The notes under the pieces: generated by a model
What the model was told of the DNA's origin: nothing
Seen by the model: the letters and a program-made list of their open reading frames with translations, nothing else
Database searches by the model: none
Made by a program: the position numbers and the translations under genes
In this document: positions 1 through 64,000 of the stretch, piece by piece
Numbering within the stretch: the stretch's first letter is position 1
Layout of the letters: every line of letters begins with the position of its first letter
From: a virus
Taxonomy: Duplodnaviria > Caudoviricetes
IMG/VR virus record: IMGVR_UViG_3300025707_000003
Location: 96,001-160,000 of that record
Strand: one strand, 5' to 3'
Length of the DNA stretch: 64,000 bases

Positions 1-2
1 CT

Positions 3-788
3 CTCTTAAAACCGATGGAGGAGAATGATCGAGGTAGCTTTGATAAGAAGCTCGTCTGTATCTTCGCCACCACTGAACCAGAGAAGATGAGAAAGACGGT
101 ATTAAGTCGGTGTGCTCCTGCTTTTATCATTCGTCATGTGGATTCAGAAGAAATCGCTGATCGTTTACAAAAGGTTTGTGAGTGTGAGGGATTCGAGTAT
201 GAGCGTGAAGCATTGGTCTTAATAGCTGACTTTACAGAGGGGCATATTCGAGATGCTTTAAAAGCGATTGAGGGTGTTGCTTCCTCAAATGAAGGCAAGG
301 TGGGTCTACTAGGTGTAAGGTCTTATCTTCATGTGGATCGCAATGATGTAATCTGTCAGCTATTATTGAGTGATAACTCTAAGTCCTTAAGCCTAGTAGA
401 TGAGTTATTACAGTCTACCCCTGTGGGTATTGCTTATGACAGGTTGCAATCAGCGTGTATGTTTGCGATTTCTCTTGGGATGAAAGCGGGCGTACCTCCA
501 CCATATTGGAACAGACCTCTTTTACAAGAGATATGGGATAGGTATGGTATGCCTTTGTTAAGCCTCGCAGACAGTTTAGCGAGTCGCCCGATCAGACCAA
601 CAGGAGGTATGTTTAAGTGCGATTTATTGAAATGGAAGATTGGGGGTATCCAAACCATACAAGTGACTCAAACTTTAGTAGAGAAAAAATCCCTTGTTTC
701 AGAGCCTCAAGTGAATAATACACGATTAAAGAGCCAACTTTCGTTGTCTGAGTTTAGTAAGATGGTAAAAAGAATGGTATCTATCTAA
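3..788 (+). CDS. dnaX: DNA polymerase III gamma/tau (clamp loader) subunit, 5'-truncated by the window
   Basis: The frame is open from base 3 (LLKPMEE, compare DnaX NALLKTLEE). It also contains FATTEPEK..TVLSRC and GHIRDALK sensor motifs. Confidence 0.85.
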   Translation, partial: LLKPMEENDRGSFDKKLVCIFATTEPEKMRKTVLSRCAPAFIIRHVDSEEIADRLQKVCECEGFEYEREALVLIADFTEGHIRDALKAIEGVASSNEGKVGLLGVRSYLHVDRNDVICQLLLSDNSKSLSLVDELLQSTPVGIAYDRLQSACMFAISLGMKAGVPPPYWNRPLLQEIWDRYGMPLLSLADSLASRPIRPTGGMFKCDLLKWKIGGIQTIQVTQTLVEKKSLVSEPQVNNTRLKSQLSLSEFSKMVKRMVSI

Positions 789-809
789 AACCATTCTTTT
801 TACTGTGAG

Positions 810-1334
810 TTGTATATGAGAGAAACTTCGTGGGTTGTCCTTGAGCTTTCAACTAAAGGCGAAGATGAAGCCCTCAAAGGGTCGCTCAAAGATCGAATTG
901 TTTCAAATACTGCTTTTAATGTTGATGATGTCTACATACCTCTAATGGTTCAGAGGTATCATAAACCTATTTGGTTGATGGAGGGTTATATCTTCATTAA
1001 GAGCGGGTATGGAGCTGTAGAGTATTATAGCTTGAAGCAATCTGGTCTTGTAAGAGACATCATCTCACAGCTTGACACTCGTACAGGTCTTATGAGTATG
1101 GGAGTTGTTCCTGACTCAGACCTAAAGAAAATGGTAAAACAAGTTGATAACTTGGGTGGGTCTTTCAAACAAGGAGATTGGGTGCGATTAAAGTCAGGTC
1201 CTTTCAAGAGCTTTGAGGGTGAGGTAGTGATGACTTGGAGAGATGGTGATGTACGAATGTACGCTGTCCATCTCTCTTTTAGAAGTGTAGAAATCGTACA
1301 CACTATAGATTGCCTCTCAATAGAAGGAGCTTAA
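810..1334 (+). CDS. NusG/RfaH-family transcription elongation factor
   Basis: NGN-like N-terminus (WVVL..VYIP..MEGYIFI) and C-terminal KOW motif (FKQGDWVRLKSGPFKSFEGEV). Confidence 0.8.
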   Translation: MYMRETSWVVLELSTKGEDEALKGSLKDRIVSNTAFNVDDVYIPLMVQRYHKPIWLMEGYIFIKSGYGAVEYYSLKQSGLVRDIISQLDTRTGLMSMGVVPDSDLKKMVKQVDNLGGSFKQGDWVRLKSGPFKSFEGEVVMTWRDGDVRMYAVHLSFRSVEIVHTIDCLSIEGA

Positions 1335-1335
1335 A

Positions 1336-1902
1336 ATGGATCAAAAGCTAATGGAGCAGATTTTTTCTGACGCACATGGACTACAAAACTGTCCGACTCC
1401 AAGCTATGTCTCGGATGATCAGGTTGAAAAGATACATTCAATCTTAGAACATATGAGCAAAGTATCTCCAGTAGAAGCCGATATGGTTGAGTTGCATCTA
1501 TTACATGGATTGAGCCAAGCATATCTCGGAAGGATTTTTGGTTATACACAGCCAAATGTCCATTACAGGGTTAATCGAGGGTTAGATAGATTGAGAGTCT
1601 ATGCACAAATTACAATCTATGAGGAAGCTGAACTCAGAAGATTACTGTCTGGGTTCTTTATAGACAATAAAGACATCGAAGTTTTAGTTCTTTTATACAC
1701 CTACTCTAGCCAAAGCTATGTGGCTCGTCTGTTAGGCGACACACAAGGAAAGATCAGATACAGATATTTGAAGTGTTTAAAAGCGATGGAACAATCACCA
1801 AAATTAGATGAAGTGTATAATACCTTTAAAATCATCAGCGAAAATATCACTCTTCTTAGAGTTTTACCCGAAGATGTTGATCGGAAGAGGGTGATCTTAT
1901 GA
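1336..1902 (+). CDS. Sigma-70 region-4-like double HTH protein
   Basis: LSPVEADMVELHLLHGLSQAYLGRIFGYTQPNVHYRVNRG resembles sigma region 4. A second HTH follows (SQSYVARLLGDTQGKIRYRY). Confidence 0.6.
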   Translation: MDQKLMEQIFSDAHGLQNCPTPSYVSDDQVEKIHSILEHMSKVSPVEADMVELHLLHGLSQAYLGRIFGYTQPNVHYRVNRGLDRLRVYAQITIYEEAELRRLLSGFFIDNKDIEVLVLLYTYSSQSYVARLLGDTQGKIRYRYLKCLKAMEQSPKLDEVYNTFKIISENITLLRVLPEDVDRKRVIL

Positions 1903-2150
1903 CCGATAAGATCTTACCTAAAGACATCGTAAAAAGATGGGTCGCAGAAGTGATGACTCAAAAGTACGACATCACGATACACCCTCAAGAGTATCCTTTT
2001 GGAGAAAAGTTCATACGCAATCTACAACGAGAGGATTGGGATGTGAGTATAATTGAAGACCATAAAATTGTGATCACTTCTAATGACCCGATCAAGCTGG
2101 CACACTTAACAATCAAACTTAGGAATCAAGGATTCCTGATAGAGGATTGA
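1899..2150 (+). CDS. Hypothetical protein
   Basis: 83-aa ORF with an ATGA overlap to the previous gene. Confidence 0.7.
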   Translation: MTDKILPKDIVKRWVAEVMTQKYDITIHPQEYPFGEKFIRNLQREDWDVSIIEDHKIVITSNDPIKLAHLTIKLRNQGFLIED

Positions 2151-2153
2151 TTT

Positions 2154-2166
2154 GTAGTTTATCTAT
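2154..2166 (+). promoter_or_regulatory. Class B (putative late) promoter motif RTAGT-N3-TTTAT
   Basis: gtagtttatctat upstream of the SNF2 gene. About 18 similar intergenic copies occur in the window. Confidence 0.55.
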
Positions 2167-2207
2167 TACTGTTAATACTTGTAGATTTAAACTCAAAGGA
2201 GAACACA

Positions 2208-5200
2208 ATGGCTGTAAGAAGAAATCGCATTGTAAAACCGTATAGAGGTAAACTCTATGACATGGTGGTCAAGAACTTTGCTTATGTACCTGTTCTTAAT
2301 GCAAAAGGACAACAAGTAGAAGAGACCGATAAAGACGGTGAACCAATAAAAGGCAAGATCGTCAAGATCAGACGCAAAGAGGTGACTGACTCCTTTGAAA
2401 TATATTACAATATTTGCCTTGTAGACGAATACTTTAAGATGCTTTACGAAAAGTGTCTTAAAGACAGCATCACCCCATCTCCTGGGGAAATACTTGAGGT
2501 TTCAACCCTTAAAAATGATTTCGCTAAGAGTTGGAGGTACTTACTGCAAAAGTACGCTATCAAAGCACCACGAGGTACAAGAGAGCTTGCAACTAAAGTC
2601 GAAGCCCGACTCGCTGTGATTGATGGCAACATCAATCAAGGTCTTACTGCTGTACTTTCAGGTACCGACATCAACATGGTCATAGGGCAACTCAAAGGTG
2701 CCGCAGGTAGTTCAGACTTCAAAAGAACAATCGCCTTTTATGCAGATTACATCAAACAAGCCTTTAATATGCTTGGTTTTAATGTGGTTACAGAAGTTAA
2801 AAGCAATCCTAAGTTTAACATTAGATATGTGCAGTTCTCTGTTGGTGATGAGATCAGCGATTTAATAGCGAACTCAAGTAAGATGGTCGCAGGTGAGATC
2901 GAAAAGGCCGCTAAGTTAAAGAAAATCAGAGATGTGAAGCTCAAATCTTCTTTAATTGAAGAAGGTTATCATGTCGAGACTAGACCTACCTATGTTGATG
3001 GTGGGGTAGCGTATCTCACAGTTGCCTACGATCAGCAAGCCACTAAGATCCCTAAGCCTCGAAGTAAACCTAAAGAACCTGTTTTCTCTAAAAAAGATAA
3101 AGAGGTCATTCTTGCTTTAGAGAGCTTAGTTGAAGAGGAGAGAGTCTACGACATAAGCACTGACCCCAACGATTTTTTCGTTGCCCCTAAGTGTTCAATC
3201 GAAAAGGATGAGAGTGGTAAACCTACTCTTTCTTATGAGCCTGGTGAAGAAGAGAAGAATAAAAGCATTATTCGGCAGATAAAAGAAGCTCAGATTCGTT
3301 CTAAAGAGTTCTCTGTACCTCGATTTAAAGATGGTTTTGGCAGACTCCCTACTGGTGAGCCAGAAGCGGGGTACGACTCAAGAGGTAGACCAAGATTTAA
3401 GTATGTTGTACCTAAATCTCGCCTCAAGTTTTACAACCGAGCAGTTAGACTGTTTGATAAACTCTTACAGTTCAGAGCAATCTGCGACAATAAAGCCGCT
3501 CATAGTAAGGAAGTGTTCAACTACCGACAAGCTATGAAACCTCTTATTAAAGGTGTATATAGCACTGATTTCACTGATAATCTTGGCAACACTTACAAAC
3601 GCTTTAATAACATGGAAGATTTAGCTAAAAAGGTTATTAATAAGCGTAAAAAAGAACAGAAGAAGAGGCTAATTCAGCCTGATATTTCTACCGAGATAAT
3701 CACAGTCGAAAACTACCCCGATTGGGATGGGAAAAAGATTGTCTATTCAGATCGTAAAGTTAAGATTGCTTGCTTCAAGTACCCATCGGGGAACACATTC
3801 AACCCAGTCCACCACAAAGATCTTTTGCAAGAAGCCTTGAACAGAATAAATCTAGGCAGAAATCCCGACCTCGACCCAACTCTCAAAGATAAGGTCTTGA
3901 CTCCTTCATTTAGAGAGATAAAGGGGTCAGAAGGTCTGTCCAAGACTTTCCAACTTACCACTTTGAAAGATTCTAAGGGTAAAGATAAAGAAATCATCAT
4001 AGCAGGTCGGTATGCAGGATATGAAATCGACACTATATTGAACATGGAAGGTCGCTTTATCGAAGGTGGCTATGTCAAAAAAGAGAATGGTCGTACTAAG
4101 AAAGTTGAAACAGATCGTATCGCTTTTGATAGTAAAGGAAATGTGTCCACTCTTGATAAGGTCAAAAAGGGAGACAAATGGGAGTATAAGCAAAGACTCA
4201 TTGAACCTTACATCACAGTCAACCCAAAGACTGGTGTTCTTACTCTAGGTATACCAGGTGAAAACGAGAGTAAGGCTGACCGAAACATTATGAAGGATCT
4301 TGCTGAGAAAGTGACTAGTATTAGTACACTTAATGACCCAAAACTCCCCGATGGGCATAAAGGTCGTAATCCATTCTTTACTTTTTCTCCCGAAGACTTT
4401 GAACTCATTCGTGAGTCTTTAGGTTCTGTAGCTTTAAGTGCTTCTGCTTCTAAGTTCATGGACGAGTATTATGCAAAACTTAGAGCTAAACAGAACGCTC
4501 TTACTGTTGAGAACACTGAGCGTTTCACTCCCGAAGCTCTTGGTGGATTCGTTGCAGAGACTCCTCGTGGTCAGTTCAAGTTAAACAACAAACAAAAAGA
4601 AGCGGCCGCTTGGCTTGAATCATCTGGTATGCAGGGTGTAGTAGCTCTTGATACTGGTGTTGGAAAGACTCTTACCTCTCTTGTTGCAATCAAAAAAGCA
4701 ATCAATGAGGAGATGGAGCAAGGTGGAGATGAACGAAGATTTCTTTATGTTTCACCTAAGAGCCTTGTCGGAAACTTGAAGAAAGAGGTTCTTAGGTTCA
4801 TGGTAGAAGGTGGAGATGACTTTGTTCGTGCAGACGGAGAGGTTGAAAAGACCCCTAATTGGCAAAAACTCGTGCTTGGTCGCATTGATGAAGTGTCTTA
4901 TGAGGACTTTGTTGTAGACTTTAGGGCCTCTGAGGGCATTGATGATATCCTCTTAGACATGGATAATGGCAAACAGATCATTGCGGATACAAGTCGTCTT
5001 GCTCGTGAGAATAAACATCATGGCAAAGAAGCAACCATCACCTATGAAGTTAAGTATAAGAATGGTCGAGAGGTTTCAAGAAAAGAAGTTGATTTTCAAA
5101 TCGGAAACTTGATTGACCCGACTATTGTTCGCACAGCTTCTAGTAGAAACGAGGTAAGGACTGTCCAAGAACTCGTTTCTTATCCTGCTCTTTCACCCTC

Positions 5201-8200
5201 TGAAAAGGATGCAAAGAAGAAAGAACTTGCTAAGTCTCGTAGGGTGTATAACAAACTCAAGAAGGAAGCTAAGGTTAAATCCTCTCCTGCTTTGAATAAA
5301 AAGTACCAAGAGAGATACTATGCTTGCTTCTTTGATGAGATCAATGAGATCTTTGAAAAAGGACAAGGAGGAAAAGATAAAAACTACGCAGTGTCTTCTC
5401 TTGGACATCCTCGTAAAGTTTTCTTAACTGCTTCAGCACTTGATCGTGATCCTGTTGACCTTTATAGGCTCGCTACTCTAGCTAAAGGTAAAGTACCTAC
5501 TAAAAAGAGTGAGAAAGCCTTTGCAGAGAAATACGGTAAGGTTCTTGCAGGTCGTATGGTTGCCCTTAACCCAGACCCCAAACTAAGAGAACAGTTCTAT
5601 AATTGGGTCAAAGAGAACTCTTATTTTGCACCTAAGACAGACATTGCTTATGACAAGATGGGTGTTAACTATCAAGAGGTTTCTCTACCACAACTTCAGA
5701 AACTTAAGTCTCGTACTCTTACTACTCGTATGCCACAAGCCATACAGGAAAAGTACAAAAAGCAGGCTAAATCCATTTCGGGTGAGCTGAAAGCAATGGT
5801 GTCTAAGTATCGTGATCTTAGGCATAAACTTAATGAGTTAAAGGAAAACTCAGGCGACTTATATGATCGGACAAAGAGTAAGCCATACCAAGATCTCACT
5901 AAAGCTACAGCTAAAGTGAAAACAGCTTTAGACCGTCTTATTAAGACATCCTCTGAGGGGATGTTTAAGGCAGATGTAGGGTCTAAAATCTTTAGAGACA
6001 ATAATGAAGAGAAATGCCTCTATTTCAGTTCGAGTAAAAAACTTGCTGAGTCTCTCATTAAAAAGAACAGTAAGATCCGTAGAGATAAGGTCCATGCTCT
6101 TCTTTGGGCTAAAGAAATCATCTTCTATCAAAACGGTAAAGTTGTTGCTGGGGTGGAAGAAGAAGACAACATGGGCTTTGAAGCTTTCGATGCGAAGTAT
6201 ATCGACTCAGGTATCTACAGCAAGGTGGCATCTGAAGAGGAAGACACTGAAACCGAGTCTACTTGGGCTATGGACATCTCAGAGAAGTATGTCGCAGAGA
6301 ACGATAGCCTCGCAACTGCTGTATGTTCTGATAACTACGCTCGTGGTTTTAACTTCCAAACCTTCACTAAAGTCATCCACCTTGATCGTGGTAAAGGGTT
6401 TGATTCTGAACTATTAAAGCAAAGAACTGCTCGTGCTTATCGTGGTGGTCAATCTGAACAAGTAGAAGAAATCTACATTGACGCTACCTTTGCACCAGAC
6501 TCGGAGTCTGAAGGTACTGTCAGCGACAATGCTCGTAGACTCAAAGTGGACCTTAAAAACGCTCTCTCTCTTGAGCGTAGGGAGCTTGAAGAGGGTAAGG
6601 CTTATGTTGTCTATATTTGGTTCAAAGACCCTTCAGACGAGTTAGGTGACGAGTGGTTAAAGACAGACGAGTTTGTATTCAATGCCACAGATGAAACTCT
6701 TGAAGTCAAGCTCAACCAACTCTTCAACAGCATGGGTTATGTTAAGCCTCTTACTGTTGGGGATGAGGGTTATGTTGAAGAAGGGGCTAACGAACCTGTT
6801 AAGCGTTTAGTTCTCCTTGAGGGTACAGACATTAAAGAGAGAGCTACTGTTAAAGATGACTTTGATATGCTATCCATTGATCAGATTAAATCTCTGGTCA
6901 ATGAAGCAGATCAAGATTTCTTCCAAGACATTATTGTTAATGGTTTGAAATCTGACCTCACTAAGCGACTTGATGCTCGTGTTTCTGATACAGGTATTGC
7001 TATTAAAACCCCTGCTATGCTTAGATCTGTTCTTAACCCGACAGAAGAAAATCTATCAAGAGCTGAAAAAGAACTTGAAGAGTATGATGCAAACCCACTC
7101 AGCCATATCACTTTCGACCCAAGTCGTTATGATGACGCTGATATATGGTTGGCTAGCAGATTTAACAGAGATGGTACTAGTCTTACTGAGATGCAGAAGC
7201 AACGCATAGACCTAATGGGGGGTCCTGCTGTTGCAGACTATATTCTGGGAGACACTCAAGCATCAGCTACGACAGGTACATTAAGACTAACGGAGAACAG
7301 ATACATCGAGAGTGGTAACATCGATATTTCTTCTACTGTTATTAATAATAACTATGTTATGGCTAAACCTTGTGCTCCTAGAGGTTTTTCTCCGAGGTTC
7401 TTATTCGCTGAGATTGCCACTGCGAAACGCATGGGGATAAAAGAAATTAAATGTATGGCCGCAGGCAGTCCTGGAAGTGGAAGATATAGTGGTTATGCTG
7501 TATGGCCTAAGTATGGGTTTACATTTTCCATCGATCTTACGGGTCTACTAGGAAATGTACCATTTAGCTCACCTGACCAAGTGTATGTACAAGCTGTAAA
7601 ACAGATAATGGGTGAATATCCAGGTACTGTTGATCTTCAAAAGCTGTTGGTGATCTGTGCTGACATCGTGACTAACAAAGTCAAAGCAAATGATAAAAGA
7701 GCTTATGTAGAAGCGATGCGAGTATGGAAAGAAGCTAAGGCAAATGCTCTCGGTAACCGACCTGTACTCCCTACCAACGAAAAGTGGCAAGTAGGTGATC
7801 GTTTCGTGCTTGATAGCGAGTTTGTAAGAAATAGCTATCCACAGTTGTATAACGAACAGGGGGAGGTTACCGATGTAACTTCCAGTCAAATTAAGGTTCG
7901 ACTTGATAGAGGGACAACTCAGTCAATAAATAAAGACACCGATTGGATCACACAACTTAATCCTCGTCCTGCTGTTGATTTAAGTGCTTCACAGGAAGAG
8001 ATTGAGGCTTATGACAGAAGATCTGCTGAGTACGAGGCAAACATATCTAAACCACCACCACCTAAATCAAAGCGATCCGTTGAGTACACTGTTGCGGTAG
8101 GTGAGAAACTGTGGGGTTTGTACGGTGGTGGTGGGTCGATGACCTTGCATCTTAAAGACGGATCTATTTCCATGAAGATTGCTAACGCTTATCTTAAGAA

Positions 8201-8783
8201 AAAAGCACTTGAAGCGAACCTCGATGTAAACGATTTCCTTAACACCCCATTGGATCTCTTTAATATAGAAGACCCTTGGTGTTGGGAGCAGGAGATTGAC
8301 AAAGTTAAAGTTAAAGGTCAGCCTCTTGATTGGAAAAAGGTCATCGCTCAGTACCCAGAAGCGTTTAAGACTGCATGGTATGCAAATAAGGGGCTTCGTG
8401 ATAGAGTTACTCGTCTTGTAGGTTCTGTTGATGCTTTGGGTGCTTTCATGAAGAAGTATGACTTGATTGACCCTCAAACTGATTACAGAACTCCCCGTCC
8501 AGGTCAAAGATCACTACAAAGTAGGTCTGTTGGTCAAGAGCGTTCTGATAACAGTCAGTACAGTGCTGAAAATGTGCATCAGAGAGTTAAACTTGGTTCA
8601 GAGTTGACCTCTGAACAGGTGTCAGATCGCAAACTTTGGGAAGACTCTCAAGATCCTTGTTTACTTGCTGTTTGGGAACAGTTAAGACTTGAAAACTACG
8701 CAGGGCAAATTGTTGCCGAGTTGATCGAAGGCGAAGAAGATCCCGATCTCATTGAAGCTCAAAGAGCAAGAAAGGATAAATAA
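2208..8783 (+). CDS. Large SNF2-family (SF2) helicase-like protein, 2191 aa
   Basis: Motif I DTGVGKT, Ia VSPKSLV, II FFDEINE, III LTAS, V ARGFNFQ, VI QRTARAYRGGQ. Confidence 0.8.
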   Translation: MAVRRNRIVKPYRGKLYDMVVKNFAYVPVLNAKGQQVEETDKDGEPIKGKIVKIRRKEVTDSFEIYYNICLVDEYFKMLYEKCLKDSITPSPGEILEVSTLKNDFAKSWRYLLQKYAIKAPRGTRELATKVEARLAVIDGNINQGLTAVLSGTDINMVIGQLKGAAGSSDFKRTIAFYADYIKQAFNMLGFNVVTEVKSNPKFNIRYVQFSVGDEISDLIANSSKMVAGEIEKAAKLKKIRDVKLKSSLIEEGYHVETRPTYVDGGVAYLTVAYDQQATKIPKPRSKPKEPVFSKKDKEVILALESLVEEERVYDISTDPNDFFVAPKCSIEKDESGKPTLSYEPGEEEKNKSIIRQIKEAQIRSKEFSVPRFKDGFGRLPTGEPEAGYDSRGRPRFKYVVPKSRLKFYNRAVRLFDKLLQFRAICDNKAAHSKEVFNYRQAMKPLIKGVYSTDFTDNLGNTYKRFNNMEDLAKKVINKRKKEQKKRLIQPDISTEIITVENYPDWDGKKIVYSDRKVKIACFKYPSGNTFNPVHHKDLLQEALNRINLGRNPDLDPTLKDKVLTPSFREIKGSEGLSKTFQLTTLKDSKGKDKEIIIAGRYAGYEIDTILNMEGRFIEGGYVKKENGRTKKVETDRIAFDSKGNVSTLDKVKKGDKWEYKQRLIEPYITVNPKTGVLTLGIPGENESKADRNIMKDLAEKVTSISTLNDPKLPDGHKGRNPFFTFSPEDFELIRESLGSVALSASASKFMDEYYAKLRAKQNALTVENTERFTPEALGGFVAETPRGQFKLNNKQKEAAAWLESSGMQGVVALDTGVGKTLTSLVAIKKAINEEMEQGGDERRFLYVSPKSLVGNLKKEVLRFMVEGGDDFVRADGEVEKTPNWQKLVLGRIDEVSYEDFVVDFRASEGIDDILLDMDNGKQIIADTSRLARENKHHGKEATITYEVKYKNGREVSRKEVDFQIGNLIDPTIVRTASSRNEVRTVQELVSYPALSPSEKDAKKKELAKSRRVYNKLKKEAKVKSSPALNKKYQERYYACFFDEINEIFEKGQGGKDKNYAVSSLGHPRKVFLTASALDRDPVDLYRLATLAKGKVPTKKSEKAFAEKYGKVLAGRMVALNPDPKLREQFYNWVKENSYFAPKTDIAYDKMGVNYQEVSLPQLQKLKSRTLTTRMPQAIQEKYKKQAKSISGELKAMVSKYRDLRHKLNELKENSGDLYDRTKSKPYQDLTKATAKVKTALDRLIKTSSEGMFKADVGSKIFRDNNEEKCLYFSSSKKLAESLIKKNSKIRRDKVHALLWAKEIIFYQNGKVVAGVEEEDNMGFEAFDAKYIDSGIYSKVASEEEDTETESTWAMDISEKYVAENDSLATAVCSDNYARGFNFQTFTKVIHLDRGKGFDSELLKQRTARAYRGGQSEQVEEIYIDATFAPDSESEGTVSDNARRLKVDLKNALSLERRELEEGKAYVVYIWFKDPSDELGDEWLKTDEFVFNATDETLEVKLNQLFNSMGYVKPLTVGDEGYVEEGANEPVKRLVLLEGTDIKERATVKDDFDMLSIDQIKSLVNEADQDFFQDIIVNGLKSDLTKRLDARVSDTGIAIKTPAMLRSVLNPTEENLSRAEKELEEYDANPLSHITFDPSRYDDADIWLASRFNRDGTSLTEMQKQRIDLMGGPAVADYILGDTQASATTGTLRLTENRYIESGNIDISSTVINNNYVMAKPCAPRGFSPRFLFAEIATAKRMGIKEIKCMAAGSPGSGRYSGYAVWPKYGFTFSIDLTGLLGNVPFSSPDQVYVQAVKQIMGEYPGTVDLQKLLVICADIVTNKVKANDKRAYVEAMRVWKEAKANALGNRPVLPTNEKWQVGDRFVLDSEFVRNSYPQLYNEQGEVTDVTSSQIKVRLDRGTTQSINKDTDWITQLNPRPAVDLSASQEEIEAYDRRSAEYEANISKPPPPKSKRSVEYTVAVGEKLWGLYGGGGSMTLHLKDGSISMKIANAYLKKKALEANLDVNDFLNTPLDLFNIEDPWCWEQEIDKVKVKGQPLDWKKVIAQYPEAFKTAWYANKGLRDRVTRLVGSVDALGAFMKKYDLIDPQTDYRTPRPGQRSLQSRSVGQERSDNSQYSAENVHQRVKLGSELTSEQVSDRKLWEDSQDPCLLAVWEQLRLENYAGQIVAELIEGEEDPDLIEAQRARKDK

Positions 8784-8784
8784 T

Positions 8785-9048
8785 ATGGAAGATCTAGCTA
8801 CAATCGAAGAATGGATTGATTACATCAACCAAATCCCCATGATGGAAATGATTAGCCATGCTAAGGTCATCGGATCTGTCTCTTTCGAGGAAAATAGAGG
8901 GGATGAAGGGTACGATGACGAGGACATTATGGTCATCTATCAAGCACTCGCTAAAAGGTTCTTAGAACTCGAAATGCGTGTCCCAGATATGATGGACAAT
9001 GCGTGTGTTAGCTTCAGATCCATTGCAACAGGCATCTTCACTCTGTAA
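8785..9048 (+). CDS. Hypothetical acidic protein
   Basis: ATG 1 nt after the SNF2 stop; internal start within the track ORF 8752..9048. Confidence 0.65.
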   Translation: MEDLATIEEWIDYINQIPMMEMISHAKVIGSVSFEENRGDEGYDDEDIMVIYQALAKRFLELEMRVPDMMDNACVSFRSIATGIFTL

Positions 9049-9055
9049 TGATTGA

Positions 9056-9112
9056 TAATCTCCTTGAGGTGGTATAAATAATCATTACGATGCAACCACA
9101 TCAAGGAGATTA
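9056..9112 (+). promoter_or_regulatory. Hairpin (18-bp stem, 1 mismatch) covering the Shine-Dalgarno of the 9116 gene
   Basis: taatctccttgaggtggt (9056-9073) pairs with accacatcaaggagatta (9095-9112). Confidence 0.6.
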
Positions 9113-9115
9113 CCT

Positions 9116-9313
9116 ATGAACGAGTCCGTCTATCAAGCTCTGAAAATGGCTGAAGAGTATCACTCTCGCAAATATGCCTCAAACCAAGAGCAAGCATACC
9201 CTACGATTACCGACATCTTGGCAACAGCAAGAGATATCTTTGAGTTCATCACTACTCTAAGTGAGGAGGATCTCAATGAAGAGTTTCCATTGGAGGTCGA
9301 TGATATAGTGTAG
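9116..9313 (+). CDS. Hypothetical protein
   Basis: 65-aa ORF with an AAGGAG RBS. Confidence 0.65.
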   Translation: MNESVYQALKMAEEYHSRKYASNQEQAYPTITDILATARDIFEFITTLSEEDLNEEFPLEVDDIV

Positions 9314-9353
9314 TCTTTTTATTACTACCCCTTACTAATAGAGGGTATTGATA

Positions 9354-9689
9354 ATGAACAAGTCGTACACACAGAAGCAAGGTGAGATTAGGGTTTGCTT
9401 AGAAGCAAACTTCAAAGGTTTATCCTACCCTAAGTACATCTTTACTGTCCTGTCTGAGTGTGGCTTCTCATACGATAGAAATCATGACGGTATTGTGTTT
9501 GTTCACAATCAAGATACAAATCTAACTATCTTGATTACTTTAGACCGAAGACAAAAGTGGCATCACCTCATAGCGTATAAACACTCTAAATGGACGCTAA
9601 CCTATGAGGGTGATGTAAAATATCATGTCTTTGGGAATGATGTATTAAAGACAATACGCAGAGCTTATCTGCACTGGTATGGTCTTTAG
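9354..9689 (+). CDS. Hypothetical protein, possible distant paralog of the 54-55 kb trio
   Basis: ORF downstream of the class B motif at 9310-9322. It has an L..CGF core and a C-terminal LKTIRRAYLHW. Confidence 0.65.
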   Translation: MNKSYTQKQGEIRVCLEANFKGLSYPKYIFTVLSECGFSYDRNHDGIVFVHNQDTNLTILITLDRRQKWHHLIAYKHSKWTLTYEGDVKYHVFGNDVLKTIRRAYLHWYGL

Positions 9690-9717
9690 AACTTATGCTA
9701 AATCTAATGACTTCTGA

Positions 9718-10107
9718 TTACTTGTTGAAGTCAGTGCGAACACTACGAGGAATTAAAAGTACTTTGCGAAGAAGCAACTCAAGCTGACGAACTTCACCCC
9801 TACCTTCTCCTTCTACACAAAACAGCTCAAGCTCTGTTAGCCCATTAGAAGCAGTGAAACCAATGAAGTGCTTATAGTCATACTTTATCTCCCAATCGCC
9901 CTCTTCTGCAATTAAGATTTTATTAGACCAACTTTCGATGTAACTAGTGATGTCCTTAAAGTCTCCTCGCTTACGAACATAATAATCACCCTCTGAACCT
10001 TCGTGGATGTGACCCTCAAGCTCAAAAACAAGAGAGGAAGATTGTTTCTCAAGACGAGCGATTCTTAGCTCAAGTTCATTAATTATTTCTGATGCTGATC
10101 TTTTCAT
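9718..10107 (-). CDS. Tag-family protein 1 (MKRSASEIINELELRIARLE) with unknown cargo
   Basis: Shared 20-aa N-terminal tag. It starts 2 nt after tag protein 2. Confidence 0.8.
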   Translation of the reverse strand: MKRSASEIINELELRIARLEKQSSSLVFELEGHIHEGSEGDYYVRKRGDFKDITSYIESWSNKILIAEEGDWEIKYDYKHFIGFTASNGLTELELFCVEGEGRGEVRQLELLLRKVLLIPRSVRTDFNK

Positions 10108-10109
10108 GG

Positions 10110-10793
10110 TTACTTTAACCGTTCTGCTTCTAGGTTGTGATATTGAATAGCCTCTTCAAGAGCGTAAGCGACCCTAGACATTGAACCACTACTCGTTCTG
10201 AGCTTAGATTGTGAACCTCTACCCTCTAAGATTGGCTCTAAAATGTCAGATAACTTATTATAACCCACCGCTAAAACATAAGTAATGATAGAGAAAATAA
10301 CAGTAACACTCGCATATAAAAGCACACCACTCAGCAGGGGAGTCACTACAAAATAAATTTGTTGCAGTATCGCCACCAAAACTAATATCGCAGGAACTCC
10401 CTGAGTAAACTTTCTCAAAGCAACTTCAGAAGGGGACTGATCTCTAGCTAGTTTAAGTTCGGCAGTCGAAACTAGCATATCTAAAGCCAACCCAATACGA
10501 CCTTTCAAAGTCCTCTCCGTTTTCATGATATGATCTTCTAAGATTTGATACTCAGGATCATAATCGTAAATATACACTAGTTGCTTTGCAAGAGTGCTCG
10601 CCCCCTTCATGCTTCTAGTATTAGATACCTTTTTGAGTAAAGCAATAATCTCTCTCATGTAAGGTATCTTATCAAATAACTTTACGAGATTTCTCTTAAC
10701 TGAATCTAGGGAGTCACCCAAAAAAGCTTCTCTTTCAAGATGGGCGATTCTTATCTCAAGTTCATTAATGATTTCTGATGCTCTTCTTCTCAT
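10110..10793 (-). CDS. Tag-family protein 2 with membrane-helix cargo
   Basis: Tag MRRRASEIINELEIRIAHLE. Two hydrophobic stretches lie near the C-terminus. Confidence 0.8.
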   Translation of the reverse strand: MRRRASEIINELEIRIAHLEREAFLGDSLDSVKRNLVKLFDKIPYMREIIALLKKVSNTRSMKGASTLAKQLVYIYDYDPEYQILEDHIMKTERTLKGRIGLALDMLVSTAELKLARDQSPSEVALRKFTQGVPAILVLVAILQQIYFVVTPLLSGVLLYASVTVIFSIITYVLAVGYNKLSDILEPILEGRGSQSKLRTSSGSMSRVAYALEEAIQYHNLEAERLK

Positions 10794-10855
10794 TCTTTGT
10801 CTCCATTTTGGTTAAGGTTAAACAGGTCACTTATGACCAATTATAAATAAACTAT
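10794..10855 (-). promoter_or_regulatory. Tag-family promoter/RBS cassette
   Basis: Minus strand reads atagtttatttat..taagtgacctgtttaaccttaaccaaaatggaga, matching the cassettes at 26000, 27517, 39534 and 51449. Confidence 0.7.
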
Positions 10856-10945
10856 CTATAAAGATCTCATTTGAGTTCCTTTCAAAGTTAGAGAGAACAC
10901 GACATTTGCTAGGTATAAATAAACACATCAAAGGAGGTAGCTCAC

Positions 10946-11515
10946 ATGAGAATAATCGTAGAGGGTCTTATCGGTGTCGGTAAGTCCACATTCACAAAAG
11001 AAGCCAGTAAACACTTTAACCTTACTCCCATGTATGAATCGGTAGGAGATAATCCGTTCCTTGAAAAGTTCTATTCTGACGATCCAAGCCGATGGGCTTA
11101 TACGCTTCAAATGCACTTTCTCTATGACAGGTTCTCAAAACATCTACCAGAAAATACCTTGCTTGATCGTTCAATCTTCGGAGACTCCTGCTTTGCCAAC
11201 CTCTTAAGAGATGATGGAGTCCTTACCGAAGATGAACACAGCTCGTACATGAAGCACTTTGAAATGCTTAAGCCTTATATCCCCCCTGTTGATATTTGTA
11301 TCCACCTCCATGTTAGCGTAGAGCAAGCTATGGATAGGATTTCTAAACGAGGCAGAGAATTTGAGTCGGGTATTGAGGAGTCTTATCTGCACAAGTTACA
11401 GGTTCAAGTCATGCAGATTCCAGATAGACTCCCTAAAGAGACTAAATACATCAAGCTCGATTGGTACGACATGGATGAGGGTCAGAGGCTAGATGTCATA
11501 AGAGGATTGCTTTAA
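10946..11515 (+). CDS. Deoxynucleoside kinase
   Basis: P-loop EGLIGVGKST, YxDPxRW..LQMHFL..R, LDRSIFGD, and KRGREFE lid. Confidence 0.9.
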   Translation: MRIIVEGLIGVGKSTFTKEASKHFNLTPMYESVGDNPFLEKFYSDDPSRWAYTLQMHFLYDRFSKHLPENTLLDRSIFGDSCFANLLRDDGVLTEDEHSSYMKHFEMLKPYIPPVDICIHLHVSVEQAMDRISKRGREFESGIEESYLHKLQVQVMQIPDRLPKETKYIKLDWYDMDEGQRLDVIRGLL

Positions 11516-12303
11516 TCCTCAACCGTCAGTTGTTGCACTAAGTTTGGTAGGTAGTCCTCTGCCCTCTCAGTGGTGTAGTTAAAGCTCTTGGACTCTTGGG
11601 ACGGATTAGGGTCGATGATATACATCGGTTTCCTCATCTGCCTACCTGCTTGAACCACCATATTAGTGATCCCTACAGAGAAGCTAGTGCCGATAAAGAC
11701 CACCATATCTGCTTCCTCTATAGCTTCCATAGCGTCATCTAAGCGATAGTCCTCATGAGAACCATAAAACTCATCGAACCACAGTGCGTGTGCTCTTAAA
11801 GGGATCTCGCATTTAGGACAACAAGGTAAGTCATTCGGGTCTTTGGTCTGCCCAAACTTTTGATAGTCCTCCCAAACCTCGCTCATCGGGATTGAACCTC
11901 TCGGTGAACCATGATCACACCCATGATTGGGACAACGCACTGCGTTGGTTGTGCCATGTATCTCGATGACATTTTGTGAACCCGCCTTGTTATGAAGGTG
12001 ATCCACATTCTGTGTGATGATGTCAAAGGTCTTGCCCTCAGACTCACACCACTCCCCAATCTCCGCTAGGGCTTTATGAGCGTCATTCGGTTCAAGTTCA
12101 AAGACACCTTTGAACTTTTCTAAATACCATTCCCATGCCTTCGCTGGGTTCTTATTGAAGTAGCGTTGTGTGCCTTTCTCAAGGACATCATTAGCCCACA
12201 CAGCATCCTCTCCTGTTCTCCATGCTTGGATTCCCGATGCTGTGCTGATCCCTGCACCTGTGACAACAAGGATGTTGTCCGCTGATTTGATTGCGTTTAG
12301 CAT
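11512..12303 (-). CDS. Sir2/CobB-family NAD-dependent deacylase
   Basis: GAGISTASG, TQNVDHLH, IEIHG catalytic His, Zn-binding Cys pairs, LWFDE and IGTS. Confidence 0.92.
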   Translation of the reverse strand: MLNAIKSADNILVVTGAGISTASGIQAWRTGEDAVWANDVLEKGTQRYFNKNPAKAWEWYLEKFKGVFELEPNDAHKALAEIGEWCESEGKTFDIITQNVDHLHNKAGSQNVIEIHGTTNAVRCPNHGCDHGSPRGSIPMSEVWEDYQKFGQTKDPNDLPCCPKCEIPLRAHALWFDEFYGSHEDYRLDDAMEAIEEADMVVFIGTSFSVGITNMVVQAGRQMRKPMYIIDPNPSQESKSFNYTTERAEDYLPNLVQQLTVED

Positions 12304-12542
12304 GATAGTGTCATTTCCTTTACTGTGTAGCCCTTCTTGAGCTTTTGTGGTGCTTTTTTCTCGAAGTAAGCCCGATCTTTATTGATAGCTTGCCCCCAGT
12401 CGCCAATGCGACCATAACGGACGACCACATCTCCATTTGGGCGACCTGTGGCTTCCCAAAACTTGTAGTGACCATCCTTATGCTCCAGTCGGATTCTGAA
12501 GGTTGGGGATAGGTTGCATTGTGTTATAGCGTCAATAGCCAT
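12297..12542 (-). CDS. Stand-alone WGR-domain protein
   Basis: HYKFWE...VVVRYGRIGDWGQ...QKLKKGY pattern. The true start is at 12542 with an AAGGAG RBS, inside the track ORF 12297..12836. Confidence 0.75.
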   Translation of the reverse strand: MAIDAITQCNLSPTFRIRLEHKDGHYKFWEATGRPNGDVVVRYGRIGDWGQAINKDRAYFEKKAPQKLKKGYTVKEMTLSC

Positions 12543-12552
12543 GTGTTCTCCT

Positions 12553-12876
12553 TTAGTGAGTGATTCGTAGTGTGAGTGCATCGAGCTTTGCGTTCTGCTC
12601 GGCTCGATATGACTCCATGAAAGTAACAAGCAGAGTGGGGTCGCTGAACAGCTTGCGAAGGTGTGACTCTGCGTCCTTCGTGTAGGTGAACTCACCCACA
12701 GGGATTTGTTGTGACCACGCTCCTCGGGCTCCGAGAAAGAGGTTTGCGGTACACCCAAAGATAGTCTGATGGATGACACCAAGCTCGGTGTCAGTGTCAG
12801 ATCCTTTGGCGTAGAAGAACTTACAGCCGTTCTCAAAGTTATCGAAGGTGAGGGTGGTCTTGGTCTTGGTAGCCAT
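12553..12876 (-). CDS. Hypothetical protein
   Basis: 107-aa ORF with a GGAG RBS behind a class A motif. Confidence 0.75.
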   Translation of the reverse strand: MATKTKTTLTFDNFENGCKFFYAKGSDTDTELGVIHQTIFGCTANLFLGARGAWSQQIPVGEFTYTKDAESHLRKLFSDPTLLVTFMESYRAEQNAKLDALTLRITH

Positions 12877-12917
12877 GTCGTTCTCCGTTCGGGGAGTGTT
12901 GGTTGGTGAGGATTGTC

Positions 12918-12949
12918 CCCCTTACATTATGATATAAATAAGGGGTTAC
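12918..12949 (-). promoter_or_regulatory. Class A (putative early) motif with a CCCCTTA-N14-TAAGGGG dyad
   Basis: Minus strand reads gtaaccccttatttatatcataatgtaagggg. Confidence 0.7.
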
Positions 12950-13001
12950 GATTCTAACTTTCCTTTACTTTGCAGGTGTTTATGGTTTTTGTGCGTGTAG
13001 C

Positions 13002-13018
13002 GTAACCCCTTGTTTATA
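13002..13018 (+). promoter_or_regulatory. Class A motif
   Basis: gtaaccccttgtttata upstream of the CNNM gene, divergent from the 12933 copy. Confidence 0.6.
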
Positions 13019-13067
13019 CCCTTACATGAGGATCGAACCTCGCCACCAACTCTTAATGGAGAACCAC

Positions 13068-13997
13068 ATGGTCAGCACACTATCTGCTTTTTTCATCACT
13101 ATCATCGCCTCAGCTATCCACAGTGCGTGGGAAATGGCTGTCGCTTCCTTGTCTAAGGCTGAGGTTAAGTCAGCCTGTAAAAACAAGGTCTTCGGATCTT
13201 GTGCGTTGAGCAAGGTGATGAATGATAAAGAGTCTTTTATTAGCACCAATACCATCTGTAATAACATCGCCAACATCATGGGTAGTGGTGTTGTCGGTAC
13301 GAACGCAGGTATGTGGCTTGGTAGCGAGTATGTTGGTTTGGTGATGGGTATCCTCACTTTCACTATCATCATCTGCTCAGAGATCATCCCTAAAGCGTAT
13401 GGTACGAATAACCCTCTCTTTGTGGGTCGTGTCTTCGCTCCTATGATGGTTTTACTGTCATGGGTACTCACACCTATCAACTGGGTCATAGGAAAGCTCA
13501 CAGCTCGTTTTAAGGGTGCAGAGCCTTCTGCTATCGTAGAGAAGATCTACGAGGGTACTTATAACCTTTCACTCACGACTGTTGAGCAGGTTGGTACTCC
13601 ACGAGTCAACATGACCACTGTCCGAGCAGATGAGCGACTAGAGGACATCAAGCCCTCTCTCTTTGAGAGTCAGCACTCACGACTTGTCGTACTTGGTAAG
13701 AGCCGAGATGATGTAAAGGGTATCATGCTTCTCAAAGACGCTTTCCAAGCTCTTGCTAAGGACGAGAACCCTACTGTCGAAGAGCTTACAAGACCTGTCC
13801 TCAAGGTTGAATCGAACATCTCTTGTGAAGAGATGTTCAAACAGTTCACCACGAACAAGTCTCACCTCGCTGTCATGGTAGATGACTTTGGAGGAACAGA
13901 TGGTGTCGTGAGTCTTGAGGACATCATGGAACTGATGACCCAAACCGAGATCACCGATGAAACAGACGAGCAAGTCTGTATGCGTGAGGTAGGGTAA
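13068..13997 (+). CDS. CNNM/CorC/HlyC-family membrane protein (DUF21 plus CBS pair)
   Basis: SAWEMAVASL, NNIANIMG, CSEIIPKAYG, TPRVNM, HSRLVVLG and VDDFGGTDGVVSLEDIME. The start is placed at the ATG following GGAG. Confidence 0.88.
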   Translation: MVSTLSAFFITIIASAIHSAWEMAVASLSKAEVKSACKNKVFGSCALSKVMNDKESFISTNTICNNIANIMGSGVVGTNAGMWLGSEYVGLVMGILTFTIIICSEIIPKAYGTNNPLFVGRVFAPMMVLLSWVLTPINWVIGKLTARFKGAEPSAIVEKIYEGTYNLSLTTVEQVGTPRVNMTTVRADERLEDIKPSLFESQHSRLVVLGKSRDDVKGIMLLKDAFQALAKDENPTVEELTRPVLKVESNISCEEMFKQFTTNKSHLAVMVDDFGGTDGVVSLEDIMELMTQTEITDETDEQVCMREVG

Positions 13998-14006
13998 TCA
14001 TATAAT
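13998..14006 (+). promoter_or_regulatory. Class C motif ATCATATAA
   Basis: Recurs at 44614, 46838 (AACATATAA), 47862, 52453 and 60573 (minus), always upstream of a gene. Confidence 0.4.
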
Positions 14007-14091
14007 GAAGTTTATAATCACAATTTTCCTGTGGGTGCTAATCACACTCCCTTTAACCCTCTTACTTTACTCAATCTTTTAAGGAGACATT

Positions 14092-14379
14092 ATGTCATTC
14101 CCTCTAACAAAAGAATCTATCAATAAAATCTCTGACTATGGAACAGCGAAAGCGTTCATATCGGCTTTTTCTACACCGAGCCTAATCACAACACCTTCTG
14201 GAATGAGTAACTTTGACTTTATCAAAGTATGGTTTACTTTCTTAGAAAATGCCCCAAAGTCTACTGGTTGGAGAGACATGAAAGAACTGTTTATGAAAAT
14301 ATACAACCACAAAGAACTGTTTATGGAAATATACAACCACAATGCAGATGCTATCGAGGAGGCACTTGGAAATGAATAA
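14092..14379 (+). CDS. Hypothetical protein
   Basis: AAGGAG RBS; contains a 30-bp tandem duplication. Confidence 0.65.
   Translation: MSFPLTKESINKISDYGTAKAFISAFSTPSLITTPSGMSNFDFIKVWFTFLENAPKSTGWRDMKELFMKIYNHKELFMEIYNHNADAIEEALGNE
14281..14340 (+). repeat. 30-bp tandem duplication with 1 mismatch
   Basis: aaagaactgtttatg(a/g)aaatatacaaccac occurs twice. Confidence 0.9.
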
Positions 14380-14824
14380 GCAACAAATCGCAGAGAGCCT
14401 ATGTCGTATCAAGGCACTAAAAGACGCTCTCGATGCAGAGATCAAATCCTTGCGTCAGCATATCCCTGTAGGAGAAAAGATCGAGACACCTCTTGGTGAT
14501 GTTCACCATGTGGATTCATCTCGCACATCATATGATGAAGCAGGTCTACTAGCCGAGCTTAACCGACAGGGCATCGACCCCACAACTATCGGTGAGGTTG
14601 TGGTCAAGGTAGACCGTAAAAAGTTCGCCAAAGCTATCACCAAAGGAGCAATCCCCTCAAACCTTATTGAGGACTACTCTGAGACTAAGCCTGTACCACA
14701 GCTTAAAATCAAGCCTAAGCTAGACGCTCAAAACTTAGGGCGGGATACTCAGAGCCGTGTTGCTTCTTTAACAGGAGGGGCGAACTATGACGAGAGGGTT
14801 CTCGAAAAAAACCTTCAAAGATAG
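14372..14824 (+). CDS. Hypothetical protein
   Basis: ATG after GAGGAGG, overlapping the previous stop. Confidence 0.7.
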   Translation: MNKQQIAESLCRIKALKDALDAEIKSLRQHIPVGEKIETPLGDVHHVDSSRTSYDEAGLLAELNRQGIDPTTIGEVVVKVDRKKFAKAITKGAIPSNLIEDYSETKPVPQLKIKPKLDAQNLGRDTQSRVASLTGGANYDERVLEKNLQR

Positions 14825-14922
14825 TCCTTATAGGGCTGTAGGGTGTGTTGTGGATTAAAAAATTGGGTAAAAGCTCAACCTGTGTTTACAATTTAAATTA
14901 ATGACCTTGAAAGGAGCTTGGT

Positions 14923-15087
14923 ATGCTTGATATAGATGCCTTCATCATTGAACGCCTCAAGAAACAGCAAAGACAAAGAGAACTTGAGGATGAGAGTCGT
15001 AGGATTTGGTTGCCCATACCTCAACCAGAGCTAAAACCAAAAGAAGAGCAAAGAGAACCCAAGAGGGTCATTGAAATACAACTTTAG
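14923..15087 (+). CDS. Small charged protein (54 aa), not in the ORF track
   Basis: AAGGAG RBS; translates as MLDIDAFIIERLKKQQRQRELEDESRRIWLPIPQPELKPKEEQREPKRVIEIQL. Confidence 0.7.
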   Translation: MLDIDAFIIERLKKQQRQRELEDESRRIWLPIPQPELKPKEEQREPKRVIEIQL

Positions 15088-15097
15088 GAGTGATTGA

Positions 15098-15613
15098 GTG
15101 AAGCAACTAATTTTAGTCCGTGGTCTAAGTGGTTCGGGGAAAACAACACTGGCAGAGACAATATGTGGCGAAATTGAAGACCGATTCAAAGTGTCTGCTG
15201 ACGAATTCTTTGTAGACGATAGTGGTGTTTACACATTCAACCATGAAGCACTTAAAGAAGCTCATGGTTGGTGTCAAAAAAAGTGTCTTGAAGCGATGGA
15301 AGACGGTTTTCAAGTCATCGTTGTCCATAACACATTAACTCGTAAATGGGAGTGTGATCCTTACATGGAAATGGCTACAAAGAATGACTACTTGGTACAG
15401 GTTATTAACCTGTACGATGGTGGTCTTTCTGATCGTCAACTGTATGAAAGAGGAACACATAATGTCCCCACTCATGTGATCCAAAGCCAACGCTTTAGGT
15501 GGGAAAATGATGTGTTTCGTGAAAAGCGTCAGAATAATTATAATCAACCTCATTACGAGAAGGGCAGGAATAATCAGCGTGGTTCTTTCCGTAGAAAAGA
15601 CTCACGCTGGTAG
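15098..15613 (+). CDS. AAA_33/NEDD4-BP2-like P-loop kinase
   Basis: LVRGLSGSGKTT, SADEFF, AHGWCQ, VIVVHNT and RGTHNVP. Confidence 0.85.
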   Translation: MKQLILVRGLSGSGKTTLAETICGEIEDRFKVSADEFFVDDSGVYTFNHEALKEAHGWCQKKCLEAMEDGFQVIVVHNTLTRKWECDPYMEMATKNDYLVQVINLYDGGLSDRQLYERGTHNVPTHVIQSQRFRWENDVFREKRQNNYNQPHYEKGRNNQRGSFRRKDSRW

Positions 15614-15619
15614 GCAAAT

Positions 15620-15636
15620 GTAACCCCTAATTTATA
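15620..15636 (+). promoter_or_regulatory. Class A motif
   Basis: gtaacccctaatttata upstream of the 15688 gene. Confidence 0.55.
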
Positions 15637-15687
15637 TAATAATATAAGATTAGATGAAACTAAAAACTAAAAACAAGGGGGGACATT

Positions 15688-16116
15688 ATGAATGACTTTC
15701 GGGTAGGGCATCAACTGTTAGTAGGAAAAACAACGCTGAAGAGCTTGGAGGTCATAGATGTGATCGAGAGGAATAAAGTCTTCAGCGTTGTTGACGAAGA
15801 AAAAAATATAAAAAATGTTCATGTTGATGACGCTTCTCTTTTCTCTTACTTTTCCAACAATATAACTCAACCTGAGACCCAAGACACAGAGGGTCGATTT
15901 ACAGTCGAAGGTGATAAGGACAATAGTCATTATCCAAAATGGGATTGTGGTCAAAAGGTTGAGTTTGAGGTCGAGTTAAAAGGTGCTTCTCTAAAAGTTT
16001 TGGGGTACATAACTCGCAACTTTTGGTCTGGCTACTACCTTTTATCAGAGGTAGGTGTTTCAGTACCTAACAGGTATTGGAAAGTCGCCCACTCTAAGTG
16101 TACTAAAATTGGTTAA
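15688..16116 (+). CDS. Hypothetical protein
   Basis: 142-aa ORF with a GGGGGA RBS. Confidence 0.7.
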   Translation: MNDFRVGHQLLVGKTTLKSLEVIDVIERNKVFSVVDEEKNIKNVHVDDASLFSYFSNNITQPETQDTEGRFTVEGDKDNSHYPKWDCGQKVEFEVELKGASLKVLGYITRNFWSGYYLLSEVGVSVPNRYWKVAHSKCTKIG

Positions 16117-16226
16117 TACCACTCATCACTCTTTAACATCTCTTCCACTTCTTCGGGAGACATTTCGGAGTTGATTATTCCATGTATAGTCATGGAAATA
16201 ACGATTAAAATAAGTAAGGCTAACAT
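16113..16226 (-). CDS. Small membrane peptide (37 aa), not in the ORF track
   Basis: MLALLILIVISMTIHGIINSEMSPEEVEEMLKSDEWY with an AAGGA RBS; overlaps the previous stop. Confidence 0.5.
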   Translation of the reverse strand: MLALLILIVISMTIHGIINSEMSPEEVEEMLKSDEWY

Positions 16227-16651
16227 ATACTGTCCTTATAGTTTTTAATGGCACGATAGCAGTTTGAACGATTTTCGTATCCAAGCATTTTAGATATCTT
16301 CTTATAGGTATAACCCAGTTGTCGAAGATTGTAGGCTACTTGCCCTTTGTGGTGGGATTTGTTCGTAGATATTCCATTCATTTCAGAATATCTACGAATG
16401 TAATTTGTGACTGTCGATGGACAGACACCAAAGTATCGAGCGATGTCTCTTATGCTCATTGTGTTGTAGTATAAGTTAAAAGCCAGTTTATAGTCAGGTT
16501 TGAGTCTTGGGTAGATTAAACTATTAGCGTAAGCATATCTCTTGATGTAGTGTCGTATTGTGCTTTGCTTAACCCCAAAGTGTTCTTCAAGCTGAGGGTA
16601 GCTTATGCCTTGTATGTACATCTGATATGCTTCATAAGCCCAAGATTTCAT
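16220..16651 (-). CDS. Triple-HTH DNA-binding protein
   Basis: Three repeats of the pattern A.LY.G.S..I...G....V..YI.RY. Confidence 0.7.
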   Translation of the reverse strand: MKSWAYEAYQMYIQGISYPQLEEHFGVKQSTIRHYIKRYAYANSLIYPRLKPDYKLAFNLYYNTMSIRDIARYFGVCPSTVTNYIRRYSEMNGISTNKSHHKGQVAYNLRQLGYTYKKISKMLGYENRSNCYRAIKNYKDSIC

Positions 16652-16947
16652 TTTTTGATTACCTCAATACCTAACATCTTCCCATTTAGCTGAGACTGCA
16701 TCTTCTGTAAAAATTGAATGTCCTCATCACTAAGCGTATCCTTTTGTCTCGAAAGATCGCTATGTGAGACTACACAAACACCCTCTCTAATACAGAGGTC
16801 TGTTGCTCTAGTGAGTACTTCAATCCAGACAAGAGTAGTCGTAAACTCCCCGCAATCTTTTTCTATGATGAAGTGAATATGAGGACAGCCTAATCGGGAT
16901 TTTATCTCTAAAGCCCTATTGAGATCAGACACTAGATGCAAGATCAT
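16648..16947 (-). CDS. Hypothetical protein
   Basis: ATG overlaps the amidase TAA (TAATG). Confidence 0.6.
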   Translation of the reverse strand: MILHLVSDLNRALEIKSRLGCPHIHFIIEKDCGEFTTTLVWIEVLTRATDLCIREGVCVVSHSDLSRQKDTLSDEDIQFLQKMQSQLNGKMLGIEVIKK

Positions 16948-17894
16948 TACCCAAATAAAGTATCCCACCAACACGCACAATCCCACTTCTTTTGTGTGAT
17001 GTGGTGGTGTCCGATTACGCCAGTAAAGTTTCTTGTAAGATAACCCTTATCCACCACCCCATGATAGAAATCTCCATCATAAGACTGACCTTCAGACCCA
17101 CAAGGGAACTGATATGGAATGTCCAAAGCAGTACAGAGACTCTTAACTGCTTCCCGAACAGCTATAGCTACATTCGGATCTAAGGAGATAATACGCTTAT
17201 CTCCACGACCAGTGTCATTGGTTGTCTCTTGTACATCATACCCTTTCTTTACATAGTGGTTCTTCCACTTCAAAGAAGGTTGCTGACAAATGTCGATACC
17301 CACCGAGTAAGAGTTAGCCCATCCTCCATGCCAACTCTTGTGGTTGAGGTCGAGATATTGATAAATGGTAGGATTGCCTTCTGGACTCAACCCAATCCCT
17401 GCGTGTGAACTGACTTCTCTATCGGGGCTAGAGAAGATCCTGTGGCAATGATGAGGGTCAAGACCCCCCCAATGCACAACTATGATCGTTGGTTTTCTAC
17501 CCTTACGAGATGAAAAATGCCCAAATCTGTGGAGATCGAGTCCACCTCTTTGGTCGAAGTTGACGATTTCTACTGTAGGGTCGATGTCCACACCAACCCT
17601 ACGATCATTTACCGTCCAATATGCTTGACCGTCTTCAATACGATCAAACTTTTTTAACATCGCAGACCATGTTCCTCGACCCATTTTCCCATCGACTCCA
17701 GAGCCTGCTCCAAAGTTGTCTTCTTGGAACGCTTCGACAGCAAGTGCGAAATCTGTAGAATCGACAGACTTAGCTAAGTTAGGGTATGCTTCGATTGCCG
17801 ACTGAGGGATATTATCCAACCAACCGACAGAGACACTTGCTTTCTTATTATATGAGCAAGCATTGGATCTAGTTTGTATAACTATGGAGGACAT
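16947..17894 (-). CDS. N-acetylmuramoyl-L-alanine amidase with a PG-binding domain (endolysin)
   Basis: AVEAFQ..DGKMGRGTW (PG_binding_1-like), IVVHW, SSHAGIG, SWHGG..NSYSVGIDI and IGHHHITQKKWDC. Confidence 0.85.
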   Translation of the reverse strand: MSSIVIQTRSNACSYNKKASVSVGWLDNIPQSAIEAYPNLAKSVDSTDFALAVEAFQEDNFGAGSGVDGKMGRGTWSAMLKKFDRIEDGQAYWTVNDRRVGVDIDPTVEIVNFDQRGGLDLHRFGHFSSRKGRKPTIIVVHWGGLDPHHCHRIFSSPDREVSSHAGIGLSPEGNPTIYQYLDLNHKSWHGGWANSYSVGIDICQQPSLKWKNHYVKKGYDVQETTNDTGRGDKRIISLDPNVAIAVREAVKSLCTALDIPYQFPCGSEGQSYDGDFYHGVVDKGYLTRNFTGVIGHHHITQKKWDCACWWDTLFG

Positions 17895-17923
17895 TGTTCA
17901 CCTTTCTATTGTGAGTTTCTTTC

Positions 17924-19303
17924 ATGTCGTTATCTTTATTTATACCTACAATAAATGAACTATCATCACTTTTAGTTTTAAGCCATGCGAGTAATGGGGG
18001 TACTGTTCTACTCTCTCGCAACAATAAGATATGGAATAATCTATCTGCAAAGTCGATTATCAATGCTTACCACCCAGAACTACACGCTAGAATCATTCAA
18101 ACTTCATTGTTAGAGTTATGTAAGTCGGGAGATGGGTGTAAACTCGGTGCGTTTATCACTATTTCTCTACTAAGATCTTTTCATCGCCATTACGGTGAAG
18201 TCCACCCTAAGATTACGGATCAAGTTAAGAAGGCAGTTAATCTCGCTGTAAATGCCGTACCTAGATACGAATCCAACCAAGATATATTAAAAGAAATCGG
18301 ACTCCAGAGTGAGCTTGATGGGGAATCCATAGATAAGATCTCCGAAGCTATTTATCTCGCAGGCTCTTTATCTTCTCATGTCTCTCTTGAGAAATGGGAA
18401 GGGAATGGTTGTGAAGTTGTTGAAACCGAATCTTTCCATGCTTCACTAAGAGTACACCATGATAATGAAGCATATCTCAATGGCCCAATGTTCGCTTTAT
18501 TTAGTCGGCCAGTTTTTGAAGTGGATCACATACTAAATGCGATGGAACTCATGGGGTCATTTGAAGGTAGACCACTAGTCATTATAGCCCCTATGGTAGG
18601 TGGTAAAGCCCTACAAGCAATCAAGATGAACAACCATAAAGGAACACTTGAAGTATATGCGTGTGATGCACCGAGAGTGATTTGGGGCAAGGGTTGGTTA
18701 GATGACTTTGCTTCGTTTACTGGAGCTACTGTTGTTGATCAGAAGTATGAAAAGTTTGTACCTGAGTTCTATGGTTCAGCTATTAACTCCGTCCTTAACT
18801 ACACAGAAATGATTACAGACCCTTATGATGACCATGTAGATAAAACAGCAGACCGAGTAGATGAACTCCTTAGAGAAGCTGAAAGTTCACCTCACCCTCA
18901 CACACAAGATCAGTTGAGAAAAAGAGCCAACGCCCTTAATGGTACGCTCGTTCGCTTGAGAGTTGGTGGTCCTACCGAAGCTGAGGCAAGATGGCGTAGA
19001 GGATTAGCCGAAAAAGCCTTGATTTCTATGATGGATGCTAAAGTAAATGGGTATGTCAAAGGAGCAATCCCTACCCTCTATAACATAACCACAGGAAACC
19101 CATATCTTGATCGAGCATTGAAAGCACCTTTTAAAGTCGTATGTCATAACTTAGGTAAGGCTGAGAATGACTCTAGCGTATGGGATATAAAAGAACTCTA
19201 TGAGCCTTTCCCTGTTGGTAGATTGATTGAGTTATTAGACAAATCCATATCAATAGCCACAACTTTAGGTTCTGTGGGTTATATAGTCAGGAGCAAAAAA
19301 TGA
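17924..19303 (+). CDS. Divergent GroEL/Cpn60-like chaperonin
   Basis: SGDG at the GDGTTT position, GRPLVIIAP, LDDFASFTGATVV, QLRKRANALNG..LRVGGPTEAEAR. Confidence 0.75.
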   Translation: MSLSLFIPTINELSSLLVLSHASNGGTVLLSRNNKIWNNLSAKSIINAYHPELHARIIQTSLLELCKSGDGCKLGAFITISLLRSFHRHYGEVHPKITDQVKKAVNLAVNAVPRYESNQDILKEIGLQSELDGESIDKISEAIYLAGSLSSHVSLEKWEGNGCEVVETESFHASLRVHHDNEAYLNGPMFALFSRPVFEVDHILNAMELMGSFEGRPLVIIAPMVGGKALQAIKMNNHKGTLEVYACDAPRVIWGKGWLDDFASFTGATVVDQKYEKFVPEFYGSAINSVLNYTEMITDPYDDHVDKTADRVDELLREAESSPHPHTQDQLRKRANALNGTLVRLRVGGPTEAEARWRRGLAEKALISMMDAKVNGYVKGAIPTLYNITTGNPYLDRALKAPFKVVCHNLGKAENDSSVWDIKELYEPFPVGRLIELLDKSISIATTLGSVGYIVRSKK

Positions 19304-19509
19304 AATGGTATTACTTTTCCCGAAGTGAGGATACTTTGACTTTAGTTCCAAGAAATAAAATGGGTGTAAGACCCAATGACGCACAAAAAGGAGATGAGTA
19401 CACTCCTTGGTATAAGAAGTCTGAACACCATGATGATTCTCATGTTCATGTAAAAGGGATAAATGAACAGGATGCTGAAAGAAGAGCAAAAGAGAGGATC
19501 AAAAAATGA
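19300..19509 (+). CDS. Hypothetical protein
   Basis: ATGA-coupled ORF. Confidence 0.65.
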   Translation: MKWYYFSRSEDTLTLVPRNKMGVRPNDAQKGDEYTPWYKKSEHHDDSHVHVKGINEQDAERRAKERIKK

Positions 19510-20069
19510 TTGAAATAAAGATAGGTGATTGCACCCAAAGACTTAAAGACCTAGAAGATAACTCTGTTGATGCTGTTATCTGCGATCCTCCTTATGGACT
19601 AAAGTTTATGTCAAAAGGTTGGGATGACATAGGAAACGGAAGTCAGCAAAGGGAATGGCATAGAAAGTGGCTTACAGAAGTTCATCGAATCTTAAAACCA
19701 AATGGAGTCCTTAAGGCTTTCAGTGGTTCAAGGACTTTCCATCACTTAATAGCGATGATGGAAGAAATAGGTTTCTCAGATTTGAGTGTTGAAGCCTGGA
19801 GTTACGGAAGTGGATTCCCGAAATCTCATAATGTGAGTAAATCCATAGATAAACACTTAGGTGTAGTGCGAGAGGAGGTGGGTGTTGTTAAAGGAATGGG
19901 CAAACAGAACCCTGAGTGGAATGGTACTGCACAGGGTAGATCTGAAAACTATTTCAAGCCAGAGTATATTCTGACAGCCCCTACATCCCAACTTGCAAAG
20001 CAGTATGAGGGATGGGGTACGGCTCTTAAACCCGCATGGGAAAGTATATGTATTGGGGTTAAAAAATGA
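19506..20069 (+). CDS. DNA N4/N6-methyltransferase, part 1 (catalytic DPPY motif)
   Basis: IGDC..DNSVDAVICDPPYGLKFM..WD, WSYGSGFPKSHN and GWGTALKPAWE. Confidence 0.85.
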   Translation: MIEIKIGDCTQRLKDLEDNSVDAVICDPPYGLKFMSKGWDDIGNGSQQREWHRKWLTEVHRILKPNGVLKAFSGSRTFHHLIAMMEEIGFSDLSVEAWSYGSGFPKSHNVSKSIDKHLGVVREEVGVVKGMGKQNPEWNGTAQGRSENYFKPEYILTAPTSQLAKQYEGWGTALKPAWESICIGVKK

Positions 20070-20722
20070 TCATCACTATCTTGAGGAAACCCCTTGAGGG
20101 TACAGTAGCTGAGAATACTCTGAAACATGGTTGTGGGGCTTTGAATATTGATGCCACTCGCATTGGGAGTTTAGTCCAAGACACCTCTAAAAATGGACGC
20201 TCCCATGAAAGACAAAAAAGCACAGTCTTTCAATCTAACTTTAAAGAAGAATTTGAAGGGAAGACCACCACAGGAAGATGGCCAGCTAACTTTATTCTGA
20301 CCCATAAAGAAGATTGTGAGTTAAGAGGAACTAAAAAAGTTAAAGGGCATAAAGGCTATCCAAATGGTCCAGGTGGTATTTGGTCTAAAGAGTACCAAGA
20401 CAAACACCAAAAAGATCGTAGCCTTACAGATGTGAAAACTGTCAAAGACAATGAAGCGTGGGTGGGTCATGCAGATAAAGATGGGAAAGAAACTATATCT
20501 GATTGGGCTTGTGTAGAGGGTTGCCCTGTTCAAGAGTTAGACGAACTTTCTCTTGCTAATGGTATGCACAGTGCAGGGTACTCAAAGTCACACAACACTA
20601 AACGAATTGAGGGAATGGTGAACTTTGGTGGTGGTGATCTTTTGACCAATGGGGGTCGTTATGGAGATAGTGGAGGAGCTTCTAGGTTTTTTAAACAATT
20701 TAAGAAAGAGAATGACCAATGA
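20066..20722 (+). CDS. DNA methyltransferase, part 2 (middle region)
   Basis: RKPLEGTVAENTLKHGCGALNIDATRI, GRWPAN and GGASRFF, all normally internal to one-piece phage MTases. Confidence 0.8.
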   Translation: MIITILRKPLEGTVAENTLKHGCGALNIDATRIGSLVQDTSKNGRSHERQKSTVFQSNFKEEFEGKTTTGRWPANFILTHKEDCELRGTKKVKGHKGYPNGPGGIWSKEYQDKHQKDRSLTDVKTVKDNEAWVGHADKDGKETISDWACVEGCPVQELDELSLANGMHSAGYSKSHNTKRIEGMVNFGGGDLLTNGGRYGDSGGASRFFKQFKKENDQ

Positions 20723-21435
20723 AAGACATGATTGAATACTTTAAGACAATGATCACACCTCCAGTAGAAGATGCCTGTATTATTGTTGCACACCCACAAG
20801 AAATAGATTTCACAAAATATCTAAAAGTGGAGAAACAAGGAGCAGGTTCAGGGGCAATTATTGATATGAAAGAACCTCTTGCTCATGGAGTGATCTTACT
20901 GTCAGAACCTACGGATGAACAAAGTAAAGAAATATTTAAAATCTTAAAACCTGGTGGTCATGTGATCCTCATCCCCGAAGACATTGGATATAAGGGAGTT
21001 ATTTCCCTTGAAGATACAGGGTTTGAAGTAAGAGATGCGATCTTTGTAGGAGATGGGGAGAGCGATTTCTATTACTGCTCGAAAGCAAGTAGGTCTGAAA
21101 GAGAAGAGGGGCTACCTCCAAAAGACGAAGGTAGATCCAACACACACCCTACTGTCAAGCCTATAGAAATCATGGGGTGGTGTGCTAGAGATATAAAACC
21201 TAACTCTAAAGTAGTAGACCCATTCTTAGGGTCTGGAACTACTGGGATTGCGATGTCTCGTTTAGGGCATGACTTTGTAGGGATTGAATTACAGAAAGAA
21301 TATGCAAAGATCTGTGAGGCTCGGATTAGACATTGGATGCCTATTGGGACTGAGATAGAGTCTGAAGCTCAAGTAGGTAAAGCAGAACCTAAAAAGGGTG
21401 AGCAAGTATCTATATTTGACATCTTTGATTCATAG
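20719..21435 (+). CDS. DNA methyltransferase, part 3 (SAM-binding motif)
   Basis: YCSKASRSERE, HPTVKP, VVDPFLGSGTTGIA and FVGIEL. Confidence 0.85.
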   Translation: MKDMIEYFKTMITPPVEDACIIVAHPQEIDFTKYLKVEKQGAGSGAIIDMKEPLAHGVILLSEPTDEQSKEIFKILKPGGHVILIPEDIGYKGVISLEDTGFEVRDAIFVGDGESDFYYCSKASRSEREEGLPPKDEGRSNTHPTVKPIEIMGWCARDIKPNSKVVDPFLGSGTTGIAMSRLGHDFVGIELQKEYAKICEARIRHWMPIGTEIESEAQVGKAEPKKGEQVSIFDIFDS

Positions 21436-21444
21436 TTTATTTAT
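21432..21444 (+). promoter_or_regulatory. Class B motif upstream of glutamine synthetase
   Basis: atagtttatttat. Confidence 0.55.
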
Positions 21445-21479
21445 TGTGCCTCATTTTTATTTGAGAAAGGAGAGCGTTA

Positions 21480-22502
21480 ATGCTCGCGGAATACATTTGG
21501 ATAGATGGTGGAAACCCAACAGCTAGAGTTAGATCTAAGACCAAGTACATACACGACACGACACCAACCACCGTTGAGAGATTGCCTCTGTGGAACTTTG
21601 ATGGTTCATCTACAATGCAAGCGATCGGCAAATCCTCGGACTGTGTATTAAGACCAGTACGAATTGTCAATGACCCCATTAGAGGAGGGGACAATATCTT
21701 AGTTCTTTGTGAGGTAGAGACTGTTGATGGCGATAAGCACCCCTCTAATACAAGGTCTAAACTTGTTAAATCTCTTGAGTCTTTTAAAGGTCAAGGAGAA
21801 TGGGTTGCTTTTGAACAAGAGTATACTCTGTATAAAGGATCAAGACCTCTAGGATTCCCAAGTGAAAGAAGATTCCCAGCAGACCAAGGCCCATATTATT
21901 GTGGTGTTGGTGCAGATGAAGTATCTGGTAGACCTCTTGTAGAAAAGCACTTAGATATTTGTCTGCAAGCAGGATTGCCTATTACGGGTATTAATGCAGA
22001 AGTCATGCCTGGTCAATGGGAATACCAACTTGGCGGGCCGAACATAGACGCTTTAACAGCGAGTGATCATCTATGGATTTCTAGGTGGCTCTTGTATCGC
22101 ATTGGTGAGGACTTTGACATCACAGCAACTCTTGACCCTAAGCCTGTCGCTGGAGATTGGAATGGGGCGGGTATGCACACCAACTTCTCAACCAAAACCA
22201 TGAGACAAGAAGGTGGCATCGAGGAGATCAACCAAGCTGTTGAAAAGATGTCTCACAGGATTCAAGAACACCTTGATCGCTATGGGGCAGGTTATGAGAT
22301 CAGACTAACAGGTCACCACGAGACTTGTCGTTATGATGAGTTCAAGTGGGGTGTTTCAGATCGTACAGCTTCTGTTCGTATCCCTGTCGAAACGGATAAA
22401 AATGGTTGTGGCTATTTTGAAGACCGAAGACCTAACGCTAACGCAGATCCTTATCTTGTATGTGAAGCATTGATAAGAACGATCTCTGAAACTTGGGAGT
22501 AA
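21480..22502 (+). CDS. glnII: Glutamine synthetase type II
   Basis: AEYIWIDG..RSKT, WNFDGSST, QGPYYCGVGA, NAEVMPGQWEYQ, WNGAGMHTNFS, RLTGHHET and FEDRRP. Confidence 0.95.
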   Translation: MLAEYIWIDGGNPTARVRSKTKYIHDTTPTTVERLPLWNFDGSSTMQAIGKSSDCVLRPVRIVNDPIRGGDNILVLCEVETVDGDKHPSNTRSKLVKSLESFKGQGEWVAFEQEYTLYKGSRPLGFPSERRFPADQGPYYCGVGADEVSGRPLVEKHLDICLQAGLPITGINAEVMPGQWEYQLGGPNIDALTASDHLWISRWLLYRIGEDFDITATLDPKPVAGDWNGAGMHTNFSTKTMRQEGGIEEINQAVEKMSHRIQEHLDRYGAGYEIRLTGHHETCRYDEFKWGVSDRTASVRIPVETDKNGCGYFEDRRPNANADPYLVCEALIRTISETWE

Positions 22503-22505
22503 ACC

Positions 22506-22700
22506 ATGAAAGTTCGTGTGGAATGGGATTTCTCTCAAACAGAGCTAGAAGATACAGAATACGACAAAGCAGTTGAGCAAGCAGGGCTTCCCCATATCGT
22601 CCTTATACCCATAGATGTGGCTTATGAGGATGAAGGTGGGATCTCCGATTGGATCAGTGACAAGTTTGGGTTTACAATCTATGAGTGGTGGGAAGTGTAA
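22506..22700 (+). CDS. Hypothetical protein
   Basis: 64-aa ORF whose TAA stop is part of the class A motif. Confidence 0.65.
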   Translation: MKVRVEWDFSQTELEDTEYDKAVEQAGLPHIVLIPIDVAYEDEGGISDWISDKFGFTIYEWWEV

Positions 22701-22728
22701 CCCCTTATTTATGTCATAGTGTAAGGGG
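22697..22728 (+). promoter_or_regulatory. Class A motif with a CCCCTTA-N14-TAAGGGG dyad
   Basis: gtaaccccttatttatgtcatagtgtaagggg. Confidence 0.7.
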
Positions 22729-22770
22729 CTGAAAACCAACCCCTCAAACTCCCCAAAGGAGAACGCCAAG

Positions 22771-23313
22771 ATGAACCACCTAACCCTCCTCAACACAGTG
22801 AGCTACGCAACCGAAGCTCACAAAAATCAGCAACGCAAGAGTGGCGGAGCCTACATCTGCCACCCAATCAGAATGTCGGCCGCACTTGCAAGTGCAGGGG
22901 TCAACGACCTACTTCCGCTCCAAATCGCCCTCCTCCACGACACCATCGAGGACACTACGGTGACCTACAACGACCTCCTCACAGAGTTTGGACAGGAGGT
23001 CGCAGACGGAGTGGTCGAACTGAGTGATGACAAAGCACTCGACAAAGCCACACGCAAGGCTCTCACCATCACCCACGCCCCACACCTCAGCCGAGCATCC
23101 GCTCTAGTGAAGATCGCAGACAACTGCGACAACTGTAACGGGATCATGGGCGACCACCCTCCCAAAGGGTGGAATCAAGAGAGGATCACAGCCTACGGAG
23201 AGTGGGCAAGGAAGGTAGCAGAGGGAGCTTACAAAGCTCTTAAGAGCGAGGGGGACAGAGAGATCGCCCGAAACCTCGCACGAGGAAGCAAACTCCCAAC
23301 CAACCTCGGCTAA
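22771..23313 (+). CDS. HD-domain hydrolase, RelA/SpoT small alarmone hydrolase (Mesh1-like)
   Basis: AHKNQQRK..YICHP, ALLHDTIEDT, LSDDK and VKIAD..DN. Confidence 0.88.
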   Translation: MNHLTLLNTVSYATEAHKNQQRKSGGAYICHPIRMSAALASAGVNDLLPLQIALLHDTIEDTTVTYNDLLTEFGQEVADGVVELSDDKALDKATRKALTITHAPHLSRASALVKIADNCDNCNGIMGDHPPKGWNQERITAYGEWARKVAEGAYKALKSEGDREIARNLARGSKLPTNLG

Positions 23314-23942
23314 AGAGGAGGGGAGAGAAGGTCAAAGCGATAAAACGCAGACTTGACCCCCACCTCTAAGACCCCACCACTACGCACCAACAACTGAGAG
23401 AAGTTGTTGGGATCATTTACTACATCATAAGTAGCCAACCCACAGATGTAGAATTCGTACCTTGACTCTCTTATCACGATAATCTGAGGTGTGTTTGAGG
23501 AGCTAGGTGTAGGCTTTCTTAACAGTGGGAAATCTCCCATGTTTACTGTCTTGACTCCCACCTCATATCCCGCTGACCTCAAGTCGGGAACATAGTAGTC
23601 ATTAGAGTTCCCTACAGAAAAGTCAACGAACAACTTACCTATGTGTTGTTCCACAGCACACTCACCACCCCAACCAGTCAGGTATCTTTTAGCCAACGAC
23701 TTTGGGTCTTTAAAGTATTGACCCCCCTCTTGTCTTTTCTTCTCGATCACTTTCTTAACGAACGACCTTATTTGAGCCTCTTTATCGGTGCTTAGAGAGA
23801 CTTTTGGGTATGAGTCTAGGTGTTGCCCTACAAAGTGATTGAAGGACGGTTCTATACCCTCTAAGATCTTTGACCTCAATCTTCTTTCACCTTGCAGTTG
23901 AGCAGGTATTCTCGCACATAATGTTGAATAGCCCTCACCCAA
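23310..23942 (-). CDS. Hypothetical protein, possible PD-(D/E)XK fold
   Basis: GECAV....PDL...EVGVKT pattern. The start is uncertain. Confidence 0.45.
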   Translation of the reverse strand: MGEGYSTLCARIPAQLQGERRLRSKILEGIEPSFNHFVGQHLDSYPKVSLSTDKEAQIRSFVKKVIEKKRQEGGQYFKDPKSLAKRYLTGWGGECAVEQHIGKLFVDFSVGNSNDYYVPDLRSAGYEVGVKTVNMGDFPLLRKPTPSSSNTPQIIVIRESRYEFYICGLATYDVVNDPNNFSQLLVRSGGVLEVGVKSAFYRFDLLSPPL

Positions 23943-24238
23943 GACTTAGGTGTCTCTATCTTGTAGTTTGCCCTCATGTATTCATCAACACCTTTAGCTG
24001 TCGTAGGCAAACTAAGATCAATAAAACTTGAGTTCATGTGAGGCATCTCTAAAACAAATCGCCTCAAGTTTTGATATTCAAGCCTCAGCATATCCAAACG
24101 GTATTCCTCACTTGAAGCACAGGAAAAGTGTGTCGGACACTTTATCATCCCTCCTTTTTTGAGAAAAATGTATCCGTCACCTTTACATTTACAGTCTAAC
24201 ATACTGTTCGTGATTTTCATTACTGTCTTTCGTTTCAC
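23876..24238 (-). CDS. Hypothetical protein with Cys motifs
   Basis: GTG start after AGGAGG; CKCKGDG..CPTH. Confidence 0.6.
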   Translation of the reverse strand: MKRKTVMKITNSMLDCKCKGDGYIFLKKGGMIKCPTHFSCASSEEYRLDMLRLEYQNLRRFVLEMPHMNSSFIDLSLPTTAKGVDEYMRANYKIETPKSWVRAIQHYVREYLLNCKVKED

Positions 24239-24299
24239 AAGAAACCTCCTTTTAATAGTTTCTTTATACAACCACTACTTAAAAAGAGAGGAGATTGTT

Positions 24300-24650
24300 A
24301 TGGGAAACTTCTGGGTGAGACCCGATGGGCAGAACACTCTAAAGGGTGTAGAAGATGACCCTACCAATAAACCTGTACTACCTGCGTATCTGATTTTAGA
24401 GTTCTTGTCGAACGATAATCAGAAAGCGAGAGATGACTTTTTGAAACTACTTCCAGGAATGGGTGAAGAAGAACAGTATAGGCTACAAGAAATCTATGCT
24501 TTCAGCACTAAGCCAAAAGACTATCCTCAGATTATTGAGGACAAGTTTCAAAAGGCTATGACTCCTAGAGTCAACATGGGGAACAATCATCTCCCTAAAA
24601 CAGTAAACACATCATCTAACCAACGCACTAAACTTAGAGTGAACCAATAG
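24300..24650 (+). CDS. Hypothetical protein
   Basis: GAGGAG RBS, with a class B motif at 24255-24267. Confidence 0.7.
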   Translation: MGNFWVRPDGQNTLKGVEDDPTNKPVLPAYLILEFLSNDNQKARDDFLKLLPGMGEEEQYRLQEIYAFSTKPKDYPQIIEDKFQKAMTPRVNMGNNHLPKTVNTSSNQRTKLRVNQ

Positions 24651-24689
24651 CTACGACCTCTTTTAAAGAGACCGCAATGGAGAATAAAA

Positions 24690-25601
24690 ATGAGAAGACT
24701 AGCTTCGGAAATACTTAAAGATTTAGAACTAAGGGTAGCTCACCTTGAAAGTGGCTTTCAAGGTGAGTTGAGGAAATCTATTGAGGTTGTCATCGAAAAT
24801 ACTCCCTCAAATATAAGAATTGATCGAGTAGAGTTTCCCAGAACACAGGAAGAGTTTTTAGAGATAGAGGCAAATAATGTGCCCGTTATTTTTTACAACT
24901 GCCCACTTGGAACAAACATGGTCAACCGATTGGAACTGTTCAAGTCTGATTTTAATCCTATGGTAGAGTCTAGGCTTGCAGATAGGAATAAGAAAGACAT
25001 TGGTGGTTTGCTAGAGATTAGTCTCCAAGACCTCTTAAGATCAAACTTTGAGAGGGGTTCTCGATATGTAGGGAAGCACCGTCTGAATACGAGGGCTTTG
25101 AAAAAACTGCTAGGGGTTAATCTTTATGGTAAGGGTCAGATTTTAGAGGGTATGGGAATAAACTCTGCAAATATGTGGTGTGGACCTAAAGGGTGCGTCA
25201 CCCCCCTCCACCTTGATACAATCAACAACTTAGCATGGAATGTGTACGGGCAAAAGACATGGTTCTTGGTAAGTCCAGAGGATATGTACCACAAGGCTTA
25301 CTTAGAATCATTCAAAGAGCCTTATGAAGAGGACTATAAGGGTGATTGGACTAGGAACGATAATGGTCGATCTCCTACCTTTTCAAAGATGACAGAGAAC
25401 CCATTAAAGAGCTTTAATCATTTCCCTATGTCTAGGGGTATAAAGTTCCATAAGGTCGTGTTCAGAGAAAATGAAATGCTGTATCTTCCCGCTTATTGGG
25501 GACACTATGTTAATACTGACTCCGACTCTTTAATGATTAACCATTGGTACGATGAGGTGCCTATAATCCTTAGCTCAACAAGAGTGAAAGGCAATTTGTA
25601 G
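24690..25601 (+). CDS. Tag-family protein 3 with a JmjC/cupin-8 2OG-Fe(II) oxygenase cargo
   Basis: Tag MRRLASEILKDLELRVAHLE; NMWCGPKG..TPLHLD..NL..VYGQKTWFL and EMLYLPAYWGHYV (HxD..H triad). Confidence 0.88.
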   Translation: MRRLASEILKDLELRVAHLESGFQGELRKSIEVVIENTPSNIRIDRVEFPRTQEEFLEIEANNVPVIFYNCPLGTNMVNRLELFKSDFNPMVESRLADRNKKDIGGLLEISLQDLLRSNFERGSRYVGKHRLNTRALKKLLGVNLYGKGQILEGMGINSANMWCGPKGCVTPLHLDTINNLAWNVYGQKTWFLVSPEDMYHKAYLESFKEPYEEDYKGDWTRNDNGRSPTFSKMTENPLKSFNHFPMSRGIKFHKVVFRENEMLYLPAYWGHYVNTDSDSLMINHWYDEVPIILSSTRVKGNL

Positions 25602-25643
25602 TTCGTTTATCGCTTCTCCATAGATGATCTACACAATGGAGAA
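25598..25643 (+). promoter_or_regulatory. Class B motif followed by an SD-occluding hairpin
   Basis: gtagttcgtttat, then ttctccat (25614-21) pairing with atggagaa (25636-43), enclosing tagatgatcta. Confidence 0.55.
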
Positions 25644-25649
25644 TAAAAA

Positions 25650-26000
25650 ATGGCTACAGAGAAATCACAAGACCCAACACAGCTTGATAAACTACCACTT
25701 AAGAGCAAGAAGTTCCTTGCTTATCTGATCGCAGACATCGGGTGGAAAATCCTTATGTTCTATGTGATTTGGGAGTATCAAACTAAGATTGAGCATTATG
25801 CGTTTATGGTTCTCGTCACTATGATCGTAACAAGCGGTTTTATACAGATCGGGTATATCTTAGGTCAAGCCGCTCTTGATAAGTACACTACAGTGGCTGT
25901 CTCGGCTCTTGAGAGAGATGGGGATAAACCTACCCCACCTAAACCAAAGGCTAAAGAAGAACCCGACCCTAATAGCACAGACCCTAACGAGTTCATGTAA
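25650..26000 (+). CDS. Small two-TM membrane protein (holin candidate)
   Basis: Two hydrophobic helices, an SKKF motif before TM1 and a charged tail. Confidence 0.5.
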   Translation: MATEKSQDPTQLDKLPLKSKKFLAYLIADIGWKILMFYVIWEYQTKIEHYAFMVLVTMIVTSGFIQIGYILGQAALDKYTTVAVSALERDGDKPTPPKPKAKEEPDPNSTDPNEFM

Positions 26001-26059
26001 TAGTTTATTTATGAGTGATCTTAAGTGATCTCATTAACCTTAACAAAATGGAGAAAACC
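26000..26059 (+). promoter_or_regulatory. Tag-family promoter/RBS cassette
   Basis: atagtttatttat..taagtgatctcattaaccttaacaaaatggaga. Confidence 0.7.
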
Positions 26060-26728
26060 ATGAGAAGATCAGCAACCGAAGTTATTAAAAACCTTGAGCG
26101 TAGAATCGCAAGGCTCGAAGGAAATATAAACACTCGAAAGACCGCAAGGGGAGATGTCGCTATCGAGACCGCTTCCGAGCGAGACATACAGAAGGCTTGG
26201 CCTAGAGTCACCTATAAAGGCAAAAGCATCCACGCAGACTACAGCAAATGGACTAACTCGGTCGAGAGTTCAGAACTTAGCGAGTATACTGATATTGGTT
26301 TGACGGATGATCTGGGTAATTCTCTGGAAGTTGCAGAAGGTGGACAAGAGGTTTATCTTGGATACAACCAAGAAAAAGATTTCTTTGTGATGGGCTTTGA
26401 TATGAGTTTCTATTCACAAGTAACAGAAGATGAGTGGGATGCTCATGCTGATGCCATGTCCAAATATGAGGACGCAAAGTTTGAAGCGGAGGAATGGAAT
26501 GAGGATGAGCCTGAGCCTTGGGACTTTGAAGGATATAATGAGGACTTTGAGAATGTCGAAGATCCTCGTCATAATGGTCACAGAGGTTGGGCGGCAGTAC
26601 TTTTTAGGGTTGAGAATGGTCGGATTAAGACAGAAGACCCTAAGTTCGGTACTAGTCTTTTTTATGAGATGGATGTACACAAGGGACTTAAGCGTAAGTT
26701 TAATCTCGTTGACCTTCGATTGGGATAA
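26060..26728 (+). CDS. Tag-family protein 4 with acidic cargo
   Basis: MRRSATEVIKNLERRIARLE; the start is reassigned from 26015. Confidence 0.8.
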   Translation: MRRSATEVIKNLERRIARLEGNINTRKTARGDVAIETASERDIQKAWPRVTYKGKSIHADYSKWTNSVESSELSEYTDIGLTDDLGNSLEVAEGGQEVYLGYNQEKDFFVMGFDMSFYSQVTEDEWDAHADAMSKYEDAKFEAEEWNEDEPEPWDFEGYNEDFENVEDPRHNGHRGWAAVLFRVENGRIKTEDPKFGTSLFYEMDVHKGLKRKFNLVDLRLG

Positions 26729-26837
26729 ACCTACCCTCAAACTCTAATAATGTTAGTTATACTCGTTATTAAGTCATCTATTAAAGGTTAAATGACTTAC
26801 TCCTATATGAGTGAACCTCATATCTAGGAGTAAGAAC

Positions 26838-27044
26838 ATGAGTGCTAAATCCTTTGAAGAAGCCGTAAGAACAACTCAACCTGTCATTTATGTAGGAGTT
26901 GAGCGTCAAGAGGCTAAGGGCTTCAATAAAGTAGTCCTCATACAAGAGAATAAAGAAGGGCTACAGACAACCGAACACCACATGACAGGTGATGTCTCTG
27001 TTCAAATGGTGAATGGTGTCTTAAAGGTTTATGTGAAAAGCTAA
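26838..27044 (+). CDS. Hypothetical protein
   Basis: AGGAG RBS, preceded by a degenerate cassette sequence ctcgttattaagtcatct (26762-79). Confidence 0.65.
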   Translation: MSAKSFEEAVRTTQPVIYVGVERQEAKGFNKVVLIQENKEGLQTTEHHMTGDVSVQMVNGVLKVYVKS

Positions 27045-27078
27045 AGCAGATCTGCCGCTATGTCAGATGTGTGTAAAC

Positions 27079-27516
27079 TCAGATGTGTTCCTCAAGCATT
27101 GCAGGGAGACTCCAGATCTCGTCAGAGATTTTGCCTAACTTACGATCACGAAAGCAGAGTCTTTCCAACTTACTTGCGTCTGCGTGATCCATATCCTCAA
27201 GATCAGTTGTGTACACCCGATAAGAGACCTCAGAGACACCCTCATCATCACAGATGCTAAGATCATTATCGTCACAGATCTGTTTGACCCTAGACTCAAA
27301 CTCATTTTGTAGTTCATCCGCTTCCATAAAATAACGGTGTATGAGAGCATGACTCTCTTCCTCTGACCAAACATCATAAATCCACTCATCAGCATCGAAG
27401 TGTCTGTAAGCGTTGCGACTGAGACCAGCCTTCTTACCAGAGGATTTCGTCTTCTTTTCAAGTCTTGCAATTCTCATTTCAAGGTTATTAATGATTTCTG
27501 TTGCTGATTTTCTCAT
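27079..27516 (-). CDS. Tag-family protein 5 with acidic cargo
   Basis: MRKSATEIINNLEMRIARLE; cassette upstream at 27517-27577. Confidence 0.8.
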   Translation of the reverse strand: MRKSATEIINNLEMRIARLEKKTKSSGKKAGLSRNAYRHFDADEWIYDVWSEEESHALIHRYFMEADELQNEFESRVKQICDDNDLSICDDEGVSEVSYRVYTTDLEDMDHADASKLERLCFRDRKLGKISDEIWSLPAMLEEHI

Positions 27517-27573
27517 AAAGGTACTCCATAGGTTTGAGGTTAATAAGATCACTTAATAACGAGAATAGATAAA

Positions 27574-28863
27574 CTACAAAAGATCTGCGGCAATGTCAGA
27601 TAGCGTAGATCTCTCTGACTTATGTAAACTCACACACGCAAATAAAGGTTGACCCAACATACGCTCAATCACATACACAAGACCATTAGATTGCTTTGTG
27701 AGGTAAGGGTGATCAATCTGATAGGGATCACCTAAGAGAACTACTTTAGTTCCCTCAGCCGCTCTTGTGATGATTGATTTGATTTCATGCTTGGTGAGAT
27801 TCTGAGCTTCGTCAATAATCATAAAGGCTTGTTTAAGTGAGCGACCCCTAATGGAGTGGATTGGTTGGATCTCTATCTGATTCTTTTCAAGGAAACCTTC
27901 TTTAGTACCCATCTCTGCACCCATCGGACCAGCGTCCCACATTGGGTTGATCTGATCTAGGTTGTCAAAAAAGCTCTGCATCCAAGGCTCTAGTTTCTCG
28001 GAGAGAGAACCAGGCAAGAACCCGATGCCTTGACCGACATCAACTACAGGTTTAGAGAGTAGGATACGCTGATATGTATGAGCTTGCTCAAGAGCGGCAG
28101 CTAATGCAAGGAAGGTTTTGCCAGTACCTGCTTTACCTAAGAGACACACCAACTCAATGTCGGGATCTAAAAGAGCATCAAGAGAGGCTCTTTGTTCAAG
28201 ATTTCTAGGTTTGGCTTTTTCGGTACGCACTTTGTCTACATTAAAGAGAGATCCCTCTTTGTGTTGGAAAAGATGTTTTTTCTCACCTGGTGCAACAAAC
28301 CAAACATACTGATTTTCATGGAAATCTTCATCAAACTCATGTGGAAGTCTTACAGCACCTTGCCAATATGACTTAACCAATTGATTCATAAACTTTACAT
28401 CAGGTACAAAACCTTTTAACCCTATACCAGAGAGGGTGTCCAGACTTGTGTCCGAAGTGTAGTCAGAAGAATTAACCCCCACAGATTCACATATGATGCG
28501 TAGGTTGATATCTCTTGAAACGAGAGTCAGATCGTATTCGTCTTTGAGGTGAATAGCAGTTTGTAGAATAAGTAAATCTACATACCTAATCTGATTAGCT
28601 CGGTCTAAAGAACTTATGCTGAGTCCTCCTTCGTGTGATACAACTTTAACCTTATCTTCTGTTTGAAGTTTAAGGATAAGATTAGAGGCTTGACGAGCGA
28701 GATGTGCTACATGAGATTTCTCTCGTTTGGGTGTGTCTTTGAGAACATCAAGCTCCATGATTACATAGATTGGGATGAGGACTTCGGTATCATCTTCAAA
28801 AGAGGTCATAGAGGTAGGATCGTGTATTAACACACTAGTATCTAGCAAAACAGCCTTTGTCAT
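27574..28863 (-). CDS. phoH: PIN-PhoH (PhoH2/YlaK-like) ATPase
   Basis: N-terminal PIN (LLDTSVLIHDP..SRDINLRI), GKAGTGKT, RGRSL, IIDEAQN and LGDPYQID. Confidence 0.92.
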   Translation of the reverse strand: MTKAVLLDTSVLIHDPTSMTSFEDDTEVLIPIYVIMELDVLKDTPKREKSHVAHLARQASNLILKLQTEDKVKVVSHEGGLSISSLDRANQIRYVDLLILQTAIHLKDEYDLTLVSRDINLRIICESVGVNSSDYTSDTSLDTLSGIGLKGFVPDVKFMNQLVKSYWQGAVRLPHEFDEDFHENQYVWFVAPGEKKHLFQHKEGSLFNVDKVRTEKAKPRNLEQRASLDALLDPDIELVCLLGKAGTGKTFLALAAALEQAHTYQRILLSKPVVDVGQGIGFLPGSLSEKLEPWMQSFFDNLDQINPMWDAGPMGAEMGTKEGFLEKNQIEIQPIHSIRGRSLKQAFMIIDEAQNLTKHEIKSIITRAAEGTKVVLLGDPYQIDHPYLTKQSNGLVYVIERMLGQPLFACVSLHKSERSTLSDIAADLL

Positions 28864-28922
28864 GTGGACTCCATTCTGAGGGTAATTCTCCTCACCCTAT
28901 AAGCGAAAGGTATCTAAAGAAT

Positions 28923-29372
28923 ATGAAGCAGAAACATATCGAAATCCGAAAACAACAATGCTCTCTAATCGCCTCTGCAAGCACCTGTTGTCGGAGAAAA
29001 GTAGGTTCTGTGATCGTAGACCCACATTCTAATGTTGTTGTTAGTGAAGGATATAATGGACCACCAAGAGGAAGTAGTGGTGCCTTATGTGGTGGGTCTG
29101 ACTGTTTGCGTGATCGGTACAAAGTCAAAAGTGGAACTCAAAATGATGTTGGATGCCATCATGCAGAAATCAACGCAATCTTAAATGCCACTCGAAATGG
29201 TATGTCTACTATGGGTAAGTGGCTCTTCACCTCATGCGATCCATGTCTTATGTGTGCAAAGGCAATTCATCATGCAGGGATTATAAAGGTATATGCTCCT
29301 TTACAAACAGAGGTTCATCAAGAGGGGTTGATGTATTTTAAAAATAATCATGTAGAGACAGAGAGTCTTTAA
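28923..29372 (+). CDS. dCMP deaminase
   Basis: STCCRRKVGSVIV, GYNGPPRG, HAEINAI and DPCLMCAKAI. Confidence 0.92.
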   Translation: MKQKHIEIRKQQCSLIASASTCCRRKVGSVIVDPHSNVVVSEGYNGPPRGSSGALCGGSDCLRDRYKVKSGTQNDVGCHHAEINAILNATRNGMSTMGKWLFTSCDPCLMCAKAIHHAGIIKVYAPLQTEVHQEGLMYFKNNHVETESL

Positions 29373-29430
29373 TAGTTTGTTTATGATACTCGATATGTAG
29401 TGTCAGCTTTTCATTCAAAGGAGATCCTAC

Positions 29431-30492
29431 ATGGACAAAACACAAAGAGAACAACTACTCAAACTCGCTCAGAAAGATCCATCTTTCAAAGCGAAGCTCG
29501 TCAACATTCTTAAAACAGAGAAAATCGCTACTGCACTCAACACTGAAGATGCGGCTGCTTTTGCGGCTTGGGCTAAAATGTCAAACCCACAAGGTATGAG
29601 TGTAAATGAAGTCATTTCATACCTTACTAGAGCAGGTGTTAAAGTACGCCCTCAAGGTGAGTCAAGAGCACCAAATAAAAAAGGGCCTCTTGAGGTAGGT
29701 GAACTTGTAAAAGTTGATCCTTCAAAGTGCATCCACCCCGACAATAAGCGTAATTGTGGTGTGCTTGAGCATACACCAGATAATGAGCAGTATTGTTATG
29801 TCGTTGCTCGAATGGAACCAGCAGACCTTCGTGAACTTTGCACTTACCAAATCTCACCAATCGACACTAAGACTGGAAAAGTTGGAAGTAAGAAATTCGA
29901 GTTCAAAGCAGTTATGCCAGCAAGAGGTATTGCGGGTCTTACCAAGAAACTTGAAAAATCCGAAGCTAAAGGAGATACCACAGCAGTTGATCGTGTGCTT
30001 GGTGAGATGCGTGAAAAAGCTCTTGCACCCCATAATGGACATGGACTTTATCGTGCTTCTTTCAAGGATCTCGCTCACTACAAAAAAGTCATCAGCCAAC
30101 CAAAAGTAGGTGACTTTGTGATGGTATATGAGCGTGGTGGTAAACTCCCTGTGCCTTCTATTCGTAAACAATACGCAGAGAAATCAAATGTTGATCGTAC
30201 ACGCCAAACTCTCCTTAGTGGAGAATTTGATGATCTTGTAGAAGGTGGTCTTTCAGACTACGCTAAGATTTACTATGAGGGTCAAATGAAAGGTGCTGGA
30301 TACAGTCAAAAGGAGGAGTTCTACTTCCTTATGGACACTGTATCTCAAGGATTCACTAATGCTAATCCGACTGTAGGTACTGTGTACTACATCGCTAAAG
30401 CGTCCGATATGCCTTCTGAGAGGGAATGGAAAGATGATCTTCGTGCCCGTCTTAAAGCAGTCGTTGAGGAACACCTCAAAGGAAGCCTCTAA
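29431..30492 (+). CDS. Hypothetical protein, probably late or virion-associated
   Basis: Class B motif at 29372-84; first gene of the block leading to the terminase. Confidence 0.7.
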   Translation: MDKTQREQLLKLAQKDPSFKAKLVNILKTEKIATALNTEDAAAFAAWAKMSNPQGMSVNEVISYLTRAGVKVRPQGESRAPNKKGPLEVGELVKVDPSKCIHPDNKRNCGVLEHTPDNEQYCYVVARMEPADLRELCTYQISPIDTKTGKVGSKKFEFKAVMPARGIAGLTKKLEKSEAKGDTTAVDRVLGEMREKALAPHNGHGLYRASFKDLAHYKKVISQPKVGDFVMVYERGGKLPVPSIRKQYAEKSNVDRTRQTLLSGEFDDLVEGGLSDYAKIYYEGQMKGAGYSQKEEFYFLMDTVSQGFTNANPTVGTVYYIAKASDMPSEREWKDDLRARLKAVVEEHLKGSL

Positions 30493-30519
30493 GACTAGCT
30501 AGTTTTTAATAATCTATTT

Positions 30520-30558
30520 ATACTCTCTCTTTGTATGATTATTAGAAAGAGAGAGTAT
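30520..30558 (+). promoter_or_regulatory. Perfect 13-bp hairpin over the RBS of the 30560 gene
   Basis: atactctctcttt pairs with aaagagagagtat. Confidence 0.65.
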
Positions 30559-30559
30559 T

Positions 30560-31177
30560 ATGACAAAGGCGAACCCTAGAGCAGTAGCTGAACGCTATCT
30601 GCTTATAAAGCAAGCTCGTAGGATCACTGCCAGATCAAAGACAGCAGGTAGGGTTAAAACTGCTGGTGAAGTTCGCTTCATTAAAGATCATGGTGATGAT
30701 TCAAATGCGTGGGCTTGGGGACAACACCCACCTAGCCAACGCATTATGGACTCAAACCATATCTTCAATAAAAAGAGCACGAAGAACATAGCTAAAGTTC
30801 TTCGATCTACTTTATCTTCTCTTGGTCATGCGATGAGTGCATACACTACATTCGCTAAGATCAAGTCGAGGGATATTAGCCCCGATGGTAATCTTGGTGG
30901 TCGTGGGTATATCATGGAGATTAAAGCGATTCGTAGACAATATATGAATGTTGTAGAAGCTCTCTCTGCTATGTCTGATACACTCTATGATGAGATTACT
31001 GCTGACCATTGGAAAGTAGAACAGAGTAAAATGCTCAATCAAGTTATGGAAGAGGTTGAGGATATTAAAGATGACCCAGAAGCATGGGCTGTCGAAGTAG
31101 AAGAAGCACCAAAAGACCCAAAAAATGAGGAACTAACTAGAGACTTTAGTTCGCCTCGACCTCGAAAGGATACCTAA
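30560..31177 (+). CDS. Hypothetical protein, probably virion-associated
   Basis: N-terminus rich in K/R-x-A motifs (KQA, RITA, KTA, KTA). Confidence 0.7.
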   Translation: MTKANPRAVAERYLLIKQARRITARSKTAGRVKTAGEVRFIKDHGDDSNAWAWGQHPPSQRIMDSNHIFNKKSTKNIAKVLRSTLSSLGHAMSAYTTFAKIKSRDISPDGNLGGRGYIMEIKAIRRQYMNVVEALSAMSDTLYDEITADHWKVEQSKMLNQVMEEVEDIKDDPEAWAVEVEEAPKDPKNEELTRDFSSPRPRKDT

Positions 31178-31178
31178 A

Positions 31179-34046
31179 ATGAGTAAGAATAAAAGTCATA
31201 TGCCTAATGGTGGATACACCCTTACTCATGGGTCGAACTATATGATGGATGGATTCCACTTCGACACTGAATATGGTGGAGGACCCCAAGAAAAAGCTCG
31301 GCTACCCGAAGCAAAAGGGTTAGCTGATCTTCCAAGTGGAATGATCCCACTTGACAGTTCTGGTGTCTCGATGATTCCCGATGGAGTAGAACATCAAGCA
31401 GATCTTAATATGGACGAGATCACTCGTGAAGCAACTCAAGATGTGTCTTTAGTAGATCACTCATGGCTCGCTTCACAGCCAGAACCCGACCTAAGTGGTA
31501 TGAACGAGATGGAACAGGTTTATAAAGACCTCGCTGACGGACACATGAATAATGAATCTAATAATCAGCTCAAAGTACTTGAAAAGTCATGGGGTCAAAC
31601 AAGCACTACAGGTCTTGACATTATCCCCAATGAGAATAGACGACACGCTCCATATAGGAATACCTATAGTGATGAGCAATCTAATTTACCTGGTGATGAC
31701 TATCGTGAAGAGATGGAGCGTAACATCCGTAAGCTCGCTTATGGACACCCTATGAATGTCGTACTCTCTGAGGTAGATGAGTCTCAAGTCCTAGAGGTTA
31801 AAATCAAGCTCGCTTCTGAGTACGGTCTACATGGTCGTGTTTATGTTAAAGAAGAACACTTTCCTGGTCTTTTCAATGGTCGGTGGGACGAAGTTATCAA
31901 CAAGCGTTGTGCTACTGCAATGTATATCATCCCTAAAAACAAAGACTGTGCCTTTGATCGCTTCTTAGGTATGCAAGTCGTTAATGAGATCCCTTGGAAA
32001 AAAGCCTCTAAGAATCTACTCCCTAAGTTAGAATCTTATGGCGTTCGTCTTGCATCAGGGTCTGCTAAAACTCGTTTAAAGAAAGCCTTTATTGACCTCC
32101 TTGAAGGTAGGGTCGCTCGACAAGACAAATCAGCGACATGGTTTCCGACACAGATCGACCAATCTAGCCTTATCTCTCTTGACCATGCTCGAAGAGAACT
32201 AGAGGACGCTAGAGAGGAAAACATCTTCGTTGCTTCATATGAAGATGTTGAGCAATCAAAAATAGATAAAAAACTCAATAGGATCGCAAGTCAACTCGTC
32301 AATCAAGGATTTCTTGAGGGTGAGCAGGTAACAGCAGTTGTGGAGTCTAATAGGACAAGCTCAAAGAAGATCGAAAGACTTTATGAGTTAGCGAGTATAC
32401 CTGTGGACTCTAGCTCTTATGATGGTCAAGGCATAGGTGCTAAAACTCATACCCCACATAAAAGCAAGATCGAAGAGAACTTTAAGACTCGCTCTCAACT
32501 GAACCTCGAACAACGACACGCTTCTGCTAAAGATAAAATTGGTCGTATCGTTAAAGCAAGAATGATTACAGCCCAAGAAGCATCTTCGATTTCCTCAAGA
32601 CAAGAAACACCAGAAGATAAAGTTAAAGCAGTATTCAATCATATCGCTAAAAACATCAAAAACCTAGCTTCTACTTATGAAGGTCAAGGTACTGATGTGA
32701 AACTATTGCTCCCTACTAGAAGTGACATTCAGAGCGACTTTAAGACTCGCTCAGAGATCACTATGGAGCAAAGGTTTGCTAGAGCGAAAGATAAGATTGC
32801 TCGCATAGTTAAAGCTGGTCTTATTTCAGCTCAAGAGGCGAACACAGTGATCGCCAAACATAAGACACCTGAAGATAAGGTTCGTGCTGTCTTTAATAGT
32901 ATCGCACACAAGGTAGATGATTACTCTGATTATGAAGGTCATGGTAAGAACGCTTCGTACCATAATATGCGTAAACATCGGACAAACGCAGATGTGTATA
33001 TACCTCAAAAAGGCGTTCGTGAACTCGCTCATAGACAAAAGATGGCTATGGAGCAGTTGTCGAACCTCGTAACCTCTGGATTGATCACTGTTGAAAAAAT
33101 ACAAGAAGTATCTAAAGGCAAAACACCAGAAGATAAGGTCGCCTCTGTACTAAGGTATATCGCAAAACCTATCGAATCGAAAGATTATGATGGTGTGGTT
33201 TCTACGGCACATATCATAACTGCTAGAAACAAACTACCAACCGAGAATGTGAAAGCAACTTCGGTATCTGAGGGCAGGAAGATCGCTTCTAAAGTGGATG
33301 TTTACATCTCAAACGGTCTTATCTCAAAAGAAGATGCTAGTCATGCCTTTACCCTTAAAGGTTCTGAAAAGTTCAAAGAGCTTTATCGCCTTGTCGTTAA
33401 AGGTGCTTCAGCTAAGAAGTCTGACTTCAAAGGTCAAAAGTTTGAAGCTCACATTGCGAAAAGAGCTTCTGCACCAACCAAGACTGCACATGAAGCACAG
33501 TCAGATAAAGTAGCAACATGGCTTCGTCAAAAAATCAGCGAGGGTTCAGCAGGAGAAGAGTTAGATGCCTTACTCCCAGCTCGCTTCTCACAGGACATCT
33601 TGAAATCTCATTCTGATCGTATTGCCTCTGTTAGATCTAAACATGAAGGTCTATCGGGTCATGCTTATGTCGATGCTACTGCCTACATGACAAAAGGAAC
33701 AGACGGATGTGATAAAGGGGCGTTAGTTCATAGGGCTAACCAAATCCCTACTCTTCTCAAGACCTCAAAATGTGGTTCGTGTGTATTCAACACAGATGGG
33801 ACTTGTCAGAAATATAACAAGCTTATCATCGCTTCAGCAGATGAAATCGTTGAAAGTCCTCAGTCTTATCAACAGGAGATGATAAGACTGGCTAATGCAA
33901 GTGATAGTGAGCAAACAGCATCACTATTTGTTAATAACTATGACGCTAATGAGTTTAACTTAACTGCAAGTGATGAGGTGTCTATTGACGATGCCCCTTC
34001 AAATGAACAGTTAGGAGATGTTCTCTTTGGTGGCTTTGAATTATAA
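31179..34046 (+). CDS. 955-aa protein with internal ~70-aa helical repeats, probably structural
   Basis: Repeats of KDKI.RIVKA.LI.AQEA......TPEDKV..VF..IA......YEG; Cys-rich C-terminus. Confidence 0.7.
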   Translation: MSKNKSHMPNGGYTLTHGSNYMMDGFHFDTEYGGGPQEKARLPEAKGLADLPSGMIPLDSSGVSMIPDGVEHQADLNMDEITREATQDVSLVDHSWLASQPEPDLSGMNEMEQVYKDLADGHMNNESNNQLKVLEKSWGQTSTTGLDIIPNENRRHAPYRNTYSDEQSNLPGDDYREEMERNIRKLAYGHPMNVVLSEVDESQVLEVKIKLASEYGLHGRVYVKEEHFPGLFNGRWDEVINKRCATAMYIIPKNKDCAFDRFLGMQVVNEIPWKKASKNLLPKLESYGVRLASGSAKTRLKKAFIDLLEGRVARQDKSATWFPTQIDQSSLISLDHARRELEDAREENIFVASYEDVEQSKIDKKLNRIASQLVNQGFLEGEQVTAVVESNRTSSKKIERLYELASIPVDSSSYDGQGIGAKTHTPHKSKIEENFKTRSQLNLEQRHASAKDKIGRIVKARMITAQEASSISSRQETPEDKVKAVFNHIAKNIKNLASTYEGQGTDVKLLLPTRSDIQSDFKTRSEITMEQRFARAKDKIARIVKAGLISAQEANTVIAKHKTPEDKVRAVFNSIAHKVDDYSDYEGHGKNASYHNMRKHRTNADVYIPQKGVRELAHRQKMAMEQLSNLVTSGLITVEKIQEVSKGKTPEDKVASVLRYIAKPIESKDYDGVVSTAHIITARNKLPTENVKATSVSEGRKIASKVDVYISNGLISKEDASHAFTLKGSEKFKELYRLVVKGASAKKSDFKGQKFEAHIAKRASAPTKTAHEAQSDKVATWLRQKISEGSAGEELDALLPARFSQDILKSHSDRIASVRSKHEGLSGHAYVDATAYMTKGTDGCDKGALVHRANQIPTLLKTSKCGSCVFNTDGTCQKYNKLIIASADEIVESPQSYQQEMIRLANASDSEQTASLFVNNYDANEFNLTASDEVSIDDAPSNEQLGDVLFGGFEL

Positions 34047-34057
34047 GGAGATAAGAT

Positions 34058-34723
34058 ATGCTTTCCTCTTACAGTCGTAGGGTCGTTGCTTCCCCTCAGT
34101 TCAAAATGCTCGTTGCTCATTTAAAGAAGTCCTCTGACCCATCAAAAGGAGAAGCAGGAAATCCCGAACCAATTCGTCAAGTTTTTGAAACACAAGTGAT
34201 CACCACTAATATGGGTACTGCTGTACTTGGTAATATAGACGCAAGCACTAACCAAGTACGCATTAAGGTAGAGACAACTGACTTCGGTAATGAGAATCTC
34301 GGCAACGCTCCACCCTTTTATGATCAAGACATTATTCAAGTTCAAACATCTGGATATATTGATGTTGATCGGATCAATGCCCTTAAAGCAGGAACTCACT
34401 TTGGTCGAGGTGAAGGCGAGAGTGCAGGTAACATCAATGATGTAGCCTCTGATCTCGCTCTCGTTTTAAATGACTCGGTGACCGATATTACTGCGAGTGT
34501 AGACCCCCAAAATCTTAACCATGTTCTTGTGCGTAGTAATGAAGTTTCATCCGCTTTATTTATCAAAGTATATAGCTTCTCTTACTTACTCTTAGCAGGC
34601 ACACCTCCTTTTATTATTGAAGATATGGATGGCAACACCCTTTATGACCCGACAGCTACAGAAGGTGGTGCAGGTGTTCTTTTAGTGCGACCGAATGGTA
34701 TATTACCTATGAATGAGTCCTAA
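34058..34723 (+). CDS. Hypothetical protein, probably virion-associated
   Basis: AAGGAG RBS; lies in the operon upstream of the terminase. Confidence 0.7.
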   Translation: MLSSYSRRVVASPQFKMLVAHLKKSSDPSKGEAGNPEPIRQVFETQVITTNMGTAVLGNIDASTNQVRIKVETTDFGNENLGNAPPFYDQDIIQVQTSGYIDVDRINALKAGTHFGRGEGESAGNINDVASDLALVLNDSVTDITASVDPQNLNHVLVRSNEVSSALFIKVYSFSYLLLAGTPPFIIEDMDGNTLYDPTATEGGAGVLLVRPNGILPMNES

Positions 34724-34741
34724 TAAGTTAAGGAGGTTTAT

Positions 34742-35428
34742 ATGTCAATCCCCATACCAGCGGGTGCTACAAGAGTTCAAGTAGAAGATGAGTATGGTAA
34801 ACTAATTTGGCGAAAGCCCTCCGAAATCCTAGACACCGACACAATACGCATTAACTTTAAGACAGGCGAACCTTACGCTATGTTTGGTAAGCCAGGTCAA
34901 CCAAGTTCTAATAGTGCAAATGTCAAACAAACACCTGTAAATACACCTTATATACATCCATCAAACCCACAGGCAAACATCAATCAACTACAGCAACGCA
35001 AACAAGCGAAACTAAATAGCGATGCTGTATTTGATCAGACAAAGAAAAATGCCGATTCCTCTGAGGTATTGACTAATGTATTAGTTGGTTTAGCAGAAGA
35101 GTCTGCCTCACTTGCTTTTGAAAGAGAAGAAGCAGAGCGTAGGGGTGAATCCACATCTCAGATTTCTCTAAGGAGAGTAAATGCCTTAAAAGCTGTGGGT
35201 GACACTTGGATCAAGAAAAAAGAGATAATGTCGTCTAAATCCTTAGACTTAGAGTCTAAAGCTTTTAGGCAAGTTTTTGGACACATCGCTGAAACATTCC
35301 GTAAAGCGTGTGATGAAGCAGGGGTAAGACCCGAACTAGCAGAGAGTGTTTTTGCTACCTTCGGAAAGATGGTAGATGACCCAGATTGGATGCAAGACGC
35401 TAAAAAGGCTATGGAGCGTGAGAAATAA
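34742..35428 (+). CDS. Putative terminase small subunit
   Basis: Position only: helical protein coupled to TerL by a TAATG overlap. Confidence 0.4.
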   Translation: MSIPIPAGATRVQVEDEYGKLIWRKPSEILDTDTIRINFKTGEPYAMFGKPGQPSSNSANVKQTPVNTPYIHPSNPQANINQLQQRKQAKLNSDAVFDQTKKNADSSEVLTNVLVGLAEESASLAFEREEAERRGESTSQISLRRVNALKAVGDTWIKKKEIMSSKSLDLESKAFRQVFGHIAETFRKACDEAGVRPELAESVFATFGKMVDDPDWMQDAKKAMEREK

Positions 35429-38400
35429 TGAGTTTATCTTCGGTTGCGATCTCTGCAAGTGCTAGGGCAGGTAAGAAATCAGAAAAAGACGCAGACATCA
35501 TAGAATTTGTGGAAGCATCTTGGGGATTAAAGATGACTTTGTTTCCCGTACAAAGGGTAATCCTTAAAGCACATTATGGTCTTGAGCTTGATGATGAAAA
35601 GACATTTGAAATATCTGATTGGACTAGGACCAAAATAGAGACACATACCGAGAAATCATATCTTCGTAAGATATATGAAGATGGTCGTTGCAATATAGGT
35701 GAGGTAATACCTGGGAAACAACGAAGAGAAATGATCCTCTCTATTGGTCGTAGGTCTGGTAAATGTGTGACAGGTGAGACACTCATACCCACAAATAAAG
35801 GATTGGTTCGGATTGACTCTTTAGGTGATCCCAACGGGGATGAAATACAACCACTACAAGTTAATGTCGCACAAGAGTGTGGGACAACCTCTAGGTCGGC
35901 TTATTTTTATAACGGAGGTGTTAAACCTACTAAATACCTAGAGACATTCTGTGGGTACAGGATCGAGGGTACAGGAAATCATCGCATTAAAGTGATGACT
36001 CCCGAATGTAAGATCGAATGGAAGTATCTTGAAGAGATTGAAAATGGTGATGTGGCTTGCATCAATAGATCCAGTCAGCTTTGGTCTAATGACTATGTGG
36101 ATGTAAGTCAGCACCACACTGAAAAAGATCAACCTAAATATCTTGATGAAACTTGGGGAGAGTTATTAGGATTATTAGCAGGTGACGGTCACTGGACAAA
36201 TGAGAAAGCAGTTGGTATAACAGTAGGTGAGAAAGCCTTTGAGCCTTACCTTATGTCTTTATTTCGTAACCTCTTTGGGAAAGTCTCTTATCACCCAGAT
36301 AAGCGTAAGGTTGATGTCGGTCAAGTGTTAGCCTACGGGAAAGACCTAAGAAAGTTCCTCGATAACTTAGGTTGGGTAATCGACTGCACGACTAGAACTA
36401 AAAGTGTTCCACATACAGTCCTTAAATCCCCTATGTCTGTAGTATGTGCTTTCCTTAGAGGACTCTTTGAAACAGATGGTTCGGCTTATGACTCTGCCAT
36501 TACTCTTTCTACTGCTTCTTATCAACTCGCACATGAAGTACAACTTTTATTACTAAATGTCGGAATCGTATCCAATCTCTCTAAAAGCAACCGAGAAGAT
36601 AGAACAGAACATCGAATAAGAGTCAAAGGATCAAAGTCTAAGAGACTTTTCGCTAGACACATAGGGTTCATATCAGAAAGAAAGAAAAAGTGCCTTGAAG
36701 GGGTATTATCAACAGTCTCTTATAGGGGAGGTAATGAAGGAGTACCATTCTTTTACGAGTATGTTGAACGACTAAAGAAGTTCCACCCCTATCTCAAACA
36801 TGACTTAAGTCCTACAACTAAATACACACCCTATTGGAAGATCAAGAAGGTCGCAGACCATTCGGGTTTAAATCAGACCACAAAGTCTCAACTATATAAC
36901 CTCATCGACCGCGATTACTTTTTCGACCCTATCATCAAAGTAGAACAGCGTGAAGCTCATGTCTTTGATCTGAATGTGCCTAATGGATCAATGTTTATCG
37001 GCAATGGGTTCACTAACCATAATACTACGATTTCAGCCTGTATCGCCGCTTATGAAACCTACAAGTTGATCAAAAAAGAAAACCCACAAAAGTTTTATGG
37101 ACTACCCGCAAGTAATAATATCCAAATCATCTCGGTCGCCACAGATAAAGACCAAGCAGGTTTGCTTTACCAAGAAGTATCAGGTCATTATCGCTCCTGT
37201 GCTTTTTTTGGCCCCTACACTGCAAATAATACTCTCTCCTATGCCAGATTCCAAACACCAGCAGATGTAGAGAAGTATGGTAGATACATTGAGAACCAAG
37301 ACGCTAAAGCTACTCTTAAAATCACCTTTAGATCTTGTGTCGCTAAAGGTCTTCGTGGTGCAGGTAATATATGCGTCATTCTTGATGAGGTTGCTCACTT
37401 TACTGAAACGGGTCAATCGGGAGCAGAGGAAGTATATAACGCTGTTGTACCATCGACATCTGCTTATTCAGCTAAAGACCCAGAGAACCCAACGATCCCT
37501 ATTGGTGAAGTAGAGGGTCGTATCATTCTTATCTCTTCACCTTTGGGTAAACAAGGTCTGTTCTATAACCTCTTTATGATTGGTATGGGTGGTGGTCGGG
37601 CAGGAGATAATATCCTCGCTGTCCAAGCACCTACTTGGGAAGTAAATCCCACTGTACCTGCACAAGAGTTCGAGAAGCATTACCTCAAGAATGCGGCAGT
37701 CTTCTTCACAGAGTATGGTGGGGAGTTCACAGACAGAACAAGAGGGTGGATTACTGACGAGCGTGATCTATTATCTTGTATTGACCCTCAGTTAAAACCA
37801 CAAATGGGAGCACCAGCTAGAAAACCGCACTTTATGGGAATCGACTTGGGTCTTGTAGGTGACGGAACCGCAATTGCTATTGGACATCTCGAAGGTGAAG
37901 AAATCGTTGTAGATCTCGTAGCTCAAATTAAAGCAGGAGAGGGTATCTATCACGATAAAGAACGATTGGAGTTTGATGATGTCGCGGATTGGGTACTAGA
38001 GTTTACAAAGAAGTTTTATATTCAAGAGGGAATGTTTGACCAATGGGCAGGGATTCCTTTCCAACAGGCACTTGAAAAGCGAGGTCTAAAAAACCTCAAA
38101 TCTACTAATATGACTAAACAGATCACCTCACAAATGTATCAGAACTTTAAGGACATGATGTGGGATCAAAAGGTCAAACTCTACAATCGACCTAACTATG
38201 AAACAGAAGGACATGAACCGTATATCCAAGAACTCTTAGAGCTTCAACAAACGGTGCATGGTAAACACCTCATAACTGTCGAAGCTCCACAAACTAAAGG
38301 TAAACATGACGATATGTCGGACGCAATTGTACGCATGGCATGGCTCGCCTCTAATAACATCGGCAAAGGGCGATACTTCGCTTCAGGGTCTAAAGGAAGT

Positions 38401-38553
38401 AGACAATTCAGACACCCTATGGCAGGTGGTAAAACCTTTGCTACAGGTGGAAGGTATACAGGTCGAAGTGGGTCTGACGCTAAAAGGGTTGCACCTAAAT
38501 CACCTCGCTATAGCCTAAGAGACTCTATCAATGGTCGCTTTGGGAAAAAGTGA
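35428..38553 (+). CDS. terL: Terminase large subunit containing an intein
   Basis: Walker A GRRSGK|T split by the intein, Walker B VILDEVAH, ILISSP coupling motif, nuclease GIDLG and HDDMSDA. Confidence 0.92.
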   Translation: MSLSSVAISASARAGKKSEKDADIIEFVEASWGLKMTLFPVQRVILKAHYGLELDDEKTFEISDWTRTKIETHTEKSYLRKIYEDGRCNIGEVIPGKQRREMILSIGRRSGKCVTGETLIPTNKGLVRIDSLGDPNGDEIQPLQVNVAQECGTTSRSAYFYNGGVKPTKYLETFCGYRIEGTGNHRIKVMTPECKIEWKYLEEIENGDVACINRSSQLWSNDYVDVSQHHTEKDQPKYLDETWGELLGLLAGDGHWTNEKAVGITVGEKAFEPYLMSLFRNLFGKVSYHPDKRKVDVGQVLAYGKDLRKFLDNLGWVIDCTTRTKSVPHTVLKSPMSVVCAFLRGLFETDGSAYDSAITLSTASYQLAHEVQLLLLNVGIVSNLSKSNREDRTEHRIRVKGSKSKRLFARHIGFISERKKKCLEGVLSTVSYRGGNEGVPFFYEYVERLKKFHPYLKHDLSPTTKYTPYWKIKKVADHSGLNQTTKSQLYNLIDRDYFFDPIIKVEQREAHVFDLNVPNGSMFIGNGFTNHNTTISACIAAYETYKLIKKENPQKFYGLPASNNIQIISVATDKDQAGLLYQEVSGHYRSCAFFGPYTANNTLSYARFQTPADVEKYGRYIENQDAKATLKITFRSCVAKGLRGAGNICVILDEVAHFTETGQSGAEEVYNAVVPSTSAYSAKDPENPTIPIGEVEGRIILISSPLGKQGLFYNLFMIGMGGGRAGDNILAVQAPTWEVNPTVPAQEFEKHYLKNAAVFFTEYGGEFTDRTRGWITDERDLLSCIDPQLKPQMGAPARKPHFMGIDLGLVGDGTAIAIGHLEGEEIVVDLVAQIKAGEGIYHDKERLEFDDVADWVLEFTKKFYIQEGMFDQWAGIPFQQALEKRGLKNLKSTNMTKQITSQMYQNFKDMMWDQKVKLYNRPNYETEGHEPYIQELLELQQTVHGKHLITVEAPQTKGKHDDMSDAIVRMAWLASNNIGKGRYFASGSKGSRQFRHPMAGGKTFATGGRYTGRSGSDAKRVAPKSPRYSLRDSINGRFGKK
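35764..37023 (+). mobile_element. 420-aa intein with a LAGLIDADG homing endonuclease
   Basis: Starts CVTGETLI, ends FIGNGFTNHN followed by Thr(+1). Contains block B TGNHRI and motifs LLGLLAGDG and FLRGLFETDG. Confidence 0.95.
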
Positions 38554-38562
38554 TTACAACGA

Positions 38563-38997
38563 TTAGTAGTTTTCTTGAGCCTCTTTACCCGCTTTGTACT
38601 CATAAAGCAGTTCACTTCGATCAGTCAAACCGACTTTCCATGTGTATTCTAAGTTATTTAAAGAAACACCATTCATGCCCATGTAGTAAACGATTTCTAT
38701 GATAGCTCCGTCCAAGTCTTTGATCATAGACTCTTGGTTGAGGTATCTTGAAAGTATCTCGATGTTAAGGATGAAATTTTCTTTATCTTCTTCCGAACCC
38801 TTTACCATTCTTTCCTTAGCAAAGTTTAAAAGTTGTTTGGTGTATGTATTGCGATGGTCAAGACCCAAGAAATAATCCTCGTGCTTACTCTCCATCATCT
38901 CTAAGAAATGTTTAGGGGTGAGTCTTGCAGACTGACGCTCTAAACGAGCAATCCTCATCTCAAGGTTTCTTATTATTTCTGAAGCTGATCTTTTCAT
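38563..38997 (-). CDS. Tag-family protein 6
   Basis: MKRSASEIIRNLEMRIARLE; the start is reassigned from 39060. Confidence 0.8.
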   Translation of the reverse strand: MKRSASEIIRNLEMRIARLERQSARLTPKHFLEMMESKHEDYFLGLDHRNTYTKQLLNFAKERMVKGSEEDKENFILNIEILSRYLNQESMIKDLDGAIIEIVYYMGMNGVSLNNLEYTWKVGLTDRSELLYEYKAGKEAQENY

Positions 38998-39025
38998 AAG
39001 AGTTTCCCCACTTTGTTTAATGTAA

Positions 39026-39056
39026 CACTTATTGACTATCATAAATAAACTACAAA
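39026..39056 (+). repeat. 31-bp perfect direct repeat, copy 1 (contains a class B motif)
   Basis: cacttattgactatcataaataaactacaaa, identical at 39568-39598. Confidence 0.92.
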
Positions 39057-39098
39057 TCAAATGGGGGGTGCATTTGATGATTGGTGGAAGTCTTAAGA

Positions 39099-39533
39099 CT
39101 ATTCGTTGCTTCTAATTCTTTTAAAGAAGTTAGGGTTCTTCATAATCAAGCTGGCGATCCCTGCTGACTCAATCTCAATTTGATAAGCCACGAGACCAGT
39201 ATCTCGTAAACTTCCACTCTCAACCTCGTAGTCAATGCGACAGTTGAATACAAAATAATCACCTCCACCCATCCAAGACAAATCAAAATCACCAGGCACT
39301 TTTCCTTTAGCTATAATCTGATCCATCATCTTATCTTTGCAGTAAGAGAAAATGGCTTGTAGATCATTTACACCCTTAACAGACTTTTTGAAGTCATCCT
39401 TCTCCATATCATGCTCTACAGATACAACACGAGCATTAAAGGATGAATCATTATCCCAACCTGCCGATTTGTTTTCAAGACGAGCAATACGACCCTCAAG
39501 GTTTCTAATCACTTCACTAGCTGATCTTCTCAT
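39099..39533 (-). CDS. Tag-family protein 7
   Basis: MRRSASEVIRNLEGRIARLE. Confidence 0.8.
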   Translation of the reverse strand: MRRSASEVIRNLEGRIARLENKSAGWDNDSSFNARVVSVEHDMEKDDFKKSVKGVNDLQAIFSYCKDKMMDQIIAKGKVPGDFDLSWMGGGDYFVFNCRIDYEVESGSLRDTGLVAYQIEIESAGIASLIMKNPNFFKRIRSNE

Positions 39534-39567
39534 ATCATTTCTCCATTTGGTTTAGGGTTAAAGAGAT

Positions 39568-39598
39568 CACTTATTGACTATCATAAATAAACTACAAA
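39568..39598 (+). repeat. 31-bp perfect direct repeat, copy 2
   Basis: Identical to 39026-39056. Confidence 0.92.
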
Positions 39599-39628
39599 CT
39601 TTAGGGTTTGTGATGCAGATCTTCTCAT
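39581..39628 (-). pseudogene. 'Empty' tag unit MRRSASQTLKFVVYL*
   Basis: It has an intact class B motif, an ATGGAGA RBS and ATGAGAAGATCTGCATCA, but runs directly into the next cassette and stops after 15 codons. Confidence 0.75.
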
Positions 39629-39645
39629 AATGGTTCTCCATTTGT

Positions 39646-39719
39646 TTAAGAATAAAGAGATCTCCTATGGATAACCTATAAATAAACTATCAATAGTTCT
39701 GGTTCTCCCAAGTCGCTGT
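39646..39719 (+). repeat. 74-bp perfect direct repeat, copy 1
   Basis: ttaagaataaagagatctcctatggataacctataaataaactatcaatagttctggttctcccaagtcgctgt, identical at 40825-40898. Confidence 0.92.
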
Positions 39720-39786
39720 CTTGTATCGCAACCCCCCTAAAAACACAATCAATTCTAGATTCGGGAAAAAGTAGGAGGGGGGGGTA

Positions 39787-40806
39787 TTAACCTTGTGGTC
39801 TCCAAGACCTTATCTGTTGGTTTAACTTTGTTATTAGATCTTTGAAAACGCTTATACTTCTTTCTTTTTTACGCTGATGTATAGGGTCTGATGGTTGTCT
39901 CCTCTCTAACTCTTCGATCTCCTCATTTACTTTACGCTTAACATTTTTTAGACCCTCTGGAGATGTTTCTATTGGGTGTTCAAATGAACCATAACAAGAA
40001 ATTGTTTCCCTCCACCCATGTTGTATTCTATAACCATGCTTAAATAACTTACCATCTCTTCTTTTGGCATAAACTCCCCAACACATAGGGCAAGTACCTT
40101 TATTTTGTTCCTCTAAAGTCTGTTCGGGTTCGGTTTGCGGAGCGAGTCTTAAAAAGTCTTTTGCGTCTTCAACTGCACCCTCTTTGACTGCAAACTTTGT
40201 AATCTTAGTTAGATCAAAGTTCTCTAAATCTAGTTTGTAAGGTGAAATTTTTATCGCCACCTTTTTACCGTTTTTAGAAGTGGTTACTTTTTTGATACCA
40301 ACAAAAGCGTCCTCTAAATAAAACTTCCACCATTCTTTTCTTTTCTCATAAAACATACTGGTCAAAATAATCGAGATACGACCAAAAGTAGGTTTACTTG
40401 GTTTTCTATCTACAAAGTCTACATAGGGGATTGCTTTTTTAATCCTTTCAATCTCTTCTTCGTACTTTTGAAATGCCTCTTCAAATGTAGGGTATTCATC
40501 TACCGATACTAGTATAAAATAAATGCTTTGACCTAGCTTCTCAAAATCCTCAAAGGCAGTCTTGTGTTTGAGATTATCATTTGCATCCTGTGCCTCTTTC
40601 ATTTCAAAGTTAAAGCCTAAAGCTTCAAGCACCTCTTGTAAGATGTTAAAATTACCTTTTTTCGGCATTGGGGTTCTTCTTGAGTGGTTAGCCAAAGCTA
40701 ACATCATACTTTTAGCTTCATTGCTCAATGAAGATGTAGCTTGTTTTTCAAGACGGGCAACTCTCATCTCAAGCTCTCTGATGACTTCACTTGCTGTTCT
40801 TCTCAT
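39787..40806 (-). CDS. Tag-family protein 8 with a C-terminal Cys/His motif
   Basis: MRRTASEVIRELEMRVARLE; TCPMCW..KHGY..CYGS. Confidence 0.8.
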   Translation of the reverse strand: MRRTASEVIRELEMRVARLEKQATSSLSNEAKSMMLALANHSRRTPMPKKGNFNILQEVLEALGFNFEMKEAQDANDNLKHKTAFEDFEKLGQSIYFILVSVDEYPTFEEAFQKYEEEIERIKKAIPYVDFVDRKPSKPTFGRISIILTSMFYEKRKEWWKFYLEDAFVGIKKVTTSKNGKKVAIKISPYKLDLENFDLTKITKFAVKEGAVEDAKDFLRLAPQTEPEQTLEEQNKGTCPMCWGVYAKRRDGKLFKHGYRIQHGWRETISCYGSFEHPIETSPEGLKNVKRKVNEEIEELERRQPSDPIHQRKKERSISVFKDLITKLNQQIRSWRPQG

Positions 40807-40824
40807 AGGTCATTCTCCTGTGGG

Positions 40825-40898
40825 TTAAGAATAAAGAGATCTCCTATGGATAACCTATAAATAAACTATCAATAGTTCTGGTTCTCCCAAGTCGCTGT
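40825..40898 (+). repeat. 74-bp perfect direct repeat, copy 2 (includes the last codons of the 40869 gene)
   Basis: Identical to 39646-39719. Confidence 0.92.
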
Positions 40899-42245
40899 AC
40901 GACCACGCTTCTCCAACGCATCAGATACCGTAGCCTTATCAGAGTCCATAGGGTAAGCACTGTCGGGTGTAACAGGATAAACAGCATCTGCTCTAGCTGT
41001 GTAGGTATCTCTCTGTGGCCAGTAACCATAACGAGTCTCAGGCCATGACACAGGAACTCCCTCAATAGGGAATCTATATCGTATGTCACCACTATCCAAA
41101 TACGCTATGTTGAAATGCTGTTGAAGAACATTACCTCTGTTCGATGGCATATTAACAGCACCACATGAATACCGTTCATTATTAGGTTTAACTATAAAGT
41201 CTTTCTGACTCACAATAGGACTAGGGCCGATCCACACCTCGTAGGAATGTTCCTTACGCCTACCACGATCTTCTTGACTAATCCTACGCTCACTGTCATT
41301 AGGGCCGACTATGATGTCATAAGGTCCATCATAACCTCCCTTAATACCTGTGCCGAAACAAATCGTACAAAGACTGTCTGGTTGCTTCGCATATTTAAGG
41401 GTCTCTTTATTGAAGGAGGTACAATAACAAGGTATCCCTGCTATCCTACGAGTAAATAACTTAACCCGTTCCCCCCCTTGTTCAAGTATCCAGTTATTAC
41501 GCCTTATCCCTTCTCTCCACATATAATCTACACGCTCAAGCTCTCTATCTGAGAAGGGCTTGCAATGCTCTAAAGGGGTTTCATGTAATACGCTTGTTTT
41601 TGGGTCTTCTGCTACTGTCGCTATACGATAGAAATCACGCTTATCTGTACCAAGTCTTAAGCGACTCTCTGGGTCATAAGCAATATAACTTATAGTGACC
41701 ACCGTATTGTCATCTATCGAAGGAGGTAAGCTATCTTCGGTTAAAGTGATGGCATCGGGTTTGGGTCTACCTGTAAAGAATAAAGTAACCTCACCAAACT
41801 CACCAAGCACTCTCGATGTGGGTACGATAACACCGTTAATCATTACCACAACATCTCTTGGTGAATCAGCAGGGTCATTGATGCTATTTTGTCTCGCTAT
41901 CGGGTACTCCACTTGAAACCGATAAGGATCTTCACCTTGATCCCCTTTAGAAATCCACTTGTCTGCTGGGATGACTTCATCATTAACTGCCCATGTGTCT
42001 ATTCGATCTCTGTATATTGTTCCACCGATAGGTGTGATGTTCACCCTACGATAAGGGCCACGATCAGAGTTGCCCGATCTGTATATGTTCACACCACGAA
42101 CAATCCAACCCTCATTTCCATGTAGGATTGATGGGTTATCCCAATGGACATCTATCTCACCCTTAGCGAAAGGGGAGACAGCACTCGTATTTCTTGGTGG
42201 TACAGGCCAAGGACTTCTACTGTCGTACCAACCATGTTGTGCCAT
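40869..42245 (-). CDS. Putative virion structural protein (FN3-like N-terminus, CxC..CxxC motif)
   Basis: IDVHWDNP..GVNIYRS..GPYRRVN and PCYC..LCTICFGTG. Confidence 0.5.
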   Translation of the reverse strand: MAQHGWYDSRSPWPVPPRNTSAVSPFAKGEIDVHWDNPSILHGNEGWIVRGVNIYRSGNSDRGPYRRVNITPIGGTIYRDRIDTWAVNDEVIPADKWISKGDQGEDPYRFQVEYPIARQNSINDPADSPRDVVVMINGVIVPTSRVLGEFGEVTLFFTGRPKPDAITLTEDSLPPSIDDNTVVTISYIAYDPESRLRLGTDKRDFYRIATVAEDPKTSVLHETPLEHCKPFSDRELERVDYMWREGIRRNNWILEQGGERVKLFTRRIAGIPCYCTSFNKETLKYAKQPDSLCTICFGTGIKGGYDGPYDIIVGPNDSERRISQEDRGRRKEHSYEVWIGPSPIVSQKDFIVKPNNERYSCGAVNMPSNRGNVLQQHFNIAYLDSGDIRYRFPIEGVPVSWPETRYGYWPQRDTYTARADAVYPVTPDSAYPMDSDKATVSDALEKRGRTATWENQNY

Positions 42246-42246
42246 A

Positions 42247-42288
42247 ATAATCTCCCATGTAAGCGATATTTACTTATAGGGAGATTAT
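42247..42288 (-). promoter_or_regulatory. 10-bp perfect hairpin over the SD of the 42245 gene
   Basis: ataatctccc pairs with gggagattat. Confidence 0.6.
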
Positions 42289-42315
42289 AAATGACTTATT
42301 ATTCTCTCACTTCAA

Positions 42316-42834
42316 TTAATCATCGCCCTCAAAAGTGATCTCTACCTTTTCTTCTCCACCCTCGTCCTCCGCATCTTGTTTGGGGTCTATCCATTGTTTG
42401 ACGACACCTTTGAGTTTCACTTGCTCTTCAGTCGTAGTTTTAATAACTTTCTCTCCATGAAAAAGAGAAAGTTTGTCAATGACTGCGGATTGAAGCTCAA
42501 ATATTTGTTCTCTTAAAAGTTGCATCTGTATTTGTGCATCTCTCAACCTAGCGATTAATGCTTCCCTATCCCCATTAGCAGACGCAAGTTTATCTTTGAG
42601 TTCTTCTACTTCGGAAGGGTCTCTACCACTAGCGATGGCTAACATAGATGAGATACTGCCTGTGAGCATACCTATGATCCCAATAAGTATATCTCTGTTT
42701 TTCTCTACTATTTCATGCTTCGCTAAGAACCATATCAAACCTATGATCAAGAGCATGAAGACTACAGAAGCCCACCAACCTCTTTTCGCCTTTTCAGATT
42801 GAGTGAACTGTTTATTTGTTTGTTTTTTAGACAT
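42316..42834 (-). CDS. Two-TM membrane protein with a coiled coil
   Basis: Two hydrophobic helices followed by a heptad-rich segment. Confidence 0.65.
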   Translation of the reverse strand: MSKKQTNKQFTQSEKAKRGWWASVVFMLLIIGLIWFLAKHEIVEKNRDILIGIIGMLTGSISSMLAIASGRDPSEVEELKDKLASANGDREALIARLRDAQIQMQLLREQIFELQSAVIDKLSLFHGEKVIKTTTEEQVKLKGVVKQWIDPKQDAEDEGGEEKVEITFEGDD

Positions 42835-42843
42835 CGTAAAACC

Positions 42844-43686
42844 CTAGAACAGATTCTTAAAGAACTCTGAAATGAAAGAAATGAATGCGTCATACTTGGG
42901 CATATGGTAAGGAAGTCCGATCAGAGATCTTGCAACAGGTCTTGTAGATAGTTGAAAAATAATATGAAGCCAGAACAAACACGCTATAAACCCAGCCCTC
43001 CAAAAGACATAGAGAACCCAGTCTTTCAAGACTCTATCTCTTGCTCTTTTCTTAATGTATTTAGGCCCACCTAGTCTTTTTACTTTCTCAGATCCTAGAG
43101 GAGGCTGTAGCGATTCAATGGTTTCACCAACCGCATATATTTCTTGTGGTTCTTTCACCCCTTTAAATTTATACATACCTACACAAGCAAATCGGGTGCT
43201 TTTTGGTGTGTGCATATTCGTTCTGTTTCGAGTGGCTAACATTGCCTCCTTTGTGAGGAGAACTTGACCTTTTTGACAAAGAGACATTGTTCTAGCGGCA
43301 ATGTTTTTTGAGAGTCCTTCAAGTTCGACTCTCTTAGCTCCAGCTCCAACATAGACATCATCTTGTTCTACTTCAATGATTTTACCCCAGTGTATACCGA
43401 TACGAGTATTGATCTTTATTTTTGGTGGGATTGTTTTTTGATAAGCGAGAGCAAAGTTAACTGCATCTACAGGTCGGTCAAAAGACAATAGAAAACCATC
43501 AGAACGATCTATCTCTCTGCCTTCATGCCGATAAACAAGATTTCTAGCCATACGATCATGGATTTGAAACCACTGAGCCGCCACCTTAGCTCCCACCCTT
43601 TGAACGAAAGCAGTAGACCCTATCAAATCTAAGAGAACGATAGCTAAGTATCGTTCTTTCATAGTAATATCATGATCAAAGGGCAT
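42844..43686 (-). CDS. Class III nucleotidyl cyclase with a C-terminal TM segment
   Basis: LLDLIGST, REIDRSDGFLLSF, RIGIHWG, LEGLSKNIAAR and GQVLLT. Confidence 0.82.
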   Translation of the reverse strand: MPFDHDITMKERYLAIVLLDLIGSTAFVQRVGAKVAAQWFQIHDRMARNLVYRHEGREIDRSDGFLLSFDRPVDAVNFALAYQKTIPPKIKINTRIGIHWGKIIEVEQDDVYVGAGAKRVELEGLSKNIAARTMSLCQKGQVLLTKEAMLATRNRTNMHTPKSTRFACVGMYKFKGVKEPQEIYAVGETIESLQPPLGSEKVKRLGGPKYIKKRARDRVLKDWVLYVFWRAGFIACLFWLHIIFQLSTRPVARSLIGLPYHMPKYDAFISFISEFFKNLF

Positions 43687-43690
43687 GGGT

Positions 43691-43897
43691 TTATCTCCAG
43701 AGACTTTTTATGTTCTCACAAGGTGTGTTTAATATCTTATCTGCTAATTCATCATTACAAGTAAAAGCAGGGATATATTCAACACACTGATAAATATGGT
43801 TTTCTGCCTTTTCACAAAGGGTTCTATCTTCATTTGGAATATCTTCACAAGAAACTAATAATCCAAATATACATAAGAGGTATCGTGTGTTTTTCAT
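43691..43897 (-). CDS. Small putative lipoprotein
   Basis: Signal peptide with a lipobox-like LVSC and additional Cys residues. Confidence 0.5.
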   Translation of the reverse strand: MKNTRYLLCIFGLLVSCEDIPNEDRTLCEKAENHIYQCVEYIPAFTCNDELADKILNTPCENIKSLWR

Positions 43898-43899
43898 AA

Positions 43900-44220
43900 T
43901 TAATATCCTATAAAGGCAAACTCTTGCTTTTTAATGACTTCAAGAGGCGAGGAGTCAGTGCGTTTGATAACCCATTGGACAAAGTAAGATCCTGGAATAA
44001 ATCCCGCAGATAACATTTCCCCTACATAGTATTTGCCTGTCTCTTCTTTTACAGGGTATCTTTTTTCAACACCCACTCGCCACTCACCTCTAACTTCATC
44101 TGTACCATAGAACGAATAATAGATTAAGTAAGGATCAAAGCCATTGCCTTGATTGCCGAAGATTTCTACTCTTAAATCATTTGGACCCATTTGGGTTCTT
44201 TGTACAAAGATCACTGACAT
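43900..44220 (-). CDS. Hypothetical beta-rich protein
   Basis: 106-aa ORF in the operon. Confidence 0.65.
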   Translation of the reverse strand: MSVIFVQRTQMGPNDLRVEIFGNQGNGFDPYLIYYSFYGTDEVRGEWRVGVEKRYPVKEETGKYYVGEMLSAGFIPGSYFVQWVIKRTDSSPLEVIKKQEFAFIGY

Positions 44221-44222
44221 AA

Positions 44223-44555
44223 CTATACTACCTCAATAAAAGTGTCTCTTGAGGAAACAGATATGGTTTGCTCTCCGTAAACAAGAGCGTTGTCAGCGAC
44301 CATCTCTGCTTTAAACTCGACAAAGATAGTTTGTCCTAAAACACTATCAGGTATGGTGAAGCGATAAACGAAACGGTGAGCTTGATCTGTGGCTACCATA
44401 GCGTTTGGCCCATCTAAGATTGTTCGCACATCCTCCACATAGTGAAAAAGGGTTGTCTCTACATTCTGTATGTTGAGTGGTTTGAGATCAAATCCAACCC
44501 AAGAAATCTGACAGGGGATTGTATCCCCAATATGTGCGTTAGTGTTATAAATCAT
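44223..44555 (-). CDS. Hypothetical beta-rich protein
   Basis: ATG after GAGGAG; class B motif at 44588-44600. Confidence 0.65.
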   Translation of the reverse strand: MIYNTNAHIGDTIPCQISWVGFDLKPLNIQNVETTLFHYVEDVRTILDGPNAMVATDQAHRFVYRFTIPDSVLGQTIFVEFKAEMVADNALVYGEQTISVSSRDTFIEVV

Positions 44556-44556
44556 G

Positions 44557-44617
44557 TGATGATCTCCTCTCACATATAAAATAAATTATAAATAGACTAT
44601 AAATGAGGAGATCATCA
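44557..44617 (-). promoter_or_regulatory. 13-bp perfect inverted repeat enclosing a class B motif and covering an SD
   Basis: tgatgatctcctc pairs with gaggagatcatca. Confidence 0.65.
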
Positions 44618-44666
44618 TATAAGGGATTAAGTCGTCCTACTAACCTCATTCTTAAGGAGTGCGTTT

Positions 44667-45893
44667 ATGGCTAAAGCCAAATCTAAAGCATCTAAATCTT
44701 CAAAAGTGAAGTCTGCCCTAAAAGGGGTTGATCTCGCAAGTGTCCTCAACGATGCTGAAAAGGGCATGAAAGACTCGGCTCTTGTAGAGCTTGATCTTGA
44801 TTCTCTCTCTAATTCTATGCCCCACATCAGTACAGGATCTGTCGCCCTTGACTACCTCATTGGGGGCAAAGAAAATGCTCAAGGTGTTCGTCCTTGTCCT
44901 GGTATTCCAAGAGGTCGTATAACAAATGTTTATGGTTTGGCTGGTGCAGGTAAAACCACGATTGCTTTACAGACAGCGGCCTCCGTATGTAATGACGAAG
45001 GAGGGACTTGTGTCTATATTGACTGGGAGAATGAGGTTGAACCTAGATACGCTCAAATGCTCGGTGTTCCTGTTACAGATAAGTCTAAGTTCATGCTTCT
45101 CCAACCAGAAACTTTGGAGCAAGGGTTCAAACTCATGGTTAAGTTCGCATCGGCAGGTGTAGATCTTATCGTGGTTGACTCTGTAGGTGCAGGCGTTCCC
45201 GAAAAGATGTTTGCTAAAGAAGCAGGAGAACAAGCCGCAGTTGGTCTTTTGGCTCGTCAATGGTCGCAATTCCTACCCCTGTTCAAGCGTGTTATCGCAG
45301 ATGCTAATACAGGCGTTATCGGTATCTCTCAGTTGCGAGAAGCGATTGGTGGTATGGGTGGATTTGGATCTGGACCTCAGAGAAAACCACAAGGTGGTCA
45401 AGCGTGGAAGTATTATTCATCTCTACAGATTATGCTTCGTGTGGTCGGCAAAGATCGTGGTAAAGAATGGGATGGTCTACAGAACAAGATGATCGAAACT
45501 GTTAAAGGAAATATCGTTCGTGCTACACTCGATAAATGTAAAGTTTCTGACGCTTACAAACACGAGTGTCAGTTTTACCTTATGAATGGGATCGGTGTAG
45601 ACAATGAGCGTACAGTGTTAGACCTTGCGATTTCTGTTGGAGTCGTTAAGAAGGGTGGTGCTTGGTATACATGGGCTGATCCAACCACAGGTAGTGAACA
45701 TAAGGGTCAAGGTCTTGATGGCTTCCGAAAGTTGCTTCCCGATAGTTGGCTAGATTCCATGTTCAATCAAGTTCGTGGTTACCTCACCTCTAAGAAAAAC
45801 GAAGAAGAACCCGAAATGAAGGAAGAGGTATCTAGCAATCTCGGTGAGGATGGTCAAAAAGCTATGGACGAACTTGACGATCTCTTTAAGTAG
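44667..45893 (+). CDS. recA: RecA recombinase
   Basis: ISTGSVALD, PRGRI, GLAGAGKTT, YIDWEN, IVVDSV, ISQLRE, GGQAWKYYSS and KKGGAWY. Confidence 0.93.
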   Translation: MAKAKSKASKSSKVKSALKGVDLASVLNDAEKGMKDSALVELDLDSLSNSMPHISTGSVALDYLIGGKENAQGVRPCPGIPRGRITNVYGLAGAGKTTIALQTAASVCNDEGGTCVYIDWENEVEPRYAQMLGVPVTDKSKFMLLQPETLEQGFKLMVKFASAGVDLIVVDSVGAGVPEKMFAKEAGEQAAVGLLARQWSQFLPLFKRVIADANTGVIGISQLREAIGGMGGFGSGPQRKPQGGQAWKYYSSLQIMLRVVGKDRGKEWDGLQNKMIETVKGNIVRATLDKCKVSDAYKHECQFYLMNGIGVDNERTVLDLAISVGVVKKGGAWYTWADPTTGSEHKGQGLDGFRKLLPDSWLDSMFNQVRGYLTSKKNEEEPEMKEEVSSNLGEDGQKAMDELDDLFK

Positions 45894-45895
45894 CC

Positions 45896-46783
45896 TTAAC
45901 CGTTCGCTTCGAGTACAGTTAAAAGTCCAGAAGTAGTTTTGACTTTATTGATCTTCATTAGGTATTTCACCTCTAGTACTAAAATTACAGCGAAAACGGA
46001 TGAAATCCCTACTGAAGCGATAAGTTTAACTAAAGCTCCATTGGCAGGGGGAGGTAGGATTAGCTCTAAGATAATCTCGATACCTTCTCCTGGCAACATA
46101 GCCACTAAGTTGCTAAATGAAATTGTACCTAAAAGCCCTGCTACGACAGCTTTAAAATCAAAGTCTGCAAACCAATCCCAGATTTGGAAAAAGAGATAAA
46201 TCTTGATGGGTGCAGAAAGAGCTTTAAGGGTTCTTGAAGTTCCAAGAACACCATCAAGGAACTCACCTAGTTTGGTTGTACCTTGTTCTATTTTTGCTAG
46301 TGCAGACTTTACAGAGTCTGGAACATAACTCTTATACTTGTTTATTAAATCTTCCCATCGGTTCTGTTCTTCTAACACCTCTCCAAGAAGACGAAGCAAA
46401 GGTAGCTCTTTTAATATCTTTGTGGATAAACTACTGAGCTTTTTCTTACCCTCTTCAAGAAGGTCACCTAGCTTTTTGTCGATTTGTTTAATCATGGAAA
46501 ACACATTTGTGGCTGTGACCCCTAACATAGATTTAAACTTTTGCCATGCTTGAGGTGCTTTCTTAAACAAAGTAATCAGTTTCTTCACCTTCTTCACTAT
46601 CTTCATAAATGCTTTTCTTTGAGTGAAGTCTTGGCGACTGTTCGCAGTTAAGTGTTTAGCAATAACTTGTATTGCTTCAATGGAAAGATCCGAAGAGGTT
46701 GCCCTCTTCAAGTTCGGACTTTGATCGTAGGCGACTTGACAAGCAATTCTAACCATATGTTGTTGTACTATTCTATCTAACAT
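45896..46783 (-). CDS. Hypothetical protein with hydrophobic C-terminal helices
   Basis: Class B motif at 46824-36. Confidence 0.65.
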   Translation of the reverse strand: MLDRIVQQHMVRIACQVAYDQSPNLKRATSSDLSIEAIQVIAKHLTANSRQDFTQRKAFMKIVKKVKKLITLFKKAPQAWQKFKSMLGVTATNVFSMIKQIDKKLGDLLEEGKKKLSSLSTKILKELPLLRLLGEVLEEQNRWEDLINKYKSYVPDSVKSALAKIEQGTTKLGEFLDGVLGTSRTLKALSAPIKIYLFFQIWDWFADFDFKAVVAGLLGTISFSNLVAMLPGEGIEIILELILPPPANGALVKLIASVGISSVFAVILVLEVKYLMKINKVKTTSGLLTVLEANG

Positions 46784-46789
46784 TTTTTA

Positions 46790-46878
46790 TCCTTAATGCT
46801 CAGTGTCTATTTATTGGGGGGTTATAAAAAGTCTACAAACATATAAGTAGAGGGGTCGTCAACTTTAAGCATTAAGGA
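46790..46878. repeat. 11-bp perfect inverted repeat spanning a divergent intergenic region
   Basis: tccttaatgct (46790-800) pairs with agcattaagga (46868-78). Confidence 0.7.
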
Positions 46879-46886
46879 GGTACAAT

Positions 46887-47861
46887 ATGGGTGAACCGAA
46901 CACCGAAGTATTGGACGATCCCATGAGAAACATATACTGGTCGCACTTAAAAATGATGAGAGCTTGCCCTCAACAATACCTATGGCATAAAGGGCATCCA
47001 GATCACGATCTTGGAGCAGGGAAAGGTAAAAGAAAACCCTTACCCGATGAGTCAAAGGACTCTGAACACCATCAACTTATGGGTACTGTGTTATCCACTG
47101 TGGTTGAAGAAGTCTACGATCATGAACTGTATCGAGATCCTAAAACGATACAGACAAAGATTAAGGACATTGTAGACCAAGCGTTTACCAAAGCAGAGCA
47201 ACGCCATTATGTAATCTGGTCATATATGACTAGAGAAGAAGCGATGGACATCTGCCAAAGAGGTGCTCAGAACTTTCTTGAGATTTTGAAAGAGCATAGA
47301 TTTCTCGGTCCTTACGCTAAGTCCGAGTTGCGTATGACCCCTGCGATGAACAAATACTTTAATGTCTGTGGTATTGCCGACCTCGTATATAGAGATAAAG
47401 AAGGCAAAGTTCATCTTCTTGACGGGAAGAACGCTTCCACTCCGATGAAATATGAGGATGAAGATCAGTTAAGATGGTATGCTCTCTGTTTTAGATTACA
47501 GTATGGGAAAGTACCCGACAGGTTAGGGTTCTTTTATTTTAGGTATCCTAGATCAAACCCCCCTGAAAAACACTTTGCAGATAAAGACGCAGAATGGACT
47601 GGGTTCGTGGAAGTGAAGATCACCGAAGATGATATAAGAAGATTAGGGAAAGAAGCGATAGAGACTAATCGTGCTATCCATAGAGGTGTCTTTGAGCCTA
47701 ACCCTATTCCGAAGCATTGTACTTGGTGTAAGTTCGAGAACATTTGTGAACCTAGACAAGCACAGAAGAAGCGTAATGCGGCGAAGCGTGGTATGGGTAA
47801 AACAAAAACACCCGACCCAACGGAACAAGGTGGTGGGGTTATCAACCTTGATATGAAATGA
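46887..47861 (+). CDS. PD-(D/E)XK (RecB/AddB-like) nuclease
   Basis: YWSHL...CPQQY, G..LST, CGIADLV..LLDGKN, QLRWYA and HCTWCKFENIC. Confidence 0.82.
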   Translation: MGEPNTEVLDDPMRNIYWSHLKMMRACPQQYLWHKGHPDHDLGAGKGKRKPLPDESKDSEHHQLMGTVLSTVVEEVYDHELYRDPKTIQTKIKDIVDQAFTKAEQRHYVIWSYMTREEAMDICQRGAQNFLEILKEHRFLGPYAKSELRMTPAMNKYFNVCGIADLVYRDKEGKVHLLDGKNASTPMKYEDEDQLRWYALCFRLQYGKVPDRLGFFYFRYPRSNPPEKHFADKDAEWTGFVEVKITEDDIRRLGKEAIETNRAIHRGVFEPNPIPKHCTWCKFENICEPRQAQKKRNAAKRGMGKTKTPDPTEQGGGVINLDMK

Positions 47862-47909
47862 ATCATATAAAAGAGGTATCACAAACACACCACTCAAAGG
47901 AGAGTTCAA

Positions 47910-48173
47910 ATGGATCTTGAACAACTGGTTAATAAAAAAATCGACATTGAAAGACGAAGGGAGCGTTTGCTAGGTAAACTAGAAGTCGCTAAGTCAAGTC
48001 TTTTAGAGCTTGATAAGAGGTTAGTCGAAAGGGGTATTAACCCCGACACTCTTGAAGAAGAAATAAATCGCCTTAAAGCTGAAAGGCAAGAGGCAATCAC
48101 TAAACTTAATGAAGCTCTGTTGGATGCAGAGCAAGTCATCACACGCATTGAAAGTCGAGTAGACGGTATATGA
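47910..48173 (+). CDS. Coiled-coil protein
   Basis: Heptad-rich 87-aa ORF with an AAGGAG RBS. Confidence 0.7.
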   Translation: MDLEQLVNKKIDIERRRERLLGKLEVAKSSLLELDKRLVERGINPDTLEEEINRLKAERQEAITKLNEALLDAEQVITRIESRVDGI

Positions 48174-49375
48174 AAATCACAGTATCAGCACAAGATTTAA
48201 AGGAAACTCTCTCAATCGCCCAAAACACATTGGGTGCAAACCAAGACATCACCTCACACTTTATCTTCACCATTGAGAATGCTGGAGTGAGCGTTATGGC
48301 TTGTTCTCCCCCTCGTCAGTTTTCAAAGATCCCTGTCATCGGTGCTACTGTTCAAGACGGAGGTTCTTTTTCTATTGAGGGGAAGCGTTTAATCTCAGCA
48401 ACTAATGTTATGACAGGTGTTGTAGAGATTGAGTATAATGAGGAGGATAAAGAAGTTTCGTTAAAAGGTAGTGAGGGAGAAGCAACTACAATCTCGCTCG
48501 ACCCAGAGTCCTTTCCCCCTTGGGTTGAAAAGTTCGGTCAAGCAACTAAAGTAGGAGAGATTTCTGCTTCCATTCTATATGATACGCTCAATACCAATAG
48601 ACAGTATGTATCACAAGATGATAGTCGTAGACCAGAGCTTGCTATGATCTTGATTGAAGACGGAAAAGCCATTGCCTGTGATGGATTCATGCTTAATATG
48701 TCTCGACATGATGATCTTCAAGGAATGAATGTGAAGGTTCACTATAAGGACATTACACCATTGATGAAGTTCCTCAAGGCGTATGATGGAGGTATGATTG
48801 AGGTTCTTAGTGGAGGACAAGCTACCTTCTTTAAGGCTGAGGACAGTGCTTTATTTGCTGTGATGGACTTGCCATATACTTACCCTCCCATCACACAGCA
48901 ATATGCTGATGCCTTTAACTGGACTCCTCGTAGGGTTTGGATGTTGTCTAAGGAAAACTTTATGAATGGTCTTACCTTCTTATCAGCCTTTGCTGATAAG
49001 ACTAACTTTAAGGTTTCTTTTAAAGACCCAGAAGATGAGGCTTTATTACCTCCAAGTCTTGAGATGAAGTCGTCTAATAGTAAGACTATTTCGTACAATC
49101 TTGAAGTGCCTCTTTTTGAGGACGCTGAGAAGCCACTAGAAGAGATCACAGACCTCTCTCACTTGATGTATGCTACTCGCCTTAAAGAAAAAGGTAAAGG
49201 TGATGACATCGCCACTTTCGATTTTAACTATCTTTCGGTCAAAAAAGCAGTGGAAATATATAATGATAACATCGTCTTTGGATGTTCTCAAGAGGGCAAT
49301 AAAGGTTATATGCTCTTTAAGTCAGACCAAGACTCTGGTGTACAGACTGTTTCTATTATAGGTTGGATGCTTTAA
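48170..49375 (+). CDS. dnaN: DNA polymerase III beta sliding clamp-like protein
   Basis: MKITVSAQDLKETL, PESFPPW, SQDDSRRPELAMI, IACDGFML and FNY; length about 400 aa. Confidence 0.75.
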   Translation: MKITVSAQDLKETLSIAQNTLGANQDITSHFIFTIENAGVSVMACSPPRQFSKIPVIGATVQDGGSFSIEGKRLISATNVMTGVVEIEYNEEDKEVSLKGSEGEATTISLDPESFPPWVEKFGQATKVGEISASILYDTLNTNRQYVSQDDSRRPELAMILIEDGKAIACDGFMLNMSRHDDLQGMNVKVHYKDITPLMKFLKAYDGGMIEVLSGGQATFFKAEDSALFAVMDLPYTYPPITQQYADAFNWTPRRVWMLSKENFMNGLTFLSAFADKTNFKVSFKDPEDEALLPPSLEMKSSNSKTISYNLEVPLFEDAEKPLEEITDLSHLMYATRLKEKGKGDDIATFDFNYLSVKKAVEIYNDNIVFGCSQEGNKGYMLFKSDQDSGVQTVSIIGWML

Positions 49376-49376
49376 T

Positions 49377-49997
49377 GTGATGAATGATCTTGCTTCTCGA
49401 TTTTACCGATTAAAGGCTCTCAAAGAATCGTGTGAGAAACGCATAGACGATCTTGAAAATGAGATCGCTTTCCTTGAGCTTGATAAGGATAAAAAGACAG
49501 AAGCAGGAGTCATTCTCGACACTCTCGCTCAAGATGAAGTAGAGCGTGGTGTCTCGACCTATATATCCCTCTTGGAAGAGGGGTTAAAGGCGATATTCCC
49601 CGAACAAGAGGTAGGGCTAACAGCCGAGATCTCAAAGGTGCGAGGGAAGGTAGCTGTTAACCTCAAGACTACCTTTAAGGGTCAAGATGGGCTTGAGATA
49701 GTAGGGGCTGGTTTAGATGCGTTTGGCGGAGCAGTGACCACTATCCAAAGCCTGTTGTTAAGAATCTCTCTTATCCTTAAAAGAAATCTTAGACCAATAC
49801 TTATTCTTGATGAGACATTTCCTGCTGTGGATGAAAATCGAGTAGAGATCTTAGTCGAGTTTCTAAAAATCCTGTGTCAACGATTGGATATGGATATATT
49901 GTGTATCACACATGACGCAACCATAGCTGATAACTGTGATATAGGATATAAAATATCCCCTAGTAAAAATGGTGCTACCTTAAAGAGAATCAAGTAA
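49377..49997 (+). CDS. SbcC/Rad50-like ABC ATPase, C-terminal half only
   Basis: Coiled coil, signature-like AFGGA, Walker B/D-loop ILDETFPAVD and H-loop CITHD. No Walker A. Confidence 0.78.
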   Translation: MMNDLASRFYRLKALKESCEKRIDDLENEIAFLELDKDKKTEAGVILDTLAQDEVERGVSTYISLLEEGLKAIFPEQEVGLTAEISKVRGKVAVNLKTTFKGQDGLEIVGAGLDAFGGAVTTIQSLLLRISLILKRNLRPILILDETFPAVDENRVEILVEFLKILCQRLDMDILCITHDATIADNCDIGYKISPSKNGATLKRIK

Positions 49998-50398
49998 TGA
50001 AAAAACAAGGATCTATAAGACATAAACTCAAGCAAGTTAAACATCGACTGCTTAAGAAAGCCATACGCAACGGTATGTCGAAGAAGCCTTGTAACTGCAC
50101 TCACTCTGGTCAAGTCAAAGGCAACGCTAACGATCCCCTTTTTTATGTCTGCCTACTAGATGCAGATAAACCTAAAGAGTGGGACGGGGTGATATGTGAT
50201 CCCTCTGTTCCAAACACCTGTCCTTTTTTTAAATCAGAAAAAACAGAACAAGAAATCAAAGAAGATTTCGAGTTAGGGTTTGATAATCTCATCAATGAAG
50301 GAGACATGGGTAATATAGCTAGTAAGTATCCCGATGTAGCCGCACTGTTATGGGTACTTGCAGAGAGCACCGATGAAACTGAGGATGGAAATGATTGA
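49997..50398 (+). CDS. Hypothetical Cys-rich protein
   Basis: PCNCTHS..VCL..ICDP..TCPFF. Confidence 0.65.
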   Translation: MKKQGSIRHKLKQVKHRLLKKAIRNGMSKKPCNCTHSGQVKGNANDPLFYVCLLDADKPKEWDGVICDPSVPNTCPFFKSEKTEQEIKEDFELGFDNLINEGDMGNIASKYPDVAALLWVLAESTDETEDGND

Positions 50399-50825
50399 AA
50401 TAGTAGAACTAAAAGTGAAGGACAAAACACCCTTATTCTTAGAAGTAGATGTACCTCCTAAGTGTATGCCCTTACTCGTAGGTGACCCTAAAGGTGAAAC
50501 CTTACTTAAATGGGTAGAGAAACCATCTAATAGAGAGTCTGTACTTACATGGGGCATAGAAGCCTCTGTAAAGGAAGTTATAGAAGCTATGCTAGGGATT
50601 GCACTAGATCGTAGTGAAAAAGAGCTGTGGGGCATAAAACAAGGCTCATTCACCGATGCTGAACAAAGGTTGAATGAGCTAGGTATAGATGAGGTGATTA
50701 CCACTGATAATGTGGTTCACCCTAAAGACCCCTCTATGTTGGGAACTGTCATTGTAGCAGGAGGGAAATGCTTCCCCGTCATCCACAATGTGAGTCGAGG
50801 AATCTGTGTCTTAGACAAGGATTAG
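50391..50825 (+). CDS. Hypothetical protein
   Basis: ATG after GAGGA, overlapping the previous stop. Confidence 0.6.
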   Translation: MIEIVELKVKDKTPLFLEVDVPPKCMPLLVGDPKGETLLKWVEKPSNRESVLTWGIEASVKEVIEAMLGIALDRSEKELWGIKQGSFTDAEQRLNELGIDEVITTDNVVHPKDPSMLGTVIVAGGKCFPVIHNVSRGICVLDKD

Positions 50826-50848
50826 GTTTTAGTACAGACGAATTGTAG

Positions 50849-51448
50849 TCACCCTCGGAACCTTTTGAACTCTTTAAGGAGTTTATTGAGTTTTCGAGTG
50901 AGTAAGTCAACATCTTCAGAAACACTCCCTGTAGATTTGACTTCAAACCCAACGCTCTTGGCAAAGTCCCAGAAACTATCAGGGATCTCACCACTGTCAC
51001 CTTCGTCCTCAATACTAAGAGTCCATTTACCCGCATAAAAAGATAGGGTGATAAAAATAAATTTAGCGACCTCGTTGTCTACAAGAATCATTGCATAAGA
51101 ATCGAAAGATTCGATAACATCTACAGTGTTCTCACCAAATACATCTTGAAGTTTTAGGAGGATGGACTCTGCTGAGAAAGGGGTTGGGATCATTTCAGCG
51201 GGTATGATGCCACTGATCTGTCCCTTAAACTCAACTTCATCCGAGTCTGCATTCGCTTCGGTTATGTTCCAGCTCACATTTTGAAAAAGCTCTCCAAGTT
51301 CATTTTGAAGTTTAATAGCTATTTCTCTAGGTGAGTCACTCTCATCAAACGAAAAGTTATCCATCAGATCGGTTATACTCGCTGACTTCTCAAGTCGTGC
51401 GATACGACTCTCAAGGTCATTAATAATTTCACTAGCTGATCTTCTCAT
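50849..51448 (-). CDS. Tag-family protein 9 with acidic cargo
   Basis: MRRSASEIINDLESRIARLE; cassette at 51449-51510. Confidence 0.8.
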   Translation of the reverse strand: MRRSASEIINDLESRIARLEKSASITDLMDNFSFDESDSPREIAIKLQNELGELFQNVSWNITEANADSDEVEFKGQISGIIPAEMIPTPFSAESILLKLQDVFGENTVDVIESFDSYAMILVDNEVAKFIFITLSFYAGKWTLSIEDEGDSGEIPDSFWDFAKSVGFEVKSTGSVSEDVDLLTRKLNKLLKEFKRFRG

Positions 51449-51509
51449 AAGGGTTCTCCATTTTGTTTAAGGTTAAAGAGATCACTTATGAGAAGATATA
51501 AAAGAACTA

Positions 51510-52427
51510 TTAAAAGTCGTAAGCTCTACGACCTCTAAAAGCATTTTCGTCTTCAAGAGATTCCTCAATTTCACCATAGTTCTCTTCATACCAATCAAGG
51601 TGTCCAGGTTCATCTACTTTAGACTTCTTGAAGTACGCAAGAACGATAGGCATAATGATCTCTAGGAGAGGTATAGAAGCAAGACCCCACCATGCAGGGT
51701 TCCCAGTTATGCTTACCATTGTTGCAGGAAGAACATAATGTTCGAGTGTTTCTACAATAGCCATTGCGATTGCTAGTAGGACAACCTTAAAGAAACGCTT
51801 AGACCATTTTTTATACCAAATCTCATCTGCGTGTGGATCCCAACCCTTTGACTTGACGATATGGTAAGCGTGTTTGATGATCTCAATAGGGTTGATGACA
51901 TTAAGAGCTTTCTTTAATGCTCTCTCAACAACCTTTTTGTCATGCTCTTGTGCCGCTTCTTGAATGATACGCTTTTTTACTTCGTTAGGTATTGGGCCAT
52001 CATTGGTGTCACCCCAAGTATAACCCTCGTAAAACTCTGGTGACTTGCCTCTCGGAGAGAACCAAGATTGACCATGTTCTCTCTCGCTTTGCCTAAGTTT
52101 AGCACCTGTTTCAAATTCCTCAAAGTCAGCGTCTACTTCAGATTCCATCAGAGCTTCTGCATATTCTGGAGCGATTGCTTCGATAACATCATCCATGAGA
52201 TCATCAACAGGCATAGAGAAAAGGTTAAGATGCCTACGATACTTATCAAGTGGTTCTGCGACATACTTGAGGAAAAGACCTTTTAATGAGTCTGTCATTC
52301 CTGCTTGATATTCCATAGCCGCAACTTTAAGCTCAAGTCCTGCGATACGCTCCATTGTAGCTTGACGATTCATTGATGCTTGCCGATAAGAGCGTCTTGC
52401 TCTACGATAACTGTTATCATGTCTCAT
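51510..52427 (-). CDS. Hypothetical membrane-associated late protein with a tag-like N-terminus
   Basis: MERIAGLELKVAAMEYQA; hydrophobic C-terminal helices; class B motif at 52480-92. Confidence 0.65.
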   Translation of the reverse strand: MRHDNSYRRARRSYRQASMNRQATMERIAGLELKVAAMEYQAGMTDSLKGLFLKYVAEPLDKYRRHLNLFSMPVDDLMDDVIEAIAPEYAEALMESEVDADFEEFETGAKLRQSEREHGQSWFSPRGKSPEFYEGYTWGDTNDGPIPNEVKKRIIQEAAQEHDKKVVERALKKALNVINPIEIIKHAYHIVKSKGWDPHADEIWYKKWSKRFFKVVLLAIAMAIVETLEHYVLPATMVSITGNPAWWGLASIPLLEIIMPIVLAYFKKSKVDEPGHLDWYEENYGEIEESLEDENAFRGRRAYDF

Positions 52428-52494
52428 GGTGGGTTCTCTCCTTTAAAGGGGTATCATATAACGATATCTAAAGATGATTATAAAGGAACTACAA

Positions 52495-53145
52495 ATGATT
52501 TTAGGACTCGACCCCTCACTCAGAAACTTCGGTTGGACTCTCATTCGTGATGACGGACACTTCTTGGATAAAGGCACAATGAAAACCGATGCCAAAACCA
52601 TGTTCGTTGAACGCTACATCACCCTGCGAGAAGGTCTAAGAGAAATCGTACAACAAGTCAGAGCAGACCACCCAGAGGAGACTTTAAGGGTAGGTATAGA
52701 GTCCCCCATATTTAATGACCTTTTCTCAGAGGGGATGTATGGTCTATTCCTATATAGCAATGAAGCACTCATGCTTGAGAAATGCGATACGGTTTATTTG
52801 TCCCCTAATCAAGTAAAAGCCCATGCGGCCGCTTTCCTCAATAGACCCAAAGGTTGGAAGATGGGTAAAGGTGATATGGTAGATGCGGCTAAACAAGCTA
52901 CCGATGGTCAAGGGGCTAAGAGATGGAATAATCACCAAGCAGATGCCTTCTGGGTAGCTAAAGCCAGTAGCAGGTTTTGGCTCTTGGTCGAAGAAGAAAT
53001 CACCGTTGATGATCTCTCGGACTTAGAGCGTAAACACTTTACCTCTTTTGAACGCTATGTGCGTGGAAAGAAAGCTGGTAAAGTGAAGCGTAAAGGGATC
53101 ACACATAAAGAAGATGATCGCTTCTTTAGATGGTCGGAGACTTAA
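52495..53145 (+). CDS. ruvC: RuvC-like Holliday junction resolvase
   Basis: MILGLDPSLRNFGW, VGIESP, SPNQVKA..KGDMV and ADAFWVA. Confidence 0.85.
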   Translation: MILGLDPSLRNFGWTLIRDDGHFLDKGTMKTDAKTMFVERYITLREGLREIVQQVRADHPEETLRVGIESPIFNDLFSEGMYGLFLYSNEALMLEKCDTVYLSPNQVKAHAAAFLNRPKGWKMGKGDMVDAAKQATDGQGAKRWNNHQADAFWVAKASSRFWLLVEEEITVDDLSDLERKHFTSFERYVRGKKAGKVKRKGITHKEDDRFFRWSET

Positions 53146-53459
53146 CCCTCGTCAGCATCTGCTTCTTCATTGAGGATCGCTACCACTGTTCCATCCTCTT
53201 GAATCTGCCAAGGTGAACCTTCTGAAATACCAAGACGATCTCTTGCTCCAGAGACTACCTCCTGTGCCTGTGCTTCATTACGCTCTATCTGAAATGCAAT
53301 ACGAGTCTTACGAAGCTCTAACTGACCAAGCTGATTCAATAACTGATTAGCGTTCTGTCGTAGTTGTGAGATGGTAGACATCTCCTCCTCTGTGAGTGAC
53401 CCCACTTCTACAGGTTGGTTGGTGATTGCTGGCTCTTGGTTTACATTCTCTTCTGACAT
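53142..53459 (-). CDS. Hypothetical coiled-coil protein
   Basis: AGGAG RBS; 105 aa. Confidence 0.7.
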   Translation of the reverse strand: MSEENVNQEPAITNQPVEVGSLTEEEMSTISQLRQNANQLLNQLGQLELRKTRIAFQIERNEAQAQEVVSGARDRLGISEGSPWQIQEDGTVVAILNEEADADEG

Positions 53460-53709
53460 CTTTGTCTCCTGTGCTTTTAAGCATACGGGTGATTTGGCAA
53501 GTCATGTGAAGTAGATCATCTACTTCACATCTCATATCTGAAATTATATTAGCTTGCTCTACTGCTACACTTTCTATTTGTACCACCCCTTTATCTGTTT
53601 CAAACACCTTGTCAACACTTTCTTTTGAACTACTGCCCTCTATACTTAGACCACTCACTAAAAAAAAACTAAAAAAAACCACCATTACTAATAAAACTAA
53701 CTTCTTCAT
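53347..53709 (-). CDS. Hypothetical signal-peptide protein with an uncertain 3' end
   Basis: Hydrophobic N-terminus encoded by poly-T runs; overlaps the next gene by 113 nt. Confidence 0.4.
   Translation of the reverse strand: MKKLVLLVMVVFFSFFLVSGLSIEGSSSKESVDKVFETDKGVVQIESVAVEQANIISDMRCEVDDLLHMTCQITRMLKSTGDKDVRRECKPRASNHQPTCRSGVTHRGGDVYHLTTTTER
53504..53530. repeat. 27-bp palindrome (13-1-13)
   Basis: atgtgaagtagat-c-atctacttcacat. Confidence 0.9.
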
Positions 53710-54011
53710 GGATTCTTACCCTGCTGGCGTAAAACCCATTGATAAATCTCTCGCATCATAGCGTTTTGTTGATTTAAGTCAGCCCTCATCTGCCTCAACT
53801 CTTGGCTGTTAAGTTGGACTTGATTCAAATCCTTCTCAATACGCTCAATCTTACTATCTAACTTCTCCACAACTCTCGCTTGAGACTCCGATTTCTGCTC
53901 CATTAACTTCAAACTAGTACTCATGTTGAACAAATAAATGATTACAGGTATCAGGAAAACAGATAACACCTTAAAACCCCACTCAAGTGCGTTCTTCATA
54001 GACTCGGACAT
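53706..54011 (-). CDS. Single-TM coiled-coil protein
   Basis: N-terminal TM followed by a coiled coil; class B motif at 54064-76. Confidence 0.65.
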   Translation of the reverse strand: MSESMKNALEWGFKVLSVFLIPVIIYLFNMSTSLKLMEQKSESQARVVEKLDSKIERIEKDLNQVQLNSQELRQMRADLNQQNAMMREIYQWVLRQQGKNP

Positions 54012-54075
54012 GGCAATATACTCCTAGATTTTTTTTGCTTCTTATTCACCATACTGACGATATATAAAAAAACTA

Positions 54076-54429
54076 TTACTTTGAACCATCCCACACCCTA
54101 CGAATATCCCCCCATATCGTGTCCAAACCTAACCTAAAAATCGTGTCCGTGTCATCGTTGTCCATTCGATTAACTAAACCAACACGATAACAAATTACAG
54201 TGTCCTTGTTCAGATCTACCAGATAAAGCCTAACAACGACTCCCTCTAGTTGTAGATCAGTCACCTTACTCAATGGAGAATATGAGGTATAGTCTTTCTT
54301 AATAAAACCAGACTCCTCTAACCCTAAGACTAAACTCGTATATCGGTCTTCAATAGAGAGTAAATCAAACTCTAACAAAAAGTTGTGTGACCAGACTCTC
54401 TTTTCGTTTATCTTTTCTGTTATAGACAT
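54076..54429 (-). CDS. Hypothetical protein (paralog trio, member 1)
   Basis: LEESGF core; ends IWGDIRRVW. Confidence 0.6.
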   Translation of the reverse strand: MSITEKINEKRVWSHNFLLEFDLLSIEDRYTSLVLGLEESGFIKKDYTSYSPLSKVTDLQLEGVVVRLYLVDLNKDTVICYRVGLVNRMDNDDTDTIFRLGLDTIWGDIRRVWDGSK

Positions 54430-54519
54430 AAGGCATGGTTTAACCCCCTTCGTCTATAACACCCCAAATCATTTAAGAACTACCACACTTCGGAGAACTT
54501 ACTCGCATATTTAAGCGTC

Positions 54520-54873
54520 TTAATCTGCCTCCCAAGCATTACGAATCATCTCCCACAAATCACATAACTCATCACTACCCAACTCATAGTGCATAGGGAA
54601 GTGGTACATCACCCCATCTCGGACGACTCGTAAAGCCTCATCGTCCATAAGTACCTCCACAACACGACCCTCTCCGTCCGACAACTCAAACCTCTCGTAA
54701 GGTATGACCCTTACGAAACCACGACTCTCAAGTACATCACCTAAAAGCCTACGACAAGTTAAATCAATACCGTCTTCCATGATCTGTTGAAACTCGTTCA
54801 ACATCTCAAAACCTCTCTTAGACCAATCCACTTGTCCATCATCATCATGCTTCTTAAGATACTTGTTCATCAT
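54520..54873 (-). CDS. Hypothetical protein (paralog trio, member 2)
   Basis: LESRGF core; ends LWEMIRNAW. Confidence 0.6.
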   Translation of the reverse strand: MMNKYLKKHDDDGQVDWSKRGFEMLNEFQQIMEDGIDLTCRRLLGDVLESRGFVRVIPYERFELSDGEGRVVEVLMDDEALRVVRDGVMYHFPMHYELGSDELCDLWEMIRNAWEAD

Positions 54874-55238
54874 CTTTTCAAGCCCCCCTCAACCCAAACA
54901 TCCCTTACAGACTGTAAAATCTCCGATACAAAGCCATACATCTCATAGCCTTCTAAGTTGATTTTATGATCCATGAAAAATTCTCCTCGCAGGACCCTCA
55001 AGACAAATGTCTCTCCTTTACCTTGCATCCAAACTACGCAAAGCGAAGATGGACTCATTGGACTTGTGGATTGGTGAACATACACAAGACTTTGATCTTT
55101 CCTTTTCAGCTCAAAAACAAAACCTAACTCACCAAGCAAGTTCTCATAACTATTGCGTATCTGATCTGCATTAACCCTAGTTCCAATAAAAGAACTATTG
55201 GCTACCCGAACTCCATTTTCTTTTACTGTTAATAACAT
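54870..55238 (-). CDS. Hypothetical protein (paralog trio, member 3)
   Basis: LGELGF core; ends ILQSVRDVW. Confidence 0.6.
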   Translation of the reverse strand: MLLTVKENGVRVANSSFIGTRVNADQIRNSYENLLGELGFVFELKRKDQSLVYVHQSTSPMSPSSLCVVWMQGKGETFVLRVLRGEFFMDHKINLEGYEMYGFVSEILQSVRDVWVEGGLKR

Positions 55239-55243
55239 ATGGA

Positions 55244-55274
55244 TCTCCTTTCAAGAGATTATAAATAAGGGGTT
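55244..55274 (+). repeat. 31-bp direct repeat (class A promoter plus RBS), copy 1
   Basis: tctcctttcaagagattataaataaggggtt, identical at 55854-55884. Confidence 0.9.
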
Positions 55275-55292
55275 GTTCCATAGGAGACTTAA

Positions 55293-55820
55293 CTACCCCC
55301 CAATCCTCTTTATTGCACCTAAAACCCTATGATGCTCTTCATCACTTAACTTAAATAGATTGTCAAGCACATCACTTGAAAGACCCTCAAGCCCATAAAG
55401 AGCAATGACCTCCTCTCCTGTCATTTGCGGATTAGAAAAGCACTCTTGCTCGACTCTAACCTTAGACCATCCAAACATCTCCATACACACCTCTTTATGT
55501 GGTCTAAACACCTTAACTTTAGGTTCTACTTTAGGTTCACGCTTAAATGCTGAACCCCAACCATTAAGCTCATGTACCAAGTCGGTGTAGTTCACCTTAG
55601 CCCTCTTCAAAACATGATGATAAAAAGAAATGCTCCCCCAATCACTCATTTCAAAGAACTTCCCGTCATAAGCTCCGCTACCTACCCTCTCTTTTAACCA
55701 ACCATGTATGTGGTTAAAGGTAATATCTGGATATAGGTCTATAAAGTTAGGGTGGATCGTATACACCTTTGCATAAGGCATTATCTGATTTGCATCGTGT
55801 GAGTATCTTATCAAACTCAT
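55293..55820 (-). CDS. Hypothetical protein
   Basis: 175-aa ORF between the 31-bp repeats. Confidence 0.7.
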   Translation of the reverse strand: MSLIRYSHDANQIMPYAKVYTIHPNFIDLYPDITFNHIHGWLKERVGSGAYDGKFFEMSDWGSISFYHHVLKRAKVNYTDLVHELNGWGSAFKREPKVEPKVKVFRPHKEVCMEMFGWSKVRVEQECFSNPQMTGEEVIALYGLEGLSSDVLDNLFKLSDEEHHRVLGAIKRIGG

Positions 55821-55853
55821 ATCGGTTCTCCTTTCAAGAGACTTATATTTAAG

Positions 55854-55886
55854 TCTCCTTTCAAGAGATTATAAATAAGGGGTTAC
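55854..55886 (+). repeat. 31-bp direct repeat, copy 2 (class A promoter plus RBS, minus orientation)
   Basis: Also a partial third copy of tctcctttcaagaga at 55827-55841. Confidence 0.9.
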
Positions 55887-55989
55887 AAACTCGAACCCAA
55901 AAATCACAAACCCAAATAATATACAGAATCACTTATCCAACATCGCTTTTTCAAAAACGCTCATATATAAGACCCCCCCCTCTCTGGAC

Positions 55990-56262
55990 TTAACCTTTAT
56001 ACATAATCTTGTAATCATGCTCCCCCATACGCTTGTATGACTCAATCTGCTCCGCATTCGCTTGCTCTATCTCATCCGAATCTCCCCAAAGAGTTAGCTC
56101 TTTGCCCCAATATCGCCCTAGATTCAAGTATTCAGAAGAAGTCATTTTTAATAAGTCTTCCACAGCTTCCTGTTTGGAGACTGGTAGTTCCAAGCCATGT
56201 CTCTTTATGTATTCTTCACAAGTCATTTGTCTTCCCTGTATTGGTAAAGGTGGTTGAAACAT
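55990..56262 (-). CDS. Hypothetical protein
   Basis: 90-aa ORF downstream of the class A motif at 56400-16. Confidence 0.55.
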   Translation of the reverse strand: MFQPPLPIQGRQMTCEEYIKRHGLELPVSKQEAVEDLLKMTSSEYLNLGRYWGKELTLWGDSDEIEQANAEQIESYKRMGEHDYKIMYKG

Positions 56263-56302
56263 GGTTATAGATCAAGGGATGTCAAATTGTATGCGTTTTC
56301 AA

Positions 56303-56335
56303 TATGGGTTTTCGGGACTCCCCCAAAAACCCATA
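56303..56335. other. Intergenic stem-loop
   Basis: tatgggtttt pairs with aaaacccata (10 bp), with an inner ggg/ccc pair. Confidence 0.5.
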
Positions 56336-56415
56336 GAGTCTTTGATGGGGTTCTGAGAGAATGTTGATTAACCCTGTCTTTGAGGGACGAGAAGACCTTT
56401 ATATTCAAGGGGTTA

Positions 56416-57042
56416 CTACTTCGCATCCGTATCTTCCTTCGGCTCGGTTTTCCCTTTTAGCTCGCTTATTTCTTTTAGGAGCTGATCACGCTCTGCTTTC
56501 AAGTGACTATTATTTTGGTAGTATGCGTTGAGGTGGTTGATCATGGTTTCTTTCGGTACGCCCTTCTTCTTGAGATGGAGGTCTTGAAGGGTAACACTCT
56601 GCCATGTTCCGTTTGGGTTCTGACATTCAGCGAAACAAACTACAGAGACTACCTCTCCTTGCACCACTTCGCCAGTATAGGATCTGTAATAGTATATGTC
56701 TCCTGCTCGTGGTAGGTCAGAGCTTGAGAGCTTGGGGTCGGTGTGTACCTCTTTTGGATGAGGGGTCTTAGTAGGAATGTTTGGTTCGGAAATAGGCTCT
56801 TCGACTGGTTCGGAATTATCTGGTTCCGAAGTCTCACTCCAAACGACAACATCCCCAAAAAGATCTAAGGGGTCTGCTTCGGCTGGGTTTCTAATCATGT
56901 CACCGTCAAGAATAAAGTCTCCGTTCTTAATGCATTGGTCGAGGACCATCTTAAAACGAGCATCGCCCATTCTTTTAACGCCCAACTCCTGCTTCGCTAC
57001 CTCTTTAGCCTTCTTGATCGTCAGCCCTATGAGTGCCTTCAT
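56416..57042 (-). CDS. Hypothetical protein
   Basis: 208-aa ORF whose stop abuts a class A motif. Confidence 0.7.
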   Translation of the reverse strand: MKALIGLTIKKAKEVAKQELGVKRMGDARFKMVLDQCIKNGDFILDGDMIRNPAEADPLDLFGDVVVWSETSEPDNSEPVEEPISEPNIPTKTPHPKEVHTDPKLSSSDLPRAGDIYYYRSYTGEVVQGEVVSVVCFAECQNPNGTWQSVTLQDLHLKKKGVPKETMINHLNAYYQNNSHLKAERDQLLKEISELKGKTEPKEDTDAK

Positions 57043-57356
57043 AGCTCGCCCTCCATACCATCGCCATAGTCGTCATCATCTAGGGCATAGTATTCATCCT
57101 CATCATCGGCACTGTCAAAGTCGAGCATCTCCTCGACCATCTTCTTTAAGATCTGTGCTTTGATCGTTTGGTGGTGGGTTACCTCGACTGAGGAGATGCC
57201 ATAGTGGTGTGCCATGTCCTTGACCTCCTCATAGTTCTCAAGTTCCTCTATGAATGACTTAGCCCATATCTTCGCATCGCTCTCACTTAATCTCTCACTG
57301 TGAGCTTCGGAGATAAGGTCTTGTAGGTGTCCACAGTTATTAGCGTATGTCGTCAT
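57039..57356 (-). CDS. Hypothetical acidic protein
   Basis: ATG 4 nt after the previous stop; the start is reassigned from 57476. Confidence 0.6.
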   Translation of the reverse strand: MTTYANNCGHLQDLISEAHSERLSESDAKIWAKSFIEELENYEEVKDMAHHYGISSVEVTHHQTIKAQILKKMVEEMLDFDSADDEDEYYALDDDDYGDGMEGEL

Positions 57357-57360
57357 ATTA

Positions 57361-57735
57361 CTAGTCTCTACTTTCTTGCCATTCATCATAGCTCGCCATC
57401 GTTTGTATATCCTCATTAAACTGCCTTCGCAAGAGGGAGGTCTTAGTTCGGATAGTTTGGTGATCTCCCCATCCATTTATTTGATTTGGGTCATGATCCT
57501 CACCCCAACCTTGAGGGTTCTCTGATCGTAGGTTGATCCAAGCTCCAAGAGCTGACTCATATTGAGCCACCTCAGTGCTGAACTTACTGACCTCTGCCAC
57601 CCACTCGCTAGGGGTAGGAGGAACATCAAGATCAGCAAAGGCTCGCTCGATCTCTCTCCACTCCCCACGAAAAGGTTGGGGTAGGCTGTTTCGGATGGTG
57701 GCGTATTGTGCTCGTTGTTTTTCTATGGTCGTCAT
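57361..57735 (-). CDS. Hypothetical protein
   Basis: AAGGAGG RBS; class A motif at 57759-75. Confidence 0.72.
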   Translation of the reverse strand: MTTIEKQRAQYATIRNSLPQPFRGEWREIERAFADLDVPPTPSEWVAEVSKFSTEVAQYESALGAWINLRSENPQGWGEDHDPNQINGWGDHQTIRTKTSLLRRQFNEDIQTMASYDEWQESRD

Positions 57736-57774
57736 GTTGACCTCCTTCTACACCTTTATATAAATAAGGGGTTA

Positions 57775-58416
57775 CTACTTCGTATTGCCCTTATGGTGAA
57801 CGATGCAGTCATAGTGTACCTCCACCATAGACCCTACACGCTTGATCTTCTTCACCCCTCGCTCTTCTAGCAACTCGACTCTATAGTAGTTGCGACCCCA
57901 TGCTCCCCCTGCCCCGATGACCTTAGCTCGTGTGCGTTGTCCACCACCACCTGGCGTACCACTGAACACGATCTCATCACCGATCTTGATCTCACTCTTG
58001 TTGGGTCGGTTATCAGAGACCCAGTCCAACCGAACCAACTTGAGGAACCAGTTGCCAAGATGAGCATCGTTATGAGACTGGGGCTTATCGTGTCCTCTCC
58101 ATGTCTGATAAGGGTAGGTTATAGAGTTTGTACAGTTGCCATATAGACTCACTGTAGACGCTCCATCCTTAGCCCATGTCAAGGTGAGGAAGAAGTCGCC
58201 AAACCCCTCCTTTCGGAGTACGAGATCCACCTCACCCGACAACTCAATGGCAGGTTTGGGGATCACCTTAAACCCTATCTCCTCTGCTAGATCAGTGAAG
58301 AGCTTGATGTGTCGGTCATACCACGACTGCATAGACCCTTTGGTCTTGTATGCAGTCTTGTGATGAGGTGTCGGGATCATCTTGCGAACCCCATTGATCT
58401 TCTGAGTTAAGGTCAT
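57775..58416 (-). CDS. Hypothetical protein with a C-terminal SH3/KOW-like segment
   Basis: IKIGDEIVF..RAKVIG..YYRVEL. Confidence 0.7.
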   Translation of the reverse strand: MTLTQKINGVRKMIPTPHHKTAYKTKGSMQSWYDRHIKLFTDLAEEIGFKVIPKPAIELSGEVDLVLRKEGFGDFFLTLTWAKDGASTVSLYGNCTNSITYPYQTWRGHDKPQSHNDAHLGNWFLKLVRLDWVSDNRPNKSEIKIGDEIVFSGTPGGGGQRTRAKVIGAGGAWGRNYYRVELLEERGVKKIKRVGSMVEVHYDCIVHHKGNTK

Positions 58417-58438
58417 TAGCAGTCTCCTTTTATTACAG

Positions 58439-58491
58439 TACCCTATAAATAAGGGGTTACCATTAGGCTGTAACCCCTTATTTATAGGGTA
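58439..58491. promoter_or_regulatory. Back-to-back class A motifs forming a perfect 22-bp inverted repeat
   Basis: taccctataaataaggggttac, 9-nt spacer, gtaaccccttatttatagggta. Confidence 0.85.
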
Positions 58492-58528
58492 ACATCAATC
58501 ACTCTCACTCCCCCAAACGGAGAAAAAA

Positions 58529-59122
58529 ATGACTGCGACACAAACCATATTCTTTATATCAGCACTCGTGTTCGTTGGTACCAGCATCAACGCAGGTAAA
58601 AAGGCTTTTGAGGGCAGGGCTGTTTACCACAGCCAATGCTCAATCAACCCTAATCCTGTGCAGTACCAGGGTCACACTGGGACAGTGAGTGTCCGTAGGT
58701 GGTGGTATGTGGATACTGTCACATTTGCTCAGATCAAGGCTAATAAGGCACAGCATAAAATTTGTGAGAGCGTGAAGGTTCTCATGTCGAGTGAGGCTGA
58801 GGTTGCTGAAGCTGAGAGGCTTCAAGATGTCGCCAATAACTGGATCATCTTCTTCTTCGCTTGGCTTGGTCTGGGTGTCTTGATTGAGCTTGTGAGGGTT
58901 CAGATTGGCAACAGGCGGGAGCGTCTTGACCGACTCAACGCTGAAGCAGAGCGAGATCTTGAAGCATCAGCGAGAACTGAGTTCTGGGTCTCTTATGCGA
59001 CAGCTAAGGAAACTGAGCGACAGAGATCTAAGACAGCTAATGAAGAACGAGCCAGACGAAAGGCTGATAGGGGAGCGACCCTTGAAGCTAAAAGGATTGC
59101 AAACCTAGAGCGTAAGGGATAA
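58529..59122 (+). CDS. Hypothetical two-TM protein with a coiled-coil tail
   Basis: Hydrophobic N-terminus and central helix. Confidence 0.7.
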   Translation: MTATQTIFFISALVFVGTSINAGKKAFEGRAVYHSQCSINPNPVQYQGHTGTVSVRRWWYVDTVTFAQIKANKAQHKICESVKVLMSSEAEVAEAERLQDVANNWIIFFFAWLGLGVLIELVRVQIGNRRERLDRLNAEAERDLEASARTEFWVSYATAKETERQRSKTANEERARRKADRGATLEAKRIANLERKG

Positions 59123-59126
59123 CGAA

Positions 59127-59714
59127 ATGACACTAAGAGAACAAATCCAAACACGAGCCGAGATTCTAGGTCAGTTAGGTGGTCGAGGCACCCTTATGAC
59201 CCAAGAAGAGTATGTACTCGATAAGGGTGCTGAGATGGCTTCTAGTGAGACTTTAACAGAGGAGCAGTACTCGTACCTCAAAATGATCACAGGAATGATT
59301 GAGTGCCTCCCTAAGCAGTGTTTCCATAATGCTCAGATGATGACCCTTGCCGACAGCTACCGAGTCCACCAGAGGGTCAAGTATCACGAGGGCTATGTGT
59401 GGACTGGTTTTATGCCTATCCTCCATGCGTGGATCACCCTTGACGATAAGATTGTTGATGTGACTCTTAGCACTGACCCAGAGTCTACTCAACGCTTCCT
59501 TGCAGGAGATTCGCCACAGGGAGACTTGATGGACAGGGTGCTTGGAGTGATCCCAGATGAGTGGGAATATCTAGGTGTGCCTATGGAGAGTGAGTATGTA
59601 GTTTCCACGATGATGAAGAATCAGGAGTCCCGTTCACTCATCGACAATTGGCAGGACGGATGGCCTCTACTTTCTAAAGTGAGTTCCTCTTTAGATACGA
59701 ATACGAGGTCGTAA
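59127..59714 (+). CDS. Hypothetical protein (KQCFHNA..YHEGY..ILHAW family)
   Basis: Transglutaminase-like C..H pattern. Confidence 0.65.
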   Translation: MTLREQIQTRAEILGQLGGRGTLMTQEEYVLDKGAEMASSETLTEEQYSYLKMITGMIECLPKQCFHNAQMMTLADSYRVHQRVKYHEGYVWTGFMPILHAWITLDDKIVDVTLSTDPESTQRFLAGDSPQGDLMDRVLGVIPDEWEYLGVPMESEYVVSTMMKNQESRSLIDNWQDGWPLLSKVSSSLDTNTRS

Positions 59715-59727
59715 CCCCTTATATAAG
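59711..59727 (+). promoter_or_regulatory. Class A motif overlapping the upstream stop codon
   Basis: gtaaccccttatataag. Confidence 0.6.
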
Positions 59728-59764
59728 AGTAAATATCAATCACCCACTTCTCAACGGAGACAAC

Positions 59765-60199
59765 ATGGTAAACCTACTCTCAACAATCATCATCCTCGAA
59801 GCTTGCAAAGGCTTTGAGACTTATGACGAAACCTTTGATCGTATGATCCCGACAGCAGGTGCAGAGATCAAATCTTTGAGCTTCGATATACACCCCTCTT
59901 ACTTTGAAGATGAGGACTATAACGCCATCGCACCACTCGCACTGAAGGTGGCTACATACGATGTCATCTGTGATCCGAAGGATCGAGAGGCAATCGTGGA
60001 AGCAATCGCCAAAGGCTTTGAGGGTGTGTCGGATCATGTGAAGCTTTTCAGCATCAAGATGACCTCAACCACCAAGACTTTTTGGAACGCTCGTAAGGGT
60101 AAAGCCACCACTCATAAGAGCCACCATCAACCTCAGCTTGTAATCACTTATAGCGAGGACATGAGAATCAACCTCAAGGATCGTGAAACGAACTTCTAA
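59765..60199 (+). CDS. Hypothetical protein
   Basis: CGGAG RBS. Confidence 0.7.
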   Translation: MVNLLSTIIILEACKGFETYDETFDRMIPTAGAEIKSLSFDIHPSYFEDEDYNAIAPLALKVATYDVICDPKDREAIVEAIAKGFEGVSDHVKLFSIKMTSTTKTFWNARKGKATTHKSHHQPQLVITYSEDMRINLKDRETNF

Positions 60200-60252
60200 G
60201 ATGTCGTAGCGTTCAGTGAAGGGTCTAGGCTAGGGTTGCTCCTTTAATGCTC

Positions 60253-60534
60253 TTAGAGGGCAATCTGAGCGTCCTCTTTGACCATTACTAAACGATAGGC
60301 GAACTTGAGCCAATCCTCTGCATTGTTCCCCCCTTGCCACATGAGGAGTTGTACCTGCTTTTCATGTTCTCCCCAGTCAACTAAGGTCTTAGCATTAAAG
60401 GTCATCCATCGATTTCTCAAGTCTCGGTAATGACCTCTTGCTAAGTCTTCCCACATTGGAAGCCAGCTTGAGCGTGTCTCCCTTGACTTACGAAGCAACT
60501 GGATAAGGTCGGTGGTAATCATTTCTCTAGTCAT
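60253..60534 (-). CDS. Hypothetical protein
   Basis: 93-aa ORF; class C motif at 60573-81. Confidence 0.65.
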   Translation of the reverse strand: MTREMITTDLIQLLRKSRETRSSWLPMWEDLARGHYRDLRNRWMTFNAKTLVDWGEHEKQVQLLMWQGGNNAEDWLKFAYRLVMVKEDAQIAL

Positions 60535-60599
60535 TTTAGTGTCCTTGAATCATATTTAAGAGTACCTATTTATTATATGATTTGGGCTACTAAGGACTC

Positions 60600-61142
60600 T
60601 CAATAACTGATGTCTTTATGAGCTGGACTACTCTTATTGATCTTCTTACGACAGATGGGGCCGATAGCTTGCTTTAAGCTCGAAGGGTTAGTGAGGGGGA
60701 GAGCACATCTCGCACACTTGGCTTCACACATGATCTGTAGATTATCGGGCATCTCGAAGTCTTGGTCAGTAGATACTCCTAAGAGCCAGACGAGGGTTTC
60801 GTAGCCGATGTCGAGTCGGGGCTGATTGAGGTTCAGTCCGCATTGGATTCGGAGCGTACCTCTCTCATCGACTGTCCCGATGGTCTGATACACAGGGTCA
60901 TACAAGCTGTTAAGTCCATGTAGGTTAAGGCTCACTTCAACAGGTTCATTGACGGTCTGCCCCTTTAGACGAGTCGCCTTGTAGGTGAGGTGATTGTCCT
61001 TACGCTCGTTGCCGAAGGTGAACACCCAGGACTTGGTTCTCTTGGACGGAAGGGCGACACCGTTATGGTCATGTGTCGCCCCGAAGAAAGGGGCTGTAAG
61101 GTGAGCGAGGAACTCACTAGGTTTTATCTCGACTTGCTTCAT
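60600..61142 (-). CDS. DUF6011-like Zn-finger protein, paralog A
   Basis: CARCALPLTNPSS..AIGPIC; the start is reassigned from 61196. Confidence 0.72.
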   Translation of the reverse strand: MKQVEIKPSEFLAHLTAPFFGATHDHNGVALPSKRTKSWVFTFGNERKDNHLTYKATRLKGQTVNEPVEVSLNLHGLNSLYDPVYQTIGTVDERGTLRIQCGLNLNQPRLDIGYETLVWLLGVSTDQDFEMPDNLQIMCEAKCARCALPLTNPSSLKQAIGPICRKKINKSSPAHKDISY

Positions 61143-61714
61143 GGGTTCTCCTTTTCGATTAGTGCTTCGACCTCTATCAGAGCCTTGTCTACCCATGAGG
61201 GGGTCTCAGTCTCGTTGTGGTCTTTCAGAATGGATAGGTTCTGGTGGAGGTTGTAAGGAAGGAAGCTATAGTGATGTAAGGCTTGTTTCCACTCTTTGAC
61301 CTCCAGTGGAGGAGAGAGGTCAAGGTCGTAAGCCTGATCCTCAAGAAGATCTCTTAACTCATCCTCTCGCTCGTCCTCATCCAAGTTTGGATCAAGGGTA
61401 GCCTTAGCCACTTCCTCATCAAACCATGAGCGTTTGACATCCCAAGGGTACACTCCATCCATGAGACAACACTCGCACAGTTCTGGGTCCGCTTCGTAGT
61501 CGTCATATCCGACCTGAAACATACGCCCTATCCGACCTTCTCCGCCACACTCTTGACACTCTACAGCGTCTGCGTAGGATGAGGATTGGAGGCGAGCCTT
61601 AGCTTCTTCGAGTGAAGCCTTAGCTGACTTCAACTTTTTGAGGTCTTGTTGGATCGCCTCAGTGAGTTGCTCGGAGGTGAAGTTTAGGTCTTGAAGTGAG
61701 GGGTAGTAGCTCAT
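61139..61714 (-). CDS. Hypothetical protein with a CxxCxGxG motif
   Basis: CQECGGEGRI..CECC. Confidence 0.68.
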   Translation of the reverse strand: MSYYPSLQDLNFTSEQLTEAIQQDLKKLKSAKASLEEAKARLQSSSYADAVECQECGGEGRIGRMFQVGYDDYEADPELCECCLMDGVYPWDVKRSWFDEEVAKATLDPNLDEDEREDELRDLLEDQAYDLDLSPPLEVKEWKQALHHYSFLPYNLHQNLSILKDHNETETPSWVDKALIEVEALIEKENP

Positions 61715-61777
61715 GTTGGCTTCTCCATTTGGGAGTGATGGGGTGCGTGATTATTCTGCACCCCTCTTACATAGTCT

Positions 61778-61794
61778 TATAGATAAGGGGTTAC
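61778..61794 (-). promoter_or_regulatory. Class A motif
   Basis: Minus strand reads gtaaccccttatctata. Confidence 0.65.
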
Positions 61795-61956
61795 GACTTC
61801 GTACTTAGCTCACTACAATAGCATCACACCACCCTAGATTTCTCGCCCCAGGGTAGTAGGCATCGAAGTCAAAGGCTCTGCCCGAAGATAGACAAAGCCT
61901 CACGATCTCTTAAATGCCCCTCTAAGAGCCTCCCGACCCCCAACCCACCCTAGCCC

Positions 61957-62481
61957 TTAGACCCCTCGACTTACCTTGCTCGATGAAGCCTTCTTGCGAC
62001 ATACTGGCCCCATGCCATCGTCCACACTGTCTGGGTTGGTGAGCTTCTTAGCACACCGACAGCATTTAGAAGCACCCTTGATCTCAAGAGCGTCTGGAAG
62101 CTCCACCCCATTGTTGAGCTTCGTGATAAGCCACACGAGGGTACGATCTGCCACAGTCTTGCGATCAGCATCTACCACGCTCTTAGGGCTTGCCTTGTAG
62201 AACCCTCTTGGGCTGACCGAGCCGATGAAGCCGAAGTCTGAGGAGTTATCCTTGCCGACCATGAGGTCGATGAGGACAGGGCTTTCAACAGTCCACCCAC
62301 GAGGGCGGCGAGCCTTGAAGGTGAGGTGGGTATCACGCTCGTTGTTGTGGAGCGTGAATGTCCACGCCTTGCTTGAGGTTGATGGGAGAGCCTCGCCCGA
62401 CTCGCTGTGGGTGTCCTTGCCACCGAAAGGGGCGAGGAGAGCTGGAAGGAAGTTGTCGGATGTGATGTTTACTGTGTTCAT
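61957..62481 (-). CDS. DUF6011-like Zn-finger protein, paralog B
   Basis: CCRCAKKLTNPDS..GMGPVC; shares WTFT..N.R..HLT.KA with paralog A. Confidence 0.75.
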   Translation of the reverse strand: MNTVNITSDNFLPALLAPFGGKDTHSESGEALPSTSSKAWTFTLHNNERDTHLTFKARRPRGWTVESPVLIDLMVGKDNSSDFGFIGSVSPRGFYKASPKSVVDADRKTVADRTLVWLITKLNNGVELPDALEIKGASKCCRCAKKLTNPDSVDDGMGPVCRKKASSSKVSRGV

Positions 62482-62521
62482 TTTGTTCTCCGTTTGGGAG
62501 TTAGGGTTGGTGAGGATTGCT

Positions 62522-62553
62522 CCCCTTACACTATCCTATATTTAAGGGGTTAC
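62522..62553 (-). promoter_or_regulatory. Class A motif with a CCCCTTA-N14-TAAGGGG dyad
   Basis: Minus strand reads gtaaccccttaaatataggatagtgtaagggg. Confidence 0.7.
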
Positions 62554-62574
62554 AGCATGGACTAATCGTTGCTC

Positions 62575-63390
62575 TTAGATGTAGCTCTTAGCCTCTACTC
62601 CTGTGGATGACTTGACGATCTTCTCAAGATGATCCATCATGCGAGGTGCGATCTCAAGAGCAGACTTACCACTGATACCGTTAGGCAAGTTATCCCCCTG
62701 TACACCTAATCCGATACCGACTAGTTTGATACCTTGGGCTTGGGCTTGGAGTCTCATTGATTCTAAGTAAGCCTTCTCGTAGTCTTCACCATCAGTGAGG
62801 AAAAAGGCGATCTTATGAGTAGCATTAGATTTAGACACCATGTCGATTGCAGTTTCGGCATAGCAGACGATACTTGTCCCACCACTGCAACGCTTATTAC
62901 GAAGCCTATCAGGATTATCTCGTTGCCATTTATCACCAAGACCTTTGATCATGTTAGCTACAGGCTTGTAGCTTGAACTTGCCATAGGGACATCTCTATC
63001 CCCATAGGTGTACATGACTAGGGCAGAGCTTGAGTCAACCCCGATTGATTGACATGAAGTATGGAGTCCATTTATGAGGCTGATACACTCATTCCAATAG
63101 TTTCCACTAGGAGTAGTATTGCTATAGTTCATGCTGTCGCTCCCATCACAGGCGAAACTGAAAGCCGCTCTCACTTGTGGCTTCTGATACATCTTGATGT
63201 GCCGATCTTTATTCACTTGTCCAGTTCTTACGCTTACAAGCGTATTCACTAAAGCTGTGGAGCGAGTGTTGAGTCTCGCACCTATGAAGTTTTGACCAGC
63301 CTTTTGGTTAGCAACCTCTAAGGCTCTGCGAACCTTATTAGTGCCTCGACCAAGAGCCGAGAGGACTTTGGTGTCATATTGGTTTGGCAT
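62575..63390 (-). CDS. VWA-domain protein (CobT-like)
   Basis: MIDAS DGSDS, GGT and FLTDG, LVGIGLG. Confidence 0.8.
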   Translation of the reverse strand: MPNQYDTKVLSALGRGTNKVRRALEVANQKAGQNFIGARLNTRSTALVNTLVSVRTGQVNKDRHIKMYQKPQVRAAFSFACDGSDSMNYSNTTPSGNYWNECISLINGLHTSCQSIGVDSSSALVMYTYGDRDVPMASSSYKPVANMIKGLGDKWQRDNPDRLRNKRCSGGTSIVCYAETAIDMVSKSNATHKIAFFLTDGEDYEKAYLESMRLQAQAQGIKLVGIGLGVQGDNLPNGISGKSALEIAPRMMDHLEKIVKSSTGVEAKSYI

Positions 63391-63417
63391 TGTCTTTCTC
63401 CTTTCGAGAGTTAATAG

Positions 63418-63434
63418 GATAGATAAGGGGTTAC
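63418..63434 (-). promoter_or_regulatory. Class A motif
   Basis: Minus strand reads gtaaccccttatctatc. Confidence 0.62.
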
Positions 63435-63452
63435 TTCGTACCCCCCAAATGA

Positions 63453-63992
63453 TTAAAGGAACTTCCGATAGATCGGTTTAGATCCATTGGGGATATAAAG
63501 CTCATGGTCTAATTGCTTTTTATTCTTATTGACCTCTTGCTTCATTGCACTATTAGGATCAAGTGCTTTACCCTCACCGTCTAAGAGTCGTTTGATGTCG
63601 TTGAGGCTCATGGGAGACTTACCTGCTTCTTGTTGAGGCTTGCTATCATCCCCTTGCTCATTAGGCTTGTTATCATCCCCTTGCTCATTAGGCTTGGTTG
63701 GGTCTTCACCCTTACCCTTACCTTTACACTTACCCTTGCCTTTACCCTTGCCTTTACCTTTACCATCTTCGGGAGGTGGTTCTTTCAGCATCTTATGAAG
63801 AGCGTTGATGACCTCGACAGCGACATAGACAGGAAGGTGAGCCGAAGACTCCCAATCAGTGTTTTTTGGATTAAGCTCAGACCATATAGGTTTGAGGTAG
63901 TCCACCAAGTCTCTAGCCTCTTGCTTGTACTCAGCATAGACAGCTTTTGACTCATCGGAAACCCAACCCTTCCCACTGTCTCTAAGAGCCAT
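63453..63992 (-). CDS. Hypothetical protein with a low-complexity linker, possibly 5'-truncated by the window
   Basis: GK dipeptide run and KPNEQGDD twice. No RBS in the 8 nt available upstream, and the frame is open to the window edge. Confidence 0.65.
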   Translation of the reverse strand: MALRDSGKGWVSDESKAVYAEYKQEARDLVDYLKPIWSELNPKNTDWESSAHLPVYVAVEVINALHKMLKEPPPEDGKGKGKGKGKGKCKGKGKGEDPTKPNEQGDDNKPNEQGDDSKPQQEAGKSPMSLNDIKRLLDGEGKALDPNSAMKQEVNKNKKQLDHELYIPNGSKPIYRKFL

Positions 63993-64000
63993 GAGAAAGT

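What the first reader, a model, noticed from the sequence alone, without database searches (positions are those of the whole stretch)
9718..51448. Nine unrelated proteins share a 20-aa N-terminal tag encoded within a portable promoter-RBS-tag module (candidate capsid-addressing and gene-capture system)
Seen: the ORFs at 9718(-), 10110(-), 24690(+), 26060(+), 27079(-), 38563(-), 39099(-), 39787(-) and 50849(-) all begin M[RK][RK]xA[ST]E[IV][IL]xxLExR[IV]A[RH]LE. After the tag they diverge completely into JmjC, membrane, acidic or Cys/His cargoes. Seven are directly preceded by a conserved ~60-nt cassette: RTAGT-N3-TTTAT, then TAAGTGATCTCTTTAACC or a variant, then AAATGGAGA. The tag codons vary synonymously (cgt/agg/aga, ctt/tta/ctc), which points to selection on the peptide. 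Established: T4 internal proteins share an N-terminal capsid targeting sequence that the prohead protease removes, and R-h-x-x-h-E is a known coiled-coil trimerisation motif. Inference: a ~120-bp module gives any captured ORF late expression plus a packaging or oligomerisation tag, producing a variable set of ejected effectors.
Basis: partly seen in the sequence, partly recalled or inferred. Interest (0 to 1): 0.92.

Follow-up and report, generated by a model that had tools for sequence, protein, structure and literature searches.

The report
Shared leader peptide on phage cargo genes
A widespread group of huge marine phages puts the same 24-residue leader, often with its own promoter and 5' leader DNA, in front of about 30 unrelated small genes per genome; this is most likely an address label that loads variable proteins into the phage head, but loading itself has not been shown.

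Summary
All nine ORFs start with the leader M-[RK]-[RK]-x-A-[ST]-E-[IV]-[IL]-x-x-L-E-x-R-[IV]-A-[RH]-L-E-[KR]-Q-[AS]. Conservation stops at residue 24, and the cargoes are unrelated. Seven ORFs carry the promoter/5'UTR cassette.

Codon analysis shows selection on the peptide. A profile of the leader finds 1,116 protein clusters, almost all with the match at residue 1. Complete relatives of 375 kb and 312 kb carry 31 and 27 copies. No match was found in 185,579 cellular genomes.

The window is collinear with the 375-kb relative. All nine tagged genes sit in synteny gaps, and three of these gaps are empty in the relative.

The clade has a near-invariant major head protein, a head maturation protease and an acidic scaffold. 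The promoter motif also precedes head genes. The second half of the leader recurs inside fused proteins at module junctions. A more distant phage with an 89%-identical head protein lacks this leader. It puts a different 28-residue leader on 11 proteins instead.

The best reading is a head-addressing propeptide, as in T4, carried on exchangeable cassettes. Packaging, cleavage and binding remain untested, and the one complex prediction gave no verdict. First-stage notes on overlapping windows of this genome describe the same leader.

The parts
9718..10107 (-). Leader-tagged gene, 129 aa. It has no cassette of its own and starts 2 nt after the stop of the upstream tagged gene.
   Evidence: An orthologue with the leader is in L051.
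10110..10793 (-). Leader-tagged gene, 227 aa, with hydrophobic membrane-type segments in the cargo.
   Evidence: No Pfam family above threshold.
10794..10854 (-). Cassette: promoter motif TAGTTTATTTAT (10843-10854), conserved 5'UTR and ribosome-binding site.
24690..25601 (+). Leader-tagged JmjC/cupin protein, 303 aa. Upstream it keeps only the CAATGGAGAA part of the cassette.
   Evidence: Pfam Cupin_8 E=2.9e-20. Homologues down to 61% identity keep the leader.
26001..26059 (+). Cassette (promoter motif at 26001-26012, UTR, ribosome-binding site).
26060..26728 (+). Leader-tagged gene, 222 aa, acidic cargo.
27079..27516 (-). Leader-tagged gene, 145 aa. Together with its cassette it is an insertion relative to G001.
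   Evidence: Its cargo follows an internal half-leader in P0009 (E=1e-21).
27517..27576 (-). Cassette (promoter motif at 27565-27576).
38563..38997 (-). Leader-tagged gene, 144 aa. It is the first unit of a three-gene array that is absent from G001.
38998..39052 (-). Cassette (promoter motif at 39041-39052), with a shortened UTR.
39099..39533 (-). Leader-tagged gene, 144 aa.
   Evidence: One seawater run has no contig over 39113-39313; this is weak evidence only.
39534..39594 (-). Cassette (promoter motif at 39583-39594) with an exact copy of the UTR core.
39590..39628 (-). Remnant unit: the first six leader codons, then six unrelated codons and a stop.
39634..39719 (-). Copy 1 of an 86-nt direct repeat. 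It comprises the end of gene 40869-42245, the promoter and the UTR.
   Evidence: 95% identical to 40813-40898.
39787..40806 (-). Leader-tagged gene, 339 aa, with a Cys/His-rich C-terminal part.
   Evidence: Its only PHROG matches at E<=1e-5 are to families of unknown function.
40807..40898 (-). Cassette (promoter motif at 40857-40868), overlapping copy 2 of the 86-nt repeat (40813-40898).
50849..51448 (-). Leader-tagged gene, 199 aa. It is an insertion relative to G001.
51449..51509 (-). Cassette (promoter variant at 51498-51509) with an exact copy of the UTR core.
51510..52427 (-). Gene for a 305-aa protein with a degenerate leader at residues 25-43 and hydrophobic C-terminal segments. It is conserved in G001.

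Best explanation
The leader is most likely a head-addressing propeptide with two parts.

The first part, residues about 8-20, is an amphipathic helix. Its a/d core is I9, L12, I16 and L19, with conserved e/g charges. I infer that it docks the newly made protein to the assembling prohead, either to the scaffold core or to the inner shell.

The second part is R-[IV]-A-R-L-E-[KR]-Q-[AS]. I infer that the head maturation protease cuts there and releases the cargo inside the head. The cut would fall after E20 or after the small residue at position 23.

The cargoes are about 30 small, fast-evolving proteins per genome. They would be packaged with the DNA and delivered into the next host cell.

The genes are exchangeable units. 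Each has a general promoter of presumed late timing, a conserved 5'UTR and the leader. The roughly 130-bp conserved head of each unit would give a substrate for recombination, which would insert, delete, swap and fuse cargoes.

Shown here: the leader, its selection, its spread, the cassette turnover, the internal half-leaders, and the presence of a protease and a scaffold.
Inferred only: docking, cleavage, packaging, ejection and late timing.
For: 1. The leader sits strictly at the N-terminus and is selected as a peptide. In 144 of the best 150 profile hits the match starts at residue 1.
2. Scale and spread. There are 1,116 cluster representatives. Two complete relatives carry 31 and 27 copies, and partial genomes carry 8-15. 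Cellular genomes gave none.
3. Cargoes are unrelated. 71 proteins fall into 56 clusters. Only 2 of 150 have a strong Pfam match (WGR, OB fold; E<=1e-9); three further matches were marginal (E about 1e-3).
4. Head machinery is present in the collinear relative. It has a major head protein (phrog_2522, E=2e-51), a head maturation protease (phrog_18299, E=5e-14), and an acidic EF-hand protein between them where a scaffold gene usually lies.
5. The promoter motif also precedes head-module genes. About a quarter of its 81 hits in G001 are leader genes.
6. Half-leaders occur inside 14 of 150 proteins at module junctions, always starting at R15. The modules after them exist elsewhere as stand-alone tagged cargoes: P0043/P0135 at E=8e-47 and P0009/window 27516 at E=1e-21. 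So the second half has a function that does not depend on being at the N-terminus.
7. [KR]-x-A-[ST] is enriched in head-module proteins: 16 found against 3.4 expected, z=6.7. It is nearly invariant at three scaffold positions. The leader ends in [KR]-x-[AS]-[small] in 97 of 150 cases, against 2.5% background.
8. A natural comparison. LR745208.1 has the head protein at 89% identity and no leader. It has a different leader on 11 proteins, most of which end in [KR]-[EQ]-A-[A/G].
9. Cassette turnover. All nine genes lie in synteny gaps, three of the sites are empty in G001, and an 86-nt repeat brackets one cassette.
10. Precedent. T4 internal proteins are diverse and share only a short N-terminal capsid targeting sequence, with a targeting part and a processing part (PMC3012670, PMC9026906). 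Giant phage SPN3US has N-terminal propeptides of 20 and 24 residues that its prohead protease removes (PMC10052503).
Against: - There are no virion proteomics or N-terminal data for any member, and no cultured relative. Cluster look-ups gave only unnamed metagenomic proteins.
- The only complex prediction (leader with scaffold) gave no verdict.
- The conserved JmjC cargo family lacks the [KR]-Q-[AS] end of the leader, so that site cannot be universal. The scissile bond is unknown.
- Thirty cargo types, or 6-8% of genes, is far more than in T4.
- At least two leader-bearing proteins have membrane-type segments, which is unusual, though not unknown, for packaged proteins.
- The promoter also drives a glutamine-synthetase-like gene, so 'late' timing is an assumption.
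- The resemblances of the leader to scaffold helices and to the protease tail are below profile significance.
- The scaffold helix that looks most like the leader is missing in many leader-bearing phages.
Confidence: 0.5

Rival explanations
1. The leader is only an oligomerisation module. It would be a short parallel coiled coil built on the R-h-x-x-h-E trimerisation motif. It would make small cytoplasmic phage proteins trimeric, or let them form mixed bundles, with no link to the virion.
For: RIARLE fits R-h-x-x-h-E exactly, with hydrophobic a/d positions. The variable positions are b, c and f, as expected for a coiled coil. The motif is documented in PMC6173795 and PMC3653964. The same letters start the c-Jun zipper.
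Against: The helix spans only about two and a half heptads. An oligomerisation domain need not sit exactly at residue 1. Thirty different proteins with near-identical zippers would mix with one another. A related phage replaces the leader with a proline-containing sequence that is not a canonical coiled coil. This reading does not explain the conserved [KR]-Q-[AS] tail.
Confidence: 0.15
2. The leader addresses or regulates proteins through something other than the head. Examples are another phage-built compartment or complex, a membrane site, a phage or host chaperone, or a protease that times their destruction.
For: Two leader-bearing proteins have membrane-type segments. The phage encodes a chaperonin-like protein at 17924-19303 (read by eye). 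Nothing tested here ties the leader physically to the head. A lineage-specific swap of the leader fits any co-evolving receptor.
Against: No candidate alternative receptor was identified. The promoter is shared with head genes. Tagged genes sit inside or next to the head module in G002 and LR745208.1. The [KR]-x-A-[ST] motif shared with head proteins points to the head.
Confidence: 0.2
3. The shared N-terminus is a by-product. What is selected is the DNA of an expression cassette (promoter, UTR, translation start region). It is spread and kept uniform by recombination, and the peptide has no function of its own.
For: The UTR and the first codons travel together. Assemblies break at the cassettes, as expected for repeated DNA. 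An 86-nt repeat shows recent duplication.
Against: Third codon positions differ at 0.47 per site, against 0.12-0.18 at positions 1 and 2. Synonymous codon differences outnumber non-synonymous ones, 778 to 441, in a set picked by the UTR alone. Serine and arginine switch between unlinked codon families. The leader is kept where the cassette is absent (genes 9718 and 24690) and inside fused proteins. The UTR has no conserved RNA fold.
Confidence: 0.05

Closest known systems
Capsid targeting sequence (CTS) of the T4 internal proteins (IPI, IPII, IPIII, Alt)
   Same: A short N-terminal peptide is shared by otherwise unrelated, fast-evolving phage proteins. Its logic is bipartite, with a targeting part followed by a processing part. 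The cargo sets vary among relatives, and the phage has a prohead protease and a scaffold core (PMC3012670, PMC9026906).
   Different: There is no sequence relation: Pfam and PHROGs find nothing. The leader is 24 residues against 10-19. There are about 30 cargoes per genome rather than a handful. The leader is linked to a conserved 5'UTR cassette. Half-leaders occur inside fused proteins. A related lineage has swapped the leader for another sequence. Packaging and cleavage are proven for T4 and untested here.
N-terminal propeptides of head and ejection proteins in giant phages (phiKZ, 201phi2-1, SPN3US)
   Same: These are huge phages that package many proteins. N-terminal propeptides are removed by the prohead protease at a short motif, and some are 20-24 residues long (PMC10052503).
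   Different: In those phages the propeptides share only a three-residue cleavage motif (A-X-E), not a conserved 24-residue sequence. No cassette structure has been described for them. The head protein here belongs to a different family (phrog_2522, 292 aa).
Encapsulation peptides of bacterial microcompartments and cargo-loading peptides of encapsulins (from my own knowledge)
   Same: A terminal amphipathic helix or short peptide, joined by a linker to unrelated cargo enzymes, addresses them to the inside of a protein shell. Encapsulin shells share the HK97 fold with phage head proteins.
   Different: Those shells are cellular organelles with a few cargoes. Encapsulin peptides are mostly C-terminal and are not cleaved. 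Binding to the shell was not tested here.
Herpesvirus assemblin and scaffold maturation sites, with cleavage between Ala and Ser (from my own knowledge)
   Same: The candidate site [KR]-x-A-S recurs in the scaffold, the protease tail and the leader. One near-invariant site lies just before the conserved C-terminal tail of the scaffold, which is where the herpes M-site lies. Phage prohead proteases and assemblin share a fold.
   Different: The specificity of this protease is unknown. Position 23 of the leader is Ala in only about 40% of copies. The invariant L19-E20 would instead fit a Glu-specific cut, as in T4 and phiKZ.

Membership tests
T4-type capsid targeting sequence / internal-protein system | A short N-terminal peptide shared by otherwise unrelated phage proteins | tested here: met
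   Nine copies in the window. 71 proteins fall into 56 cargo clusters. 144 of the best 150 profile hits start at residue 1.
T4-type capsid targeting sequence / internal-protein system | The phage has a prohead maturation protease and a scaffold core | tested here: met
   Found in the collinear relative G001: protease phrog_18299 E=5e-14, head protein phrog_2522 E=2e-51, and an acidic protein between them. These genes lie outside the window.
T4-type capsid targeting sequence / internal-protein system | Cargo sets vary among close relatives while the leader is kept | tested here: met
   All nine tagged genes lie in synteny gaps against G001, and three of the sites are empty there.
T4-type capsid targeting sequence / internal-protein system | The peptide is removed by the prohead protease | not testable with these tools
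   Only indirect signs: a [KR]-x-[AS]-[small] tail in 97 of 150 leaders and enrichment of the motif in head proteins.
T4-type capsid targeting sequence / internal-protein system | The cargo is present in virions, and the peptide is sufficient to package a foreign protein | not testable with these tools
   No cultured member and no proteome.
T4-type capsid targeting sequence / internal-protein system | Sequence homology to T4 internal proteins or their CTS | tested here: not met
   No Pfam or PHROG family matches the leaders. The resemblance is functional, not by descent.
R-h-x-x-h-E short trimeric coiled coil | The motif is present in register with hydrophobic a/d positions | tested here: met
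   R15-I-A-R-L-E20 with I9, L12, I16 and L19. The variable positions are 10, 11 and 14.
R-h-x-x-h-E short trimeric coiled coil | It forms a trimer | not tested
Encapsulin / microcompartment encapsulation peptide | A terminal amphipathic helix plus linker on diverse cargo | tested here: met
   The helix prediction (residues 5-21) comes from a low-confidence model.
Encapsulin / microcompartment encapsulation peptide | The peptide binds the shell protein | not tested
   Binding of the leader to the head (shell) protein was not tried; the only complex job paired the leader with the scaffold and gave no verdict.

The most novel reading that the evidence does not exclude
Huge marine phages run a programmable protein-loading system. 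Each lineage has its own leader peptide, matched to a co-evolving receptor in the prohead. Any gene that acquires the roughly 130-bp promoter-UTR-leader head becomes a packaged, injected effector. The conserved head doubles as the recombination site that inserts, deletes, swaps and fuses cargoes. The result is an integron-like pool of more than a thousand effector families, delivered as protein ahead of gene expression.
Probability: 0.3. Interest if true: 0.9.

Novelty: new variant of a known kind. Interest (0 to 1): 0.8.

Why it matters
If the leader is a head address, this clade packages an unusually large and fast-changing set of proteins for delivery into the host. The clade is abundant: near-identical DNA occurs in marine metagenomes from at least 13 studies. 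The leader profile then gives a ready catalogue of more than 1,100 candidate injected effector families, nearly all without known relatives. That is a direct way into anti-defence and host-takeover functions of uncultured marine phages.

The two unrelated leaders in phages with nearly the same head protein give a natural experiment for finding the receptor. A 24-residue tag that loads foreign proteins into a very large capsid would also be a useful tool.

Even if the address is not the head, a sorting signal on 6-8% of a phage's genes is undescribed, as far as my searches of the paper library show.

Tried and rejected
- Complex prediction of the leader (40 aa) with the full scaffold: no verdict, score 0.00 with low pLDDT. 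It counts neither for nor against binding.
- AlphaFold2 model of the JmjC cargo from a 10-row alignment: mean pLDDT 40, unusable. Its helix call for residues 5-21 is only a hint.
- Consensus RNA structure of the 5'UTR: none. My idea of a hairpin hiding the ribosome-binding site has no support.
- Pfam models for T4-type and HK97-type proteases and for the HK97 capsid gave nothing on the genomes of G001 and G002. PHROGs on the proteins themselves did give matches.
- A tblastn search of 50,697 deposited phage records with a 22-residue leader consensus found nothing. The query was too short to be informative.
- ESM Atlas search for one cargo: only sub-threshold, unnamed clusters.
- RNA runs: none was listed as holding the locus, so promoter timing could not be checked.
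- Resemblance of the leader to scaffold helices (RLAKIERLA, RIARIERLA) and to the protease C-terminal tail: not significant with the profile. The scaffold helix is absent from many leader-bearing phages. I kept this as a lead only.
- The idea that R-S-A-S at residues 3-6 is a required cleavage site is rejected, because G002 leaders lack it.
- No untagged distant homologue of the JmjC cargo was found, so gene capture from cells is not shown.

Full report
**What is in the window**

The window is part of a huge uncultured marine phage. It carries a large terminase with a LAGLIDADG intein (35428-38553), a RecA-like gene and many auxiliary genes. No whole genome is held for it. Near-identical DNA occurs in marine and seawater metagenomes from at least 13 studies.

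ORFs 27079 and 38563 start at the ATGs at 27516 and 38997.

The conserved unit is 24 residues: M-[RK]-[RK]-x-A-[ST]-E-[IV]-[IL]-x-x-L-E-x-R-[IV]-A-[RH]-L-E-[KR]-Q-[AS]-[small]. Information content drops to noise at residue 25.

The hydrophobic residues I9, L12, I16 and L19 fall on a/d positions of a heptad repeat. E13, R15, E20 and Q22 fall on e/g positions. The variable residues 10, 11 and 14 are b, c and f. R15-E20 matches the published R-h-x-x-h-E motif (PMC6173795, PMC3653964).

The cargoes are unrelated by BLASTP. Only the JmjC/cupin domain of 24690 is recognised by Pfam. PHROGs recognises no leader.

**The cassette**

Seven genes are preceded by TAGTTTATTTAT, about 8 nt, ATAAGTGATCTCTTTAACCTTAA..AATGGAGAA, about 5 nt, then ATG.

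The first element is a general promoter-like motif. It occurs 27 times in the window against 10.2 expected, and it also lies in front of untagged genes. In relative G001 it gives 81 hits. These include head-module genes, and about a quarter of them are leader genes.

The UTR core is specific to leader genes: six hits against 0.08 expected. It has no conserved RNA fold.

Gene 9718 is coupled to the tagged gene upstream of it. Gene 24690 keeps only the ribosome-binding part. A tag-only remnant with its own cassette lies at 39590-39628. A degenerate leader sits at residues 25-43 of ORF 51510-52427.

**Selection acts on the peptide**

I took 16 cassettes picked by their UTR alone, so that the choice did not depend on the peptide. 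In leader codons 2-20 the differences per site are 0.18, 0.12 and 0.47 at codon positions 1, 2 and 3. There are 778 synonymous codon differences against 441 non-synonymous ones. The cargo is saturated at about 0.72 at all three positions.

Ser6 uses both TCA and AGT. Arg15 and Arg18 use both AGR and CGN. Both alanines use all four codons. This rules out a purely DNA-level explanation.

**Spread**

These include contigs of 226-375 kb.
- The same pattern hit nothing in 185,579 cellular species genomes.
- A profile of 67 leaders found 1,116 representatives among 1.84 billion protein clusters, 149 of them at E<=1e-10. In 144 of the best 150 the match starts at residue 1.
- Only 2 of those 150 have a strong Pfam match (WGR, OB fold; E<=1e-9), and three further matches were marginal (E about 1e-3). 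Cluster look-ups returned only unnamed metagenomic proteins.
- Complete relatives G001 (375 kb) and G002 (312 kb, terminal repeats) hold 31 and 27 copies. Partial genomes hold 8-15.
- In G002 the first half of the leader varies and is often shorter, while I-x-x-L-E-x-R-I-A-R-L-E-[KR]-x-[AS] stays. That stretch is therefore the core.

**Cassette turnover**

The window is collinear with G001 over about 55 kb at 70-87% nucleotide identity. Every tagged gene lies in one of five synteny gaps: 9689-10910, 24651-26779, 27068-27583, 38574-40858 and 50810-51561.

Three of these sites are empty in G001, at 0-131 bp. Elsewhere G001 has other leader genes.

An 86-nt direct repeat at 95% identity (39634-39719 and 40813-40898) brackets gene 39787-40806. 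The repeat contains the end of the upstream gene, the promoter and the UTR.

Public assemblies break at the cassettes, with loose ends that lead to other sequences. One run has no contig over 39113-39313. This is weak evidence, because holes in contig data prove little.

**Head machinery**

In G001 the region just beyond the window's start encodes three relevant proteins:
- a 292-aa major head protein (phrog_2522, E=2e-51);
- a head maturation protease (phrog_18299, E=5e-14);
- between them, a 513-aa acidic protein with an EF-hand match (E=1e-7), in the usual place of a scaffold.

The head protein is 91-100% identical in the 80 loci kept out of 563 IMG/VR matches. The scaffold ranges from 413 to 765 aa.

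[KR]-x-A-[ST] occurs 16 times in the head-module proteins against 3.4 expected (z=6.7). That is 5.1 per 1,000 residues, against 1.45 in other genes. Three such sites are nearly invariant in 37 scaffolds, and one lies just before the conserved C-terminal tail. The leader ends in [KR]-x-[AS]-[small] in 97 of 150 cases, against 2.5% of background windows.

**Half-leaders inside proteins**

Fourteen of the best 150 proteins carry an internal R-[IVT]-A-R-L-E-[KR]-Q-[AS]. It always begins at the position that corresponds to R15, and it sits between modules.

The module after it exists elsewhere as the whole cargo of a stand-alone tagged protein. Examples are P0043 against P0135 (E=8e-47), P0009 against the window's 27516 gene (E=1e-21), and P0042 against P0008.

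The second half of the leader is therefore a unit kept by selection away from the N-terminus. This fits a processing site that would cut fused cargoes apart. It could also be a second docking element.

**A natural comparison**

LR745208.1 (485 kb, 55% G+C) has the head protein at 89% identity, and a RecA-like protein about 51% identical to the window's. It has no match to the leader profile.

Instead, 11 of its proteins share a different leader, M-(T)-T-L-R-S-K-L-I-R-L-A-H-E-N-P-A-L-R-P-Q-L-L-P-L-L-K-E-A, at E<=6e-15. These leaders show synonymous variation and are followed by unrelated cargo. One of the genes lies between the head-decoration-like gene and the scaffold gene.

Most of these leaders also end in [KR]-[EQ]-A-[A/G]. 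Its LIRLA word recurs only once or twice elsewhere in that genome. One of those places is the C-terminal tail of the protease. I treat this as a lead, not a result.

The trait 'many proteins share one leader' is thus older than either leader sequence. The receptor is likely to be something more variable than the head protein.

**Interpretation**

[quoted passage not shown] Those proteins are diverse and fast-evolving. They share only a short N-terminal peptide with a targeting part and a processing part. The peptide is removed by the prohead protease and is able to carry foreign proteins into the head (PMC3012670, PMC9026906). Giant phage SPN3US has protease-removed N-terminal propeptides of 20 and 24 residues (PMC10052503).

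Everything found here fits that model, and several features go beyond it:
- the length and conservation of the leader;
- about 30 cargoes per genome;
- the linked UTR;
- the internal half-leaders;
- the lineage-specific swap of the leader.

None of the defining functional features has been tested. These are presence in virions, removal of the leader, and sufficiency for packaging. The one complex prediction gave no verdict. The JmjC family lacks the [KR]-Q-[AS] tail, so the cut site is open; the invariant L19-E20 is the alternative.

I put the head-address reading at about 0.5. Another kind of address or regulation gets 0.2, oligomerisation alone 0.15, and a DNA-level by-product 0.05.

**Verdict**

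- It is a new variant of a known kind of system, with high interest.
- Other first-stage notes on overlapping windows of this genome describe the same leader. I tested the repeat array, the EF-hands and, in part, the cleavage-motif idea.

Noticed in passing
LR745208.1 (loci L176-L200), e.g. record positions 398171-398575(-), 389893-390948(-), 351838-352536(+): A second, unrelated shared N-terminal leader (about 28 aa, starting M-T-T-L-R-S-K-L-I-R-L-A-H) occurs on 11 proteins of a 485-kb phage. That phage's head protein is 89% identical to the clade's. One copy is internal, in a 594-aa frame.
   Followed up: partly
G001 positions 53801(-), 57143(-), 91926(+), 262141(-), 276266(+): Another short shared motif, R-V-A-[SRY]-x-[YH]-[ML]-[KRN], often preceded by A-S or A-K. 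It lies near the C-termini of two head-module proteins (1171 aa and 344 aa) and near the N-termini of three small proteins. It may be a second docking or processing signal.
   Followed up: no
window 35428-38553 (+): The large terminase gene is interrupted by an intein with a LAGLIDADG homing-endonuclease domain (Pfam LAGLIDADG_3 E=8e-20, Intein_splicing E=3e-9).
   Followed up: partly
G001 locus L073:10555-12096 (-), just beyond the window's start by synteny: The presumed scaffold protein is extremely acidic and gives an EF-hand match (Pfam EF-hand_5 E=1e-7; a second such loop was seen by eye). It ends in a tail that is near-invariant across 37 relatives.
   Followed up: partly
window 12001-14000, 22001-24000, 56001-64000: These stretches have 47-49% G+C in a 40-42% background. 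The first two hold a WGR-like ORF, a membrane protein and an HD-domain-like ORF (read by eye). They may have been acquired separately.
   Followed up: no
window 26046-26062 and several database proteins (P0030, P0048, P0101): The ribosome-binding part of the UTR (ATGGAGAA) contains an ATG. It is in frame with the leader when the spacing is 12 nt, so some gene calls start M-E-K-x-M-R-R.
   Followed up: no
window 42844-43686 (-), 2208-8783 (+): An adenylate/guanylate cyclase catalytic domain (E=1e-5) with C-terminal hydrophobic segments, and a 2,191-aa protein with sub-threshold SNF2/DEAD-helicase matches (best E=6e-5, below Pfam's cut-offs). By eye the window also holds glutamine-synthetase-like, sirtuin-like, PhoH-like, dCMP-deaminase-like and chaperonin-like genes.
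   Followed up: partly
window 38900-40900: Public assemblies of four seawater runs all break at the leader/UTR repeats, with loose ends that lead to other sequences. Two runs show a joint that skips 39010-39552 (short flanks only), and one of them has no contig over 39113-39313. This suggests cassette polymorphism between samples.
   Followed up: partly

Follow-up and report, generated by a model that had tools for sequence, protein, structure and literature searches.

A probable single-block, non-sigma70 promoter fused to a portable mRNA leader in a clade of uncultured marine huge phages

The window analyzed here (the whole 64,000-nt stretch, IMGVR_UViG_3300025707_000003:96001-160000) contained repeated copies of a motif, designated class A, with the sequence GTAACCCCTTAT(T/C)TAT. 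When it was searched with the query GTAACCCCTTATTTAT allowing up to 3 mismatches, 14 copies were found compared to 0.70 expected (Table 1). The maximum in 100 shuffled windows was 3 matches, and 14 was reached in none of them (0/100). These results confirm the number of copies given in the initial annotation; the positions listed there were correct for the plus strand, but the minus-strand starts were off by one base.

Table 1. Class A motif copies, leaders and associated features in the window.
Feature	Position	Strand	Details
Class A copy, exact	12934..12949	-	Heads operon 12553-12876 (107 aa), 12297-12542 (WGR), 11512-12303 (Sir2); divergent partner of 13002+
Class A copy, 1 mismatch	13002..13017	+	Precedes 13068-13997, CNNM/CBS membrane protein
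Class A copy, 1 mismatch	15620..15635	+	Precedes 15688-16116 (142 aa, without family)
Class A copy, exact	22697..22712	+	TAA is stop of 22506-22700; predicted to drive 22771-23313 (HD_4 domain)
Class A copy, 2 mismatches	55261..55276	-	Short leader; precedes 54870-55238
Class A copy, exact	55871..55886	-	Precedes 55293-55820; same short leader as 55261, repeated twice; payload missing in G002
Class A copy, weakest, 3 mismatches	56401..56416	-	138-174 nt without ORF, then 55990-56262
Class A copy, exact	57760..57775	-	First G closes stop codon of 57775-58416; predicted to drive 57361-57735
Class A copy, exact	58445..58460	-	Left half of back-to-back divergent pair; predicted to drive 57775-58416
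Class A copy, exact	58470..58485	+	Right half of divergent pair with 58445; predicted to drive 58529-59122
Class A copy, 2 mismatches	59711..59726	+	TAA is stop of 59127-59714; predicted to drive 59765-60199
Class A copy, C variant	61779..61794	-	Precedes 61139-61714
Class A copy, 2 mismatches	62538..62553	-	Precedes 61957-62481 (DUF6011)
Class A copy, C variant	63419..63434	-	Short leader; precedes 62575-63390 (weak VWA match)
Long class A leader	12877..12933	-	TAATGT element, hairpin, CA-rich spacer, ACTC box, GGAG
Long class A leader	62482..62537	-	Same family as 12877-12933
Long class A leader	22713..22770	+	Hairpin GGGGC...CCCC
Long class A leader	61715..61778	-	7-bp hairpin, -14 kcal/mol
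Inverted segment relative to G001 and G002	58470..61794	.	Inverted class A copies at both ends
NusG-like protein	816..1334	+	Context only
Tandem sigma-region-4-like HTH protein without region 2	1336..1902	+	Candidate promoter-binding factor

All 14 copies faced a start codon, in agreement with the orientation toward a downstream gene that had been described. The distance from the motif end to the ATG was 22-64 nt in 12 copies, 52 nt for the copy at 15620 (taking 15688 as the ATG), and 138-174 nt for the copy at 56401. The copies were intergenic or overlapped the upstream stop by at most 4 nt. An upstream gene in the same direction was present for 10 copies; its stop codon was overlapped by 4 of them and lay within 10 nt of 1 more. 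In the related genome G002 (complete, 376 kb), 63 of 67 copies were intergenic and 61 of these 63 faced a gene start, usually at a motif-to-ATG gap of 23-67 nt. None of the 63 convergent gaps of G002 contained a copy, and 25 copies were located in divergent gaps, including back-to-back outward pairs. Divergent units were headed by these 25 copies and by 4 copies in the window.

Class A copies were present in five related IMG/VR contigs, with 43 in G001, 66 in G002, 16 in G003, 33 in G004 and 10 in G005, and a reversed-pattern control gave 0 matches in the same five. The extended consensus, (T)GTAACCCCTTAT(C/T)TAT(A), spans approximately 17 nt. The motif logo was a single contiguous asymmetric block with information dropping to zero directly upstream, and showed neither a -35 partner nor a -35/-10 consensus; the bacterial sigma70 arrangement (TTGACA, 16-18 nt, TATAAT) was not found in it. 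Between 52 and 64 kb, sigma70-like sites (12 found compared to 17.7 expected) and intrinsic terminators or terminator-like sites were not enriched, leaving the class A motif as the sole recurrent promoter candidate there. The proposal that these are promoters of a non-sigma70 type fits these data as well as the position, orientation, divergent pairing and conservation across relatives. The companion proposal of dimeric regulator sites is not supported. The three CCCCTTA-N14-TAAGGGG dyads do exist (12918-12945, 22701-22728 and 62522-62549, 3 of 14 copies), but in G002 just 2 of 67 copies have the dyad, the motif itself is asymmetric, and the G-rich arm pairs with downstream sequence as the 5' arm of a leader hairpin. 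The 28-bp dyad is thus regarded as incidental.

Approximately four-fifths of the class A copies carried a conserved mRNA leader, and the remaining one-fifth ran directly into CTCTTGAAAGGAGA. The leaders at 12877-12933 and 62482-62537, of which the stretches 12877-12925 and 62482-62527 had been called nearly identical, shared 45 of 57 positions, and the proteins behind them are unrelated. When leaders of at least 40 nt were compared, 120 of 1128 pairs had at least 70% identity compared to 0 after shuffling, and 118 of these 120 pairs stand before unrelated proteins. The conserved parts occur in the order T-A-R-T-R-T element (in fixed register), stem-loop, C/A-rich spacer, ACTC box and GGAG. A hairpin with 4 bp or more, beginning 7-15 nt past the motif, was formed by all 30 long leaders (mean z -2.3); the stems differed in sequence while pairing was kept. 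The ACTC box was at least 90% conserved and could base-pair with GGAG, the ribosome site that follows 5-6 nt later. In the window, CTCC/CTCT was found 3-13 nt upstream of GGAG in 9/13 class A genes compared to 0/11 class B and 2/28 other genes, which bears out the element near the Shine-Dalgarno (SD) site noticed originally and makes it class A-specific; for CTCC/CTCT ahead of GGAG, proportions of 68%, 0% and 7-11% were also obtained for class A, class B and other genes, respectively. Predicted pairing of the SD was modestly above shuffled controls, with a similar effect in class B leaders.

The leaders also bear on the position of the transcription start. GUGU at index 22-25 lies inside the stem in nine long leaders, and the RNA 5' end would accordingly be at or before index 22. 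This suggests a start within approximately 6 nt of the motif 3' end. The bound at index 22 is derived from predicted leader hairpins.

Class A genes differed from other genes in composition and location. In G002, GC at third codon positions (GC3) was 0.57 in class A genes, 0.40 in class B genes and 0.46 in the rest (p ~5e-16), and in the window it was 0.50 in class A genes compared to 0.38-0.39. In addition, 31 of the 67 copies in G002 were concentrated in the region of 330-363 kb, which is rearranged between relatives. The much higher GC3 and this clustering indicate that class A genes are probably early or accessory. The genes behind the modules are unrelated and mostly small, orphan or accessory; in the window they include the Sir2/WGR operon, the CNNM/CBS protein, the HD-domain protein, DUF6011 proteins and the VWA-like protein. 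Two other promoter-like classes were recognized: class B precedes virion or tagged genes, and TCATATAA precedes UvsX, clamp and tRNA genes.

Comparison with relatives revealed exchanges ending at the motif. At 22697, homology with G002 passes through the motif and ends at its 3' edge, beyond which the payload is replaced; in G002 a class-B-like box is fused there to the shared TTATTT core and followed by another gene. Since the core at this junction is common to two promoter classes, it fits a microhomology-driven exchange. Homology to the G002 orthologue of the copy at 61779 starts 4 nt upstream of the motif, and the inversion at 58470-61794 compared to G001 and G002 is flanked by inverted class A copies. 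However, a homology breakpoint was located close to 6 of 14 sites of class A, compared to 2 of 14 for class B and 8 of 25 among the other gaps, which is no significant excess. The suggestion that the copies act as recombination anchors is thus weakly supported, by the clear single cases at 22697 and 58470-61794 and not by statistics.

The transcription machinery was searched for in G001 and G002. Profile searches, which can miss very divergent enzymes, detected no T7-type RNA polymerase, beta, beta', sigma region 2 or gp55 family (phrog_234) in these two genomes, and the search for PF00940, whose controls were also silent, gave no T7-like RNA polymerase in either. No match to RNA polymerase catalytic motifs was obtained, the sole R-x3-K-x7-YG match being a family A DNA polymerase. 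The NusG-like gene would suit use of a multisubunit RNA polymerase. G002 encodes several proteins of 1,700-3,000 aa without family match. The tandem sigma-region-4 protein at 1336-1902 was considered as the class A reader and found to be a poor candidate, since its DNA-reading helices are invariant in distant relatives lacking the class A motif; it more likely serves a conserved promoter class.

Taken together, these findings make it likely that the class A motif is a clade-specific, non-sigma70, single-block core promoter that is joined to a portable leader and serves one transcription class in a narrow group of marine huge phages, all uncultured. The candidate promoter would be a contiguous, asymmetric block of approximately 17 nt with no -35 partner, followed by a start approximately 6 nt or less past its 3' end. 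Promoter and leader would form a portable module of 40-80 nt placed before unrelated small accessory genes. Gene content, the rearranged cluster and the GC3 shift point to an early or host-takeover class, which may be read by the host multisubunit RNA polymerase redirected by a phage or host specificity factor. Because each genome has 60-70 repeats, module copies may double as incidental sites of homologous recombination at which cassettes are swapped, inverted or inserted.

Several other readings were weighed against this core promoter. The motif might instead belong to a two-part, MotA-box-like promoter in which the 16-mer is an activator or sigma-substitute box at approximately -32 to -17, a TAGTGT-type hexamer 4 nt downstream is the -10, and transcription starts in the G-run approximately 16 nt past the motif; if TAnnnT were a true -10, the class A motif would become an upstream activator box. 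This arrangement is known from T4 middle promoters, and a clearly two-block promoter, in which a fixed 14-nt spacer is followed by a G-run, occurs 30 times in the distant relative G007. TAnnnT occurred exactly at index 20 (4 nt past the motif) in 31/81 copies (38%) compared to 0-6 at control offsets, and in long leaders the T at the -7 equivalent reached 83% conservation; the -11 equivalent, an A, was only 58% conserved. In contrast, 16 of the 81 copies have the ribosome site 9-11 nt past the motif, so that a start at approximately index 32 would delete their SD, and just 2 of these 16 have the hexamer at index 20. Such a start would also cut the conserved hairpins, whose first base lies at index 22-30 and whose stems often take in the hexamer's GUGU. 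The two-part layout is therefore considered unlikely. Far less probable still is an RNA-level signal in polycistronic transcripts, for processing or for docking of a protein or ribosomes. The lack of terminators between genes, the contact of about half of the co-directional copies with the upstream stop codon, and the resemblance of the leader to structured RNA are consistent with it, but no same-strand upstream transcript is expected for the 25 G002 and 4 window copies that head divergent units, neither strand has anything upstream of back-to-back pairs such as 58445/58470, and no Rfam match was found.

A role as an operator, by which an asymmetric tandem-HTH repressor or shut-off factor switches the gene class on or off, seems improbable to us. 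The phage does encode tandem or multiple HTH proteins (1336-1902 and 16220-16651), and an asymmetric 16-nt site would fit two tandem HTH domains. However, no other recurrent promoter signal was present in divergent gaps or in the class A cluster, the spacing of the motif to leaders and start codons is short and fixed, and the recognition helices of the tandem sigma4-like protein stay invariant in relatives without the motif. An operator role could coexist with promoter function of the class A motif. The cassette swaps and the inversion ending at motif copies, and the joining of the module to unrelated genes, would also be expected of a dedicated recombination site, integron-like or a target of a site-specific recombinase or homing enzyme, mainly for gene capture. 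The copies are instead strictly oriented and spaced relative to start codons, as an expression signal would be; in addition, few copies have the dyad, breakpoints are not significantly enriched, the 22697 junction lies in a shared promoter core, and no recombinase was associated with the class A cluster among the proteins scanned, all of which makes this reading extremely improbable.

With respect to the reader of the proposed core promoter, there is a small chance that it is machinery invisible to profiles, either a very divergent, possibly virion-delivered phage RNA polymerase among the giant proteins without family, or a new specificity factor giving the host core polymerase 17-nt single-block specificity. 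If so, the ACTC-GGAG leader could be a class-specific translational switch, and with both, this widespread marine phage group would offer a new model of phage transcription control. An information-rich promoter without a recognizable polymerase or sigma factor poses a concrete, testable question in any case. In these uncultured huge marine phages, class A and the other motif classes make it possible to assign orphan genes, several hundred in each genome, to classes of expression from sequence only, and approximately 60-70 small, GC-rich genes per genome are flagged as a distinct set, probably with host takeover or accessory functions.

The class A cassettes resemble the promoter-early stem-loop (PeSL) cassettes of T4-type phages (Arbiol et al. 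2010, PMC2839356; Comeau et al. 2014, PMC4122927) in being repeated regulatory modules directly before small variable ORFs, in including the SD and start of the downstream gene, and in being gathered in plastic regions that differ between relatives by indels, replacements and rearrangements, which for class A end at the module in clean single cases such as the junctions at 22697 and 61779. A hyperplastic location and ORF differences between relatives were likewise found for class A, given the 330-363 kb cluster of G002 and the swapped or absent payloads. PeSL cassettes have a sigma70-type promoter (-35, N17, -10) and a terminator-like stem-loop upstream of it (PMC4122927), whereas the class A promoter is a contiguous non-sigma70 block with its stem-loop downstream in the leader, and the upstream flanks are unconserved, many copies overlapping the upstream stop. 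Class A cassettes thus fall outside the PeSL definition. The idea of a mobile regulatory cassette would extend beyond T4-type phages and beyond sigma70 promoters, with a promoter-leader module that is reused before unrelated genes and at which gene swaps between relatives can end exactly.

Phage promoters consisting of a single block include those of the T7/T3/SP6 type, the T4 late promoter TATAAATA read by gp55, and the phiEco32 gp36 promoters. Class A shares with them a highly conserved contiguous block that lacks a -35 and adjoins the predicted start, but differs in that profile searches of the complete relatives gave neither a T7-type polymerase nor a gp55 family member or sigma region 2. 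Compared to the T7-type block of approximately 17-23 bp ending at the start, a block is present and its start is bounded only to index 22 or less by the hairpins. The class A block ends in CTATA, as T7 and SP6 promoters do, and contains TAACCC, as the T3 promoter does; the resemblance may be chance. The T4 late system was rejected, as the class A motif differs, TATAAATA is seen in the T variant only when the opposite strand is read, and phrog_234 was not detected in G001 or G002.

T4 middle promoters combine a MotA box with a sigma70 -10 through sigma appropriation by MotA/AsiA. The likenesses are a phage-specific upstream box in place of a -35, TAnnnT at a fixed distance in 38% of copies, and a likely use of host polymerase; in contrast, the class A box is 4 nt from the hexamer compared to approximately 12 nt, and the short leaders and hairpins argue against the hexamer as -10. 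Stabilizing 5'-terminal stem-loops and SD-sequestering hairpins occur in bacterial and phage mRNAs, and T4 RegB and RegA control early mRNAs. The predicted SD pairing of class A leaders exceeds controls just modestly. Class A resembles these systems in having a hairpin near the predicted 5' end and an anti-SD-like CTCC 5-6 nt before GGAG in one gene class only.

When the window was searched with GTAACCCCTTATTTAT at up to three mismatches and compared with shuffled sequences, 14 sites of the repeated motif (class A) were found against 0.70 expected, the largest count in any shuffle being 3. The 14 copies listed in the initial annotation were thereby recovered, and its coordinates agreed except that those on the minus strand were off by one base. 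As it had also described, each copy was directed toward a co-oriented start codon, and by simple gene calls all copies were intergenic or overlapped the upstream stop codon by 1-4 nt. The distance from the motif end to the ATG was 22-64 nt in 12 copies, and 52 nt at copy 15620 if the ATG is at 15688. Copy 56401, the weakest, was the only one with a long untranslated stretch, which may be the site of a small RNA or the remnant of a cassette.

Among related IMG/VR contigs, which share approximately 80% nucleotide identity with the window, 43, 66, 16, 33 and 10 copies were found at up to two mismatches in G001 (227 kb), G002 (375.7 kb, a record rated complete whose sequence is circularly permuted with respect to the window) and the fragments G003, G004 and G005, respectively. 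The usual form was GTAACCCCTTATCTAT, and a reversed-pattern control gave zero copies in these contigs. Genes were called on the whole G002 sequence and 67 copies were assessed for placement. Sixty-three were intergenic and 61 of these faced a gene start; random placement with respect to gene starts, which the initial annotation had named as evidence against its reading, was not what was found. In most cases the ATG was 23-67 nt away from the motif. The convergent gaps of G002 (n = 63) contained no class A copy, while its divergent gaps contained 25, often as outward-facing pairs. Such divergent pairs are evidence against a signal that acts only at the RNA level. The sequence logo was a block of approximately 17 nt, (T)GTAACCCCTTATCTAT(A), with nearly 2 bits per position and zero information directly upstream. 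The conservation is therefore attributed to constraint on the block rather than to larger segments having been duplicated recently. Neither sigma70-like promoters nor intrinsic terminators were in excess in the window's class A cluster. This and the placement of the motif are, at the level of sequence, the properties of a candidate promoter, and class A is most likely a clade-specific promoter-leader module with the motif as its predicted promoter. A literature search for the motif string found no paper containing it in the library covered.

The leader between motif and gene was at least 36 nt long in 65 of 81 copies (approximately 80%). Counted from the G of the motif as index 0, the hexamer T-A-R-T-R-T stood at exactly index 20-25 of the long leaders in 31 of 81 copies, compared to 0-6 at control offsets. 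Folding gave a hairpin of 4 bp or more, beginning at index 22-30, in all 30 aligned long leaders (mean z of -2.3); the stems were quite different in sequence, so it is the pairing that is conserved. The hairpin was followed by a C/A-rich spacer, a nearly invariant ACTC and then AAAGGAGA. Two layouts can be drawn from this arrangement. The preferred one is a self-contained block, with transcription predicted to start 1-7 nt past it. It is possible instead that the block is an upstream box and TAGTGT a -10 element, placing the start approximately 16 nt downstream, and both the strict register of the hexamer and the 30 clear two-block promoters before similar leaders in the distant relative G007 speak for that arrangement. 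However, 16 of the 81 copies had no hexamer and a ribosome site just 9-11 nt past the motif, and the conserved hairpins, which start at index 22-30, frequently take in the hexamer's GUGU and are sensible only if this part is transcribed. Both observations favor the self-contained block.

At least 70% identity was found in 120 of 1128 leader pairs and in none after shuffling, and the proteins behind 118 of the 120 were unrelated. Similar leaders before unrelated genes point to promoter and leader as a portable module. In the pair previously described as nearly identical, 45 of 57 positions were identical and the proteins behind were unrelated. The reported CTCC before GGAG was also confirmed, since CTCC or CTCT was located 3-13 nt upstream of GGAG in 9 of 13 window class A genes, compared to 0 of 11 genes of class B, a second promoter-like motif, and 2 of 28 other genes. 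Folding that would sequester the SD showed a modest effect that was not confined to class A, and Rfam gave no match within the window. The three CCCCTTA-N14-TAAGGGG dyads that had been noted were present. As a general feature the 28-bp dyad was rejected, occurring in 3 of 14 window copies and just 2 of 67 in G002; it arises where the G-rich 5' arm of the hairpin, which pairs downstream, happens to come after TGTAA.

Genes behind class A copies were small (median 136-175 amino acids). Most had no family match, and the matches obtained were to accessory types (HD_4, CNNM/CBS, DUF6011, VWA-like, and an operon with WGR and Sir2). GC3 of class A, class B and other genes was 0.57, 0.40 and 0.46, respectively, in G002 (p ~5e-16) and 0.50, 0.38 and 0.39 in the window. 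The shift may stem from a separate gene pool, or from adaptation to the tRNAs available in the host until those of the phage act. In the window, GC as well as GC3 was well above the rest in the genes behind class A copies, mainly at 54870-63992. One 33-kb region contained nearly half of the G002 copies; when the window and G002 were compared, it was the part with the lowest conservation and the most rearrangement. An analogy to large phages, those of the T4 type included, suggests that class A would be an early or host-takeover class.

Reading all upstream regions together with k-mer enrichment gave further promoter-like classes (table below). Class B is kept in distant relatives and class A is not. 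A T-rich TAT(A) core was the common end of classes A and B, and seven G002 copies were hybrids fusing the class A 5' half with TCATATAA, so that the block looks modular, its 5' part specific to the class and its 3' part rich in A and T. Class C resembles the T4 late promoter; no gp55-family sigma was found in the relatives. In G007, class A was absent and the two-block promoter stood before similar CA-rich leaders, suggesting that subclades have different early-type promoters but keep the leader style. The 9-mer TTATCC[AG][AT]T occurred 311 times in G007 (290 kb), almost all within genes and with no fixed relation to gene starts, and formed a triple tandem repeat near 40185-40227; it is not a promoter.

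Promoter-like classes and other features (window coordinates unless G007 is stated)
Feature	Position	Sequence	Copies	Context
Class B (examples)	2151-2207, 10794-10945, 26001-26059, 27517-27573, 38998-39098, 39534-39786, 50826-51509	TT.aTAGTTTaTTTATa	14 in window, 51 in G002	before 2,191-aa gene, virion-module genes, shared N-terminal-tag genes
Class C (rare)	9060-9115, 10900-10945, ~17905-17925 (-)	GGTATAAATAA	few	upstream of 9116-9313, 10946-11515 and endolysin-like gene 16947-17894
Class D	44615-44622, 47863-47870, 13998-14005, 52454-52461, 60573-60580(-)	TCATATAA	35 in G002, near gene starts	40-50 nt before UvsX-like, clamp-region and (in G002) tRNA genes; no -35 partner
Two-block promoter, G007 (examples)	38305-, 39235+, 52025-	TTATCCCAAG, fixed 14-nt spacer, TTATTAG + G-run	30	
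Small transcription module	816-2150			NusG-like, tandem sigma-region-4-like, 83-aa ORF
NusG-like protein	816-1334			
Tandem sigma-region-4-like protein	1336-1902			188 aa
Stretch behind copy 56401	55990-56400 (-)			~140-175 nt, hairpin-forming G/C runs, no convincing ORF
Methyltransferase-like ORFs	19506-21435			three neighboring, DNA methyltransferase-like; look split or multiple enzymes
Large terminase gene	35428-38553			intein with LAGLIDADG endonuclease domain

Class A is similar to single-block phage promoters, but a matching polymerase or sigma factor was not found in G001 and G002. Profile searches of these contigs (PF00940, PF00562, PF00623, PF04542, phrog_234) were all negative, with no T7-type RNA polymerase, beta/beta' domains, sigma region 2 or gp55 family. 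Regex scans for catalytic motifs gave no signature, the matches being one Pol A DNA polymerase and unrelated proteins, and phmmer with T4 gp55 gave only insignificant matches, the best being a P-loop kinase. Three giant G002 proteins matched no PHROG family, and a very divergent phage polymerase is therefore kept as a candidate reader of class A, unlikely as it is even when taken jointly with the option of a new specificity factor. The NusG-like gene, which adjoins the sigma-region-4-like gene in the window, fits use of a multisubunit polymerase, presumably that of the host. The adjoining gene encodes two sigma-region-4-like HTH domains in tandem (model pLDDT 82), with ECF sigma region 4 as the best fold match, and is conserved in 21 IMG/VR contigs at 44-93% identity. 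Its recognition helices were invariant in relatives at 44-62% identity, where class A is absent and class B is kept, which disfavors it as the class A reader; if it reads promoters, those of class B are more likely.

The initial annotation had further proposed that the copies double as recombination anchors, a claim supported by clean single cases and not by the statistics. At 22697, approximately 80% homology with G002 spanned the motif, ended at its 3' edge and resumed past the stop codon of the gene behind it; the intervening G002 sequence consists of a class-B-like box fused onto the shared core, followed by a different, tag-bearing gene. For the orthologue of the 61779 cassette, the alignment began 4 nt before the motif and continued onward, with none upstream. 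Moreover, the segment 58470-61794, bounded by inverted class A copies, was inverted relative to both G001 and G002. The genes behind 55871 and 56401 were missing from G002. Overall, breakpoints fell within 25 nt of 6 of 14 class A copies, 2 of 14 class B copies and 8 of 25 other gaps; this excess was not significant, and these data do not allow the motif to be described as a preferred anchor. Incidental homologous exchange among many short repeats is the simplest view. The class A cassettes work like the PeSL cassettes of T4-type phages that had been cited as precedent, but do not belong with them, as the sigma70 promoter and the upstream stem-loop, both defining features of a PeSL, are missing.

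A search of deposited phages gave no near-identical DNA and no match to the capsid-like protein. The closest deposited record, LR745208.1 (485 kb; UvsX-like protein 51%), contained no copy of the class A motif. An exact-match motif scan of bacterial genomes gave just scattered single matches plus one MAG, JAGGVT01 (GTDB 'bacterium', isolate AUK107), in which the motif 18-mer occurred on approximately 25 contigs. This MAG is probably a relative of the phage that was binned wrongly, and so gives no clue to the host. The window is part of an uncultured huge phage, and its gene content included a terminase with a LAGLIDADG intein, UvsX-like, PhoH-like, GroEL-like and clamp-like genes, and a 2,191-aa SNF2-like protein. 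The terminase gene of G002 aligned as two blocks either side of extra sequence.

What the first reader, a model, noticed from the sequence alone, without database searches (positions are those of the whole stretch)
38563..40898. Tandem cassette array with perfect direct repeats and an 'empty' tag-only unit
Seen: four tag units lie head-to-tail, each with its own promoter cassette. A 31-bp perfect repeat (39026-56 and 39568-98) brackets gene 39099-39533. A 74-bp perfect repeat (39646-719 and 40825-898) brackets gene 39787-40806 and duplicates the last codons (TATWENQNY*) of the upstream structural gene. The unit at 39581-39628 encodes only MRRSASQTLKFVVYL*. Inference: these are footprints of recent duplication, insertion and cargo deletion by recombination between cassettes, an accordion-like locus that gains and loses cargo without an integrase.
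Basis: partly seen in the sequence, partly recalled or inferred. Interest (0 to 1): 0.82.

Follow-up and report, generated by a model that had tools for sequence, protein, structure and literature searches.

The report
Recombining tagged-gene cassette array in phage
Between two conserved genes of an uncultured marine giant phage lies a fast-changing row of small genes, each with the same promoter, leader and 21-residue N-terminal tag, and close relatives gain, lose and swap these genes by recombination, much as phage T4 does at its internal-protein loci.

Summary

Seven close relatives (structural gene 95–98% aa identical) plus the window show five gene contents between that gene and the terminase gene. 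These are none, one unit, a different unit, a mixed set, and 3+1 units here. Breakpoints fall inside the cassettes. One relative's cassette is a hybrid of two window cassettes. Seawater metagenomes hold two locus forms in one sample, and the conversion endpoint differs between strains.

Copies of the upstream gene's 3' end (30, 49 and 73 nt) bound inserted units at this hot spot. Similar copies occur at two other sites. This points to one homologous join in the cassette plus one illegitimate join.

The tag is under peptide-level selection (dN/dS about 0.2). It heads about 30 unrelated ORFs per genome and 1,119 protein clusters in public data. Its function is unproven. My best guess, about 50%, is a virion-targeting and processing signal.

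The closest known analogues are the T4 internal-protein loci and PeSL cassettes, so this is a new variant of a known kind. First-stage notes had already flagged the tag elsewhere in this genome.

The parts
40869..42245 (-). Conserved 458-aa gene S, a putative neck or tail structural protein. Its stop codon marks the upstream edge of the hot spot.
   Evidence: ORF. It is 28% identical to the 'minor tail protein' gp322 of Tunturiibacter phage Tunturi_5, which sits between head-tail connector, tail terminator and sheath genes. 31 relatives were found in IMG/VR.
40825..40898 (-). Left copy of the perfect 74-bp repeat. It comprises the last 30 nt of S (40869-40898) plus the 5' part of the promoter/leader cassette (TAGTTTATTTAT at 40857-40868).
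39787..40806 (-). Tagged cargo G3 (339 aa), of unknown function, with a Cys/His-rich C-terminal region.
   Evidence: Only 3 homologues were found among 5.8 billion proteins, and all carry the tag. One of them also lies directly after S in Tara contig L052. No Pfam hit. The AF2 model is poor (pLDDT 58.5) and has no PDB fold match.
39720..39786 (-). 3' flank of G3, with a C7/G7-stemmed hairpin (-17 kcal/mol). Its downstream end is the illegitimate junction with the second copy of the S 3' end.
   Evidence: No similar sequence was found in any fetched relative.
39646..39719 (-). Right copy of the 74-bp repeat, made of an orphan copy of the S 3' end (S'') plus the cassette 5' part.
   Evidence: In runs X14 and X16 this copy matches the left copy over all 86 nt (39640-39645 changed), so the recombination or conversion endpoint differs between strains.
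39581..39628 (-). Tag-only unit. A full cassette and ATG are followed by 6 tag codons and 9 unrelated codons that run into the next promoter (MRRSASQTLKFVVYL*).
39534..39598 (-). Cassette of G2 (promoter 39583-39594, leader TAAGTGATCTCTTTAACC, RBS GGAG). It contains the 31-bp repeat copy 39568-39598.
39099..39533 (-). Tagged cargo G2 (144 aa), an ORFan.
   Evidence: No relative was found in IMG/VR.
38998..39056 (-). Cassette of G1 (promoter 39041-39052). It contains the 31-bp repeat copy 39026-39056.
38563..38997 (-). Tagged cargo G1 (144 aa), an ORFan. It is the only unit shared with L002 and L003.
35428..38553 (+). Terminase large subunit gene, convergent with the array, carrying a LAGLIDADG intein (about aa 113-532). 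It marks the downstream edge of the hot spot.
   Evidence: phrog_17415 at 1e-17 and phrog_9 at 6.5e-14. LAGLIDADG_3 and Intein_splicing domains.
27035..27601 (-). A second example of the same footprint in the window. Tagged gene 27079-27516 is flanked by the PhoH gene 3' end plus promoter start (27568-27601) and a decayed copy of that sequence (27035-27068, 79%).

Best explanation
The interval between the converging structural gene S and the terminase gene is a hyperplastic 'safe-harbour' site in an uncultured marine giant phage of roughly 370 kb.

It holds self-contained expression units. Each unit has:
- the phage's own promoter motif (TAGT-N3-TTTAT), which starts at or right after the preceding stop codon
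- a conserved 5' leader with an RBS
- a 21-23-residue N-terminal tag, MRRSASE(I/V)IxxLExR(I/V)ARLE(K/R)QA
- an unrelated small cargo gene

The roughly 60-130 nt of promoter, leader and tag are shared by about 30 genes per genome. The phage's general recombination machinery (a UvsX-like recombinase is encoded 4 kb away) can therefore exchange, delete and insert units by homologous crossovers within these cassettes.

New units are sometimes captured by one homologous join in the cassette plus one illegitimate join. The illegitimate join leaves a duplicate of the last 30-75 nt of the upstream gene. In the window this gave S-c-G3-hairpin-S''-c-(tag stub)-c-G2-c-G1.

The perfect 74-bp repeat marks a recent event. 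The tag-only unit is a unit that lost its cargo.

Shown here: the anatomy, the hypervariability, breakpoints in the cassettes, coexisting variants, and peptide-level selection on the tag.

Inferred: the order of events, and the role of circles or template switching.

Tag function is also inferred, at about 50%. I read it as a virion (prohead) targeting and processing signal like the T4 capsid-targeting sequence. That would make the cargos packaged or injected accessory proteins under arms-race turnover.
For: - **Anatomy and repeats:**
- **Variable locus contents:** five different contents in the window plus seven near relatives whose flanks are 84-91% nt identical.
- **Hybrid cassette:** the L002 cassette is the 5' half of the window's S-adjacent cassette joined to the 3' half of the window's G1 cassette.
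- **Population polymorphism:** in runs X12 and X17 the L002-type junction dominates (depth 22-28) beside the window type (4-8). In X14 and X16 the right repeat copy has a different conversion endpoint.
- **Recurrent duplicates of the upstream gene's 3' end:**
  - window S'', 30 nt, perfect
  - L005 and L008 S'' copies, about 73 nt and 49 nt, 86-96% identical
  - PhoH'', about 34 nt, 79%
  - a unit at G001 280933
- **Genome-wide turnover:**
  - all 9 tagged genes of the window lie in synteny gaps against the complete relative G001, which is about 80% nt identical
  - none of their cargos has any tblastn match in G001
  - six swap or presence/absence sites occur in 64 kb
- **Cargos are unrelated:** only 2 paralogue pairs among 36, and Pfam domains in 3 of 36.
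- **Tag under peptide-level selection:**
  - it starts at Met1 in 144 of the 150 best database hits
  - dN/dS is about 0.2
  - invariant Arg15 uses 5 codons and Ser6 uses both codon families
- **Tag spread:** 12-31 tagged ORFs per relative genome, and 1,119 clusters at 50% identity in 1.84 billion representatives.
- **Separable second half of the tag:** xR(I/V)ARLE(K/R)Q(A/S) recurs internally, always starting at profile position 14-17, in 11 of 153 tag proteins. This is what a processing or docking site would do.
- **Precedents in the literature:**
  - T4 Ip proteins carry an N-terminal packaging signal and sit in polymorphic loci flanked by promoter-containing repeats (PMC12373910; PMC2839356, citing Repoila 1994)
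  - PeSL cassettes shuffle ORFans and form mini-circles without an integrase (PMC2839356)
  - 20- and 24-residue N-terminal propeptides are removed by the prohead protease in giant phage SPN3US (PMC10052503)
- **Recombinase nearby:** a UvsX-like recombinase at 44667-45893.
Against: - No direct evidence of excision, circles or the 1179-bp and 542-bp deletion forms. Logan k=31 contigs cannot detect recombination across a 74-bp repeat. In run X1 the depths of G3 and S are equal (33.6 and 33.3), so no large deleted subpopulation exists there.
- The direction of each event (gain or loss) is not resolved. S-c-G3 is also contiguous in the distant Tara contig L052 at 78.5% nt, so that adjacency may be old.
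- The virion-targeting reading has no proteomic support.
  - No prohead protease or capsid protein was identified.
  - The PF03420 search of G001 was negative, but its control was also silent.
  - The RLE(K/R)QA motif was not found in untagged proteins of the window such as structural proteins.
- The promoter motif also precedes non-structural genes, so expression timing is unknown.
- A two-heptad amphipathic helix could equally serve as an oligomerisation or docking element.
Confidence: 0.72

Rival explanations
1. A dedicated site-specific or nuclease-driven mobility system moves the units. Examples would be a homing-endonuclease-initiated double-strand break with repair, or an integron-like recombinase. 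General homologous recombination would not be the cause. The duplicated 3' ends of upstream genes would then be target-site duplications.
For: - Inserts sit exactly at stop-codon boundaries and are bounded by copies of the target's last 30-75 nt.
- A LAGLIDADG intein endonuclease lies in the adjacent terminase gene.
- An unchecked first-stage note reports another array built on copies of a LAGLIDADG gene's end.
Against: - Duplication lengths vary (30, 49, 73 and about 34 nt), unlike the fixed-length duplications of transposition.
- Crossover points within the cassette differ between strains.
- No integrase or transposase domain is present in the locus proteins.
- Units also sit at sites with no nearby endonuclease gene.
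Confidence: 0.12
2. The repeats are conserved because they function as promoter, UP-element or terminator sequences. The differences between relatives would come from ordinary illegitimate indels at a tolerant intergenic site, with the cassettes playing no causal role in recombination.
For: - The promoter motif is used genome-wide, also before untagged genes.
- The hot spot also accepts untagged genes, namely a pentapeptide-repeat protein and a GHKL ATPase in L005 and L008.
Against: - The duplicated segment includes 30 nt of coding sequence of S, which has no reason to be conserved as a second copy.
- Perfect identity over 74 bp contrasts with 84-91% identity of the flanks between strains.
- The L002 cassette is a hybrid, and the conversion endpoint is strain-specific.
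- Alignment breakpoints are repeatedly located in the cassette or tag.
Confidence: 0.08
3. The repeats and the tag-only unit are an assembly artefact, for instance a chimeric join of strains or a collapsed or expanded repeat in a metagenome assembly.
For: - The window comes from a metagenome in which strain variants of this locus coexist.
- Short-read graphs cannot resolve a 74-bp repeat.
- The exact window-type junction was not found in JGI metagenome contigs or IMG/VR.
Against: - Every unique segment and every repeat-flank junction is present at about 100% identity in eight runs from different studies and years.
- In X1 the repeat unit has about twice the depth of its flanks, and G1, G2, G3 and S have even depth.
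- Diverged, and therefore unassemblable-by-error, copies of the same kind of duplication exist in L005 and L008.
Confidence: 0.04
4. The array arose by tandem duplication of one ancestral tagged gene, followed by divergence into a paralogue family. On this view foreign units were never gained or lost.
For: Shared promoter, leader and tag. Two paralogue pairs exist among the tagged genes of G001.
Against: - G1, G2 and G3 show no detectable similarity beyond residue 24 and differ in length and composition.
- The tag DNA is saturated at synonymous sites, while the 74-bp repeat is perfect.
- Relatives carry different cargos at the same site.
Confidence: 0.04

Closest known systems
T4-type internal-protein (Ip) loci with the capsid-targeting sequence (Repoila et al. 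1994, as summarised in PMC2839356 and PMC12373910; Mullaney & Black 1996, cited in PMC10052503)
   Same: - Many unrelated small proteins share a short conserved N-terminal leader.
- Their genes sit in highly polymorphic loci.
- The genes are flanked by repeated promoter-containing elements of about 70 bp that can mediate shuffling.
- The cargo repertoire differs between close relatives.
   Different: - No sequence similarity to the T4 leader, and the tag is twice as long (21-23 aa against 10-11).
- The promoter type differs.
- There are about 30 tagged genes per genome at many sites, against 3 in two loci in T4.
- The phage is an uncultured marine giant phage of about 370 kb, not demonstrably T4-like.
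- Packaging and cleavage are unproven here.
PeSL (promoter-early stem-loop) mobile regulatory cassettes of RB49/phi1 and other T4-like phages (PMC2839356, PMC4122927)
   Same: - Repeated regulatory cassettes flank ORFans in hyperplastic regions.
- Indels and replacements between close relatives map to the cassettes, with crossovers between the promoter and the ATG.
- No integrase is involved.
- G/C-run hairpins are present after some units.
   Different: - Here the cassette extends into the coding region, as a conserved leader plus a peptide tag.
- The promoter is a phage-specific motif, not sigma-70-like.
- Stem-loops are not a constant part of the unit.
- Duplicated 3' ends of the upstream gene are an additional footprint.
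- Mini-circles were not tested.
Integron gene-cassette arrays
   Same: Tandem array of unrelated, individually mobile genes at a fixed platform. Gain, loss and reshuffling occur.
   Different: - No IntI integrase, attI or attC.
- Each unit carries its own promoter, so there is no single Pc.
- Exchange seems to use homology, not site-specific recombination.
Genomic accordions (poxvirus K3L; segmental amplification in T4, PMC9391042)
   Same: Copy-number change at a locus by recombination between short repeats in a virus with active recombination.
   Different: An accordion amplifies one gene under selection. Here the units are different genes, and no amplified copy is seen.
Short N-terminal propeptides of giant-phage head proteins (SPN3US gp45 and gp225, 20-24 residues; PMC10052503)
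   Same: Length and N-terminal position of a removable peptide on proteins destined for the head of a giant phage.
   Different: Those propeptides are not reported as a shared portable sequence. Cleavage here is only hypothesised.

Membership tests
T4-type Ip/CTS system | Short conserved N-terminal leader on otherwise unrelated small proteins | tested here: met
   36 tagged ORFs share only residues 1-23. The resemblance is by analogy only, since the sequence does not resemble the T4 leader.
T4-type Ip/CTS system | Genes lie in polymorphic loci flanked by repeated promoter-containing elements | tested here: met
T4-type Ip/CTS system | Leader directs encapsidation and is removed by the prohead protease | not testable with these tools
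   No virion proteome and no isolate. The only indirect hint is the internal recurrence of the second half of the tag.
T4-type Ip/CTS system | T4-like head-assembly genes (gp21-family protease) | tested here: inconclusive
   PF03420 was not found in the complete relative G001, but the control genomes were also silent.
PeSL cassettes | Sigma-70-like early promoter plus an adjacent stem-loop terminator as the repeated unit | tested here: not met
   The repeated unit is TAGT-N3-TTTAT plus leader plus tag. A strong hairpin occurs only after G3, and a weak one after G2.
PeSL cassettes | Indels and replacements between close relatives map to the cassettes in hyperplastic regions | tested here: met
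PeSL cassettes | Formation of cassette mini-circles during infection | not testable with these tools
   This needs inverse PCR or long reads. Logan contigs cannot show it.
Integron | IntI tyrosine recombinase with attI/attC sites and a common promoter | tested here: not met
   No recombinase domain in the proteins of the locus or its neighbours. Each unit has its own promoter.
Genomic accordion | Tandem copies of the same gene | tested here: not met
   G1, G2 and G3 are unrelated beyond the tag.

The most novel reading that the evidence does not exclude
The 21-23-residue tag is a portable virion-loading and processing signal. Its first half would do the targeting, and its second half, R(I/V)ARLE(K/R)QA, would be the protease or docking site. 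It would mark more than 1,000 otherwise unrecognisable families of packaged or injected effector proteins in a clade of marine giant phages. The promoter-leader-tag cassette would double as a recombination handle, a gene-capture system that equips any captured ORF for expression and delivery in one step.
Probability: 0.4. Interest if true: 0.8.

Novelty: new variant of a known kind. Interest (0 to 1): 0.6.

Why it matters
If the reading holds, cassette-mediated modular shuffling is not confined to T4-like coliphages. Until now it has been documented mainly for the T4 Ip loci and for PeSLs. Here it would be acting on a much larger scale in abundant, uncultured marine giant phages. About 30 units per genome turn over completely between genomes that are only about 20% diverged in DNA.

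The tag gives a simple sequence handle for cataloguing a large pool of fast-evolving accessory proteins. At least 1,119 clusters carry it, and they are prime candidates for anti-defence or host-takeover functions. The array in this window is a natural experiment with a recent insertion, a cargo-less stub and coexisting alleles in the sea. The recombination mechanism could be tested on it with long reads or PCR.

Tried and rejected
- **Whole genome of the window.** None is held. I used the complete relative G001 instead.
- **GenBank phages.** Only a 485-kb uncultured phage (50% aa in S) and Tunturi_5 (28% aa) match. There is no annotated close relative.
- **Cargo function.** Pfam and PHROGs give nothing for G1 and G2. 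G3 gets only unknown-function PHROGs. The AF2 model of G3 is poor (pLDDT 58.5) and has no PDB fold match at E<=0.001.
- **G2 and G3 in IMG/VR.** No relatives were found by pattern search.
- **Deletion or ancestral form.** I searched for 'S-repeat-tag stub' without G3 in JGI metagenome contigs and IMG/VR and found none. The positive control, the window-type junction, was also absent, so the negative result is uninformative.
- **Apparent 'joints' in the laid contigs.** Examples such as 38967->39615 carry unrelated letters between the two sides. They are tags of other loci, not deletion variants.
- **Shared cleavage motif in untagged proteins.** None was found in the window.
- **T4-type prohead protease family in G001.** No hit, and the control was silent.
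- **Literature search for the tag sequence.** It finds only the c-Jun leucine zipper and unrelated papers. A search for a described giant-phage leader found none.
Full report
**1. Observation**

- A 458-aa gene, S (40869-42245), ends ...TATWENQNY*.
- Immediately after its stop codon comes TAGTTTATTTAT, then a leader with GGAG, then an ATG at 40806. This ATG opens a 339-aa ORF, G3, that begins MRRTASEVIRELEMRVARLEKQ.
- After G3's stop there are 67 nt with a C7/G7 hairpin.
- Next comes a second copy of the last 30 nt of S plus the cassette. This is the perfect 74-bp repeat, 39646-39719 = 40825-40898. It extends to 86 bp at 95%, with its 4 mismatches clustered at 39640-39645.
- That cassette drives only MRRSASQTLKFVVYL* (39581-39628), whose last codons are already the next promoter.
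- Two further units follow: G2 (39099-39533) and G1 (38563-38997). Their promoters share a perfect 31-bp repeat, 39026-39056 = 39568-39598.
- The array ends 9 nt from the stop codon of the converging terminase large-subunit gene, 35428-38553. PHROG hits identify it as a terminase, and it carries a LAGLIDADG intein.

**2. Not an artefact**

- The stretch is found in at least 13 marine or seawater metagenome studies.
- Logan contigs from eight runs contain every unique segment at about 100% identity and break at the repeats, as expected for k=31.
- In run X1 the 74-bp unit has depth 60 against about 33 for its flanks.
- Short contigs cannot prove the linear order. However, diverged copies of the same kind of duplication in relatives (below) cannot be assembly errors.

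**3. What the cassette and tag are**

*Promoter and leader*
- The motif TAGT-N3-TTTAT lies 45-65 nt upstream of about 17 genes in the window, tagged and untagged. It usually starts at or directly after the upstream stop codon, so it is the phage's own general promoter type.
- Tagged genes also share a leader, TAAGTGATCTCTTTAACC..AAACAAATGGAGAA (6 matches against 0.08 expected by chance).

*How common the tag is*
- A tag profile finds 9 full tags plus the stub in the window, and about 30 in the complete 375.7-kb relative G001.
- Other relatives carry 27, 17 and 12 tagged ORFs. A more distant 436-kb relative carries none.

*Selection on the tag*
- Selection acts on the peptide. M1, A5, L12, E13, R15, L19 and E20 are invariant in 36 sequences.
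- R15 is written with five codons and S6 with both serine codon families. dN/dS is about 0.2, with dS saturated.

*The cargos*
- They are unrelated to each other.
- Only 3 of 36 have a Pfam domain: JmjC/Cupin_8, WGR and HAAS.

*Spread in public data*
- In 1.84 billion representative proteins the profile finds 1,119 clusters. In 144 of the best 150 the tag starts at residue 1.
- In 11 of 153 tag proteins a half-tag recurs inside the protein. It always starts at profile position 14-17 and reads xR(I/V)ARLE(K/R)Q(A/S). The second half is therefore a separable functional motif. That suits a processing or docking site better than a recombination scar.

**4. The locus in relatives**

IMG/VR holds 31 loci with an S homologue. 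Seven of them (L002-L008) are 95-98% identical in S protein and 84-91% in flanking DNA. Between S and the terminase gene they carry:

| Loci | Content between S and the terminase gene |
|---|---|
| L004, L007 | Nothing; the stops are 4-26 nt apart |
| L002, L003 | Only the G1 orthologue |
| L006 | One different 133-aa tagged cargo |
| L005, L008 | An untagged pentapeptide-repeat gene, a 311-aa tagged cargo and a reverse GHKL-ATPase gene |

- Alignment blocks end in the cassette or tag.
- The cassette of L002 has the 5' half of the window's S-adjacent cassette and the 3' half of the window's G1 cassette. This is exactly the product of a crossover between those two cassettes.
- In runs X12 and X17 this L002-type junction is the major form (depth 22-28), and the window type is minor (4-8) in the same sample.
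- In X14 and X16 the right-hand repeat copy carries TGTGGG where the window has ATTTGT at 39640-39645. The conversion or crossover endpoint within the cassette therefore differs between strains.
- A further tagged 125-aa gene is present just upstream of S in L005, L007 and L032 but absent in the window and L006.

**5. Turnover is genome-wide**

- The window is syntenic with G001 at about 80% nt identity. All nine tagged genes of the window lie in the synteny gaps.
- None of their cargos has any tblastn match anywhere in G001.
- Comparing positions gives six sites of swap or presence/absence in 64 kb. Two of them are sites where both genomes carry a tagged gene but with different cargo: window 24690 against G001 17121, and window 10793/10107 against G001 33971.

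**6. Footprint of insertion**

Copies of the upstream gene's 3' end bound inserted units repeatedly:
- In L005, two extra copies of the S 3' end (about 73 nt and 49 nt, 86-96% identical) bound the inserted units.
- In the window, the tagged gene 27079-27516 is flanked by the PhoH gene's end plus promoter start and by a 79% copy of that sequence.
- A unit at G001 280933 shows the same pattern.
- An unchecked first-stage note reports the same pattern with a LAGLIDADG gene's end just outside this window.

The duplicated lengths vary (30, 34, 49, 73 nt), which argues against a fixed-length target-site duplication. The simplest model needs two joins:
- One homologous join within the cassette. In the window this is at the end of the perfect repeat, just upstream of the RBS.
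- One illegitimate join from the 3' flank of the incoming unit back into the end of the upstream gene.

This could happen by template switching, or by integration of a circularised fragment through the short homology.

G3's closest homologue (61% aa) also follows S directly in a Tara Oceans contig, with S-c-G3 contiguous at 78.5% nt. A 44% homologue lies in a different context, after purA and IMPDH genes. The direction of the event in the window (G3 in, or the downstream units in) is therefore not resolved.

**7. Mechanism and function**

*Shown*
- Self-contained promoter-leader-tag units.
- Hypervariability.
- Breakpoints in the cassettes.
- Hybrid cassettes.
- Coexisting alleles.
- Recurrent duplicated upstream ends.
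- No recombinase domain in the locus.
- A UvsX-like recombinase nearby.

*Inferred*
- Recombination between cassettes by the phage's general machinery.
- Cargo loss in the tag-only unit.
- Possible circular intermediates.

*Tag function*
- My leading reading, at about 50%, is prohead or virion targeting with proteolytic removal, by analogy with three precedents:
  - the T4 capsid-targeting sequence (PMC12373910; PMC10052503, ref. 30)
  - the 20-24-residue propeptides of giant phage SPN3US (PMC10052503)
  - the behaviour of the half-tag described above
- The alternatives are a docking or oligomerisation helix and a stability or translation element.
  - The heptad pattern I9-L12-I16-L19 with R15/E20 would fit a coiled coil.
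  - RIARLE is also found in the c-Jun zipper.
- No capsid protein, protease or scaffold was identified, and the motif is absent from untagged window proteins.

**8. Comparison with known systems**

- The nearest analogues are the T4 Ip loci and PeSL cassettes.
  - T4 Ip loci: a leader motif on diverse injected proteins, in polymorphic loci flanked by promoter-containing repeats of about 70 bp.
  - PeSL cassettes: recombination between regulatory cassettes explains indels between RB49 and phi1, forms mini-circles and needs no integrase (PMC2839356, PMC4122927).
- The present system works like these but is not a member of either.
  - The promoter, leader and tag sequences are different.
  - The repeated unit extends into the coding region.
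  - The scale is about ten times larger.
  - The duplicated upstream-gene ends are an added footprint.
- Integron and 'accordion' memberships fail on their defining features.
- I found no paper describing this tag.

**9. Verdict**

- It is a new variant of a known kind of phage genome plasticity.
- The tag system is a larger finding that first-stage notes had already flagged elsewhere in this genome. It carries most of the potential importance, but its function remains to be shown.

Noticed in passing
window 35428-38553; L007 3255-7340: The terminase large-subunit gene carries a LAGLIDADG intein (about aa 113-532). In L007 the gene is 1361 aa, against 1041 aa in the window, because of an extra insertion of about 960 nt at window position 37194/37197. 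L008 has the same interruption of the alignment at that position. This is probably a second intein or homing element that is polymorphic between strains.
   Followed up: partly
window 42245-42316; L005 6395-6772, L007 1440-1817, L032 7567: A tagged 125-aa gene with its own cassette sits between the 170-aa membrane-protein gene and S in three relatives. It is absent from the window and L006. This is a second hot spot, on the other side of S.
   Followed up: partly
window 27035-27068 and 27568-27601: The PhoH-like gene's last about 25 nt plus the start of the promoter are repeated (79%) downstream of the tagged gene 27079-27516. This is the same insertion footprint as at the S locus. PhoH's TAG stop codon is also the first triplet of the promoter motif.
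   Followed up: yes
proteins P0005-P0008, P0011, P0024, P0030, P0045, P0053, P0145; G001 191203-191916: Larger tagged proteins contain an internal copy of only the second half of the tag, xR(I/V)ARLE(K/R)Q(A/S), between what look like separate domains. This is a candidate processing or docking site.
   Followed up: partly
runs X14 and X16 at window 39640-39645: A strain variant in which the right-hand repeat copy is identical to the left copy over 86 nt (ATTTGT changed to TGTGGG). This is evidence of gene conversion or a different crossover endpoint between the two cassettes.
   Followed up: yes
window 24690-25601; 10110-10793 and 9718-10107: One tagged cargo is a JmjC/Cupin_8 oxygenase. Two tagged genes at 9.7-10.8 kb form an operon in which only the first has the promoter cassette. 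G001 has different tagged cargos at both corresponding sites.
   Followed up: partly
window 42844-43686, 17924-19303, 27574-28863, 44667-45893, 48170-49375, 21480-22502: Auxiliary genes of the giant phage:
- a protein with an adenylate/guanylate-cyclase domain
- a GroEL-like chaperonin
- PhoH
- a UvsX-like recombinase
- a sliding-clamp-like protein
- a gene whose N-terminus looks like glutamine synthetase, which sits behind the same promoter motif
   Followed up: no
L005 8264-9097 and 10209-12152 (also L008): The same hot spot can hold untagged cargo. One gene encodes a pentapeptide-repeat protein, a possible DNA mimic. The other, on the opposite strand, encodes a 647-aa GHKL-type ATPase.
   Followed up: partly
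window promoters listed: The promoter motif TAGT-N3-TTTAT resembles the Bacteroidota -7 element TAnnTTTG (from memory). This may hint at the host phylum, but it was not tested.
   Followed up: no
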